A stretch of 64,000 bases of DNA from Callorhinchus milii (GCF_018977255.1 NW_024704742.1:8620001-8684000); one strand, 5' to 3'; numbered from the stretch's first letter, positions 1 through 64,000 are shown. A program made the numbers and translations. The notes: generated by a model not told the origin, from the sequence alone.

Positions 1-1745
1 ATAGGGCTATTAAGGGATGGACAAGATAAGCTCACAGTCCGCGATAGCGAAATGGCAGAAATATTAAATAATTACTTTGCCTCAGTATTCACCAGAGAGA
101 TGGATCAGGTGGACATGACAGAAGAAGAGATCAAAAATAATATAAATACATTTAAGATACAAAGTGGAGATATAGTTGAAAATCTAACGAAACCCAGAGA
201 GGATAAAACCCTGGTCCAAATGGATTGCATCCGCATATATTAAAAAGAATCGAGGGAAGAGATAGCAGAGGCATAATTACACATATATAATTACTCATTA
301 GAAAAGGGAGTAGTCCCAGAGGACTGGAGGTTAGCTAATGTTATACCTATATTTAAAAATGGGGATAGGACAAGCCCAGGGAACTATAGACCTGTCAGCT
401 TAACATCGGTGGTAGGAAAGATAATGAAATCCTTACTGAAGGAGGTAATAGAAAAACATCTAGAAACGTAAAACATAATAAAGAATAGTCAGCACAGATT
501 TCAAAAAGGAAGGCCATGCTTGACCAACCTCATTGAATTCTTCGAAAGGGTAATGCGGTAATGTAATCCATTTAGATTTCCGAAAGGCGTTCAGTAAGGT
601 ACCACATAATAGACTAATGAATAAGCAGAGCAAGTGGAGTCCGGGGAAAAATAGCAGAATAGATAGCAAGCTGGCTACAAAACAGAAAACAGAGAGTAGG
701 GGTGAAGGGTAGTTACTCAGACCGGCAGGGCATGGGCAATGGTGTTCACAGGGATTGATATTGGGACCACTGTTGTTCACAATATACATTAATGATTTGG
801 ACTCGGGAATCAGCAGTACAATTTCAAAATTTGCAGACGACACATGGGGGAATAGTTAATATAGAGGAGGACTGTAACACATTACAGCAAGACGGTAATA
901 AACTTGCTGAATGGGCATTTAAATGGCAAATGCATTTCAATGTAGAAAAGTGTGAGGTGGTACATTTTGGGTAGAAGGAATAAGGAAGTCACATACATCC
1001 TGGAAAATAAAACCCTAAATGGGGTAGAGGAGCAAAGCGATCTAGGGGCACACACACAATTCACTAAAAGTAGCAATGCAGGTACAAGGCCATAAAAAAG
1101 CAACATGGAGGTTCATTTCTAGAGGAATAGAAATGAAAAGCACGGGAGTTATGGTAAACTGCTATGGAACCTGGGTTAGACCACACTTAGAATACTGTAT
1201 GCAGTTCTGGTCCCCACATTATGGAAGGGATGTAGAGGCACTGGAGAGGGTGCAAAGGAGATTCACAAGGATGATCCCAGAACTGAGAGGTTATACCTAT
1301 CAGGAAAGGCTGAACGTGATTGGACTCTTCTCTTGAAAAGAGGAGGGTAAAGGGTGACCTTTTAGAGGTCTTTAAAATTATGAAAGGTTTTGATAGGGTA
1401 GACATAGGGAAGATGTTTCCACTTGTGGGGGAGATCAAAACCAGGGGCCATCAATATATAGCAGTCACAAATAGATCAAATAGGGAAGTTCGAAGAAATT
1501 TCTTCACACAGAGAGTAGTGGGAATGTGGAACCTGATACCACAAGGAATTGTTGAGACAAAAAGCATAGATGTATTTAAGGGAAAGCTGGATAGGTACAT
1601 GAGGGAGAAAGGAATAGAAGGTTATGCTTGAAGGCTTAGTTGAGGGAGAGCGGGAGGAGGCTCATGTGGAGCATAAACAATGGCATAGACCAGTTGGGCC
1701 GAATGGCCTGTTTCTGTGCTGTATATTCTAACGTATTCTAATGTA
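1..1745 (+). mobile_element. CR1-clade LINE, 3' part of ORF2 (reverse transcriptase, frameshifted) plus 3' UTR
   Basis: Fragments read AEILNNYFASVFT, PGNYRPVSLTSVVGK, KFADD, WQMHFNVEKCEVVHFG, RPHLEYCMQFWSP and RRNFFTQRVV. The element ends in a short tattcta-type repeat tail. Confidence 0.93.
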
Positions 1746-1954
1746 GTTTTCTATTGGCTCTGCCCATAGTTCATTCCTCTAACACTGGGCATAAGCCTCG
1801 ATGTTCTCCTCTGCACTGTCTCTATGTCCTGGACAGTCCCTTATGCCCTTGGGTGGGTAAAACCTTATTCAAGTACGTTACTGCACACACTTCTGTTTAC
1901 TATCTGTAAGTATGAACCGAGTTGTTAGTCGATTGACGGATCGCTTTTCAGGTG

Positions 1955-2150
1955 TAATAATCCCTTTTTTAAAAAAATGGGCACTCAATCCATGACTGTT
2001 TGTGCGACATCACTGTGCGAGATTAGCTGCTACGTGTCACCCACAAAATCCAGTCAATACACTTTACAATGTATTCTGTGAAGCGCTTTGAGACATCTCA
2101 ATGACATGATATGATATCAAATGCAAGGATTCTTCTTATTATTATTATTA
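1955..2150 (+). mobile_element. 5'-truncated tRNA-derived SINE (same family as 59129-59468)
   Basis: Has the shared body (gactgtttgtg..gctgtgcg..attagctgc) and tail (gtgaagcgctttgagac..atcaaatgcaaggatt(att)n). Confidence 0.8.
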
Positions 2151-2896
2151 CTGTACCATGCATGTGAATCCTATTCTTAATTCCTATATGGAGTAGCTTG
2201 GCTTTCTTCCAGATAAAACCAATCATTCGCTTAATAGTTGTTTGTGGGACATTGCTATCTGCAAATTATAACATTCACCTACGAAGTCCATAGTCACCAC
2301 ACTTTACAGGAAACTTTGCATAACATTTTGAGCTAAACACAACATTATAAGCTGCTGTAACAAATGTTAGAATTATTGAGATATCTGGTGGTGGAAGTTA
2401 ATTCTATAGAACAATAAAGGGACTTGATAAATCCAGAGCAGGAATATCGTTGGGGTTGGAGGTGACTGTAGGGAAGCCAGCACCAGCACATACACAATAG
2501 GATGAATGGCCTCCTCTGTGATGTGCTGTAAATTCTGTGTTGTGACAGCTGAGCTTCTTTGAAAACAGTCCTTTTATTGGAGACATACTGATTATTAATC
2601 CAACACTGCAATTAAAAAGCAAACCATTTACCTACCAGATTGGATGACAAATTGGTTGGCTGGTTGGACTATTGTCTGTATCACTGCCTGGCTTTGTCGC
2701 TGCTCAGTTAAAGATGTTTAGTAACTGAGTAACGTATAATGACCAGCATCTGCTCTATAAATGTTTAAAACATGCTTCTTGCACTTTGAAGTTTACTGCA
2801 ACCAATGAGGATTTTCACAATGAACACATGAAACCATAAATTCCTCCAGAGCTCGTCTGAGATGAAGGCCTTGGTGGAAGATTCATGCTATCTGTA

Positions 2897-3510
2897 AACA
2901 ACAACAACAACAACAAGATTCCATTTATAGAGCGCCTTTCACGTCGGGAGGACGTCCCAAGGCGCTGTACAGTTGGGTCAGGACCTGAGCAGGGGGGAAA
3001 TGGTCAGGGTGAGGGGAGGGAAGGTCGGGAGCCAGGAGGGGGTAGCGAGTCGAGAGTGGAGCTGAAGGCTCGGTCAAAGAGAAAGGTCTTGAGACCGGCC
3101 TTGAAGGAGGAAAGGGAGGAAGCGGCGAAGGCACTGGGGGATAGAGTTCCAGAGCCTCGGGGCTGAGAGGCTGAAGGTCCGGCCACCGATGGTAGGGCAG
3201 TTGTGGCGGGGGATGTGGAGCAGACCGGAGCCAGAGGAACGGAGGGTACGGACAGGTAGGTAGGGGGATAGTAGGTCAGAGAGGTAGGAGGGAGCGAGGC
3301 TGTGAATGGCCTTGTAGGTGAGGATGAGGATCTTGAATTTGATCCTCTGGGGGATGGGGAGCCAGTGGAGGCGAGCGAGGGTGGGAGTGATGTGTTCCCG
3401 AAGCCTGGTGCGGGACAGTACACGAGCTGCAGAGTTCTGAATGACCTGCAGCTTGTGGAGGGAGGTGTCGGGAAGGCCGGCGAGGAGAGAGTTCCCATAG
3501 TCCAGCCTTT
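2897..3510 (-). mobile_element. L2-clade LINE 3' end
   Basis: Minus strand reads ..ALPSVAGPSASQPRGSGTLSPSAFAASSLSSFKAGLKTFLFDRAF, with an HWLP-type segment, and ends in a (gtt)n tail. Confidence 0.85.
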
Positions 3511-3859
3511 TATATTGATAACAAACCCTTCACGTTGGGAGGAACCACAGTTAAGCTGAACAAGGAAGCAAGTGCAAAGGTGGTGAATAAATTGAAAGAT
3601 TGTTATTGGTAAGATTGAAAGGATATGGTGCAAGTCCAGAAAGTGCTGAGGACAGCACATGTACAGTCACGCCAGTTACAGTGCACTAGGCCATTCAGCC
3701 CACTGTGTCTGTAAGCGCTCTGGGACCCCACCCCGCGTGAAGGGCGCTATATAATTGCATGTTGTTGTTGTCCTGCTGCTGCCTCTTCACAGGAGCTATC
3801 AGCTCTGATCCCATAATCCCCCACAAACACCCAGTCACTGCACTTTACAGTGAAGTACA

Positions 3860-4580
3860 CCTCACTGAGCCAGTCAGGAACCTTGGCTTGTTTACCCTCA
3901 ACTGTCCTTTCTCCTGCATCTCTACCATGACCCGCGCTGCCTTCGCCCATCTCCTCAACAATGCCCGGCTCCTCCACTGCCTCACCCCTCAGGCCATCGA
4001 AACACTCATTCACGGGTTGATGACATCTAGACTCGACCACACAAACTCCCTGTTTCTTGACCTTTCCAACTCTTCCCTCCACAAGCTGCAGATCATCCAG
4101 AACTCTGCAGGTTGTGTCCTCTCCCTATCAGGCTCTGTGACCTAATCACCTCCACCCCCACCTGGCTCCACTGGCTCCACATCCCCCAGAGGATAGAGTT
4201 CAATATCCTCGTCCTCGCCTTCGAGATCCTCCATGGCCTTGCCCCTCCACCTCTGTGACTTGCTGACTCTATATCAACTTGTCCACTCCCTCCACTCAGC
4301 ACACTTCAGCCTAATCCAAGACCTCCACCCGGCCTGACCCATCATCACTGGTCGGGCCATCAGCCTCTCTCCTCCCACCTTTCCAATTCCATCCCAAGTT
4401 CCCTTCACCACTCTCCCTTCATTGCCTCCTTCAAGGCATATCTCCTCTTCCACTGTGCCTTTGGCCACCCTCCTATCATCCACCCTCCCTTATCCACCCA
4501 CACTCCCCTGCTCGGGTCCAAATCTCTGATTGTCCAGTGCTTTGCAACCTCCGGCTGATGTGAAAGGTGCTATATACACC
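3860..4580 (+). mobile_element. Degraded L2 LINE ORF2 C-terminus and 3' UTR
   Basis: VRNLG..LIHGLMTSRLDHTNSLFLDLSNSSLHKLQIIQNSA is a typical L2 motif. Confidence 0.85.
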
Positions 4581-5189
4581 CGCTCTATGCCTGTTTCTGG
4601 GACACTGCTGTGCACAAACTATCTGCCGTGTTTTGTCCACAAAATACACAATAAATCCATTTCACAGCGTATCCTGTGAAGCACTTTGAGATGTCTCGAC
4701 AATATAAGTTGCTTAACATCAAGGATTATTATTATCTCCAGCTCCAAACACGAGGAGGTCATTGAGGACAAAACTGAAATGATCCACCTCTTCTCTCCAC
4801 CTTCTCCCTCTGCCCCCACTGCTCCTACCTGCACACAGTTCTTCCTCTTTCAGGCACCACATTGACCTTCCATCCACCCACCCAACTCCCCATCACTCAG
4901 ATCTCCCTCCTTGGTTGGAAGGGAATAACAGGGAGAAGTTAAATATTCATAGTTTACAGCATGAGACAGGGGAGAGGGTTTCAGATCCTGGTGGAGACAA
5001 CGCTGGAGCCAGCAGCACAATGTAGTGATGACACACAGAATGAATGAAAGCCAATTCTCTCAGCAAATTCAAGAGCTGATGGTGTCTTGTAGAAGTCATT
5101 GAGGTGTGTAACAATACTGTTTATATTTACATTCATCTCAGGAGGACGTCTAGATTGCTTGACAATGCTGGAATGGGCACCAAACTGGA

Positions 5190-7200
5190 GTGGGGAGGAA
5201 AGCATCTGGACAACAGTGATCACAACATCATTAGGTTTAGAGTACTTATGGAAAGGGAACAGTCAAAAGTAAAGATACTCAACTAGAAGAGGCTAATAAG
5301 AGTGAGTTGAAAAGGGATCTTGCCATCCCGGGTTCTGGAGTGCAGTAAAAATGTGCATTTTCAGATGTGTTGTAACAAAGAGATTCTGATGTTATTTTCA
5401 AATGGTGGGAAAGACCAGGACCAGCACCGGCAACACACAGCAACAGCATCCCACACTCCCATCTTTGGTAAGAGTTAAGGAGCAGAAGAGGAGTTGTTAC
5501 TCTGCTGTGTGTTTACTATAGACCACCAAATAGTGGGAAGGAGATAGAGGAGCAAATCTGCAAACAGATTTCAGAAAGATATAAAAACAAGAACAAAATT
5601 ACATTTGTATAGTGCCTTTCACATGGGGAGGACGTCCCAGCAATACAGTAGTGGTAATGGGAGACTTTAATTACTCAAACATAAACTGGGAAGAAAACAG
5701 TATAAAGGGCATGGATGGGGAAGAGTTCATAAAATGTGGCAGGAGAACGTTCTGGATCAGTATGTTTGCAGCCGAACAAGGAAGGAAGCAGTACTGGATC
5801 TAGACCTGGGGAATGAAGTGGAGCAAGTGGAGCAGGTTTCAGTAGGAGTGCACCTGGAAAATAGTAATCACAACATCATTAGATTTAGAGTATTTATGGA
5901 AAGGGACAAGGAGCAATCAAAGGTGAAGATACTCAACTGGAAGAGGCTAATTACAGTGAGTTGAAAAGGGATGTAGCCAAGTGGGACTGTAAAGAAAGAT
6001 TGATGGGTAAAATAGTAAATGAGCAATGGGAGGCATTCAAGGAAGAGATAGTTAGGGTGCAAAGCAAACACATTTCCATGAGGAGAAAAGAAGGGTGTCC
6101 AAAGCTAGAGCTCCCTGGATGACTAAGGAAATTGGGATTAAAATGAAACTGAAAAAGGAGGGTTATGATAAATATCATGTTCAAAATACATTAGAGAATA
6201 AAGCAGAAGTGCAGTTGGTGTAGTGCATATGGATTTTCAGAAGGCATTTAATAAGGTACCACATGATAGACTTGTTAGCAAAATTGAAGCCCATGGCATA
6301 AAAGGAATAGTGGCAGCATGGATATGAAACTGGCTGGGAAAGCAGAAGGTAGTGGTGAATAGTTATTTTTCAGACTGGAGGGAAGTATACAGTGGTGTCC
6401 CCCAGGGGTCGGTATTTTTGATATATGCAAGTGACTTGAACTTGGGGATAGAGAGCAAAATTTTTATGTTTGCAGATGAAACAAAACATGGGAACGTGGT
6501 AAACAGTGAGGAGGATGGTAGCAAACTGCAGGAGATCAGAGACACTGGTGAAATGGGCAGACACAAGGCAGATGAAGTTTAACGCTGAGCAGTGTGAGGT
6601 GATGCATTTTGGGAGGAAGAACGAGGAGAGGCAATATTCAATAAATGGTACAGTTTTACAGGAGCAGAGAGACCTGGGGCTTCATATACACAGGTCTTTG
6701 AAGGTGTCAGGAAGGTTTTTCCACCACCTTTCAGGCAATGCATTCCAGACCATAAGAACATAAGAACTGTTAGACGATAAAAGTCCAAGATCCATCTAGT
6801 TTGCCTTCCATCTTCCTGGCGGTCGCAACCATAACAACTCTGTGTAAAACAATTTCTCCTTATCTCCCCTCTGGTTCTTTGCCAATTATCTTACAACTGA
6901 ATGCCCTGGTTAGCAACCCACCTGCCAGTGGAAACCATTTCTCCCTATCTACTCTATCAAAACCTCTCATAATTTTGAACATCTCCATTACATCTTTCCT
7001 AAACCTTAACTAGATAGGAATAAGGGGCTGTCAGCATGGACTGTAAAGGGCAAATCGTGTTTGACCAAATTGATAGAGGTCTTCAAAATAGCAACCAAAG
7101 GGTAAAGCTGTGAATGTGTGTGTGGATTAGTAGAAGCTGTTTGATAAGGTGCCGCATGAGAGACTGTGGTTGACATTCAGGGCTCGTGGGATGGGGGATG
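5190..7200 (+). mobile_element. Fragmented CR1 LINE (endonuclease and RT pieces; internal deletions; one antisense piece at ~6790-7020)
   Basis: Fragments read VYYRPPN, VVMGDFNY, LENSNHNIIRF, SGVPQGS, FADETK and QMKFNAEQCEVMHFGRKN. Confidence 0.85.
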
Positions 7201-7321
7201 GTGGCGGTTTGAATAGGGATGTGGATGTGTTGGGTTTGAAGGTGTGGACAGCAGTGGAATTAATCACTCTGTTGAAGCCTGAGGCAAAAGGTTTGTCGAG
7301 AAAAGACCATCTTATTCTGTT

Positions 7322-8957
7322 TAGAAATGTCAAAATCAGAATCTATGAAGAGAGGAACCAAACCTTGTACTTTATGTTTAAGAATTATTTTAATTACTAA
7401 GGCAGAAATACATATAACTTCACATTGATTCAATAAGCAGGTTACAGCAGGCAGGGTATGGTAGTCAATATTGTGCTGTTACTACAGAAACACATTCACT
7501 TCTTCTCTCTCAGCCAATTTAACTCTTCATGTTTCAAGGCACAGATCACTGACATATTCTAACATCTTATCTGTAGTGACACCAGCTACTCCATAACATC
7601 TGTCACACTTAGAGAGATTCTGCAACTTCGTTTGATGAAGTTTGATTGTCGTTCCACAGATCAGTCAGTCACTAGCTAACAAGCATAAGCATATTTACCT
7701 GCACTGAAACAATAATTTAAACACAAATTCATTTCTAATCACAACAGTTGAAGGCTATGAAGCACAGATTGGGGATAAAAGCATGTTTTTTGGTTGGAGG
7801 CAGGTAATTAATCCAATTCTTCCCTTGTTTGTACTTTGTCTAAAGAAAAACTAAATATTTTTTTGCAGTTGATAAAACTCTCCACATGATCGTCCCTCAA
7901 CCTCCATCATATCAGCCACTTTTCGTATCTGTTCAGCAATTTTTGACTTGGCTCCACTGAGAAAGTAAATGATGTTCTTTATTGCAAAGTAGACCTCATA
8001 CACAACAAAGATTGCTATGAGACGCTGTAAAACAGCCTTCACTGGGTTTACCCTGCGGGTGGCCTCCATGTTGATAATGGGGCGAAAACTACCTAAGCTA
8101 CTGGAGAACATCTCAGCTTTCCCAGTAAATGTGTCTCTTCCTGATTTCATGAACAATTGGATTCTAGTGTTTAGTTTATTGTAGCAATCCGCCATGGCTC
8201 TGCTCTCTGTTTTATATTGTTCTATTATTTCATTCACTCTTATCACTTTCTCTGCTTGTGTAGCAATGATATTGCCACGAGCTACAGAGATACGATTACC
8301 CCTGACTTCAAGCACCAGAACTCCCAGAAGGCTGAGGCTGAATGTGAACACCAACCTTTTCATAATTTCGTTCCCTAATTCTATGACAGTGACTATTCCC
8401 ACATCAAACAGTATCATTCCGACAATACACAGTATGGAGCCCACAATGGTCAGAACTGTGTCTGATCTGTGATGGCTGTCGATGTGGTCCGCAGCCTCTC
8501 GCAGTGTTCTCAGGTGTCCTGCCACCTGTTGTCTCCACACAGAGAGCTGTGATTTAAAGCTCTGCACATCATCAGTCCTCTTTGCCAGCTCAGTGAGGAA
8601 GGCTTTCCTGTGAACACAAACACAACCAACTCTCAGCTACTGCCCACATACACACAGCACCAGACACAGGGAGCCCAGTGGGGTCAGGGCAGCCTTTCCC
8701 ACAGAGGAAAGTAGTTACAGATTTCTGAAGAGAAAGATCATGTGTTGTCCAGAGGGCTGAGGGCAGCTCTGTCTGTCTCTCTCTCTTTTATGTTTGCCAA
8801 CAGCACAATATTGACTACCATACCCTGCCTGCTGTAACCTGCTTATTGAATCAATGTGAAGTTATATGTATTTCTACCTTAGTAATTAAAGGAACTCTTA
8901 AACATAAAGTACAAGATTTGGTTCCTCTCTTCACAGATTCTGAGTTTGACATTTCTA
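7322..8957. repeat. Inverted repeat; arms 7322-7480 and 8799-8957 (~159 bp) flank the APOL-A terminal exon
   Basis: ..gtatggtagtcaatattgtgctgtt (ends 7480) is the reverse complement of aacagcacaatattgactaccatac.. (starts 8799). The inner ~77 bp match perfectly; the outer part has scattered mismatches. Confidence 0.93.
7851..8607 (-). CDS. APOL: Apolipoprotein L-like gene A, large terminal coding exon (divergent paralogue)
   Basis: Acceptor gtttgtgttcacag|G, then an open frame KAFLTELAKRTDDVQSFK..LREAADHIDSHH..RVNEIIEQYKTESRAMADCYNK..SGAKSKIAEQIRKVADMME. It is colinear with the 62755-63508 protein and with the APOL C-terminal GAKS..A..(I/L)..VA motif. Confidence 0.8.
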
Positions 8958-9039
8958 GCAGTTCAAAGGAAACGAGGGAAGTTAAAAAGAGTTGGTCACA
9001 TGATTGTTTTATTATTCAATCTCAGTCTCCAGACTTTAT

Positions 9040-9260
9040 TAATATGCTATAATATAATATTAATATGTTATTTTATTGTTATATTTATTGTCATAATAAA
9101 TTAGTTGATAATTTATAAATAATATTTATAATATTTATAAATAAACAATCTGTAAATATGTGAATAAATACATTTATAAATTAAAGAATTAGAATTTATA
9201 AATATAACATTGCAAATTATTATAGTATAGTTTATATTATTTTATGTAATTTTATATAAG
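9040..9260. repeat. AT-rich low-complexity tract
   Basis: Almost pure A/T with ataatattt-like units; also present at ~33880-34100. Confidence 0.8.
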
Positions 9261-9712
9261 TGTCTGTCATTAAACAACATCTGCCGCCTCTCAGCCCAGT
9301 TCCCCAACCTAACCACGTTTCTGTCCACGAGTCCTGTTATCAGTGACCACTCAATCCGGGATCCGAGTTTAAACCCCAATTGTAGACCATTACCATGAAG
9401 TAACCAGCAGTGACCCCAACACTGAGCCCTGGGCACCTGCCAGTCACTGGCGACGTCTCATTGTGCTCCAGGAACCACTGCCCTTTATTTCCTTTCATTC
9501 AGGGAACTTCTTATCCAATTTACACGTCCCTCTATCCCGCTGACACTAACATGTGTGTGGAGCCAGGAACATCCCCCACCCCCCCATCTCTGAACCTGGG
9601 TGGGGGGGGGGGGGGGAGAGAAATTAAATAAAGAGCCATTCAGACAGAGTCAAATGAGAACGAGAACAATATCAGGCAGTTTCATCAGCGGTTGTCTCAC
9701 ACCTGTACGTAC

Positions 9713-9737
9713 CAGATTTCGGTGTTGCTGACTGTGT
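9713..9737 (-). CDS. APOL: APOL-A 25-nt micro-exon (TVSNTEIW)
   Basis: tttcttgtttaacag|ACACAGTCAGCAACACCGAAATCTG|gtacgt. Same length, phase and donor as the micro-exons at 13214-13238 and 60890-60914, and it joins in frame to 8607. Confidence 0.8.
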
Positions 9738-9829
9738 CTGTTAAACAAGAAAGAAACAAGAGCCATTACCACTGGTTATTAACAGATATTGAATGACAAA
9801 TGTCCTATCCTCCTTCTGGTGTGTGGTGT

Positions 9830-10270
9830 GTGTGGGGTGGTAAGCGAGGTCTCTTCAGAGCTGAACTGGCTCCAAGGTGATATGTTTGCTAACAGAATGT
9901 CAGTATGGAGCCCACCCTCTGTTACGGTCTCTAATGCAGGTCCTGAGCAGCCGGGTCCGCAATATTTCAGAGCACTGCTGATGACAGCTCAGCCCAGCTC
10001 ATCGGCAGGACTTGGAGTGGCAGACTAGCCACAGTAAATCTTCCCAAACAGCTCCTGTTAACCCTGAATGCCTTAACGGATGAGATAGTGCCAGCTGGCA
10101 AACGATGGGAAAGCTTACCAGTGAGAAAAAAACAATGGCAAGCTCTGTGGGATTATCTGGATAGACTCCAGCAGTTACCGCAATGCACACTCTGGGGTCC
10201 ATGTGAAGGGCACCTCTCAAACCTGCTACTAATACTCTCTCCAGAATTAGGTAGCAGGATGCATCCCCTG
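9830..10270 (+). repeat. Unclassified interspersed repeat (related copies at ~16180-16720 +, 25400-25940 +, 58645-58950 +, 61700-61910 -; partial copies at 11300-11420 and 15870-16000)
   Basis: Shared blocks gagctgaactggctccaaggtga, ctgctgatgacagc(c/t)cagc, tagactccagcagtta and ccagaattaggta. No recognisable coding capacity. Confidence 0.75.
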
Positions 10271-10416
10271 TCACGGTCATCTTATTTTTATTAATGCTTT
10301 AACTTTGTCTAATGATATTTCCTATGGATAGCCTGTGCACAGAGAGTTTGTGTTAAAATAAGGCGCTTTGCTTTAAGCGGAATCATGGTCCAGGGAACAG
10401 AATATAATCTTAAAGG

Positions 10417-10418
<2 letters not shown>

Positions 10419-10449
<31 letters not shown>

Positions 10450-10640
10450 CCTTGCATTTGATATAGCGCTTTTCACGTCGGGAGGACGTCCCAAAGCGCT
10501 TCACAGAACACACTGTAAAGTGAATTGACTGCATATTTGTGGGCGAACGCGGCAGCCAATTGCGCACAGCAATGTCCAACAAACAGTCATAGATTGAAAA
10601 TGACCAATCTATTATTGCTTTTGGTTTTGGAGGGATTATT
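10419..10640 (-). mobile_element. tRNA-derived SINE, 5'-truncated, with a long (att)n tail
   Basis: Reverse complement closely matches the 3' two-thirds of the SINE at 59129-59468. Confidence 0.9.
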
Positions 10641-11656
10641 ATCACACACAATGTCTGTGATCTGGGTGAGTGTTGCAACAGAAAGCATAGGAAATCATCA
10701 TGTGGGTCATGGAGCAGGAACCAAGTGATACAACGGCAGGGGAGGAGATTGTAAATGACGGGAAAAGGTATCGAGAGATACATTGAAAGGGGGAGGAGTT
10801 AGGAAAATATAAAATGAGGAGCTCATTAAACTCAGAGTCACTCTTCACTTTTAGTGTCATCAAGAAGGCACGTGCCTGACCTGAGAGCCTTGTCTCTAGA
10901 TCAAGATTGTTTTTTCTTTATTCACTAACTTTAAGCTCCTCGAGTCATAATTATTGTGTCAGAGTTTTTCTGTTTCTTAACGTTGTGACTTTTTATCTTA
11001 TATTGGTCAGTGTAATGAGGTATAGGGTTGTTAGGATCAATAAAGCACCATTGTGTTTTCTAAAAAGCGCATGTCGAGTCTGTTAAATTCAATGATCTAG
11101 AAACAGGTTACTGCAGAAGCCACTGTATGTTAGATGAGAAGGGCACCTACTGAATTATAATTGGGATTACCTGTCATTAATTCTCACACAGTGAAGGGAA
11201 CTTGCACGTCACCAAGAAGAATCTACACAGAGGCCACCTGGGACATTGTGCGCTTAACATAACATGGGTTTACATTTGGGGGTGAGAACCGTCACACCCT
11301 CCAGGGAAAGAGAGCGCATTCCATTCCAGATACAGAAATATCCACAAATGTGGAACACTCAGTCTGGTTTGGAGACTTTTAAGCACCCGATGGGTTTCCA
11401 CGTGTATCAGCCACTCAGTTGCTCAAACAAATTGTATATGTATTTATTTATACAGAATCATTTTCTACCATATATGGAGGTGTAGAATTATAGGCTCGGC
11501 TGGCAAATGAGCAATGGTACAGCTGGAGTGAGCAGGCGGGAGGTGGAGATAGTGAGGGCCAGAGGTGAGGAGGTGCAATCCCTTCTCTTTGACACACACT
11601 GTGCCAGCCTTGCTCTCTCCCCCTCACACACATCACAAGTTTATTATTTGTTTTGG

Positions 11657-12443
11657 TCAGACACAGACAGTTTGATATCTTCCTGCACCCACCCTGAATA
11701 TTATATCACTGGAACCTGCCTCAGCTGCTGCACCTGAGTCCTGTGTGCAGTACATTGATGCAGTACCTGACGGGAAAGGCACTGTACAAATGTAGTTTGT
11801 TGTTGTTACTGTACCTTCCAGATGTTTATAAACCTCTTCATACGCCGTCACTTCATCCTCCAGCACTTTAGCCACATCCTCAATGTGTTTCGCAATATCT
11901 GCCCTGGCTCCACAGTTGAGATTATGACCATCGTTTGCTCTGGGGATCAGAGATGACATGAAAGGCAGCCTTGTCTGAGCTGCTGACCCGGCTTTGGATG
12001 TCACTGTTTCCTGTTTGGTTATTGTTTCATCCACAGCAACAAATCCAGCCAAGGGTTCAGTGAGACTCTCAGCTCCACCAGGAAATGCAGTTTCTGATTT
12101 CTCACAATGCTTCAAGAACTGAACTGCTCGTAAGAGTTTTGTGTAACACTCTGCCATTTTTCTACTGTCCTTTGTATATTGCTCCATGATATCATTAACC
12201 CTTTTCTGTCTCTGTGTTTGGGTAACAATGTCCATGTCACAAGCTGCAGTGTTGGCAGCCCCACCAGCCACACTCTGGCCAACTCCCACACTCGTGACAG
12301 GCTTGTGAATCGAGTAAATGTCGTCTGCGATCTTTTGTAGGTCTCTGATGTAGCTGATCATCCACACTCTCCAGCCAGGGAACAAGGTGACAAAATCTCT
12401 TACATCCTCCTTCCTCTGTTCAACCTCAGCTTTGAGTGCTTTC
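11657..12443 (-). CDS. APOL: Apolipoprotein L-like gene B, terminal coding exon (internal deletion, extended C-terminus; could be a pseudogene)
   Basis: Acceptor attaacag|G, then an open frame KALKAEVEQRKEDVRDFVTLFPGW..LQKIADDI..VGVGQSVAGG..QKRVNDIMEQYTKDSRKMAECY..IAKHIEDVAKVLEDEVTAYEEVY. It is clearly homologous to 62755-63508. Confidence 0.78.
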
Positions 12444-12734
12444 CTGTTAATATGAGAAACTCAATTAGAAACCCAGCTCAGAGGAAGGACACTTGATCAT
12501 CATGTCTGTGCTTCTCACTGAGAGTTATCAACTCTATCCCATTAACCTGCCATTTCCCCATCCCCTCCTCTGCCTTAATTCTTTGATAGGGAAAATGCGC
12601 TGGTAACTGGCAAATAAGGTTTAATTCAAGATTCGAGTTGTAATTTCAGGACAGACACCAGGAAGTTTTTCTTTGCACAGGATAATTAACGACTGGAATA
12701 GAAAGGCGTTTGAGGCCAGGACATTGGATTAACT

Positions 12735-12893
12735 TAATCCACGACTGTTTTCAGGAGACTGCTGTGTGCAATTGGCTGCCGCGTTTCACCCACAAAATAC
12801 AGTTACTATATTTACAGTATATCTTGTAAAGCGCTTTGAGACATCTCAAAGATATAAGACGCTATATCAAATGCAAGGTTTAATATTATTATT
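12735..12893 (+). mobile_element. SINE 3' fragment
   Basis: caattggctgccgcgttt..aagcgctttgagac..atcaaatgcaagg, then (att)n. Confidence 0.8.
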
Positions 12894-13213
12894 AATGTGC
12901 AGAGCTGGACCAACTCGCTGCTTGCACTGGCTGTTTTCCATCCTAATCAAGGCTGTTACGATCATCTCAGCATCATTCATCATTCATTCATCGGCTCAGC
13001 ATGGTGCGGTGTGATCAGTCTGTCAGCCCCGGCCTTGTTATCATTCAGTCTCTGCACTGTTTTATTTAAGCTTTATTAAAGCCAAGGAGGGGCAGGGAGG
13101 GGAATAGAGAGAGAAATGAGATAAAGAACCAATCAGACAGAGCATGTGAGAATGATTGATTCATTCACAATATCAGGCAGTGTATTCAGCAGCTGCCTCA
13201 CAACTGTACGTAC

Positions 13214-13238
13214 CTGTCTTCAGTGTCACTGACTGTGT
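13214..13238 (-). CDS. APOL: APOL-B 25-nt micro-exon (TVSDTEDR)
   Basis: cttgttcaacag|ACACAGTCAGTGACACTGAAGACAG|gtacgt. Phase 1 in, phase 2 out, in frame with both flanking exons. Confidence 0.82.
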
Positions 13239-13354
13239 CTGTTGAACAAGGGAGAAACAGGAGCCATTATCACTGGTTATTATCTGGTACCGACAGTGAA
13301 CAGACACAATCCTGACTGATACAGTGACCACACAGGAGGGAACATCTCCTGTGC

Positions 13355-13715
13355 AGGAGCTGGAATAGGCCATTCGGCCCTTCGAGCCTGCCCCGCCATT
13401 CAATCATGGCTGATCTTCTAATCTAACTTCAGCTAATAACCTGACCCTGCCTTATCCCCATATCCCTTAATCCCTTTTGCAATAAGAAACATATCTATCT
13501 CAGTCTTGAATATGTTCAAGGACTGAGCATCAACAGCCCTTTGGGGTAGCGAGTTCCATACATTCACCACCCTTTGAGTGAAGAAGCTCTTCCTCAACTC
13601 AGTGCGAAAGGGCTGGCCTCTGATTTTAAGGTTGTGACCCCTGGTTTTAGTTTCTCCAACCAGGGGAAACAATCTCCCACTATCTACGCTATCATGCCCT
13701 TTGATGATCTTATAG
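13355..13715 (-). mobile_element. CR1 LINE 3' end (intronic insertion absent from the paralogous APOL-C intron)
   Basis: ETYKIIKG..LFPLVGETKTRGHNLKIRG..FFTQRVVNVWNSLPQ, followed by a CR1-type 3' UTR. Confidence 0.88.
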
Positions 13716-13954
13716 GTTTCTGGCTCCACTGCTGTCAAGGTTTGGCTTCTTTTCTGGCAAATGCAGAGGGTCACGCAGGAGCCGCGAGTGGGGAAAACTC
13801 AACATAACAGAGACTCAGAGACACAGCAATAATAATAATAATTGTAATAATCTTTGCATTTGATACAGAGCCTTATCACTTTGTTGAAAGTTTTCAAAGC
13901 GCTTCACAGAACATACCGTAATGTAAATCGACTGTATATTTTGTGAAATACCAG

Positions 13955-14490
13955 CAACACAGGGACAATGACTGGAACAAACACAGGTACCATTCCACCT
14001 GTCCCATCCCCACACACCACATTCCCCCACACTCACAGAAACCAATCCCCCAAATACAGTCACTGTCACCCACACAGCCAGACACTGCCACCAACACATA
14101 CACACACCGTTCCCCTTTCAACACACACAGAAACTGTCCCCAACCCACACACACACACCACCCTTCACATACACAGACACCACTCCCAACATAGAGATTG
14201 TCTCCAACACACTCGCACCCATGCACACTGTCCCCAACACAGACACTGTCCCGAACACACACAGATAACATCCCCTACATGCGCAGATACCTTCCACAAC
14301 ATAGACAACACCCCCCACACACACAGACTCCGTCCCCCACATGCCCAACAAACACACAGACATCGCTCCCAACACCCAGTCACCGTTCCTCCCACCATAA
14401 ACACAGACACCATTACAAACATATGCATAGACACCATCCCCCAACCCACCCCACACATTCACAAACAGACACTGTCACCCACACGCAGAG
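13955..14490. repeat. CA-rich degenerate minisatellite (acacacagacactgtcccc-like units)
   Basis: Repeated CA/cagacac units, which explain the C/V/H/T-rich spurious ORFs here. Confidence 0.8.
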
Positions 14491-15280
14491 AGCAGTGATA
14501 TTACGGAACTCGCTATCTGAAGTGGTGGGTGAATCATATGATTGCATTTATGGTCATTTAAGAGAAAGCCAGACTTTCACATGAGGGAGAGGAGATTAGA
14601 GGGTGTGAAAGGGATTAAGGAGCGGGTGAAGACTTGTGTGCAGTATAAACACCAGTGCAGACTGGTTGGGCTGAGTGGCCTGTTTCTGTGTTGTACAGTC
14701 TGTGTAAATCTACAAAAGTAAAGCAATAAAGCTGAGTTTGTACAAATCATTGGTGAGGCCACAGCTGGAGACTCTGTTCAGTTTGGGACTCTCACGTCAG
14801 GAAGGCTGTTTTCTCCTTGGAAGGGATGTGCAGGAGGTTTACGAGAATCAATCCCGGGGATGAGAGGCTTCGGTTACGAGGAGAGATTGGGGATGTTGCT
14901 TTCATTGGACCTGAGAAGGTTGAGAGCTGATAGAGGTGGGCACAATGGTGAGGGTTTAAATAGGGTAAATAGGGAGAAGCTATTCCTACTGGCTGGCAGT
15001 CAGGGACCAGGGGCCTTGGTTGTAAGACAGTCACAAGAAGAACAAAAGAAGAACTTTGATGAAATTGTTTCACCCAAAGAGTTATTGCGGTGTGGAAAGT
15101 GCACCTAACTAAGGTGGGAGAAGCAGAGTCCATTGTGGTGTTTCACAGGATATTAGACAGGGATATTATGAGAGAGAGAGAGAGACTTGAGACTTGGGGA
15201 TAAGGCAGGGCAGTGGGATTGAATGATCAGCTTGCTCTGAGAGCCAGTGTATGGCCTCCTTCTGTACTATAAATTCTATG
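14490..15280 (+). mobile_element. Old CR1 3' fragments
   Basis: MRGFGYEERLG..LRRLRAD..VNREKLF, with CR1-like 3' UTR ends (ggcctgtttctgtgttgta; ggcctccttctgtactataaattctatgatt). Confidence 0.7.
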
Positions 15281-15587
15281 ATTCACTGATTCACAAACAC
15301 GCTGACTGTGCATAAATGTAAGTAGTTATTATTCTAACTGGGGAGGAGGAACCAAAGGGAGAGTTGGAGGGTGTTGATGAAAGTCACAATCAAAGAGATA
15401 GGATTTTAAGTGAGTGTGAAAGTGGAGAGAGAGGCTCAAGGTGATGGGGTTTCAGACAGTGGGGTTGTGTTTGACGGCTCAGGGCTGATTCAGAGGAATG
15501 GCAGGAGGTTGTTATCTTACTTGGTGCAGTGGGCACAGGATTAAAATAAAAAGTTAATATTGTCATCATTTCCAATAGATTAATTAC

Positions 15588-15651
15588 CTGGTTTGAGAAT
15601 CCCTGCCATTGTGTGAACTCTTCCCTGTCGTCAATGATGCTTTTGTACAAC
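15588..15651 (-). CDS. APOL: APOL-B 64-nt exon carrying the start codon (ATG at 15609; MAGILKP)
   Basis: ttcttcatttccaaag|..ACAATGGCAGGGATTCTCAAACCAG|gtaatt. Its 22 coding nt give the phase 1 needed by the micro-exon. Same length and coding sequence as 59658-59721. Confidence 0.78.
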
Positions 15652-17429
15652 CTTTGGAAATGAAGAAAACCAATGTGAATCCAATCTCTCCCCATCGTCA
15701 GTGACAAAAACCACAGTCAATCTGATCATTCTGTCAATCACATCCTATATTTAAGTTTGAATTTAATGATTAAAACAATTTATCAGTAATCAATGGGAAG
15801 GGATATGAGTTGTAGACAAGAAGATGGTGGCAATGCTCTCACACATTTCATGCTGAGCTGTGTTTCCTACCAGGAAGTTTGCAGGGAATTCCATACTTAA
15901 AAGGATCCGAAACCAAACAAAGAAATTCCCAAGATGATTATTGGAATGCAATGTATACTCTAGAGAGACACATTCTCTTACCTAATTCCAGAAAGTATTT
16001 TCACTGTAGCTGAGGAGGTTGTGAGGGGTTGATAGAGGTTGACACAATATTGAGGGTCTCAATAGAGACAATAGGAAAAAAAAGTCGCAGGAAGTTCCTG
16101 GTATCTGCCATCCACCCAATGAGGGCTCAAACCCTCACTTGTTGAATGTCACCGACCAACTAGCGACTATACTCTGGAGTGCGGGAGATGACCAAGGTCT
16201 CCTTTGAGCTGAACGGGCTCCAAGGTGACTTGTTTGGCATCAGATTGTTAGAATCAAGCCCACCCTTTGTGACAGTTTCTAATCTAGTTCCTGAGGCAGG
16301 TGGGTCTGCAATACTCCAGGTCACTGCTGATGACAGCCCAGCTTGGCTGGCAAATCGGCAGGGCTTGGAAAGGCAGAACAGTCACTGGGGACAGGGAGTC
16401 ATCCCACTCAGCTCCCATTAAAGCACTCGCGGATTATGTAGACCAAGCTGGATAAGCAATGGGAAGTTTTGCCAGACAGTGATCCCAATGGCAAGCTATG
16501 TGGTCTTAACTGGTTAGACTCCAACAGTTATCCCACAGCACATTTTGGTGTCCTCAAGGTTTGGCTTTTGCCAATTTGTGCCTATTAATTTCTGGAGTTA
16601 GGTAAACCGAATGCATCTCTCCAGGGAGAGAGTGCATATTCCATTCCAATAATCATCTTGGGAATTTCCATGTTTGCTTTGAATACTCTTAAGCACGGTG
16701 ATGTGTTTACACATTGTTTTGGGTCAGCCGGGTGTTTTTGGTCTGTTGTTTATAATGCAATGCAACTCTCTCCCTGGAGTGTTCACTCATATTGAGCCAC
16801 GACAGTGTTCACTGCAATAATCAGAAAGGCTATTTTGGTTATGAAAATGTTACCCACTGAGCAGGAATAGAGGACGGGCAGTGCCCAGTGCTTCTCAGCC
16901 TGGTTTGGCTGTTTCTAGTTTTGAGACTTTGAGTGGGATGTAATTTCAGAACATTAAAATGTTGTTTCTTATACAAGGAATGGAATGTGGTTAGGAATCC
17001 ATCAATGGTGATCAATATTCAACATGTCTCCTCATCAGTGACCCACACAAGGTTACATCAACTTTCTTTGACTTGTCCAGGAATCAGATTCCAGGAATTA
17101 TCTCAGTTCCTGCTCACCCTCACATTTATCACCGTTATTTATTTCCCCACCTTTGTCCTGTTCCACCAACCTTACAATTGAATTACAGTCATATTCCTCA
17201 ATGCTACTGTGTGCAATAATCCTTTCACTAACATCTACTATACTTGAGCACTGAAGGTTAATAATTGACCACCAGTTTAGATAAGTCCAGCAGGTAAATG
17301 TTAATCAGTGTTTGCTGGTGACTTCTGGGCCATAAATCTCAATGAAATCAAAATGTTTTCATAATAATCAATGAAAGCTCAGGAGGGGATTGAACCACCA
17401 GGGGACAGAAGTGGTAAACAGGTGAAGGA

Positions 17430-18170
17430 TAATCATAGAATCATAGAATCGTACAGCACAAAAAGAGGCCATTTGGCCCATCGAGTCTGTGCCGGCTCTT
17501 TGAAAAGAGCAATGTAATGTCAATCCCACTCCCCAGCCCTTTCCCCATAATTCTGCAAACCCGTCCTCCTCAAATACCCGTCCATCGCTTTTTTAAAAGT
17601 TGTTATCGAATCGGCCTCGACTGCCCTTTCAGGCAATGCATTACAGATTCGAACAACTCAGAAAAGCAGCCGTTCACCACAACTCTCTGCTTTCTGTCTC
17701 CCAGCCAGTTCTGGATCCATGCTGCCACTGTCCCTTTTATACCATTATGGAAAATCAGCATGGATTTGTGAAATGCAGATCATGTTTGACCAATTTACTA
17801 CAATACTTTTTTGAAGTAATAACTGCAAATATAGAGAAAGGCAATGCTATGGATGTTGTATATTAGGGTTTCCATCTGCAGTCTCACAATCCTCTATTCC
17901 TCCCAGCTTGGTATCACCCGCAAACTTTGATACCATCCCCTCTATATCTAAATCAAAGTCATTAATATATAGGGAACAAAGGAGATCTAGTACAGATCCC
18001 TGTGGCATGCAATTAATTACCGGCTGCCAAACGGGAAACATCCTTTTATCCTCCCTCTCTGCTTCCTGTCCTTTAACTACATTTCTGTCCCAAAGCACCA
18101 CAGTTCCCTCTATACGCTCTGAGTTTCTCCACCAATATCTTGTGTAGCACCTTATCAAATGCCCTCAAAA
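17430..18170. mobile_element. Mixed-orientation CR1 fragments
   Basis: ENQHGFVKCRSCLTNL (+), PQGSVL..LYINDFD..SKFAGDTKLGG (-), and a (catagaat)2 tail. Confidence 0.75.
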
Positions 18171-18599
18171 CATAGAGTCAATGCACTATAATTAAAACAG
18201 CTTTAACCAGACGGCTTTGCACTCCTCTCTATGTCTGTTGCCCTTACAGCCAGAATGATTTCACTCCCCGCTGTCTGGCCGACAATCCCCCGGATAAACC
18301 TGGTTGTTCAGCTCATGGCTGTCTGTGGGACATTGCTGTGTAGCTATCATGTTTGTCTACATATAGTCACTACACGTTACAGAAAACCTCTGGGAAGTGC
18401 TTTGAGATGTTTTGACATGATGAGGCGCTGTATCAAAACAGAAATCATTTTTCTAAAACCCTGCAATCCAAGTCAAAAAACTCAATAATCTACCCCATGC
18501 TGCAGGAATGAAACATGCTAATGTGTGGATAACTGCACAATGAAGACACAACAGTGCAATAGTCAAGCCTCACATTCACTGGAATATCAGCAATACCAC

Positions 18600-18830
18600 T
18601 TTCACTCATTCTCTGAGAGAGACAAAACCCTCACTCACTCTCTGTGATAGAGAGAGAGAAATCCTCACAAACTCACTGTAATAGAGAGAGAATGCCTCAC
18701 TCACTCTCTGTGATGGAGAAATGTTCACTCACTCTCTGTGATGGAGAAACCTTCAATCATTCTCTGTGAGAGAGAGAAACCCTCCTCACTTGTGATAGAG
18801 AGAAAAACCCTCACTCTCTGTGAAAGAGAG
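18600..18830. repeat. Degenerate ~28-30-bp tandem repeat (ctcactcactctctgtgatagagagaaa)
   Basis: About 8 imperfect units are visible. Confidence 0.75.
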
Positions 18831-19114
18831 AAACAGGACTTAAACATGTCAATGCTTTAATGTGTGAATAACCACGCAATGAAGACATAACAGTGCAAAA
18901 GTCAGATACAATGACCAGGATAGTGGCTGAGACAGCAAAGTAAACCAGAGTCACAAGCCAATGTCTGCAACTGAACCCAAAGGTGTGTGACAGGTTGTGG
19001 ATGGGAACAGTTAGGCTGAGTTCATGGAAACAGGTTCAGACAAAAGCTCTTCAGACAATCTGATCTATTCCCAGATTCCCTGCCACATGGCCAGTCTGAA
19101 ACTTTCAATCTCAC

Positions 19115-19450
19115 CTCAAATCTTCTTCCTTAGGTTATTGTAACTTTGTCTTCACTTTGCTGGTATGAAGCAGCTATGTTAAATGTTCTGGTTAAGCACC
19201 AAGTATTATATATGGATTGATGGTCACTGGCTGGGGCACTGGATGACTGACTGGCAGGTTTTTCAATGGGATGATTCTAAGTTACTATAAGTTCAAGAAA
19301 TCAGTGTTCAGCAGATATATAACTCAACACTCCTTTATTGTCACTGTAACCAACAAGGGTTGGCTGCAGCAATGAACACGTGACTCCATAAAGATTTATA
19401 ACTTAAGCAAAGCTGGTAATGAAATATGATGATAAGTCACTGACTAGTAA
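19115..19450 (-). promoter_or_regulatory. Putative APOL-B promoter and non-coding exon 1 (TATA-like at ~19315-19322; donor GATTTGAG|gtgaga at 19115)
   Basis: Non-repetitive block conserved in inverted orientation with 55830-56280, including the TATA-like gttatatat and the donor site. Confidence 0.6.
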
Positions 19451-19979
19451 CTAGTAAGAGCAACGAAAGACACTGACTAGTAACTTATACTAGATCCAGG
19501 AAATGCTGAGAGTGAAAGATAATATGGACAGAACCACCCAGTAATGGGTAGAGTGCCAATCTCTCTAACCTCCCCTCGTAGCTAGACCTCATAACTCTGG
19601 TACCAGCCTGGTCTTCATGATTCTCTCTGAGCCACACACTCCGTCAGTGTACCAATTGTAGTGTCTATCCATGAGAACCGTGATCCTAGTGAGACCGAGA
19701 ACTACATAGGGATCTCATTGATTTCAGTGGCTCTTAAAATGGTTCTTTGGGTAATCACTGCACATGTATCGCAAGCTTTGGAGCTCATGTTTGATCAGGA
19801 AGGAAGACTGGCTTCTGTTCTTGTGAGGATTGTGTGGAACAGTTTGTAGTTTTGTATAAGATGACAGAACTCCATAAGGTTAAGGAAAACCCACCCTTAT
19901 TGCATTCATTAACTTCTTTTCGACCTAATGCCTCATGAAACCGTCATGATTAAACATGGAAATAATGGCGAAATCCGTT

Positions 19980-20219
19980 TCAAAGCGCTTCACAGAATAT
20001 ACTACAAGTGAATTGACGTATATTTTGTGGGCAAAACGCAGCAGCCAATTGCACACTGCAGTGTCCTACACACAGTCGTGGATTGAGTGACAAAATTATT
20101 ATTGTTTTGTTTCTTGAGGGATTATTGTCAGGCATATCAAGTAAGGCAACTTGCCCAAGGTTTCACCCTAGTGGGAAATGAACCCATGTCTCTCTAACCA
20201 CTGAGCTACAGGACTCCAC
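19980..20219 (-). mobile_element. tRNA-derived SINE with head, tail truncated
   Basis: Reverse complement begins gtggagtcctgtagctcagtggttagag and continues through the SINE body. Confidence 0.85.
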
Positions 20220-21069
20220 AGTTGAAGAATACCCTTCAAACCCATCTGATCTCATCCCTCCAGGAAAACCACCCCATTGTTATCACAGCACAGAGCTGCT
20301 TTTTAAATTAATCCAGTGGCCTGGCCTCAGTCAGCCATCCTGTCAACTTGTTCCAGTCGTTAATTACCTTCTGGGTAAAGAAAAACTTCCTGGTGTTTGT
20401 ACTGAAATTCTCCTTTACATCTCTAAACCTGTGTCATCTTGTTGTACTGTCATATACATCTTAAAATATCGATCTGGGTTTACAATTTCAATCCTCCATG
20501 AGATTCCCTCTGAGTTGTCTTCTTTTAAAGTTGAAGAACCCTAGCTTGTTGAATTGTTGCTCATAGCCTGGGCCAATAGAAAATCGCCCTGTGATTTTTT
20601 CACGGAATCAACGAAAATAAACACATCACGAGAAACAGTAAAAGTGAAGATTGCTCTGCCCCTGGCCTCTCTATACCCTGCTGCCCACTGTTTGCTTGGC
20701 CTCTCTCTTTGGTGCCTCTGTGCATACGACTGTGGTGGAGCAGTTCCAGACATGGCTCCAGAGGGGACATGGGATTTGCTTTCTGGGGAGTGACCATGAC
20801 CCCCCCCACCTCCAACAGCTGCCACTGCTGAGATTGTCTGTGGGCACGCTGTCTGTCAATGTGCATGTCTTCCCCACTGGCTGTAATGTTTGTGTGTCTC
20901 TCTCTCTCTCTGTCTGCTTGTCTTTCTGGGTGTCTATGTGCGGTGGCTTGCCCGAGAGGCAGAAGATGATGACCTCCTGGAATATCGCAGTCAGGACTCT
21001 GGCGAGCTTGGCAAGCAATGCTGGGCTCGGCATATCTCCAGGCCTTTGAATGCAATGCTATCGTCCAAG

Positions 21070-21940
21070 GATACACACTCCACCTTATTAAGCCAGTCCA
21101 GAACCTTGGCTTCATGTTTGACCCTCAAGTATCCTTTCTACTCCACGCCTGTACCATGGTCTGCTCTGCTTTCCCCCACCTCCGCAACATCGCCCGGTTC
21201 CACCACTGTCTCACACTACAAGTGGCCAAAGTCTTCATACACACATTTCTAACATCCAGGCTTGACTATGGAAACTTCCGGCTTGTCGGCCTCCCCAACT
21301 CCTCCCTCCATAGGCTACAGATAATCCAGAACTCTGCAACCTGTGTCCACTCCCGCACCAGGCTCCGTGAACCTATCATGCCCATACCCACCCAACTCCA
21401 CTGGCTTTCCATCACACAGAGGATAACATTCAAGATCCTGGTTCTCACCTTCAAAGTCCCACATGGATTTGATCACCCCTATCTCTGTGACCTCATAACC
21501 CCCTACCATCCTGCCTGCTCCCTCCATTCAGCGGGCTCCTGCCTACTTCATGTCACCCAGCTCACCCCACCATTGGAGAGGCAGGCCTTCAGCCACTCTG
21601 CCCCCAATCTCTGGAATTCCATCCCACAGTCCTACTGCCTGGCCCCTTCTTTGCCTCCTTCAAGACCCTCGTTTCGCCCACAAATATACAGTCAATTCAC
21701 TTTACAGTATATTCGTTGAAGTGCTTTGAGACGTCTAGAAGACGTGAAAAGCACTATATCAAATGCAAGGATTATTATTATTATTAAGACCCATCTCAAG
21801 AACCTCCTCTTTGACCCTGCCTTTGTTTACCCCTCTTTCACCCACATTCGTTAACGCTCCCAAATCCTGACCCCCAGCTCGGAAACACTGATTGTTCAGT
21901 GCCTTGGGATGTCCTCCTGACGTTAAAGGCGCTATACAAA
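21070..21940 (+). mobile_element. L2 LINE 3' part with a nested SINE tail (21669-21785, aagaccc target duplication)
   Basis: VQNLGFMFD..HLRNIAR..TSRLDYGN..RLQIIQNSA..LHWLSITQRITFKILVLTFK. The SINE piece is flanked by aagaccc on both sides. Confidence 0.88.
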
Positions 21941-22959
21941 TTTCAAAAGTTCCAAATTGTCCAGTCTTTCCTGTTAGTATCCATTCATCCCTGAGAACAT
22001 ACTCATAAACTTATTACATCCAAGTAAAATTATAGTGCAATAGGAAAGTGAATCAATTGGGTAGCCCAGGCCTCCCCACTGTACAATGTGGGGAGGGGCA
22101 GAGGAACCTGAAGCAGGTTTCAATGATGGAAAATCAACATGCACAATGGGTTTGGCTGCTTTGTGTGGTTCTGGTTGGCTGTGGCACCAACTATTCAATT
22201 GTGACAAGAGCGGATGCGAAATACAGCAACTCCTATCAGAGCATCACCTGGTAGCAAAGTTACAGAAGTGACTTATCACCACATCAGAAAGAACGTTTGA
22301 TTGTCCAACCATTTCCCAACACGTCGTCCTCATTACTCCTCCCTCCATCTGCTTCTCACATGTTCCCTTTCCTACTGACTGAATCTGCTGCACTGAAGGT
22401 CGTTCAATCTGCTGGATTTATGGGGTAATGTATGGTGATGGATTTCTGTGTGTCAGACGTCTGGCTGAAAAAAACAAAAAATTCACCAATCTACTCTGTG
22501 CATTTATAATCCCAGAACTTGTCAGTATTCGATCCCTTTGTGACCTTCTCTGTTACAGCTTATGGAGACATTTATAATATTATCCATTTAGATATAGTGA
22601 CGTATGACACTAAAACATCTGAAAGTATCCACAAGAAGCTATTTTAACTGTAGTGAATATTATGTAAGGAAATACAGCATCAAATCTACAGAAGCACCAT
22701 CCCACATAGTGATGTGACGAGTTGTCAATCAGAATTGTGATCTTGTTGGGATTACACTGGCACACCTCTGGGAGAGATCCAGGATGACAGGACACTATTT
22801 TATTCACCACCACCATCTTTATGTATCTATTACTACACATGCACACAGAAATTTGACTGTTGATGCAATCTTCATAAACACTGCATTCAGAATCTGGGTT
22901 ACTCTGGCTGCCTGATGCTATGATGGAGGGATGGTAGAGTAGGTGTTCTGTAGGGTGTT

Positions 22960-24180
22960 AATGGATTTTTTGTTCCCATGTGAAGTACTTTACATTTCTC
23001 CACATTGAATTTCATCTGCCAATTCCCAAGTGTGTTCAAACCCTCCTGTAACCTATCTCGTTCAGCTTCGCAATCTATCACCTTCATTAGTTTGGTGTCA
23101 TCTACAAACTTATCCATTGTGTTTGTGACTCCTAGTTCCAGATCATTTATAAAAACATTGAACAAAAGAGACGCTTGTGAAACTCCACTGGTAATATTTT
23201 CGCAGTTTGATGATATTCCCTGTACCACCACCCTCTGGGTTCTTCCAGCCAAACAATTACGTATCCATTGTAATATACCTCCACTGATTCCTGTTTTCTT
23301 TACTTTCAGTGCCAGCCTCTCAAGGGGAACTGTGTCAAAGGCCTTATTGAAATCCAGATATGCAACATGCACAGCCTTACCCTTACCAAGCTCCCTTGTC
23401 ACACCATCAAAGAAAACCAGTACATTAGATTGGCAAGACCTTCCCTTCATTAACCCATATTGGCTATCATTTATGATTTTATTTCTGTCCAGATTCTCCA
23501 TGATTTTATCATTAATAAGAATCTCCATAATTTTACCACAATAGACATCATTACCATGCTCCTAATTACTATGCCACCAGGTTGGTGTCATATGCAATTT
23601 TGATCCCACACCTCTTGTACCTCCATCCACATCATTTACGTGTAAGGCAATTCATAGCGGCCCTTACACAGATCCCTGCTGAACACCAATCCCTAACTCT
23701 CACCAGCTTGAGAAGATATCTTTATCTCCTACCATTTGCTTTCGCTTTCTGAACTGCTCTTCAATACATTCTGCTACCTCTTCCATGATTCCACATGACC
23801 CTATTTTAGCATGAGCTTCTCATGTGGCACTTTATCAAAGATCTGAAAATCCAGATACACTACATCAACTGCATTTCCTGTCAACTATATTGGTTACATC
23901 TTCAAAGAATTTGAAAAGGTTGGTCAAACGTAACCTTAAATTCATGCTGGCTGCTTGCAAATATATTCCCCTTTTCCAGATGACTAGTTATTATTATAGA
24001 TTCCAATATTTTGCCCACAACCAATATTATGCTGACTGGCCTGTGGTTTCCAAGATTCGCTCTATCAACTTTTTTTCCGAATAGATATAACATTGGCCAT
24101 TCCTGTCCTTCCTTAGTTCTTTGATATATACATGCTATCTCATCCCTAGTTTCTCTAAGAATCCTTAAGAATTTTTGTGG
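22960..24180 (-). mobile_element. CR1 LINE RT fragments
   Basis: SQYGLMKGRSC..YLDFNKAFDTVP..FINDLE..KFVDDTKL..WQMKFNVEKCKVLHMG, and GNHRPVSII. Confidence 0.88.
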
Positions 24181-26004
24181 AGAGTCTTTAACAACAACTT
24201 GCATTTTTATAGAACCCTCCAAGCCGGGGGCGTCTCAGAGCATTTAACAATGGCGGAGCATGATGCTGAGGCAGGGGCAAGGGGAAGGTAATTGTAGGCA
24301 TGATCGAAGAGGAAGGTCTTCAGGTTTATTAAAAACCTGTAGCGTAATGCTCAGAGCATTTGCTTTGCAAACAAGAGGACGAAACATTGGACAACTTTCC
24401 TTAGTCCACATACATCTGTTCACCGAGCAGTAAGTAAGAACCCGGTCAGTTGATTGGCGGATTGCTTTTCCATGCTCCATGATCTTATCATAATAATAAT
24501 CCTTGCATTTGATATAGCGCTTTGAGTAATCTCGAAGATGTGATAAGAAAGATCTAAACCGGTGGATAATAAGTAATTTTCAGCCTTTAATAATAATATT
24601 CCTTATCACATCGTTAAGGCATTTCAAAGCTTTTCATAAAATATACTGTAAAGTGAATTGAATGTATATCTTGTAGGTGAAACGCAGCAGCCAATGTTCA
24701 AGTACAAAGTTTATGTGAGTGAAAGGATTATTACTATTTACACAGTAGCCTGAGGAATATGACTGTAATTTAAATATAAGGTATATGGGACAGGACAAAG
24801 GTGGGAAAATAAATGAGGGTGATAAATGTTAGGCTGAGCAGAACTGAGATAATTCCTGGACTCCCATCTCTGAGAGTCCACAGGACACAGGACTAGGCTG
24901 GCACCTCAGACCATTTGAGGACAAGTCAAAGGAAGTTGTTGTAATCTTGTGTGGGACATTGGGAGGAGACATGCTGGATATTGGTCAACTTTGAGTGACA
25001 CACGGCAGCCAATTGTGTACAAATAGTCATGGATGGAGTGATCACATTTTTTGATGTAAGTGAAATGATTATTTACACAGTAGTATTGTGGTCCCTAATG
25101 TGGCTCCTAACAACATTCCATTCCTTGCTGATCAGCACTTGTGTTTCCACAGTTAGTTGAAGGGCCTACGGTTCAGTGTAAATTCTTCAGAAGCTGCAGG
25201 GTGCTGGGTGCCAGGGGAGCCTTAAGGCCATGGGAATCTCACTAGATGGCATCACGCAATGGTTCTCTGACTATCTGTTGTTCCTTATGGGAGACTGGAA
25301 CATGTCAAAAACAGAACTTCAAAGGTGGAGCGAAACCCTTCGACAGTGGTGCTCTCTGCCATTCTGATGTTCACCAATTACATAGCCTCGGACTATTCCT
25401 CTTGTGGGGAGGTAAGTGGTGTCTTCTGAGAGCTGAACTGGCTCCAAGGTGACATGGCCTGGTACTAAAATGTTGGAATTGAACCGACCCTCTGTGATTG
25501 TCTCTTGTCTGGTTCCTGAGTCAGGTGGGTCCGCAGTATTCTAGGGCACTGCTGAGGACAGCCCAGCCTGACTCATTAGCAGAACCTGGAAGGGCAGACT
25601 AGTCACTGAGAGCAGGGAGTCAGTCCTCTCAGCTCCTGTTAACCCTGCAAGACAAAGCCCTAACAGGTATAGTGGTCCTTCTGGACAAGCAGCGGGGAAA
25701 GCTTGCCGGACGGCAATATAAATTTGTTCATCTTGTTAGACTCCAGCAGTTACCCAACACACACTCTGAGTTCTCCAAGTTTTGCCTCTTGAAAACCTGC
25801 GCCTAACGCTCTCCAGAATTAGGTAAGCAGAATGCATCCCTCCAGCGCATTCCATTCCAACAAACTATCTCTTGGATTCTAAGTGTAGGTGGGATGCATG
25901 GAAATCTCAGCTTGGTTTGGGTAATTTTAAGCATAGTGATGGGTTTCTGCATGTGGCTGTCCCAAAACAAACTCCATTCCTTGTGTAAGAAATACATTCC
26001 TTAT

Positions 26005-26322
26005 GTGGAGTCCTGTAGCCCAGTGGTTAGAGAACTCGCCTTGCAAGCGAGACACCTGGGTTCAATTCTAGGCAGAGGGCGAAACCTTGGGTAAGTTTCC
26101 TTACCCCACACGCCTAATAATAATCCCTCCAAAACAAAACGATAATACATTGGTCATTTTCAATCTACGACTGTTTGTGGGACACTCCTGTGCTCAATTG
26201 GCTGTCGTGTTTCGCCCACAAATATACAGTCAATTCACTTTACAGTGTGTTCTGTGAAGCGCTTTGGGACGTCCTCCTGACGTGAAAAGCGCTATATCAA
26301 ATGCAAGGATTATTATTATTAT
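26005..26322 (+). mobile_element. Full-length tRNA(Ala)-derived SINE (duplicate at 50865-51182)
   Basis: A box tagcccagtgg, TGC anticodon-like loop, B box ggttcaattc, central body, L2-like tail and (att)n. Confidence 0.9.
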
Positions 26323-26369
26323 AAGTGAAGTCCTCTGATGGTCCAACTCTCCCCACTCACCCCTGTGTA

Positions 26370-26670
26370 AGTCACGCCCCCAGTGTAAGACACGCCCCCC
26401 CAGTGTAAGACATGCCACCCCCAATGTAAGACAACCCCCCAGTGTAAGACACCCCCCCCACTATAAGACTGCCTGTCCCCTCACCCACAGTATAAGATTG
26501 GCCTCCTTGCCTATGTGCGGGTGTAATTGTTAGGGATCTGTGTGTTCGGGGTCTGTGTGTGTGTGGCTGCATATGTATGTGGGGGAACTATGTGTGTGGG
26601 CGGAGCAGTATATGTGTGGGGGGGACTGTGTATGTAGGGAGGCTGTGTGTGTGTGTGTGGTGGGGACTGG
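26370..26670. repeat. ~21-bp minisatellite (ccccagtgtaagaca) followed by a TG-rich tract
   Basis: Directly visible repeated units. Confidence 0.75.
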
Positions 26671-26844
26671 GTGATATTTCTGCAGCCTGTGTTGTCGATC
26701 AGGTGCTTCAAATAAAACAAACTTAATCAGCAAAAAAGCTGTTTAATGATAATAATATTCTTTGATATGATGATATTTGGAGTTTTACATTTCCAGATTA
26801 ATTGCTATTTTCCTGCCTCGTAGATCAGGAACCGGACTGCACTA

Positions 26845-27480
26845 CAACAACAACAACAACTTGCATTTCACAGCAACCTCACACAGGGCAGGTCTCGAAG
26901 CGCTTCACAGTGCAGAGCCTGACCCTGAGCCGGGGGCAAACTCCACTGGACCTGACAAGAGCATGGCTGGGATCCAAGCTCTTACATGAATGTCTTCAGG
27001 CTGATCTGAAAGAGGGAGGGAGGGAAAATGGTGGAGGGATGCAGAGAGAGTTCAAGTTTCGGTGCGTAGTGCCTAAAGTGTGTCCGCCAATGGTGGAGAG
27101 GAGGGGATGAGGGACAATCGGGAAGGCCGGAGGCAGCTGAGCGGAGGCAGCAGTAGTGAAGTGCGGAGAAGCAGATTGGAGAGTAAGGAGTTGCTGGGGG
27201 TGTTGGGATTTGTAGACGAGTGTGAGGATCTTAAAGTTGATCCACTCTGTGATAGGAAGCCAGTGGAGCCAAGCGAGTACTGGTGTGATGGGGGTATGGA
27301 TTTTAGTGTGTGATAGGAAGCCAGTGGAGCCTGGGGAGGATTAATGTGATGGTAGTACAGAGTTTAGAGTGTACGAGTACACAGGAGGTGGAATTTGGAG
27401 TATTGTAGTTTGTGGGTTGTGGAGCTGGGGAGACCAGCAAGGAGGATATTAAAGGTGTGGACGAGGATTTCAGCTGACGA
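26845..27480 (-). mobile_element. Degraded L2 LINE 3' end
   Basis: (aac)n tail on the + strand and LHWLPITH on the - strand; the latter is duplicated at 27248-27270 and 27309-27331. Confidence 0.75.
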
Positions 27481-28096
27481 GGATTATCCCTGGTGTAAGC
27501 TGTGCACAGGGACAGGGTGAGATGTCTGTATTGGGATTCCCAGACACAGCCCATATCTGGAAAATGTGTCATTTATGACATGATCAAGTGTAGATGCAGT
27601 GCTGCTCAGTGGGGGAACATGAGCTGATCCCCTCCATGGCTAACAGATCGCTCATCTGCAGTTTGTGGGATTCAGGGAAGTCTAATACAGCAGCAATCGG
27701 TGCTTTTGGAGGGAGAGGGAGAAAACATCCTGCGTGACTTTGTTAATGTATCACATGTCATTTCCAGCGCAGCATTGCAATTTAATCTGTTTTCAGGCAA
27801 CGTCCGAGTTCCTGCGCAAAATATCCAGTCAAATCGAGAGGTGTTTTGCTGTAGTTATTGAGATCAGATTTTAAGTGGAATTGAGAAAGTAAACCTTTGG
27901 AGACAGTGGAACAAGAGCTCCCAGGTTCAGAGTTGCAGAGCGCAATTTCAGGACAGACAGCAGGAAATATTTATTTACCAGAGGGTTAATGAAACTGTTT
28001 GCCAGGCAGAGTATTTGAGGTCAGAATGCAGTGATGGGTAGGATGTGTATTCTGGAAAGAGGAAATTAAATGAGCTAAAGGGTCTTCGTTTTGAAC

Positions 28097-28670
28097 AGGG
28101 AGACGGGAGAGGTGTCAGAGAGACGGGAGAGGTGTCAGAGAGAGGGGGAGAGCTGTCAGAGAGAGAGGGGGAGAGCTGTCAGAGAGAGAGGGGGAGAGGT
28201 GTCAGGGAGAGGGGGAGAGGTGTCAGGGAGAGGGGGAGAGGTGTCAGGGAGAGGGGAGAGGTGTCAGGGAGAGGGGGAGGTGTCAGGGAGAGGGGAGAGG
28301 TGTCAGGGAGAGGGGGAGAGGTGTCAGGGAGAGGGGGAGAGGTGTCAGGGAGAGGGGGAGAGGTGTCAGGGAGAGGGGGAGAGGTGTCAGGGAGAGGGGG
28401 AGAGGTGTCAGGGAGAGGGGGAGAGGTGTCAGGGAGGGGGAGAGGTGTCAGGAGAGGGGGAGAGGTGTCAGGGAGAGGGGAGAGGTGTCAGGGAGGGGGA
28501 GAGGTGTCAGGGAGAGGGGGAGAGGTGTCAGGGAGAGGGGGAGAGGTGTCAGGAGGGGGAGAGGTGTCAGGAGAGGGGGAGAGGTGTCAGGGAGAGGGGG
28601 AGGGTTTCAGGGAGGGGTGGGGAGAGGTGTCAGGGAGAGAGGTAGTGGTTTCAGGGAGGGGTGGGGAGAG
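28097..28670. repeat. Purine-rich minisatellite, ~19-21-bp unit GGGAGAGGGGGAGAGGTGTCA (duplicate at 52978-53522)
   Basis: Long tandem array, which explains the RGGEVSG / GERCQGE ORFs. Confidence 0.95.
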
Positions 28671-29059
28671 GAGCAAGGGAGCTTGGTGTCCACACCTCAG
28701 TGCAGGATGACTACATACTTATAGATACAGCCGCTATGTGTTTGGGGCTGAATTGGCAGGTCCTCCAGTGTGGCATGTGCTGCTCACTACACACTCCAAC
28801 TGTAGCCAACACGGGATTCACTGGATGGTCCCCCTCCCCTTACACCCACCTCAGGGGGCGCAGGAGAGGAATAGGGGCAAGCTCACTGGACCTGACAAGA
28901 GCATGGCTGGGGATCCAAGCTCTTACATGAGGGGCTCAGCTTGTAACTGTATTGGAAGGGTCAAAGGTTTGGGTTTATTTCCAATGAGGAAACCCAGTAC
29001 ATAGTGAGTGACTGCCTTTATCGCGGGGGGATTGGGCCACATTATAGAAATGGTATTAC

Positions 29060-30580
29060 AGGATCCACCACCCACTACCTCCTCCGTGCCCCCCCTCAGG
29101 CCCGCCTCAATCTTCGTATCAAATGCCAAGTACGAGGAGGTCATGGACTTCTTTTCATCTAAAATACTTATATCCACCAGCAGCAGCCTCATCCACCTGC
29201 CCCTTGTCCACCCACCACCATGCCCTCTCCTGCCCCCCTCAGCCTCCTCATCACCTGCTCCTACCACCACACCCATCCTACATTCCTTCCTCCCCATCTC
29301 TCCCTCCTCCCTCTCACCCACCATCACTTCCATGGAACCCACCACCTGCTGCCTCAACCCCCCTCCCCACCAACTTACTGGTCACCCAGCTCCCCCTCCT
29401 CTGCCCACTACTGGCTGACATCATCAACCAGTCCCACTCCTCTGGATCAGTTCCTGCCTCCCTCAAAACTACTGTCATCATGCCCCTCTTGAAAAAATCC
29501 TCCCGAGATCCCTCAAACCCCAGCCATTACTGCCCTATTTCTAACCTGCCCTTCCTCTCAAAAGTTCTAGAACGCGTTGTTGCCAACCAACTTCGCGCAC
29601 ACCTCTCCTCCCATTCCCTCTTCAAACCCCTTCAGTCTGGTTTCCGCCCACAGTACAGAGACTGCTCTTGTGAAAGTCACAAACGACATCCTCTCTATCT
29701 GTGACCGGGGCTCCCTCTGCCTCCTTGTCCTCCTGGACCTCTGGCCGCGTTCGACACAGTCGATCACCATCCTCCTCCACCGCCTTTCCTCTGTCATCCA
29801 CCTCAGTGGGACTGCACTCACCTGGTTCGAGTCCTACTCACAAACCGCCAGCAGTACATCTGCACAAACAGCTTCTCCTCTACTCTCACCCGGTCACTTG
29901 CGGGGTACCCAAGGATCCATCCTTGGCCCCCTCCGCTTTCTGATCTACATGCTCAATCTTGGGGATGTCATCCACAGACATGGGGTACATTTCCACATGT
30001 ATGCAGATGACACCCAACTCTATTTTTCCACTTCTCTTTGCAACTTCCAGTCCCCTGATGTTCTGTCAGCTGCCTGTCAGATCTCAGGGGCTGGATGAGC
30101 ACTTCCTTCAACTGAACGTTGACAAGACGGAAACTATACTCTTTGGCTCTAAAATCTCAAGGCTCTCACATCCTCCACCTACTCAACCTCCCCTAAAACT
30201 CTCCGAACCCGTACGTAACTAGGGCATCAGGTTCGACCCCCAATTATTCTTCCTCCCCCACATCCGGTCCCTCACTAGCACCGCTTTCTTTGACCTCTGA
30301 CTCATCGCCCATCTCCACCAATACTCTCCCAAAGCCGCTGAAACCCTGGTCCATGCCTTTGTCACCTCTCAGCTGGACTACTCTAACGCCCTCCTCACCA
30401 ATCTCCATCCACTACCATCCATAAATCCAAATAATTCAAAACTGCCGCCCGCGCCTTTGGTCACCTTTCTCCCACTCCCCCGGCTCAGCCCGGGATCCGT
30501 TACTGTAAAGCGCTCTGAGACGCTGTCCAGAGTGGAGGGCGCTATATAAATCCAAGTTGTTGTTGCTGTTGTTGTTGTTG
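29060..30580 (+). mobile_element. L2 LINE, RT region to 3' tail, frameshifted (duplicate at ~53900-55441)
   Basis: [65 protein letters not shown] and YADDTQLY, then a (gtt)n tail. Confidence 0.92.
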
Positions 30581-30604
30581 AGAGAGTGCAGTGTAAATTT
30601 CTAA

Positions 30605-30705
30605 NNNNNNNNNNNNNNNNNNNNNNNNNNNNNNGAGCATTTTTGGTTAGAGTACTATACTGTGCAGCGAATGATGCTTTCGTCACGATATCACCGCATA
30701 AAATA
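30605..30705. other. Assembly gap (30 N, 30605-30634) plus ~71 bp of unmatched contig-start sequence
   Basis: The N run is visible. 30635-30705 matches neither 5786-5856 nor the sequence after 55466. Confidence 0.95.
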
Positions 30706-32693
30706 GAAAATAGTAATCACAACATCATTAGATTTAGAGTATTTATGGAAAGGGACAAGGAGCAATCAAAGGTGAAGATACTCAACTGGAAGAGGCTAAT
30801 TACAGTGAGTTGAAAAGGGATGTAGCCAAGTGGGACTGTAAAGAAAGATTGATGGGTAAAATAGTAAATGAGCAATGGGAGGCATTCAAGGAAGAGATAG
30901 TTAGGGTGCAAAGCAAACACATTTCCATGAGGAGAAAAGAAGGGTGTCCAAAGCTAGAGCTCCCTGGATGACTAAGGAAATTGGGATTAAAATGAAACTG
31001 AAAAAGGAGGTTATGATAAATATCAGTTCAAAATACATTAGAGAATAAAGCAGAAGTGCAGTTGGTGTAGTGCATATGGATTTTCAGAAGGCATTTAATA
31101 AGGTACCACATGATAGACTTGTTAGCAAAATTGAAGCCCATGGCATAAAAGGAATAGTGGCAGCATGGATATGAAACTGGCTGGGAAAGCAGAAGGTAGT
31201 GGTGAATAGTTATTTTTCAGACTGGAGGGAAGTATACAGTGGTGTCCCCCAGGGGTCGGTATTTTTGATATATGCAAGTGACTTGAACTTGGGGATAGAG
31301 AGCAAAATTTTATGTTTGCAGATGACACAAAACATGGGAACGTGGTAAACAGTGAGGAGGATGGTAGCAAACTGCAGGAGATCAGAGACACTGGTGAAAT
31401 GGGCAGACACAAGGCAGATGAAGTTTAACGCTGAGCAGTGTGAGGTGATGCATTTTGGGAGGAAGAACGAGGAGAGGCAATATTCAATAAATGGTACAGT
31501 TTTACAGGAGCAGAGAGACCTGGGGCTTCATATACACAGGTCTTTGAAGGTGTCAGGAAGGTTTTTCCACCACCTTTCAGGCAATGCATTCCAGACCATA
31601 AGAACATAAGAACTGTTAGACGATAAAAGTCCAAGATCCATCTAGTTTGCCTTCCATCTTCCTGGCGGTCGCAACCATAACAACTCTGTGTAAAACAATT
31701 TCTCCTTATCTCCCCTCTGGTTCTTTGCCAATTATCTTACAACTGAATGCCCTGGTTAGCAACCCACCTGCCAGTGGAAACCATTTCTCCCTATCTACTC
31801 TATCAAAACCTCTCATAATTTTGAACATCTCCATTACATCTTTCCTAAACCTTAACTAGATAGGAATAAGGGGCTGTCAGCATGGACTGTAAAGGGCAAA
31901 TCGTGTTTGACCAAATTGATAGAGGTCTTCAAAATAGCAACCAAAGGGTAAAGCTGTGAATGTGTGTGTGGATTAGTAGAAGCTGTTTGATAAGGTGCCG
32001 CATGAGAGACTGTGGTTGACATTCAGGGCTCGTGGGATGGGGGATGGTGGCGGTTTGAATAGGGATGTGGATGTGTTGGGTTTGAAGGTGTGGACAGCAG
32101 TGGAATTAATCACTCTGTTGAAGCCTGAGGCAAAAGGTTTGTCGAGAAAAGACCATCTTATTCTGTTTAGAAATGTCAAAATCAGAATCTATGAAGAGAG
32201 GAACCAAACCTTGTACTTTATGTTTAAGAATTATTTTAATTACTAAGGCAGAAATACATATAACTTCACATTGATTCAATAAGCAGGTTACAGCAGGCAG
32301 GGTATGGTAGTCAATATTGTGCTGTTACTACAGAAACACATTCACTTCTTCTCTCTCAGCCAATTTAACTCTTCATGTTACAAGGCACAGCTCACTGACA
32401 TATTAACATCTTATCTGTAGTGACACCAGCTACTCCATAACATCTGTCACACTTAGAGAGATTCTGCAACTCAGTTTGATGAAGTTTGATTGTCGTTCCA
32501 CAGATCAGTCAGTCACTAGCTAACAAGCATAAGCATATTTACCTGCACTGAGACAATAATTTAAACACAAATTCATTTCTAATCACAACAGTTGAAGGCT
32601 ATGAAGCACAGATTGGGGATAAAAGCATGTTTTTTGGTTGGAGGCAGGTAATTAATCCAATTCTTCCCTTGTTTGTACTTGTCTAAAGAAAAA

Positions 32694-34578
32694 CTAAATA
32701 TTTTTTTGCAGTTGATAAAACTCTCCACATGATCGTCCCTCAACCTCCATCATATCAGCCACTTTTCGTATCTGTTCAGCAATTTTTGACTTGGCTCCAC
32801 TGAGAAAGTAAATGATGTTCTTTATTGCAAAGTAGACCTCATACACAACAAAGATTGCTATGAGACGCTGTAAAATAGCCCTCACTGGGTTTACCCTGCG
32901 GGTGGCCTCCATGTTGATAATGGGGCGAAAACTACCTAAGCTACTGGAGAACATCTCAGCTTTCCCAGTAAATGTGTCTCTTCCTGATTTCATGAACAAT
33001 TGGATTCTAGTGTTTAGTTTATTGTAGCAATCCGCCATGGCTCTGCTCTCTGTTTTATATTGTTCTATTATTTCATTCACTCTTATCACTTTCTCTGCTT
33101 GTGTAGCAATGATATTGCCACGAGCTACAGAGATACGATTACCCCTGACTTCAAGCACCAGAACTCCCAGAAGGCTGAGGCTGAATGTGAACACCAACCT
33201 TTTCATAATTTCGTTCCCTAATTCTATGACAGTGACTATTCCGCATCAAACAGTATCATTCCGACAATACACAGTATGGAGCCCACAATGGTCAGAACTG
33301 TGTCTGATCTGTGATGGCTGTCGATGTGGTCCGCAGCCTCTCGCAGTGTTCTCAGGTGTCCTGCCACCTGTTGTCTCCACACAGAGAGCTGTGATTTAAA
33401 GCTCTGCACATCATCAGTCCTCTTTGCCAGCTCAGTGAGGAAGGCTTTCCTGTGAACACAAACACAACCAACTCTCAGCTACTGCCCACATTACACACAG
33501 CACCAGACACAGGGAGCCCAGTGGGGTCAGGGCAGCCTTTCCCACAGAGGAAAGTAGTTACAGATTTCTGAAGAGAAAGATCATGTGTTGTCCAGAGGGC
33601 TGAGGGCAGCTCTGTCTGTCTCTCTCTCTTTTATGTTTGCCAACAGCACAATATTGACTACCATACCCTGCCTGCTGTAACCTGCTTATTGAATCAATGT
33701 GAAGTTATATGTATTTCTACCTTAGTAATTAAAGGAACTCTTAAACATAAAGTACAAGATTTGGTTCCTCTCTTCACAGATTCTGAGTTTGACATTTCTA
33801 GCAGTTCAAAGGAAACGAGGGAAGTTAAAAAGAGTTGGTCACATGATTGTTTTATTATTCAATCTCAGTCTCCAGACTTTATTAATATGCTATAATATAA
33901 TATTAATATGTTATTTTATTGTTATATTTATTGTCATAATAAATTAGTTGATAATTTATAAATAATATTTATAATATTTATAAATAAACAATCTGTAAAT
34001 ATGTGAATAAATACATTTATAAATTAAAGAATTAGAATTTATAAATATAACATTGCAAATTATTATAGTATAGTTTATATTATTTTATGTAATTTTATAT
34101 AAGTGTCTGTCATTAAACAACATCTGCCGCCTCTCAGCCCAGTTCCCCAACCTAACCACGTTTCTGTCCACGAGTCCTGTTATCAGTGACCACTCAATCC
34201 GGGATCCGAGTTTAAACCCCAATTGTAGACCATTACCATGAAGTAACCAGCAGTGACCCCAACACTGAGCCCTGGGCACCTGCCAGTCACTGGCGACGTC
34301 TCATTGTGCTCCAGGAACCACTGCCCTTTATTTCCTTTCATTCAGGGAACTTCTTATCCAATTTACACGTCCCTCTATCCCGCTGACACTAACATGTGTG
34401 TGGAGCCAGGAACATCCCCACCCCCCCATCTCTGAACCTGGGTGGGGGGGGGGGGGGAGAGAAATTAAATAAAGAGCCATTCAGACAGAGTCAAATGAGA
34501 ACGAGAACAATATCAGGCAGTTTCATCAGCGGTTGTCTCACACCTGTACGTACCAGATTTCGGTGTTGCTGACTGTGT
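32694..34578 (-). pseudogene. APOL: Duplicate of APOL-A (terminal exon 32694-33449, micro-exon 34554-34578) with a 1-nt frameshift; probably an allelic or error-containing copy
   Basis: actattcccacatc in copy 1 reads actattccgcatc at ~33241. There are also VKAV->VRAI substitutions. Confidence 0.7.
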
Positions 34579-35259
34579 CTGTTAAACAAGAAAGAAACAA
34601 GAGCCATTACCACTGGTTATTAACAGATATTGAATGACAAATGTCCTATCCTCCTTCTGGTGTGTGGTGTGTGTGGGGTGGTAAGCGAGGTCTCTTCAGA
34701 GCTGAACTGGCTCCAAGGTGATATGTTTGCTAACAGAATGTCAGTATGGAGCCCACCCTCTGTTACGGTCTCTAATGCAGGTCCTGAGCAGCCGGGTCCG
34801 CAATATTTCAGAGCACTGCTGATGACAGCTCAGCCCAGCTCATCGGCAGGACTTGGAGTGGCAGACTAGCCACAGTAAATCTTCCCAAACAGCTCCTGTT
34901 AACCCTGAATGCCTTAACGGATGAGATAGTGCCAGCTGGCAAACGATGGGAAAGCTTACCAGTGAGAAAAAAACAATGGCAAGCTCTGTGGGATTATCTG
35001 GATAGACTCCAGCAGTTACCGCAATGCACACTCTGGGGTCCATGTGAAGGGCACCTCTCAAACCTGCTACTAATACTCTCTCCAGAATTAGGTAGCAGGA
35101 TGCATCCCCTGTCACGGTCATCTTATTTTTATTAATGCTTTAACTTTGTCTAATGATATTTCCTATGGATAGCCTGTGCACAGAGAGTTTGTGTTAAAAT
35201 AAGGCGCTTTGCCTTTAAGCGGAAATCATGGTCCAGGGAACAGAATATAATCTTAAAGG

Positions 35260-35292
<33 letters not shown>

Positions 35293-36495
35293 CCTTGCAT
35301 TTGATATAGCGCTTTTTCACGTCGGGAGGACGTCCCAAAGCGCTTCACAGAACACACTGTAAAGTGAATTGACTGCATATTTGTGGGCGAACGCGGCAGC
35401 CAATTGCGCACAGCAATGTCCAACAAACAGTCATAGATTGGAAAATGACCAATCTATTATTGCTTTTGGTTTTGGAGGGATTATTATCACACACAATGTC
35501 TGTGATCTGGGTGAGTGTTGCAACAGAAAGCATAGGAAATCATCATGTGGGTCATGGAGCAGGAACCAAGTGATACAACGGCAGGGGAGGAGATTGTAAA
35601 TGACGGGAAAAGGTATCGAGAGATACATTGAAAGGGGGAGGAGTTAGAAAAATATAAAATGAGGAGCTCATTAAACTCAGAGTCACTCTTCACCTTTAGT
35701 GTCATCAAGAAGGCACGTGCCTGACCTGAGAGCCTTGTCTCTAGATCAAGATTGTTTTTTCTTTATTCACTAACTTTAAGCTTCTCGAGTCATAATTATT
35801 GTGTCAGAGTTTTTCTGTTTCTTAACGTGTGACTTTTTATCTTATATTGGTCAGTGTAATGAGGTATAGGGTTGTTAGGATCAATAAGCACCATTGTGTT
35901 TTCTAAAAAGCGCATGTCGAGTCTGTTAAATTCAATTATCTAGAAACAGGTTACTGCAGAAGCCACTGTATGTTAGATGAGAAGGGCACTATGAATTATA
36001 ATTGGGATTACCTGTCATTAATTCTCACACAGTGAAGGGAACTTGCACGTCACCGAGAGAATCTACACAGAGGCCACCTGGGACATTGTGCGCTTAACAT
36101 ACATGGGTTTACATTTGGGGGTGAGAACCGTCACACCCTCCAGGGAAAGAGAGCGCATTCCATTCCAGATACAGAAATATCCACAAATGTGGAACACTCA
36201 GTCTGGTTTGGAGACTTTTAAGCACCCGATGGGTTTCCACGTGTATCAGCCACTCAGTTGCTCAAACAAATTGTATATGTATTTATTTATACAGAATCAT
36301 TTTCTACCATATATGGAGATGTAGAATTATAGGCTCGGCTGGCAAATGAGCAATGGTACAGCTGGAGTGAGCAGGCGGGAGGTGGAGACAGTGAGGGCCA
36401 GAGGTGAGGAGGTGCAATCCCTTCTCTTTGACACACACTGTGCCAGCCTTGATCTCTCCCCCTCACACACATCACAAGATTATTATTTGTTTTGG

Positions 36496-39400
36496 TCAGA
36501 CACAGACAGTTCTGATATCTTCCTGGACCCACCCTGAATATTATATCACTGGAACCTGCCTCAGCTGCTGCACCTGAGTCCTGTGTGCAGTACATTGATG
36601 CAGTACCTGACGGGAAAGGCACTGTACAAATGTAGTTTGTTGTTGTTGTTACTGTACCTTCCAGATGTTTATAAACCTCTTCATACGCCGTCACTTCATC
36701 CTCCAGCACTTTAGACACATCCTCAATGTGTTTAGCAATATCTGCCCTGGCTCCACAGTTGAGATTATGACCATCGTTTGCTCTGGGGATCAGAGATGAC
36801 ATGAAAGGCAGCCTTGTCTGAGCTGCTGACCCGGCTTTTGGATGTCACTGTTTCCTGTTTGGTTATTGTTTTCATCCACAGCAACAAATCCAGCCAAGGG
36901 TTCAGTGAGACTCTCAGCTCCACCAGGAAATGCAGTTTCTGATTTCTCACAATGCTTCAAGAACTGAACTGCTCGTAAGAGTTTTGTGTAACACTCTGCC
37001 ATTTTTCTACTGTCCTTTGTATATTGCTCCATGATATCATTAATGTCTCTGTCTTTGGGTAACAATGTCCATGTCACAAGCTGCAGTGTTGGCAGCCCCA
37101 CCAGCCACACTCTGGCCAACTCCCACACTCGTGACATTGTGAATCGAGTAAATGTCGTCTGCGATCTTTTGTAGGTCTCTGATGTAGCTGATCATCCACA
37201 CTCTCCAGCCAGGGAACAAGGTGACAAAATCTCTTACATCCTCCTTCCTCTGTTCAACCTCAGCTTTGAGTGCTTTCCTGTTAATATGAGAAACTCCAAT
37301 TAGAAACCCAGCTCAGAGGAAGGACACTTGATCATCATGTCTGTGCTTCTCACTGAGAGTTATCAACTCTATCCCATTAACCTGCCATTTCCCCATCCCC
37401 TCCTCTGCCTTAATTCTTTGATAGGGAAAATGCGCTGGTAACTGGCAAATAAGGTTTAATTCAAGATTCGAGTTGTAATTTCAGGACAGACACCAGGAAG
37501 TTTTTTCTTTGCACAGGATAATTAACGACTGGAATAGAAAAGGCGTTTGAGGCCAGGACATTGGGATTAACTTAATCCACGACTGTTTTCAGGAGACTGC
37601 TGTGTGCAATTGGCTGCCGCGTTTCACCCACAAAATACAGTTACTATATTTACAGTATATCTTGTAAAGCGCTTTGAGACATCTCAAAGATATAAGACGC
37701 TATATCAAATGCAAGGTTTAATATTATTATTAATGTGCAGAGCTGGACCAACTCGCTGCTTGCACTGGCTGTTTTCCATCCTAATCAAGGCTGTTACGAT
37801 CATCTCAGCATCATTCATCATTCATTCATCGGCTCAGCATGGTGCGGTGTGATCAGTCTGTCAGCCCGGCCTTGTTATCATTCAGTCTCTGCACTGTTTT
37901 ATTTAAGCTTTATTAAAGCCAAGGAGGGGCAGGGAGGGGAATAGAGAGAGAAATGAGATAAAGAACCAATCAGACAGAGCATGTGAGAATGATTGATTCA
38001 TTCACAATATCAGGCAGTGTATTCAGCAGCTGCCTCACATCTGTACGTACCTGTCTTCAGTGTCACTGGACTGTGTCTGTTGAACAAGGGAGAAACAGGA
38101 GCCATTATCACTGGTTATTATCTGGTACCGACAGTGAACAGACACAATCCTGACTGATACAGTGACCACACAGGAGGGAACATCTCCTGTGCAGGAGCTG
38201 GAATAGGCCATTCGGCCCTTCGAGCCTGCCCCGCCATTCAATCATGGCTGATCTTCTAATCTAACTTCAGCTAATAACCTGACCCCGCCTTATCCCCATA
38301 TCCCTTAATCCCTTTTGCAATAAGAAACATATCTATCTCAGTCTTGAATATGTTCAAGGACTGAGCATCAACAGCCCTTTGGGGTAGCGAGTTCCATACA
38401 TTCACCGCCCTTTGAGTGAAGAAGCTCTTCCTCAACTCAGTGCGAAAGGGCTGGCCTCTGATTTTAAGGTTGTGACCCCTGGTTTTAGTTTCTCCAACCA
38501 GGGGAAACAATCTCCCACTATCTACGCTATCATGCCCTTTGATGATCTTATAGGTTTCTGGCTCCACTGCTGTCAAGGTTTGGCTTCTTTTCTGGCAAAT
38601 GCAGAGGGTCACGCAGGAGCCGCGAGTGGGGAAAACTCAACATAACAGAGACTCAGAGACACAGCAATAATAATAATAATAATAATTGTAATAATCTTTG
38701 CATTTGATACAGAGCCTTATCACTTTGTTGAAAGTTTTCAAAGCGCTTCACAGAACATACCGTAATGTAAATCGACTGTATATTTAGTGAAATACCAGCA
38801 ACACAGGGACAATGACTGGAACAAACACAGGTACCATTCCACCTGTCCCATCCCCACACACCACATTCCCCCACACTCACAGAAACCAATCCCCCAAATA
38901 CAGTCACTGTCACCCACACACCAGACACTGCCACCAACACATACACACACCGTTCCCCTTTCAACACACACAGAAACTGTCCCCAACCCACACACACACA
39001 CCACCCTTCACATACACAGACACCACTCCCAACATAGAGATTGTCTCCAACACACTCGCACCCATGCACACTGTCCCCAACACAGACACTGTCCCGAACA
39101 CACACAGATAATATCCCCTACATGCGCAGATACCTTCCACAACATAGACAACACCCCCCACACACACAGACTCCGTCCCCCACACACATAGATACCATGC
39201 CCAACAAACACACAGACATCGCTCCCAACACCCAGACACCGTTCCTCCCACCATAAACACAGACACCATTACAAACATATGCATAGACACCATCCCCCAA
39301 CCCACCCCACACATTCACAAACAGACACTATCACCCACACGCAGAGATCAGTGATATTACGGAACTCGCTATCTGAAGTGGTGGGTGAATCATATGATTG

Positions 39401-40467
39401 CATTTATGGTCATTTAAGAGAAAGCCAGACTTTCACATGAGGGAGAGGAGATTAGAGGGTGTGAAAGGGAGTAAGGAGCGGGTGAAGACTTGTGTGCAGT
39501 ATAAACACCAGTGCAGACTGGTTGGGCTGAGTGGCCTGTTTCTGTGTTGTACAGTCTGTGTAAATCTACAAAAGTAAAGCAATAAAGCTGAGTTTGTACA
39601 AATCATTGGTGAGGCCACAGCTGGAGACTCTGTTCAGTTTGGGACTCTCACGTCAGGAAGGCTGTTCTCTCCTTGGAAGGGATGTGCAGGAGGTTTACGA
39701 GAATCAATCCCGGGGATGAGAGGCTTCGGTTACGAGGAGAGATTGGGGATGTTGCTTTCATTGGACCTGAGAAGGTTGAGAGCTGATAGAGGTGGGCACA
39801 ATGGTGAGGGTTTAAATAGGGTAAATAGGGAGAAGCTATTCCTACTGGCTGGCAGTCAGGGACCAGGGGCCTTGGTTGTAAGACAGTCACAAGAAGAACA
39901 AAAGAAGAGCTTTGATGAAATTGTTTCACCCAAAGAGTTATTGTGGTGTAGAAAGTGCACCTAACTAAGGTGGGAGAAGCAGAGTCCATTGTGGTGTTCC
40001 ACAGGATATTAGACAGGGATATTATGAGAGAGAGAGAGAGAGACTTGAGACTTGGGGATAAGGCAGGGCAGTGGGATTGAATGATCAGCTTGCTCTGAGA
40101 GCCAGTGTATGGCCTCCTTCTGTACTATAAATTCTATGATTCACTGATTCACAAACACGCTGACTGTGCATAAATGTAAGTAGTTATTATTCTAACTGGG
40201 GAGGAGGAACCAAAGGGAGAGTTGGAGGGTGTTGATGAAAGTCACAATCAAAGAGATAGGATTTTAAGTGAGTGTGAAAGTGGAGAGAGAGGCTCAAGGT
40301 GATGGGGTTTCAGACAGTGGGGTTGTGTTTGACGGCTCAGGGCTGATTCAGAGGAATGGCAGGAGGTTGTTATCTTACTCGGTGCAGTGGGCACAGGATT
40401 AAAATAAAAAGTTAATATTGTCATCATTTCCAATAGATTAATTACCTGGTTTGAGAATCCCTGCCAT
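36496..40467 (-). pseudogene. APOL: Duplicate of APOL-B (terminal exon ~36496-37277, micro-exon 38051-38076, ATG exon 40446-40509) with several frameshifts
   Basis: The micro-exon is 26 nt (extra g). The terminal exon has an 8-nt deletion near 37045 and 1-nt insertions near 36838 and 36872. Confidence 0.7.
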
Positions 40468-43400
40468 TGTGTGAACTCTTCCCTGTCGTCAATGATGCTT
40501 TTGTACAACCTTTGGAAATGAAGAAAACCAATGTGAATCCAATCTCTCCCCATCGTCAGTGACAAAAACCACAGTCAATCTGATCATTCTGTCAATCACA
40601 TCCTATATTTAAGTTTGAATTTAATGATTAAAACAATTTATCAGTAATCAATGGGAAGGGATATGAGTTGTAGACAAGGAGATGGTGGCAATGCTCTCAC
40701 ACATTTCATGCTGAGCTGTGTTTCCTACCAGGAAGTTTGCAGGGAATTCCATACTTAAAAGGATCCGAAACCAAACAAAGAAATTCCCAAGATGATTATT
40801 GGAATGCAATGTATACTCTAGAGAGACACATTCTCTTACCTAATTCCAGAAAGTATTTTCACTGTAGCTGAGGAGGTCGTGAAGGGTTGATAGAGGTTGA
40901 CACAATATTGAGGGTCTCAATAGAGACAATAGGAAAAAAAAGTCGCAGGAAGTTCCTGGTATCTGCCATCCACCCAATGAGGGCTCAAACCCTCACTTGT
41001 TGAATGTCACCGACCAACTAGCGACTATACTCTGGAGTGCGGGAGATGACCAAGGTCTCCTTTGAGCTGAACGGGCTCCAAGGTGACTTGTTTGGCATCA
41101 GATTGTTAGAATCAAGCCCACCCTTTGTGACAGTTTCTAATCTAGTTCCTGAGGCAGGTGGGTCTGCAATACTCCAGGTCACTGCTGATGACAGCCCAGC
41201 GTGGCTGGCAAATCGGCAGGGCTTGGAAAGGCAGAACAGTCACTGGGGACAGGGAGTCATCCCACTCAGCTCCCATTAAAGCACTCGCGGATTATGTAGA
41301 CCAAGCTGGATAAGCAATGGGAAGTTTTGCCAGACAGTGATCCCAATGGCAAGCTATGTGGTCTTAACTGGTTAGACTCCAACAGTTATCCCACAGCACA
41401 TTTTGGTGTCCTCAAGGTTTGGCTTTTGCCAATTTGTGCCTATTAATTTCTGGAGTTAGGTAAACCGAATGCATCTCTCCAGGGAGAGAGTGCATATTCC
41501 ATTCCAATAATCATCTTGGGAATTTCCATGTTTGCTTTGAATACTCTTAAGCACGGTGATGTGTTTACACATTGTTTTGGGTCAGCCGGGTGTTTTTGGT
41601 CTTTTGTTTATAATGCAATTCAACTCTCTCCCTGGAGTGTTCACTCATATTGAGCCACGACAGTGTTCACTGCAATAATCAGAAAGGCTATTTTGGTTAT
41701 GAAAATGTTACCCACTGAGCAGGAATAGAGGACTGGCAGTGCCCAGTGCTTCTCAGCCTGGTTTGGCTGTTTCTAGTTTTGAGACTTTGAGTGGGATGTA
41801 ATTTCAGAACATTAAAATGTTGTTTCTTATACAAGGAATGGAATGTGGTTAGGAATCCATCAATGGTGATCAATATTCAACATGTCTCCTCATCAGTGAC
41901 CCACACAAGGTTACATCAACTTTCTTTGACTTGTCCAGGAATCAGATTCCAGGAATTATCTCAGTTCCTGCTCACCCTCACATTTATCACCGTTATTTAT
42001 TTCCCCACCTTTGTCCTGTTCCACCAACCTTACAATTGAATTACAGTCATATTCCTCAATGCTACTGTGTGCAATAATCCTTTCACTAACATCTACTATA
42101 CTTGAGCACTGAAGGTTAATAATTGACCACCAGTTTAGATAAGTCCAGCAGGTAAATGTTAATCAGTGTTTGCTGGTGACTTCTGGGCCATAAATCTCAA
42201 TGAAATCAAAATGTTTTCATAATAATCAATGAAAGCTCAGGAGGGGATTGAACCACCAGGGGACAGAAGTGGTAAACAGGTGAAGGATAATCATAGAATC
42301 ATAGAATCGTACAGCACAAAAAGAGGCCATTTGGCCCATCGAGTCTGTGCCGGCTCTTTGAAAAGAGCAATGTAATGTCAATCCCACTCCCCAGCCCTTT
42401 CCCCATAATTCTGCAAACCCGTCCTCCTCAAATACCCGTCCATCGCTTTTTTAAAAGTTGTTATCGAATCGGCCTCGACTGCCCTTTCAGGCAATGCATT
42501 ACAGATTCGAACAACTCAGAAAAGCAGCCGTTCACCACAACTCTCTGCTTTCTGTCTCCCAGCCAGTTCTGGATCCATGCTGCCACTGTCCCTTTTATAC
42601 CATTATGGAAAATCAGCATGGATTTGTGAAATGCAGATCATGTTTGACCAATTTACTACAATACTTTTTTGAAGTAATAACTGCAAATATAGAGAAAGGC
42701 AATGCTATGGATGTTGTATATTAGGGTTTCCATCTGCAGTCTCACAATCCTCTATTCCTCCCAGCTTGGTATCACCCGCAAACTTTGATACCATCCCCTC
42801 TATATCTAAATCAAAGTCATTAATATATAGGGAACAAAGGAGATCTAGTACAGATCCCTGTGGCATGCAATTAATTACCGGCTGCCAAACGGGAAACATC
42901 CTTTTATCCTCCCTCTCTGCTTCCTGTCCTTTAACTACATTTCTGTCCCAAAGCACCACAGTTCCCTCTATACGCTCTGAGTTTCTCCACCAATATCTTG
43001 TGTAGCACCTTATCAAATGCCCTCAAAACATAGAGTCAATGCACTATAATTAAAACAGCTTTAACCAGACGGCTTTGCACTCCTCTCTATGTCTGTTGCC
43101 CTTACAGCCAGAATGATTTCACTCCCCGCTGTCTGGCCGACAATCCCCCGGATAAACCTGGTTGTTCAGCTCATGGCTGTCTGTGGGACATTGCTGTGTA
43201 GCTATCATGTTTGTCTACATATAGTCACTACACGTTACAGAAAACCTCTGGGAAGTGCTTTGAGATGTTTTGACATGATGAGGCGCTGTATCAAAACAGA
43301 AATCATTTTTCTAAAACCCTGCAATCCAAGTCAAAAAACTCAATAATCTACCCCATGCTGCAGGAATGAAACATGCTAATGTGTGGATAACTGCACAATG

Positions 43401-46400
43401 AAGACACAACAGTGCAATAGTCAAGCCTCACATTCACTGGAATATCAGCAATACCACTTTCACTCATTCTCTGAGAGAGACAAAACCCTCACTCACTCTC
43501 TGTGATAGAGAGAGAGAAATCCTCACAAACTCACTGTAATAGAGAGAGAATGCCTCACTCACTCTCTGTGATGGAGAAATGTTCACTCACTCTCTGTGAT
43601 GGAGAAACCTTCAATCATTCTCTGTGAGAGAGAGAAACCCTCCTCACTTGTGATAGAGAGAAAAACCCTCACTCTCTGTGAAAGAGAGAAACAGGACTTA
43701 AACATGTCAATGCTTTAATGTGTGAATAACCACGCAATGAAGACATAACAGTGCAAAAGTCAGATACAATGACCAGGATAGTGGCTGAGACAGCAAAGTA
43801 AACCAGAGTCACAAGCCAATGTCTGCAACTGAACCCAAAGGTGTGTGACAGGTTGTGGATGGGAACAGTTAGGCTGAGTTCATGGAAACAGGTTCAGACA
43901 AAAGCTCTTCAGACAATCTGATCTATTCCCAGATTCCCTGCCACATGGCCAGTCTGAAACTTTCAATCTCACCTCAAATCTTCTTCCTTAGGTTATTGTA
44001 ACTTTGTCTTCACTTTGCTGGTATGAAGCAGCTATGTTAAATGTTCTGGTTAAGCACCAAGTATTATATATGGATTGATGGTCACTGGCTGGGGCACTGG
44101 ATGACTGACTGGCAGGTTTTTCAATGGGATGATTCTAAGTTACTATAAGTTCAAGAAATCAGTGTTCAGCAGATATATAACTCAACACTCCTTTATTGTC
44201 ACTGTAACCAACAAGGGTTGGCTGCAGCAATGAACACGTGACTCCATAAAGATTTATAACTTAAGCAAAGCTGGTAATGAAATATGATGATAAGTCACTG
44301 ACTAGTAACTAGTAAGAGCAACGAAAGACACTGACTAGTAACTTATACTAGATCCAGGAAATGCTGAGAGTGAAAGATAATATGGACAGAACCACCCAGT
44401 AATGGGTAGAGTGCCAATCTCTCTAACCTCCCCTCGTAGCTAGACCTCATAACTCTGGTACCAGCCTGGTCTTCATGATTCTCTCTGAGCCACACACTCC
44501 GTCAGTGTACCAATTGTAGTGTCTATCCATGAGAACCGTGATCCTAGTGAGACCGAGAACTACATAGGGATCTCATTGATTTCAGTGGCTCTTAAAATGG
44601 TTCTTTGGGTAATCACTGCACATGTATCGCAAGCTTTGGAGCTCATGTTTGATCAGGAAGGAAGACTGGCTTCTGTTCTTGTGAGGATTGTGTGGAACAG
44701 TTTGTAGTTTTGTATAAGATGACAGAACTCCATAAGGTTAAGGAAAACCCACCCTTATTGCATTCATTAACTTCTTTTCGACCTAATGCCTCATGAAACC
44801 GTCATGATTAAACATGGAAATAATGGCGAAATCCGTTTCAAAGCGCTTCACAGAATATACTACAAGTGAATTGACGTATATTTTGTGGGCAAAACGCAGC
44901 AGCCAATTGCACACTGCAGTGTCCTACACACAGTCGTGGATTGAGTGACAAAATTATTATTGTTTTGTTTCTTGAGGGATTATTGTCAGGCATATCAAGT
45001 AAGGCAACTTGCCCAAGGTTTCACCCTAGTGGGAAATGAACCCATGTCTCTCTAACCACTGAGCTACAGGACTCCACAGTTGAAGAATACCCTTCAAACC
45101 CATCTGATCTCATCCCTCCAGGAAAACCACCCCATTGTTATCACAGCACAGAGCTGCTTTTTAAATTAATCCAGTGGCCTGGCCTCAGTCAGCCATCCTG
45201 TCAACTTGTTCCAGTCGTTAATTACCTTCTGGGTAAAGAAAAACTTCCTGGTGTTTGTACTGAAATTCTCCTTTACATCTCTAAACCTGTGTCATCTTGT
45301 TGTACTGTCATATACATCTTAAAATATCGATCTGGGTTTACAATTTCAATCCTCCATGAGATTCCCTCTGAGTTGTCTTCTTTTAAAGTTGAAGAACCCT
45401 AGCTTGTTGAATTGTTGCTCATAGCCTGGGCCAATAGAAAATCGCCCTGTGATTTTTTCACGGAATCAACGAAAATAAACACATCACGAGAAACAGTAAA
45501 AGTGAAGATTGCTCTGCCCCTGGCCTCTCTATACCCTGCTGCCCACTGTTTGCTTGGCCTCTCTCTTTGGTGCCTCTGTGCATACGACTGTGGTGGAGCA
45601 GTTCCAGACATGGCTCCAGAGGGGACATGGGATTTGCTTTCTGGGGAGTGACCATGACCCCCCCCACCTCCAACAGCTGCCACTGCTGAGATTGTCTGTG
45701 GGCACGCTGTCTGTCAATGTGCATGTCTTCCCCACTGGCTGTAATGTTTGTGTGTCTCTCTCTCTCTCTGTCTGCTTGTCTTTCTGGGTGTCTATGTGCG
45801 GTGGCTTGCCCGAGAGGCAGAAGATGATGACCTCCTGGAATATCGCAGTCAGGACTCTGGCGAGCTTGGCAAGCAATGCTGGGCTCGGCATATCTCCAGG
45901 CCTTTGAATGCAATGCTATCGTCCAAGGATACACACTCCACCTTATTAAGCCAGTCCAGAACCTTGGCTTCATGTTTGACCCTCAAGTATCCTTTCTACT
46001 CCACGCCTGTACCATGGTCTGCTCTGCTTTCCCCCACCTCCGCAACATCGCCCGGTTCCACCACTGTCTCACACTACAAGTGGCCAAAGTCTTCATACAC
46101 ACATTTCTAACATCCAGGCTTGACTATGGAAACTTCCGGCTTGTCGGCCTCCCCAACTCCTCCCTCCATAGGCTACAGATAATCCAGAACTCTGCAACCT
46201 GTGTCCACTCCCGCACCAGGCTCCGTGAACCTATCATGCCCATACCCACCCAACTCCACTGGCTTTCCATCACACAGAGGATAACATTCAAGATCCTGGT
46301 TCTCACCTTCAAAGTCCCACATGGATTTGATCACCCCTATCTCTGTGACCTCATAACCCCCTACCATCCTGCCTGCTCCCTCCATTCAGCGGGCTCCTGC

Positions 46401-49400
46401 CTACTTCATGTCACCCAGCTCACCCCACCATTGGAGAGGCAGGCCTTCAGCCACTCTGCCCCCAATCTCTGGAATTCCATCCCACAGTCCTACTGCCTGG
46501 CCCCTTCTTTGCCTCCTTCAAGACCCTCGTTTCGCCCACAAATATACAGTCAATTCACTTTACAGTATATTCGTTGAAGTGCTTTGAGACGTCTAGAAGA
46601 CGTGAAAAGCACTATATCAAATGCAAGGATTATTATTATTATTAAGACCCATCTCAAGAACCTCCTCTTTGACCCTGCCTTTGTTTACCCCTCTTTCACC
46701 CACATTCGTTAACGCTCCCAAATCCTGACCCCCAGCTCGGAAACACTGATTGTTCAGTGCCTTGGGATGTCCTCCTGACGTTAAAGGCGCTATACAAATT
46801 TCAAAAGTTCCAAATTGTCCAGTCTTTCCTGTTAGTATCCATTCATCCCTGAGAACATACTCATAAACTTATTACATCCAAGTAAAATTATAGTGCAATA
46901 GGAAAGTGAATCAATTGGGTAGCCCAGGCCTCCCCACTGTACAATGTGGGGAGGGGCAGAGGAACCTGAAGCAGGTTTCAATGATGGAAAATCAACATGC
47001 ACAATGGGTTTGGCTGCTTTGTGTGGTTCTGGTTGGCTGTGGCACCAACTATTCAATTGTGACAAGAGCGGATGCGAAATACAGCAACTCCTATCAGAGC
47101 ATCACCTGGTAGCAAAGTTACAGAAGTGACTTATCACCACATCAGAAAGAACGTTTGATTGTCCAACCATTTCCCAACACGTCGTCCTCATTACTCCTCC
47201 CTCCATCTGCTTCTCACATGTTCCCTTTCCTACTGACTGAATCTGCTGCACTGAAGGTCGTTCAATCTGCTGGATTTATGGGGTAATGTATGGTGATGGA
47301 TTTCTGTGTGTCAGACGTCTGGCTGAAAAAAACAAAAAATTCACCAATCTACTCTGTGCATTTATAATCCCAGAACTTGTCAGTATTCGATCCCTTTGTG
47401 ACCTTCTCTGTTACAGCTTATGGAGACATTTATAATATTATCCATTTAGATATAGTGACGTATGACACTAAAACATCTGAAAGTATCCACAAGAAGCTAT
47501 TTTAACTGTAGTGAATATTATGTAAGGAAATACAGCATCAAATCTACAGAAGCACCATCCCACATAGTGATGTGACGAGTTGTCAATCAGAATTGTGATC
47601 TTGTTGGGATTACACTGGCACACCTCTGGGAGAGATCCAGGATGACAGGACACTATTTTATTCACCACCACCATCTTTATGTATCTATTACTACACATGC
47701 ACACAGAAATTTGACTGTTGATGCAATCTTCATAAACACTGCATTCAGAATCTGGGTTACTCTGGCTGCCTGATGCTATGATGGAGGGATGGTAGAGTAG
47801 GTGTTCTGTAGGGTGTTAATGGATTTTTTGTTCCCATGTGAAGTACTTTACATTTCTCCACATTGAATTTCATCTGCCAATTCCCAAGTGTGTTCAAACC
47901 CTCCTGTAACCTATCTCGTTCAGCTTCGCAATCTATCACCTTCATTAGTTTGGTGTCATCTACAAACTTATCCATTGTGTTTGTGACTCCTAGTTCCAGA
48001 TCATTTATAAAAACATTGAACAAAAGAGACGCTTGTGAAACTCCACTGGTAATATTTTCGCAGTTTGATGATATTCCCTGTACCACCACCCTCTGGGTTC
48101 TTCCAGCCAAACAATTACGTATCCATTGTAATATACCTCCACTGATTCCTGTTTTCTTTACTTTCAGTGCCAGCCTCTCAAGGGGAACTGTGTCAAAGGC
48201 CTTATTGAAATCCAGATATGCAACATGCACAGCCTTACCCTTACCAAGCTCCCTTGTCACACCATCAAAGAAAACCAGTACATTAGATTGGCAAGACCTT
48301 CCCTTCATTAACCCATATTGGCTATCATTTATGATTTTATTTCTGTCCAGATTCTCCATGATTTTATCATTAATAAGAATCTCCATAATTTTTACCCACA
48401 ATAGACATCATTACCATGCTCCTAATTACTATGCCACCAGGTTGGTGTCATATGCAATTTTGATCCCACACCTCTTGTACCTCCATCCACATCATTTACG
48501 TGTAAGGCAATTCATAGCGGCCCTTACACAGATCCCTGCTGAACACCAATCCCTAACTCTCACCAGCTTGAGAAGATATCTTTATCTCCTACCATTTGCT
48601 TTCGCTTTCTGAACTGCTCTTCAATACATTCTGCTACCTCTTCCATGATTCCACATGACCCTATTTTAGCATGAGCTTCTCATGTGGCACTTTATCAAAG
48701 ATCTGAAAATCCAGATACACTACATCAACTGCATTTCCTGTCAACTATATTGGTTACATCTTCAAAGAATTTGAAAAGGTTGGTCAAACGTAACCTTAAA
48801 TTCATGCTGGCTGCTTGCAAATATATTCCCCTTTTCCAGATGACTAGTTATTATTATAGATTCCAATATTTTGCCCACAACCAATATTATGCTGACTGGC
48901 CTGTGGTTTCCAAGATTCGCTCTATCAACTTTTTTTCCGAATAGATATAACATTGGCCATTCCTGTCCTTCCTTAGTTCTTTGATATATACATGCTATCT
49001 CATCCCTAGTTTCTCTAAGAATCCTTAAGAATTTTTGTGGAGAGTCTTTAACAACAACTTGCATTTTTATAGAACCCTCCAAGCCGGGGGCGTCTCAGAG
49101 CATTTAACAATGGCGGAGCATGATGCTGAGGCAGGGGCAAGGGGAAGGTAATTGTAGGCATGATCGAAGAGGAAGGTCTTCAGGTTTATTAAAAACCTGT
49201 AGCGTAATGCTCAGAGCATTTGCTTTGCAAACAAGAGGACGAAACATTGGACAACTTTCCTTAGTCCACATACATCTGTTCACCGAGCAGTAAGTAAGAA
49301 CCCGGTCAGTTGATTGGCGGATTGCTTTTCCATGCTCCATGATCTTATCATAATAATAATCCTTGCATTTGATATAGCGCTTTGAGTAATCTCGAAGATG

Positions 49401-52400
49401 TGATAAGAAAGATCTAAACCGGTGGATAATAAGTAATTTTCAGCCTTTAATAATAATATTCCTTATCACATCGTTAAGGCATTTCAAAGCTTTTCATAAA
49501 ATATACTGTAAAGTGAATTGAATGTATATCTTGTAGGTGAAACGCAGCAGCCAATGTTCAAGTACAAAGTTTATGTGAGTGAAAGGATTATTACTATTTA
49601 CACAGTAGCCTGAGGAATATGACTGTAATTTAAATATAAGGTATATGGGACAGGACAAAGGTGGGAAAATAAATGAGGGTGATAAATGTTAGGCTGAGCA
49701 GAACTGAGATAATTCCTGGACTCCCATCTCTGAGAGTCCACAGGACACAGGACTAGGCTGGCACCTCAGACCATTTGAGGACAAGTCAAAGGAAGTTGTT
49801 GTAATCTTGTGTGGGACATTGGGAGGAGACATGCTGGATATTGGTCAACTTTGAGTGACACACGGCAGCCAATTGTGTACAAATAGTCATGGATGGAGTG
49901 ATCACATTTTTTGATGTAAGTGAAATGATTATTTACACAGTAGTATTGTGGTCCCTAATGTGGCTCCTAACAACATTCCATTCCTTGCTGATCAGCACTT
50001 GTGTTTCCACAGGTAGTTGAAGGGCCTACGGTTCAGTGTAAATTCTTCAGAAGCTGCAGGGTGCTGGGTGCCAGGGGAGCCTTAAGGCCATGGGAATCTC
50101 ACTAGATGGCATCACGCAATGGTTCTCTGACTATCTGTTGTTCCTTATGGGAGACTGGAACATGTCAAAAACAGAACTTCAAAGGTGGAGCGAAACCCTT
50201 CGACAGTGGTGCTCTCTGCCATTCTGATGTTCACCAATTACATAGCCTCGGACTATTCCTCTTGTGGGGAGGTAAGTGGTGTCTTCTGAGAGCTGAACTG
50301 GCTCCAAGGTGACATGGCCTGGTACTAAAATGTTGGAATTGAACCGACCCTCTGTGATTGTCTCTTGTCTGGTTCCTGAGTCAGGTGGGTCCGCAGTATT
50401 CTAGGGCACTGCTGAGGACAGCCCAGCCTGACTCATTAGCAGAACCTGGAAGGGCAGACTAGTCACTGAGAGCAGGGAGTCAGTCCTCTCAGCTCCTGTT
50501 AACCCTGCAAGACAAAGCCCTAACAGGTATAGTGGTCCTTCTGGACAAGCAGCGGGAAAGCTTGCCGGACGGCAATATAAATTTGTTCATCTTGTTAGAC
50601 TCCAGCAGTTACCCAACACACACTCTGAGTTCTCCAAGTTTTGCCTCTTGAAAACCTGCGCCTAACGCTCTCCAGAATTAGGTAAGCAGAATGCATCCCT
50701 CCAGCGCATTCCATTCCAACAAACTATCTCTTGGATTTCTAAGTGTAGGTGGGATGCATGGAAATCTCAGCTTGGTTTGGGTAATTTTAAGCATAGTGAT
50801 GGGTTTCTGCATGTGGCTGTCCCAAAACAAACTCCATTCCTTGTGTAAGAAATACATTCCTTATGTGGAGTCCTGTAGCCCAGTGGTTAGAGAACTCGCC
50901 TTGCAAGCGAGACACCTGGGTTCAATTCTAGGCAGAGGGCGAAACCTTGGGTAAGTTTCCTTACCCCACACGCCTAATAATAATCCCTCCAAAACAAAAC
51001 GATAATAAATTGGTCATTTTCAATCTACGACTGTTTGTGGGACACTCCTGTGCTCAATTGGCTGTCGTGTTTCGCCCACAAATATACAGTCAATTCACTT
51101 TACAGTGTGTTCTGTGAAGCGCTTTGGGACGTCCTCCTGACGTGAAAAGCGCTATATCAAATGCAAGGATTATTATTATTATAAGTGAAGTCCTCTGATG
51201 GTCCAACTCTCCCCACTCACCCCTGTGTAAGTCACGCCCCCAGTGTAAGACACGCCCCCCCAGTGTAAGACATGCCACCCCCAATGTAAGACAACCCCCC
51301 AGTGTAAGACACCCCCCCACTATAAGACTGCCTGTCCCCTCACCCACAGTATAAGATTGGCCTCCTTGCCTATGTGCGGGTGTAATTGTTAGGGATCTGT
51401 GTGTTCGGGGTCTGTGTGTGTGTGGCTGCATATGTATGTGGGGGGAACTATGTGTGTGGGCGGAGCAGTATATGTGTGGGGGGGACTGTGTATGTAGGGA
51501 GGCTGTGTGTGTGTGTGTGTGGTGGGGACTGGGTGATATTTCTGCAGCCTGTGTTGTCGATCAGGTGCTTCAAATAAAACAAACTTAATCAGCAAAAAAG
51601 CTGTTTAATGATAATAATATTCTTTGATATGATGATATTTGGAGTTTTTACATTTCCAGATTAATTGCTATTTTCCTGCCTCGTAGATCAGGAACCGGAC
51701 TGCACTACAACAACAACAACAACTTGCATTTTCACAGCAACCTTCACACAGGGCAGTGTCTCGAAGCGCTTCACAGTGGCAGAGCCTGACCCTGAGCCGG
51801 GGGCAAACTCACTGGACCTGACAAGAGCATGGCTGGGGATCCAAGCTCTTACATGAATGTCTTCAGGCGTGATCTGAAAGAGGGGAGGGAGGGAAAATGG
51901 TGGAGGGATTGCAGAGAGAGTTCAAGTTTCGGTGCGTAGTGCCTGAAAGTGTGTCCGCCAATGGTGGAGAGGAGGGGATGAGGGACAATCGGGAAGGCCG
52001 GAGGCAGCTGAGCGGAGGCAGCAGGTAGTGAAGTGCGGAGAAAGCAGATTGGAGAGGTAAGGAGTTGCTGGGGGTGTTGGGATTTGTAGACGAGTGTGAG
52101 GATCTTAAAGTTGATCCACTCTGTGATAGGAAGCCAGTGGAGCCAAGCGAGTACTGGTGTGATGGGGGTATGGATTTTAGTGTGTGATAGGAAGCCAGTG
52201 GAGCCTGGGGAGGATTAATGTGATGGTAGTACAGAGTTTAGAGTGTACGAGTACACAGGAGGTGGAATTTGGGAGTAGTTGTAGTTTGTGGGTTGTGGAG
52301 CTGGGGAGACCAGCAAGGAGGATATTAAAGGTGTGGACGAGGATTTCAGCTGACGAGGATTTATCCCTGGTGTAAGCTGTGCACAGGGACAGGGTGAGAT

Positions 52401-55400
52401 GTCTGTATTGGGATTCCCAGACACAGCCCCATATCTGGAAAATGTGTCATTTATGACATGATCAAGTGTAGATGCAGTGCTGCTCAGTGGGGGGAACATG
52501 AGCTGATCCCCTCCATGGCTAACAGATCGCTCATCTGCAGTTTGTGGGATTCAGGGAAGTCTAATACAGCAGCAATCGGTGCTTTTGGAGGGGAGAGGGA
52601 GAAAACATCCTGCGTGACTTTGTTAATGTATCACAATGTCAGTTCCAGCGCAGCATTGCAATTTAATCTGTTTTCAGGCAACGTCCGAGTTCCTGCGCAA
52701 AATATCCAGTCAAATCGAGAGGTGTTTTGCTGTAGTTATTGAGATCAGATTTTAAGTGGAATTGAGAAAGTAAACCTTTGGAGACAGTGGAACAAGAGCT
52801 CCCAGGTTCAGAGTTGCAGAGCGCAATTTCAGGACAGACAGCAGGAAATATTTATTTACCAGAGGGTTAATGAAACTGTTTGCCAGGCAGAGTATTTGAG
52901 GTCAGAATGCAGTGATGGGTAGGATGTGTATTCTGGAAAGAGGAAATTAAATGAGCTAAAGGGTCTTCGTTTTGAACAGGGAGACGGGAGAGGTGTCAGA
53001 GAGACGGGAGAGGTGTCAGAGAGAGGGGGAGAGCTGTCAGAGAGAGAGGGGGAGAGCTGTCAGAGAGAGAGGGGGAGAGGTGTCAGGGAGAGGGGGAGAG
53101 GTGTCAGGGAGAGGGGGAGAGGTGTCAGGGAGAGGGGAGAGGTGTCAGGGAGAGGGGGAGAGGTGTCAGGGAGAGGGGAGAGGTGTCAGGGAGAGGGGGA
53201 GAGGTGTCAGGGAGAGGGGGAGAGGTGTCAGGGAGAGGGGGAGAGGTGTCAGGGAGAGGGGGAGAGGTGTCAGGGAGAGGGGGAGAGGTGTCAGGGAGAG
53301 GGGGAGAGGTGTCAGGGAGAGGGGGAGAGGTGTCAGGGAGAGGGGGAGAGGTGTCAGGGAGAGGGGGAGAGGTGTCAGGGAGAGGGGGAGAGGTGTCAGG
53401 GAGAGGGGGAGAGGTGTCAGGGAGAGGGGGAGAGGTGTCAGGGAGAGGGGGAGAGGTTTCAGGGAGGGGTGGGGAGAGGTGTCAGGGAGAGAGGTAGTGG
53501 TTTCAGGGAGGGGTGGGGAGAGGAGCAAGGGAGCTTGGTGTCCACACCTCAGTGCAGGATGACTACATACTTATAGATACAGCCGCTATGTGTTTGGGGC
53601 TGAATTGGCAGGTCCTCCAGTGTGGCATGTGCTGCTCACTACACACTCCAACTGTAGCCAACACGGGATTCACTGGATGGTCCCCCTCCCCTTACACCCA
53701 CCTCAGGGGGCGCAGGAGAGGAATAGGGGCAAGCTCACTGGACCTGACAAGAGCATGGCTGGGGATCCAAGCTCTTACATGAGGGGCTCAGCTTGTAACT
53801 GTATTGGAAGGGTCAAAGGTTTGGGTTTATTTCCAATGAGGAAACCCAGTACATAGTGAGTGACTGCCTTTATCGCGGGGGATTGGGCCACATTATAGAA
53901 ATGGTATTACAGGATCCACCACCCACTACCTCCTCCGTGCCCCCCCTCAGGCCCGCCTCAATCTTCGTATCAAATGCCAAGTACGAGGAGGTCATGGACT
54001 TCTTTTCATCTAAAATACTTAACATCCACCAGGCAACCTCATCCACCTGCCCCTTGTCACCCACCACCACGCCCTCTCTGCCCCCCTCAGCCTCCTCATC
54101 ACCTGCTCCTACCACCACACCCATCCTACATTCCTTCCTCCCCATCTCTCCCTCCTCCCTCTCACCCACCATCACTTCCATGGAACCCACCACCTGCTGC
54201 CTCAACCCCCTCCACACCAACTTACTGGTCACCCAGCTCCCCCTCCTCTGCCCACTACTGGCTGACATCATCAACCAGTCCCACTCCTCTGGATCAGTTC
54301 CTGCCTCCCTCAAAACTACTGTCATCATGCCCCTCTTGAAAAAATCCTCCCGAGATCCCTCAAACCCCAGCCATTACTGCCCTATTTCTAACCTGCCCTT
54401 CCTCTCAAAAGTTCTAGAACGCGCTGTTGCCAACCAACTTCGCGCACACCTCTCCTCCCATTCCCTCTTCAAACCCCTTCAGTCTGGTTTCCGCCCACAG
54501 TACAGAGACTGCTCTTGTGAAAGTCACAAACGACATCCTCTCTATCTGTGACCGGGGCTCCCTCTGCCTCCTTGTCCTCCTGGACCTCTCGGCCGCGTTC
54601 GACACAGTCGATCACTCATCCTCCTCCACCGCCTTTCCTCTGTCATCCACCTCAGTGGGACTGCACTCACCTGGTTCGAGTCCTACGTCACAAACCGCCA
54701 GCAGTACATCTGCACAAACAGCTTCTCCTCCTACTCTCACCCGGTCACTTGCGGGGTACCCCAAGGATCCATCCTTGGCCCCCTCCGCTTTCTGATCTAC
54801 ATGCTCAATCTTGGGGATGTCATCCACAGACATGGGGTACATTTCCACATGTATGCAGATGACACCCAACTCTATTTTTCCACTTCTCTTTGCAACTTCC
54901 AGTCCCCTGATGTTCTGTCAGCTGCCTGTCAGATCTCAGGGGCTGGATGAGCACTTCCTTCAACTGAACGTTGACAAGACGGAAACTATACTCTTTGGCT
55001 CTAAAATCTCAAGGCTCTCACATCCTCCACCTACTCAACCTCCCCCTAAAACTCTCCGAACCCGTACGTAACTAGGGCATCAGGTTCGACCCCCAATTAT
55101 TCTTCCTCCCCCACATCCGGTCCCTCACTAGCACCGCTTTCTTTGACCTCTGACTCATCGCCCATCTCCACCAATACCTCTCCCCAAAAGCCGCTGAAAC
55201 CCTGGTCCATGCCTTTGTCACCTCTCAGCTGGACTACTCTAACGCCCTCCTCACCAATCTCCCATCCACTACCATCCATAAAATCCAAATAATTCAAAAC
55301 TCTGCCGCCCGCGCCTTTGGTCACCTTTCTCCCACTCCCCCCGGCTCAGCCCCGGGATCCGTTACTGTAAAGCGCTCTGAGACGCTGTCCAGAGTGGAGG

Positions 55401-55554
55401 GCGCTATATAAATCCAAGTTGTTGTTGCTGTTGTTGTTGTTGAGAGAGTGCAGTGTAAATTTCTAAGGCTGCATTACAGCGATACGAGGTCTAGCTATGA
55501 GGGAGGTGAGAGATATTAGCACCCTACCCATTACTGGATGGTTCTGTCTATACA

Positions 55555-55740
55555 ATAAATAATAATAATTTGGTCACTGAATCCACGACTGTTTGTGGGA
55601 CACTGCTGTGCACAATTGGCTGCCACATTTCACCAGCAAAATACACAATTAATTCACTTTTTATTATATTCTGTGAAGCGCTTTGAGGTCTCTCGAAGAT
55701 GTGATAAGGCACTGTATCAAATTAAGGATTATTATTATAT
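55555..55740 (+). mobile_element. SINE, 5'-truncated
   Basis: SINE body and tail motifs are present. Confidence 0.8.
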
Positions 55741-55789
55741 TATCTACTGCTCTCACATTTCCAGGATCTGGTATACATTATTAGCCCAT

Positions 55790-55962
55790 TCCTTTCATTT
55801 CACATTTCATCTTTGAGTTGGTGATGTGTCACTGAGTAACTCCTTTCACATTTCATAACGCCTTTGCTTACGTTGTAAACATTTATGGAGTCACATGTTC
55901 ATTGCTGCAACCAACTGTTATTGGTTTCAGTGAAAGTGAAAGGAATGATGAGTTATATATTT
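55790..55962 (+). promoter_or_regulatory. Putative APOL-C core promoter with ISRE/IRF-E and TATA-like box
   Basis: GGTTTCAGTGAAAGTGAAAG at 55923-55942 (GAAANNGAAA), TATATAT at 55954-55960, and a further CTTTCATTTC at ~55792-55801. Vertebrate APOL genes are known to be interferon-inducible. Confidence 0.62.
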
Positions 55963-55984
55963 GCCGAATGCTGATTTCTTCAAC

Positions 55985-56105
55985 TCATTGCAGCTGACTT
56001 AGAATTCTCCCATTGCATTACCAGCCAGTTGGTCATTCAGTGACCCAGCCAGTGACCCAGCCAGTGATCTCACCATCAAGCCAGACCAAAGGAAGAAGAT
56101 TTGAG
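55985..56105 (+). other. Putative non-coding exon 1 of APOL-C (start approximate)
   Basis: Lies downstream of the TATA-like box and ends at GAAGATTTGAG|gtgaga, which is conserved with the paralogous site at 19115. Confidence 0.55.
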
Positions 56106-56319
56106 GTGAGATTGAAAGTTTCAGACTGGTCATATGGCAGGGAATCTAGGAATTGTCTCTGTGAACTCAGCCTAACTGTTCCCAACCACAACCTGTCACA
56201 CAACTTTGTGTTCACTTGCAAACATTGGATTGTGACTCTGGTTTACTTTGCTGTCTCAGCCACTATCCTGGACTTCATGTCTATCTTGTGCAGGTATTCA
56301 AAGCTGGACTATTGCAGCT

Positions 56320-57372
56320 TCATATCCATGCTGCAACCGTCTGTTTTATCCCATGGGCTTCAATTTTGCTAACTAATCTATTGTGTGACATATTATCAAA
56401 TGACGTCTGAGAGTCCATATACACTACATCAACTGCATTACCTTGATCAATCCTTATTAAAGAACTCAATTAAGTTTGTCAGGTACAATTTATCTTTAAC
56501 AGATCCATGTTGACTGTCAGTAATTAATTATTAATTTATGATTTCTAAGTGAAAATTAATTTTGTGCCAGATTACGGTCTTTAGAAGTTTCCCTATCACT
56601 GACATTAGACTGAATGCCCGGTAGTTACAAGGTTTATCCCTCTACTTTCTTTGATCAAGGGTGTCACATTTGCAACCCTCCAGTCCTCAGGCACCATTTC
56701 CATATCCAAGGAGGATTGAAAGATTATATAATAATAATAATCCTTGCATTTGATGTAGTGCTTTTCATGTCTTTTTGACGTCTCAAAGCGCTTCACAGAA
56801 TATGCTGTAAAGTGAATTGACTGTATATTTGTGGGCGAAACGCGGCAGCCAATTGCGCACTGAAGTGTCCCACAAACAGTCGTGGATTGCAAATGACCAA
56901 ATTTATTATAGCTTTGGTTTGGAGGGATTATTATAGATTGTGGCCACCGCTATATCCACCCTAACTTCCTTCAGCAACCCATCCGGAATGGATGACTCTT
57001 CTATATTGAGCGCTTCTAACTTTTAAGTACCTCCTTTCTATCTATTTTTAATCTCATCCAATTTCTCTAAACCCCTCCTCATTTACTGTGACATTAACAG
57101 CATCTTCTTTTGTGAAGACAGAAGCAAAGTACTCATTTTGTACCTCAGCCATGCTCTCTGCCTCCACAAGAAGTATTTTGAACCTGACATTTATCATAAG
57201 TCTCGTTTTTCTGTGAATAATAATAATCCTTGCATTTGATATAGTGCCTTATATAGCATCTCGGAGATTTCTCAGAGTGCTTCACAGAATATAGTGTAAA
57301 GCGACTTGACTCTATATTTGTGGGAAAAACGCGGCAGCCAATTGTGCACCACAATGTCCCACAAACAGTCGT
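56320..57372 (-). mobile_element. CR1 fragment interrupted or followed by SINEs (56728-56932, 57217-57372)
   Basis: IFQSSLDMEMVPEDWRVANVTPL, with SINE tails (aat)n-ccttgcatttgat. Confidence 0.82.
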
Positions 57373-57762
57373 GCAATCCTATGCTACCCAACCAGACTGA
57401 AGACATTTGAAAATCACCAACAGCCTGCAGCCTCCTCACTGATTTCCCTCTACCAGCCGCGAAGAATCCTGTGATTTTTCTAAGCGCTCTGAGAAACTAC
57501 CCTGCAATGGAGGGTGCTATATAAAGTGCAAGTTGTTGATGTTGATTTCTCAATATTTAATTCCCTAACTTGCTTTTTAGTATAGTTTCCTTTTTGATCT
57601 TTGTCCCAAGTAGCTGTGCTTCATTCCCCTTTTAGCTCTATTTGCGGGTGTACAGCTATCCTTAGTGAAAACAAGACAAAAACACTCAGACAGCTCTGCC
57701 ATCCCCACCTTATCCACCACCTATTCCCCCACTTTTCTCCTTGGATGGCCCGGCCCCTTTTC

Positions 57763-57970
57763 AACAACAACAACTTGGATTTATATAGCGCCCTCCATGC
57801 CGGACGGCGTCTCAGAGTGCTTCACAGTAACGGATTCCGGGGCAGAGCCAGGGGGAGGGGAGGAAGGTGACCAAAGGCGCAGTCGAAAAGAAAGGTCTTC
57901 AGCCGAGAACTGAAAATAGGAACAGAGGGGCCAAGGCGAAGGGAGTGAGGAAGGGAGTTCCAGAGTCTCT
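57763..57970 (-). mobile_element. L2 LINE 3' tail
   Basis: LWNSLP..FSSRLKTFLFD and an (aac)n tail. Confidence 0.8.
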
Positions 57971-58251
57971 TCTGAGCTTTCCTTTTACTTCTAATATGTT
58001 TATGAAAAATCATAAAACTCTTTCATTTAATATAGTCCAGTAGTCTTTTTTATGTCCTCTTTGCCTTCCTAATTTTTCATTTTGATGTTTTTCTGTGTCC
58101 ATATCACAGATATATATTGATTATTATGAAAACATTCTGATTTCTAGGCTGATATGAAACCCTGAAGTCACCAGCAAACAGTAATGTCCATTTACCTGCT
58201 GCTGGCTGGATTTATCGAAATTGGTGGTTAATATGTAATCTTCAGTGTTCA

Positions 58252-58440
58252 ATAATAATATTAATCCTTGCATTTGATATGACACCTTATCACATCTTCG
58301 AGTCGTCTCAAAGCGCTTCACAGAATATACTATAAAGCGAATTGACTGTATACTTTGAAGGCAAAATGCGGCTGCCAACTATGCACAGCAGTCATCCATA
58401 AATAGTTATGGATCGAGTAACCAAATTATTTTGTTTTTGA
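58252..58440 (-). mobile_element. SINE 3' part
   Basis: SINE tail and body in reverse orientation. Confidence 0.78.
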
Positions 58441-59128
58441 AGAAATTGTTACCCCCGGAAAAGCAATCCCCAATTGTCTAGCAACCAGGATCCTACTTAC
58501 TGCTAGGTAAACAGGGGTGTGGGGTAAGGAAACTTGCCCAACATTTTGCCCAGTTCACGTACAACATACAAAGTTGACTATCGATGTTAGTCAAAGGATT
58601 ATTATTTACACAGTCAACATTGGTTCTGAGGAATGACTAATCTAAATAGCCTCTGCTGATGATAGGCCAGCCAGCCTGGCTCATCGCAAGCCTCAAAAGG
58701 GCAGCCCCAACACTGGGAGTCTTTCCAATCAGCTCCCACCAAGCCAAAGCCCTAACGGGTATGGTGGTCCGAGCTGGACAAGCAGCGGGAAAGCTTGCAG
58801 ACAGTGCTCACAATTGCAAACTGTGCAGTTTTAGCTGGTTAGACTCCAGCAGTTATCCCAACCACACTCTGGGATCCCCAAGCTGTCACTCTTACCAAAC
58901 TGCTCCTAATACTTTCCAGATTTAGATAAGCAGGCTTCTTCTGTCTCGGGAGAGAGTGAGCATCCTGTTTAAATAAACATGTGTCAGACACCCAGCTGAC
59001 CATAAAGAAATGTGTATACCCATCGCAATTAAAACTCTTAAAACTCTTTAAACCAAACTGAGAATTCCATGTATCCCTCCTACACATGGAAATTCCAGAG
59101 ATGTTTATTGAAATGGAATGTAACATCT

Positions 59129-59468
59129 GTGGAGTCCTGCAGCTCAGTGGTTAGAGCACTCGCTTTGCAAGTGAGAGGCCTGAGTTCAATTCCAGGCAGA
59201 GGGCGAAACCTTGGGCAAGTTTCCTTACTCCACACAGAGCCTAATAATAATCCCTCCAAAACCAAAAACAATAATAAATTGGTCATTTTTCAATCCATGA
59301 CTGATTGTGGGACATTGCTGTGCGCAATTGGCTGCCGCGTTTGCCCACAAATATACAGTCAATTCACTTTACAGTGTGTTCTGTGAAGCGCTTTGGGACG
59401 TCCTCCCAACGTAAAAAGCGCTATATCAAATGCAAGGATTATTATTATTATTAAGGATTATTATTATA
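59129..59468 (+). mobile_element. Full-length tRNA(Ala)-derived SINE with a Deu-like core and L2-type tail
   Basis: Head gtggagtcctgcagctcagtggttagagcactcgctTTGCAagtgagaggcctgagttcaattcc; core gtgggacattgctgtgcgcaattggctgccgcgttt, which resembles DeuSINE-family sequence as recalled. The tail resembles the L2 tail at 2897-2970. Confidence 0.9.
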
Positions 59469-59657
59469 TCTTGGAATACAGAGATGTTTATCTGTCCCTG
59501 GATACACATCCTTCCCATTGATCACTGACAAATTGTTTTAAACACTAAATTCAAACTTAAATATAGAATGTGATTGACATAATGATCAGAATGACTGTGG
59601 TTATTGTCACTGAGGATCGAGTGATTGGATTGACATTCATTTTTTTCATTTCCAAAG

Positions 59658-59721
59658 ATTATTCAGAAACATCATCAACGACTTGAAAGAGTTCACACAA
59701 TGGCAGGGATTCTCAAACCAG
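59658..59721 (+). CDS. APOL: APOL-C 64-nt exon with the start codon (ATG at 59700; MAGILKP)
   Basis: tttttcatttccaaag|..ACAATGGCAGGGATTCTCAAACCAG|gtaatt. Good Kozak context (A at -3, G at +4); phase 1. Confidence 0.8.
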
Positions 59722-59751
59722 GTAATTAATCTATTGGAATTGATGAAAATT

Positions 59752-60055
59752 GGAAAGTCCTGTAACTCAGTGGTTAGAGCACTTGCCTCGCAAGTGAAAG
59801 GACCTGGGTTTGATTCCTATAAAAATTAAAAATATTAAAATATGAAAAAATATTAAAAATAATCCTTTTTAAAAAAAATTATTTGGTCATACAATCCATG
59901 ATTGTTTGTGGGACACTGCTGTGAGTAATTGGCTGCCATGTCTCGCTACAAGATATACAGTCAAGTCATTTTACAGTATATTTTGTTAAGTGCTTTGAGA
60001 TATCTCGAAGACGTGATAAGGTGCTAAATCAAATGCAAGAGACTATTGTTATTAA
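59752..60055 (+). mobile_element. Older SINE insertion flanked by a 33-bp direct repeat (59714-59746 and 60080-60112)
   Basis: tRNA-like head gtcctgtaactcagtggttagagc and SINE tail. caaaccaggtaattaatctattggaattgatga occurs on both sides. Confidence 0.85.
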
Positions 60056-60889
60056 AATATGAACCTATTAATATTAACCCAAACCAGGTAATTAATCTAT
60101 TGGAATTGATGACAATATTAACTTTCTATTCCAATCCTGTGCCCACTGCACCGAATAAAATAACAACCACCTGCCGTCCCTCTGAATCAGGGACGGTCCT
60201 GAGCCGTCAAACACAACCCCACTGTCTGAAACCCCATCACCTTGAGCCTCTCCCCCCACCTTCACACTCACTCAAAATCCCATCTCTTCAATTGTGACTT
60301 TGATCAACACCCTCCGACTCTCCCTACGCTTCCTCCCCCCCAGTTAGAACGACAACTACTTACATTTACATACAGTCAGTGTATTTGTGAATCAGTGAAT
60401 CATAGAATTTATAGACAGAAGGAGGCCATTCGATGAGTCTACACTGGTTCTCAGAGCAAGATGTTCATTCAATCCTACTTCTCTGCTTTATCTCCAAATC
60501 TCAAGCCACTCTCTTTCACATATTTGTCCACTTCCCTCTTGAAACAAGAAAAGGCCTCTGCCTCTCCCACCTTGATGAGCTGGACATTCCACAAACTATG
60601 GTATCTGTGTGTGCCTGTGTTTGTTGGGTAGGGGGTGGTGTCTATGTCCTTGTTTCAGTCAGTGTTTCTCTTTTGCTGTGTCTTTGAGTTTTCCCCACTC
60701 GCGGCTCCTGTGTAGCCACCACATTAATGCTCTGCTCCCGTCGCTGCCGAGGGGAGAACGCTTTGTTTACCCGCGAGTGGTGAGGACATTCCCTCCTGTG
60801 TGGTCACTGCATCATCCAGGATTGTGTCTGTTCACTCTGTTAGTTTCATATAATAACCAGTTATATTTTTTGTATTACTTATTTACCAG

Positions 60890-60914
60890 ATGCAGATCTT
60901 GATGGAATGTACTG
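60890..60914 (+). CDS. APOL: APOL-C 25-nt micro-exon (ADLDGMYW)
   Basis: atttaccag|ATGCAGATCTTGATGGAATGTACTG|gtacgt, with the flanking intron homologous to 13200-13350. Confidence 0.8.
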
Positions 60915-61229
60915 GTACGTACAGTCATAAAATTGTGGGTCAATAATTATATAGGTGTGGGTTTGTGCTACAGCAAAAAAGCCATCTATCCAACTCCTCT
61001 GTTCTTTCACCATCATTTCTAACATCTGCTCTTCATATGTTCTTTTTAAATTCACTTCCAAAATACCTCAACCAATGCTCCATCAACAGACACTGCTGGA
61101 AATTCATTCCATGTTCTGAGAATCCTTTCCCTAACTTTCCTAACTTCACTTTATCTTTTGTCCAACTCTGTCTGATTGTTGTTTCTTGTTCTATTGCCTC
61201 TCATCATCCAGTCAATACCACCCCCCCAG

Positions 61230-61640
61230 CCCTGGTGTGGGATTTAGACCCCAGACATCACCCTCTGGTCAGGCCTTGAATACTGCAGACAGCTCTGATC
61301 ACTGTGACATAAAGGGACTGCCCTGACACTAGAGACAGTGCAGAGGAGAGCAATGTGGCTGATCCCCAGTGTTAGAGGAATGAGCTGTGAGCAATAACTA
61401 GACAAGCTCAAGCTCTGCAGTCTTGAGAGAAGACAACTCAGGGGGGATCTCATAGTGGTGTGTAACATTTTAAATGGGATTGAAAAGGTAAACCCAGATC
61501 AATACATTAGAATGCTCTAAGGCAGTAGACTTAAGGAGACAGGGCTGGAGATGTAAAGTACAACTTCAGGACAGACATCAGGAATTTGTCTTTACCCAGA
61601 GGGTAATTAACAACTGGAACACATTGTCCAGGAAGAATGG
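61230..61640 (+). mobile_element. Old CR1 3' fragment
   Basis: LVRP.LEYC-like and SLERRQLRGDLI-like remnants, plus FTQRVINNWN. Confidence 0.7.
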
Positions 61641-62754
61641 TTGAGGCCAGGACATTGGCCACATTTTTCTCCATCTCCTCAGTCACTTTTGTTGGTCAGC
61701 TGTGTGTCTGACACATGCAGAAACCCAACACCATGCTTAAGAGTATCGAAACCAAACAGAGAATTCCATGCAGCCTACCTACACGTGGAAATTCCAAAGA
61801 TAGATTGGTGCTTTCCCAACTCCAGAAAGTATTAGACACAGGTTGGCAAAATCCAATGCTTGGGGCCCCCAAAGTGTGTGTTGGGATACTGTTGGAGTCT
61901 AACCAGCTAACACCACCTTACTATATATTAACCAGCTAACACACAGACTGTCTTCCAAAAGTGGAGGTATAATTTCCAGGGTACAGAAGGAGATTGTAAG
62001 AACAATATCTATAGTAGCTTAACACTGTAGGCTAAATATCACCATTAAGATAGAACAGTACCAAACATGATACAAAATATTAATCTATACTTTTCAGCAG
62101 GAGTTATATTGTCACTGCAGTAAAGATGGGACCTCACAGTGTAAATAATACTCTCTGATTAGAAAGTAAACTGGAACATTACTTTCAGGTATCTCAAAGC
62201 AACAGGGCAAGATGATAGGACAGTGTCATGGTGTGAAGGGCATGTTCCAACAGGTATCCAGACACCAACAAGTATCTTCAAGGAGGAGAAATAATGACTA
62301 GAATCAATTATCAGGAAGGTGATTGAGGCCAGGAAATGGATTCATTTAAGAAATAGCTTGTTGCGGTGATGGGAAATGTTTGGGTAGGTTTTCAGGAAAG
62401 ATGAGATCAACCGTGTCAATCTCCTGGGCAGCTTCCCTCCTCTGTGTAAATCACTGAAGCTCACACTCTCAATCACTGGAGTACTGATGTCCAGTAATAC
62501 AGCTCCAAACTACTTCCCTATTGGTCACATCCTGGATCCTATGCCCACCTGCATTCCCTGCCCCGTCCCCCCCATGCCCCACAGTTCCCTGCCTTGTGCC
62601 ACTACATTCCCCACCCAGTACCTTTCTCCTTTCCTTACTGTGTGCCACTCCACATGACACCTGCCACTCTGCATTGCACTCACAATGAGGATCAGTTCAT
62701 GTTTCAGGCCAATGATGTGTGAACGCTCCTGAGATATAATTGTATTTATAACAG

Positions 62755-63508
62755 GGACTCATATGAATTGGATAATAAAGCCGAGGACTTACAAAGTTTT
62801 CCAAAGAAGTTCCCTGACTGGAAAGCAAGGATGAATCAACATGTGATATTACTCCAAGAGATCGCAAATAATATTGACGAGTGTCACAAAGGTGCCACCA
62901 TTGCCAATATTACAGGGTCTTCTGTAGGTGTTGTTGGAGGGGCTCTAACTATTGGAGGTCTAATTGCTGCCCCTTTCACATTGGGTACATCATTGATACT
63001 CACGGGTGTGGGAGTTGGGGTGGGTGTAGCTGGTGGTCTCACTAACATCACAGCTAGTGCAGTGGATTCTGCTTCACAATCCAATAAACAAAAAAGAGTT
63101 AATGAAATCATGGAAAAGTATAAAAAGGACAGTGAGGAAATGGCAGATTGCTTCAATAAATTCCGCAATGCAGTTGATTTCTATGAGAATTGCAGTGACA
63201 AATTGGAAAAAGAAGCTTTCATTGGTGTGGCTGAGGTCTTTGCAAAAAGCTTGGGTGTTTTTCCTGCAGTTGCTTCAGCCGTGACCAAACAGTCCTTAAG
63301 AACATTCAAGGCGGTTTCTGGCGTTCTGTCAGGACTCTTTGTTGCGTGGGATATCTACTCTATCACAGTGGATTCCATTGACCTCAGCAAAGGAGCCGAG
63401 ACAGAAATGGCTAAACAGATACGAGATGTGGCTCGAAAGATAAAGGATGAGGTAATGAAGTATGAAGAGGTTTATGAAGCTTTAAGTCAAACTGTAAAGC
63501 AAATCTAG
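62755..63508 (+). CDS. APOL: Apolipoprotein L family protein (APOL-C; intracellular APOL3-like), terminal coding exon; full model 266 aa
   Basis: Acceptor tttataacag|G. Hallmark APOL sequence FPDWK..LQEIANNIDECHKGATIANITGSSVGVVGGALTIGGLIAAPFTLGTSLILTGVGVGVGVAGGLTNITAS..SGLFVAWDIYSI..KGAETEMAKQIRDVA. No signal peptide in the model. Confidence 0.92.
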
Positions 63509-63628
63509 CCCAATGTGCAGGACTCGTGGCTAACTTTGACTTCAGTGCCTGTCACAAACCCCATTTGGGCAGATTGTTAGTGGATTGTATTCTTGTTGTT
63601 TATGAACCTGCCCATCTTTAAACAATAT

Positions 63629-63634
63629 ATTAAA
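63629..63634 (+). terminator. Candidate polyadenylation signal ATTAAA for APOL-C
   Basis: About 120 nt after the stop codon and followed by T/GT-rich sequence. Confidence 0.45.
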
Positions 63635-63759
63635 TTGGTTACTCTTTCTGTGATCTATTTCATGTATTTATTTCCAATTCTATTGACTGTTCAGTCTAAC
63701 CTGATTGGATTGCCTATGTCTTGCATGTAATGCATGTCAGCTTGGCTCAGTTGGTAAAA

Positions 63760-64000
63760 CTATCTGAGTCTGAAGGCTTGTAGGCACCGTTGAAGAGGAA
63801 GATCTTCAGGCGCGCTCTGAAGATGAGGAAGAAAGGGGCAAAGGGGAGGGATAGACGAGTGTGTTCCAGAGCTTCACAGCCCAGTGTCTGAAAGCACAGC
63901 TGGAACAGAGCACAAGTGGGACAGGCAGGAGGCTGGAGCGAGTCAAGCAGAGGCAGTGGGTAGTGGATTGGCGAGTAGGCAGCTCGGAGAGTAGGCAGCT
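63760..64000 (-). mobile_element. Degraded L2-like 3' fragment
   Basis: gaagaggaagatcttcagg..gttccagagc resembles the other L2 3' ends in the window. Confidence 0.55.

Follow-up and report, generated by a model that had tools for sequence, protein, structure and literature searches.

A probable tandem-domain ApoL gene beside a canonical ApoL gene in an ApoL array of Callorhinchus milii

Do the ApoL-like reading frames that lie within one 64,000-nucleotide stretch of the Callorhinchus milii genome (the window) belong to separate genes, some of them in decay, or are they exons of fewer genes with an unusual design? The question bears on a family of membrane-active innate-immune effectors, in which APOL1 and APOL3 have channel and membrane-disrupting roles and for which it is still debated how the host cell is spared. 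The first-pass annotation described a three-member ApoL cluster (A, B and C) in a probable cartilaginous fish. The host was correctly placed, as exact or near-exact protein matches carry the NCBI name Callorhinchus milii; the family assignment is borne out by matches to the Pfam ApoL profile (PF05461), and the open ApoL-like frames were found again at 7851-8636 (-), 11657-12460 (-) and 62723-63508 (+). The window holds five ApoL body exons: A, B, C, A' (32694-33449) and B' (36658-37277). The supposed three-member cluster turned out to be a slice of an ApoL array of ~380 kb, since a tblastn search of the window's contig gave 37 matches, counted as ~29 distinct ApoL body exons, at C1:8.35-8.73 Mb, with one further ApoL locus at 72.3 Mb. 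The array includes nine units of B plus a second domain (U1-U9). Units U4 and U7 are near-identical, and array genes of the ApoL kind duplicate often.

The reading preferred here, to which a probability of about three in four is given, is that Callorhinchus milii has two distinct genes of the ApoL family in this interval, the single-domain gene C and a tandem-domain gene, BA.

Exon structure of genes BA and C

The coding exons of gene BA (LOC103187865), and the start of one of its introns, are the following:

15588..15609, minus strand: exon 1, coding part; ATG, MAGILKP; donor CAG/gtaatt, phase 1; exact 25-nt match
13214..13238, minus strand: micro-exon 1, 25 nt; DTVSDTED plus split R; donor CAG/gtacgt
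11815..12443, minus strand: body exon 1 (B), 629 nt; hairpin-less ApoL domain
11657..11814, minus strand: opening stretch of the intron that follows body exon 1, through which the first-pass frame continued to a stop at 11657
9713..9737, minus strand: micro-exon 2, 25 nt; DTVSNTEI plus split W; donor CTG/gtacgt
7851..8607, minus strand: body exon 2 (A); encodes an ApoL domain that has three hydrophobic segments; TAG stop codon, 7851-7853

Those of gene C are on the opposite strand:

59700..59721, plus strand: exon 1, coding part; MAGILKP
60890..60914, plus strand: micro-exon, 25 nt; DADLDGMY plus split W; donor CTG/gtacgt
62755..63508, plus strand: terminal exon; ApoL domain of canonical type, its hydrophobic hairpin rich in Gly

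The earlier observation that a 25-nt micro-exon, with gtacgt donor and the same phases, precedes each body exon holds at all three places (9713-9737 and 13214-13238 on the minus strand, 60890-60914 on the plus strand), each of which also has an AG acceptor. The five-exon BA model has canonical AG/GT sites and a single open frame of 485 codons, and its design is that of a shared start exon followed by two copies of a module composed of a 25-nt micro-exon and a body exon of ~630-750 nt. Body exon 1 is internal: it ends at the donor GAAG/gtacag (phase 1), which leads into micro-exon 2 in the same phase as exon 1 uses. RefSeq and Ensembl models splice at this donor, and directly past gtacag, within 11657..11814, the sequence ceases to be conserved and has indels of lengths not divisible by 3.

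The model (P0038) is identical at every letter to RefSeq XP_042194007.1 (485 aa), and the view of three genes thus gives way to one in which B and A are exons of a single five-exon gene. Four more database models cross the junction from B to the micro-exon of A, namely the older RefSeq proteins XP_007905742.1 (485 aa, one difference) and XP_007905743.1 (480 aa, another start), the UniProt/Ensembl fragment A0A4W3ICC7 (233 aa, ending ...KHLEDTVSNTEI) and A0A4W3H3X0, which is a model of a paralogue. It is very improbable that A, B and C each form an ApoL gene of their own, A and B being paralogues that evolve or decay independently. Each of the three does have a long open frame to a stop and its own micro-exon, and the Ensembl-derived UniProt model A0A4W3J0S1 (348 aa) reads through the donor and continues B to a stop, so that a B-only form may exist. 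However, the window has three start exons, one each ahead of B, B' and C, and none was found between B and A either there or in the paralogous units examined; moreover, the B tail past gtacag is unconserved, the fused 485-aa model is the RefSeq one, and the B-then-A order and phases are retained in every unit.

Gene C has three coding exons that encode a single-domain protein of 266 aa, listed for Callorhinchus milii as 'apolipoprotein L3-like' (P0001, 266 aa), with which the spliced model shares 265 of 266 residues. It has exon 1, the micro-exon layout and ~170 bp of upstream sequence in common with BA, and differs from it in that its one domain bears a canonical hairpin rich in Gly; its identity is 41% to B (over 203 aligned residues) and 34% to A. 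Both genes are therefore already in the public catalogue, while the two-domain design of BA is undescribed: LOC103187865 is an 'uncharacterized protein' with an identical 485-aa product, its record bears no family name or description and says nothing of a design with two ApoL domains, of the hairpin missing from the first, of the paralogous units or of the selection pattern, and literature searches found no paper on any of these four features.

The 24.8-kb repeat and the paralogous units

The exons A' and B' belong to a second copy of BA that lies in a large direct repeat:

5857..30604: repeat copy 1 of the 24.8-kb direct repeat; contains the intact BA gene
30605..30634: gap of 30 N, exactly at the junction between the repeat copies; the sole gap in the window
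30706..55466: repeat copy 2; 99.15% identity; differs by 61 substitutions and by 84 indels, of which 66 are 1 nt long
32694..40467, minus strand: second BA copy, frame broken
40446-40467, 38051-38076, 36658-37277, 34554-34578 and 32694-33449, minus strand: its exon 1, micro-exon, B', micro-exon and A'

The frame of the second copy is broken by a 1-nt indel in the micro-exon, by two 1-nt indels and an 8-nt deletion in B', and by a 1-nt indel in A'; B' also has a 3-nt in-frame deletion, and it stays at 2 mod 3 in length only through the sum of several indels. The N-filled gap at the junction and the predominance of 1-nt indels, 42 of 66 of which adjoin runs of the same base, make it probable that the same locus was assembled twice, and this reading is somewhat favoured over that of a true new pseudogene. 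A genuine and very recent tandem duplication, with its B'-A' gene already inactivated, has the smaller share of the probability, yet a considerable one. Such a duplication would yield the same dot-plot. The copies stand head to tail, copy 2 continues into unique sequence, and array genes of this kind duplicate often, as U4 and U7 illustrate. Two other 30-N gaps nearby have no flanking repeats, and A0A4W3J0S1, which comes from another assembly, carries copy-2-type residues in its tail, so that some of the differences between copies are real variants. Against a genuine duplication stand the position of the window's only gap, the excess of indels over substitutions, which resembles consensus error or haplotype retention, and the presence of several frame-breakers in ~1.46 kb of exon at ~0.25% substitution divergence, a high number for real decay.

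The paralogous units of the array speak to the fusion itself. In the units examined exon 1, micro-exon, B, micro-exon and A follow in the same order, acceptors and donors are all retained in 9/9 units, and the donor GAAG/gtacag is kept in 9/9 B-type exons, with similarity collapsing right past it. The length of body exon 1 is 2 mod 3 in eight of nine copies (the exception, U7, has 631 nt). The fused frame is open in five units (U2, U3, U5, U6 and U8) and broken in three of the nine (U1, U7 and U9); U4 is open through the B domain and the second micro-exon, its different second domain being left out of the model. Among U5, U6 and U8 the exon indels are of 6, 3 and 6 nt, with one further 1-nt indel in body A, seen in both comparisons with U8, unlocated and presumed to fall where the frame ends. 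In these units each intron has 6-20 small indels, the majority of lengths not divisible by 3. On this comparative evidence of open frames and of exon indels that, save the unlocated one, stay in frame, the possibility raised earlier that A and B are pseudogenes is not upheld. As far as sequence can tell, two ApoL domains are joined by predicted splicing in one frame that is kept among paralogues, use of the B donor being probable from the annotation models and its conservation, and the fused BA form is likely to be expressed. The B and A halves probably arose by duplication in the chimaera lineage, and the whole B-A unit appears to have been copied at least seven times thereafter within the array.

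Hairpin loss, hairpin divergence and selection

How far the two halves of BA remain ApoL domains can be judged from the profile scores, for which the curated cutoff of PF05461 is 25.9 bits. Gene C scores 143.2 and 140.6 bits and, with its Gly-rich hydrophobic hairpin, deserves the description of canonical that it had been given; the whole BA protein reaches 56.4 bits in two stretches. The expectation that both A and B match the profile was realised for A alone (37.4 bits) and narrowly failed for B alone (25.5 bits, 0.4 under the cutoff), for which the genome search nevertheless gave a match to C with E = 1.1e-29. The proposed scaffold motifs RVN(E/D)I(M/I)E.Y....MA.C and GA...(I/M)A..I..VA reappear in pairwise alignments, and both KRVNEI.E.Y...S..MA.C, past the hairpin, and GA...A..I..VA...E....E.Y, in the C-terminal helix, are present in A, B, C and across the paralogues.

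The hairpin had been called largely deleted in B and rewritten in A, and both statements agree with the alignments: B lacks ~35 residues, and the A hairpin is still hydrophobic with a very different sequence. In a Kyte-Doolittle scan (19 residues, threshold 1.6) hydrophobic segments were found at residues 72-114 of gene C and, in the A half, at residues 281-313, 315-337 and 425-450 of P0038. A hydrophobic helical hairpin is thus seen in C (72-114) and in A (281-313, 315-337) and is absent from B, whose half has a maximum of 0.84 and no hydrophobic segment; the low maximum together with the deletion marks B as a degenerate ApoL-derived domain and no full ApoL module. The BA product has no signal peptide-like start. 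AlphaFold predicts four long helices for the B half (pLDDT 70-86) and, for the A domain, confident scaffold helices at 2-46, 108-162 and 222-250; the full-length BA model is poor, with a mean pLDDT of 49 and the A half below 50, and carries no information on how the two halves touch.

Divergence among the paralogues was measured as dN/dS (Nei-Gojobori), pooled over paralogue pairs that are non-independent and may have undergone gene conversion, and amounts to 0.83 (0.57-1.28, an interval that includes 1) for the B domain and 1.60 (1.13-2.35) for the A domain. Within A, the hairpin has a value of 2.44 (bootstrap 1.52-4.49), compared with 0.97-1.66 in the other four parts, the bootstrap intervals of which all include 1; the earlier suggestion that divergence is focused on the membrane segment fits these values. 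The body-A exons have diverged as much as the neighbouring introns or more (0.137-0.164 against 0.106-0.146). It is hardly credible that the B-A family consists of decaying relics that drift neutrally as a whole: a B value near 1 and the three broken frames would agree with this, but the introns gather 6-20 small indels each where the body exons show in-frame ones except for the single unlocated nucleotide in body A, five frames of 485 codons have no stop, and the hairpin value exceeds 1 with a lower bound of 1.52. Somewhat less remote, and still unlikely, is that the B-A splice represents minor read-through or an error of annotation, with a short hairpin-less B as main product and the A exons rarely or never expressed. 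The gene models are computational and a B-only read-through model is among them; yet the A frame is open in five units with the indel pattern described above, A outpaces the introns at non-synonymous sites while staying open, which is unexpected for unexpressed DNA, and the B donor and the acceptor of A's micro-exon are kept in 9/9 units.

Known relatives and a possible role for the fusion

By their Pfam matches the chimaera genes are homologous to mammalian APOL genes (human APOL1-6 and mouse Apol genes), which they also resemble in having the bulk of the protein in one large last exon and in forming a clustered birth-and-death gene array. For primate APOLs, a passage of PMC8557400 (citing Smith and Malik, 2009) mentions positive selection in or near the putative transmembrane parts. 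The tree places the chimaera expansion apart from the mammalian one, and the lineage-specific expansion proposed earlier is recovered in it as a clade that unites B and A with a further domain type, 'D' (support 97/96), and holds no ApoL of other species in the tree, with the caveat that the tool warns of long branches meeting within its A/D part. In the homologue search 25 of 29 matches were weaker than 1e-30, and the four strong ones were taken as C. milii paralogues, database records naming three of them, and also P0037, as C. milii proteins. Outside Callorhinchus, every ApoL sampled by the searches had a single domain, whereas BA has two fused domains, one of them without hydrophobic segments. 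An uncharacterized ApoL-like protein of Ambystoma mexicanum (P0049, 614 aa) has an internal repeat, recognised by eye, with four matched stretches; it repeats only the C-terminal third, lacks a hairpin-less full domain, gave no sign of a repeated micro-exon module and, being placed by the tree beyond the B+A+D clade, shares no descent with the chimaera fusion.

A tentative likeness, from which no membership is claimed, is to the ClyA-family alpha-pore-forming toxins, which share with ApoLs the build of a long helical bundle that has a hydrophobic hairpin. Residues 77-158 of gene C, i.e., the hairpin and the next helix, match NheB (6tao) and MakE (6w08) at a borderline phmmer E value of 0.003; the BA protein gave no match against the PDB. 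Foldseek comparisons with SmhB, AhlB, XaxB and MakA gave E values of at least 0.12 and generic helical-bundle matches only, and the best VIA-align rows were designed or generic bundles (Z up to 11.4; YaxB, Z 7.9).

What could a protein composed in this way do? By analogy with mammalian intracellular APOLs, BA may be a cytosolic membrane-inserting defence effector, forming a channel or disrupting membranes. Its A domain, in which the C-terminal hairpin and the third hydrophobic helix are retained, would provide the membrane-active part, with the hairpin evolving fast; membrane activity and interferon induction are both presumed from the mammalian proteins, as is an immune role. The N-terminal B domain, having kept the ApoL helical scaffold and lost every hydrophobic membrane segment, might serve as a soluble built-in regulatory or targeting partner, e.g., by covering the hairpin until activation. 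To our knowledge, no built-in regulator of the guard or decoy kind is known for any ApoL. It is put forward as a tentative and rather speculative idea that chimaeras evolved and amplified a new ApoL effector in which a hairpin-less scaffold acts as an intramolecular guard or decoy before a rapidly diversifying membrane-inserting domain; the dead copy would hold the pore-forming half in a soluble and inactive state until a trigger arrives, or would bind pathogen factors that target ApoLs.

For the annotation, the analysis replaces three genes by two gene types, offers a family name for the 'uncharacterized' LOC103187865 and marks 24.8 kb of the assembly as a probable false duplication. For the family, the fusion of a membrane-dead with a live ApoL scaffold, open in several paralogues and with elevated non-synonymous change centred on the hairpin, is a natural comparative system for the role of the scaffold apart from the hairpin, and the earliest-branching jawed vertebrates are shown to have ApoL arrays that bear signs of diversifying selection.

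The two-domain gene LOC103187865

The window corresponds to C1:8620001-8684000 (C1 being the contig) within a 0.99-Gb genome, and its host, taken at first for a probable cartilaginous fish, is one, since the encoded proteins match entries of Callorhinchus milii (elephant shark, NCBI naming). The three ApoL-like frames of the first-pass annotation are present in the stop-to-stop ORF list of the window, together with two shorter look-alikes, and the 25-nt micro-exons claimed for them were recovered; in all three the acceptor is AG and the donor gtacgt, and the phases are the same.

ApoL-like features of the window
7851-8636 (-), ORF of body exon A
9713-9737 (-), micro-exon of A
11657-12460 (-), ORF of body exon B
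13214-13238 (-), micro-exon of B
32694-33245 (-), look-alike ORF
36287-37191 (-), look-alike ORF
59700-59721 (+), exon 1 of gene C
60890-60914 (+), micro-exon of gene C
62723-63508 (+), ORF of C, with the body exon at 62755-63508

Against the Pfam ApoL profile (PF05461, cutoff 25.9 bits) the family assignment holds for C (143.2 bits) and A (37.4), but B stays below the cutoff (25.5); the look-alike pieces score lower than C, A and B or do not score. The three exons of gene C, when spliced, give the annotated 'apolipoprotein L3-like' protein, with 265 of 266 residues matching.

A and B had been regarded as separate genes. Read from their sequence, they are exons of one gene, LOC103187865 (hereafter BA), in which domain B is N-terminal and domain A C-terminal. 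The start exon (ATG, MAGILKP, phase-1 donor) occurs three times in the window; B, the B look-alike and C each have one occurrence 5' of them, and none lies between B and A. An alternative start exon for A, picked by eye within 9738-11656, was rejected, as the stretch from its ATG runs to an out-of-phase GT and is itself part of a repeat also found near gene C. Directly 3' of ...YKHLE the B frame carries a donor, GAAG/gtacag, whose phase 1 is the one required for entry into the micro-exon of A. Exon 1, micro-exon, body B, micro-exon and body A, joined in this order, form one open frame of 485 codons, and this model is identical at every letter to the 485-aa RefSeq protein XP_042194007.1 ('uncharacterized protein LOC103187865'), which was retrieved when longer proteins related to A were sought. 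The B-to-A junction is crossed by four other models: an earlier RefSeq version that differs at 1 residue, a second isoform that starts elsewhere, a UniProt/Ensembl fragment whose end falls within the micro-exon of A, and an Ensembl model of a paralogue; one Ensembl-derived model instead runs through the donor of B. RefSeq already contains both genes and gives one of them a family name.

About 170 bp 5' of the ATG are common, in the alignment, to the BA units, gene C and three further exon-1 copies of the surrounding array.

Upstream block
Window 15610-15780 (-)
Window 59530-59699 (+)
C1:8419170-8419335
C1:8526170-8526340
C1:8556259-8556430
C1:8575600-8575790
C1:8718990-8719200

About 45-62 nt before the ATG the block contains an 18-nt element, TTTTCTTCATTTCCAAAG, which hardly varies among the 9 aligned rows and may resemble IRF-type half-sites. 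Short ATT/TAT trinucleotide runs at 10410-10450 (-) and 13830-13860 (-) adjoin a repeated element of ~100 nt ('...tacagtgtgttctgtgaagcgctttg...'), probably a SINE-like repeat, that by eye recurs in several array introns and near gene C.

The array and the repeated 24.8-kb segment

The cluster is larger than the three members first proposed: 37 matches to C were obtained on the contig, and by our count they represent about 29 distinct ApoL body exons, which span C1 8.35-8.73 Mb, with one further locus at 72.3 Mb. At the loci compared (chosen ones only in C1:8.36-8.54 Mb), every B-type exon has a micro-exon and then another ApoL body exon 1-4 kb downstream of it, in the same orientation. Nine units of this kind are present (U1-U9, of which U8 and U9 are the first and second copies in the window), and the second domain is A-type in seven and of another type, D, in U4 and U7; the second domain of the tandem design therefore comes in at least two kinds. 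The D domain is ~35% identical to C. The two D-type units, hairpin-less B plus D, are near-identical and are located at C1:8419336-8425281 (L013) and C1:8590838-8596643 (L016). All 9 of 9 units have the same donor after KHLE, with similarity collapsing right past gtacag, and the other splice sites are likewise retained across units. The array also encodes a further variant in architecture, P0009 (LOC121849701, 420 aa), an ApoL protein that has a hydrophobic segment at its N terminus and a long AKEAAGKA-like repeat run inserted ahead of its last hydrophobic helix.

As to the alternative that A and B are decaying pseudogenes, the fused frame is broken in U1, U7 (where the frameshift sits in B) and U9. 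It is open in U2, U3, U5, U6 and U8, and the U4 model is open through the B domain and the second micro-exon, as far as it was modelled. The introns of U5, U6 and U8 differ by 6-20 small indels each, mostly non-multiples of three, whereas indels in their body exons are in frame (3 and 6 nt) bar one 1-nt indel in body A, found in both U8 comparisons and presumed to lie at the frame end. This exon versus intron pattern is a strong argument against pseudogenes.

U8 and U9 belong to a direct repeat, 5857-30604 and 30706-55466, whose copies are 99.15% identical, with 61 substitutions and 84 indels between them; 66 indels are 1 nt long, and 42 of these adjoin same-base runs. The B' and A' exons of the second copy are broken by five indels that are not multiples of three, of which body B' has three and the micro-exon and body A' have one each; a 3-nt deletion is also present in body B'. 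Such an indel-rich profile suggests that the same locus was assembled twice, either because a haplotype was retained or because an overlap was left unpolished. The sole N run of the window (30605-30634) begins precisely where copy 1 ends, and the 71 bases 3' of it are unique in the genome. Against redundancy, an older-assembly model has residues of the copy-2 type, and two nearby gaps are without flanking repeats; on balance we lean, with modest confidence, towards the second copy being assembly redundancy.

A GC-rich 21-nt minisatellite (28075-28681 and 52977-53533), open in three frames and encoding Gly/Glu/Arg-rich repeats, is unequal in copy number between the two copies, with 17- and 18-nt deletions. 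Long open frames judged by eye, from their translations, to be putative fragments of reverse-transcriptase retroelements were duplicated along with the repeat.

Putative retroelement ORFs
20973-21719 (+) and 45831-46577 (+)
22899-23561 (-) and 47757-48407 (-)
29571-30098 (+) and 54418-54950 (+)

Domain structure and selection

The scaffold motifs are retained in A, B and C, as the first-pass annotation had it, and its reading of the hydrophobic hairpin also proved right. In gene C the hairpin is canonical and Gly-rich (residues 72-114 in a Kyte-Doolittle 19-residue scan); B has lost ~35 residues relative to C, with 'VGVGQSVAGG' as the only remnant, and in A the hairpin has the length of that in C and almost no residues in common with it. 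In the same scan the first half of BA has no hydrophobic segment (maximum 0.84), and the second half has three (281-313, 315-337 and 425-450).

With 11 alignment rows AlphaFold gave four long helices for the B half (pLDDT 70-86) and failed on the A half; with 49 family rows the scaffold helices of the A domain were confident and its hydrophobic parts low-confidence. The full-length BA model has a mean pLDDT of 49, too low for reading interdomain contacts. A first large MAFFT alignment was discarded, as it placed B-type rows on the A domain at 28-32% identity. Foldseek against the PDB gave zero matches at E <= 0.001 and generic helical bundles alone; a wide VIA-align search likewise gave generic bundles (best Z 11.4, designed bundles), and neither search points to a specific fold relative. 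The 485-aa product matched nothing among PDB sequences at E <= 1. Residues 77-158 of gene C (window about 62940-63180), i.e., the hairpin and the next helix, gave weak phmmer matches (E = 0.003) to two components of ClyA-family pore-forming toxins, NheB (6tao) and MakE (6w08), a likeness that the Foldseek and VIA-align searches did not back.

dN/dS by region (Nei-Gojobori, pooled over paralogue pairs; 95% range from column bootstrap)
Domain B: 0.83 (0.57-1.28)
Domain A: 1.60 (1.13-2.35)
A-domain hairpin columns: 2.44 (1.52-4.49)
Other four A-domain parts: 0.97-1.66 (every interval includes 1)

These values are rough, the paralogue pairs being non-independent and gene conversion possible, and they agree with the earlier proposal that the membrane segment is the focus of change. 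Divergence of the body-A exon is at least that of the introns. The hairpin-focused substitutions of BA resemble the selection pattern reported for primate APOLs in the part of PMC8557400 covered here.

Origin and proposed role

The expansion is lineage-specific, as had been supposed. In a careful maximum-likelihood tree (41 domains, 251 of 1075 columns kept) B, A and D form one clade (97 ultrafast bootstrap/96 SH-aLRT), within which long branches meet; it includes no ApoL of another species, and gene C and the elasmobranch sequences fall outside it. Among 1.84 billion representative proteins there were 29 matches at E <= 0.001, the 4 strong ones being C. milii paralogues. The simplest reading of these sequences is that the module of micro-exon and body exon was duplicated in the chimaera lineage, or that neighbouring genes fused, and that the whole unit was then copied. 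No description of chondrichthyan ApoL genes, two-domain ApoLs or this array was found in the literature outside subscription-only papers, and ApoL is not treated in the part of PMC6854765 covered here.

Architecture, its conservation, hydropathy and substitution patterns are direct observations; what BA does may be proposed by analogy with mammalian APOLs. The protein would be a cytosolic, membrane-inserting defence effector, of which the C-terminal hairpin would be the active, fast-evolving part, and the soluble N-terminal ApoL-derived domain may serve as a built-in regulator or targeting module.
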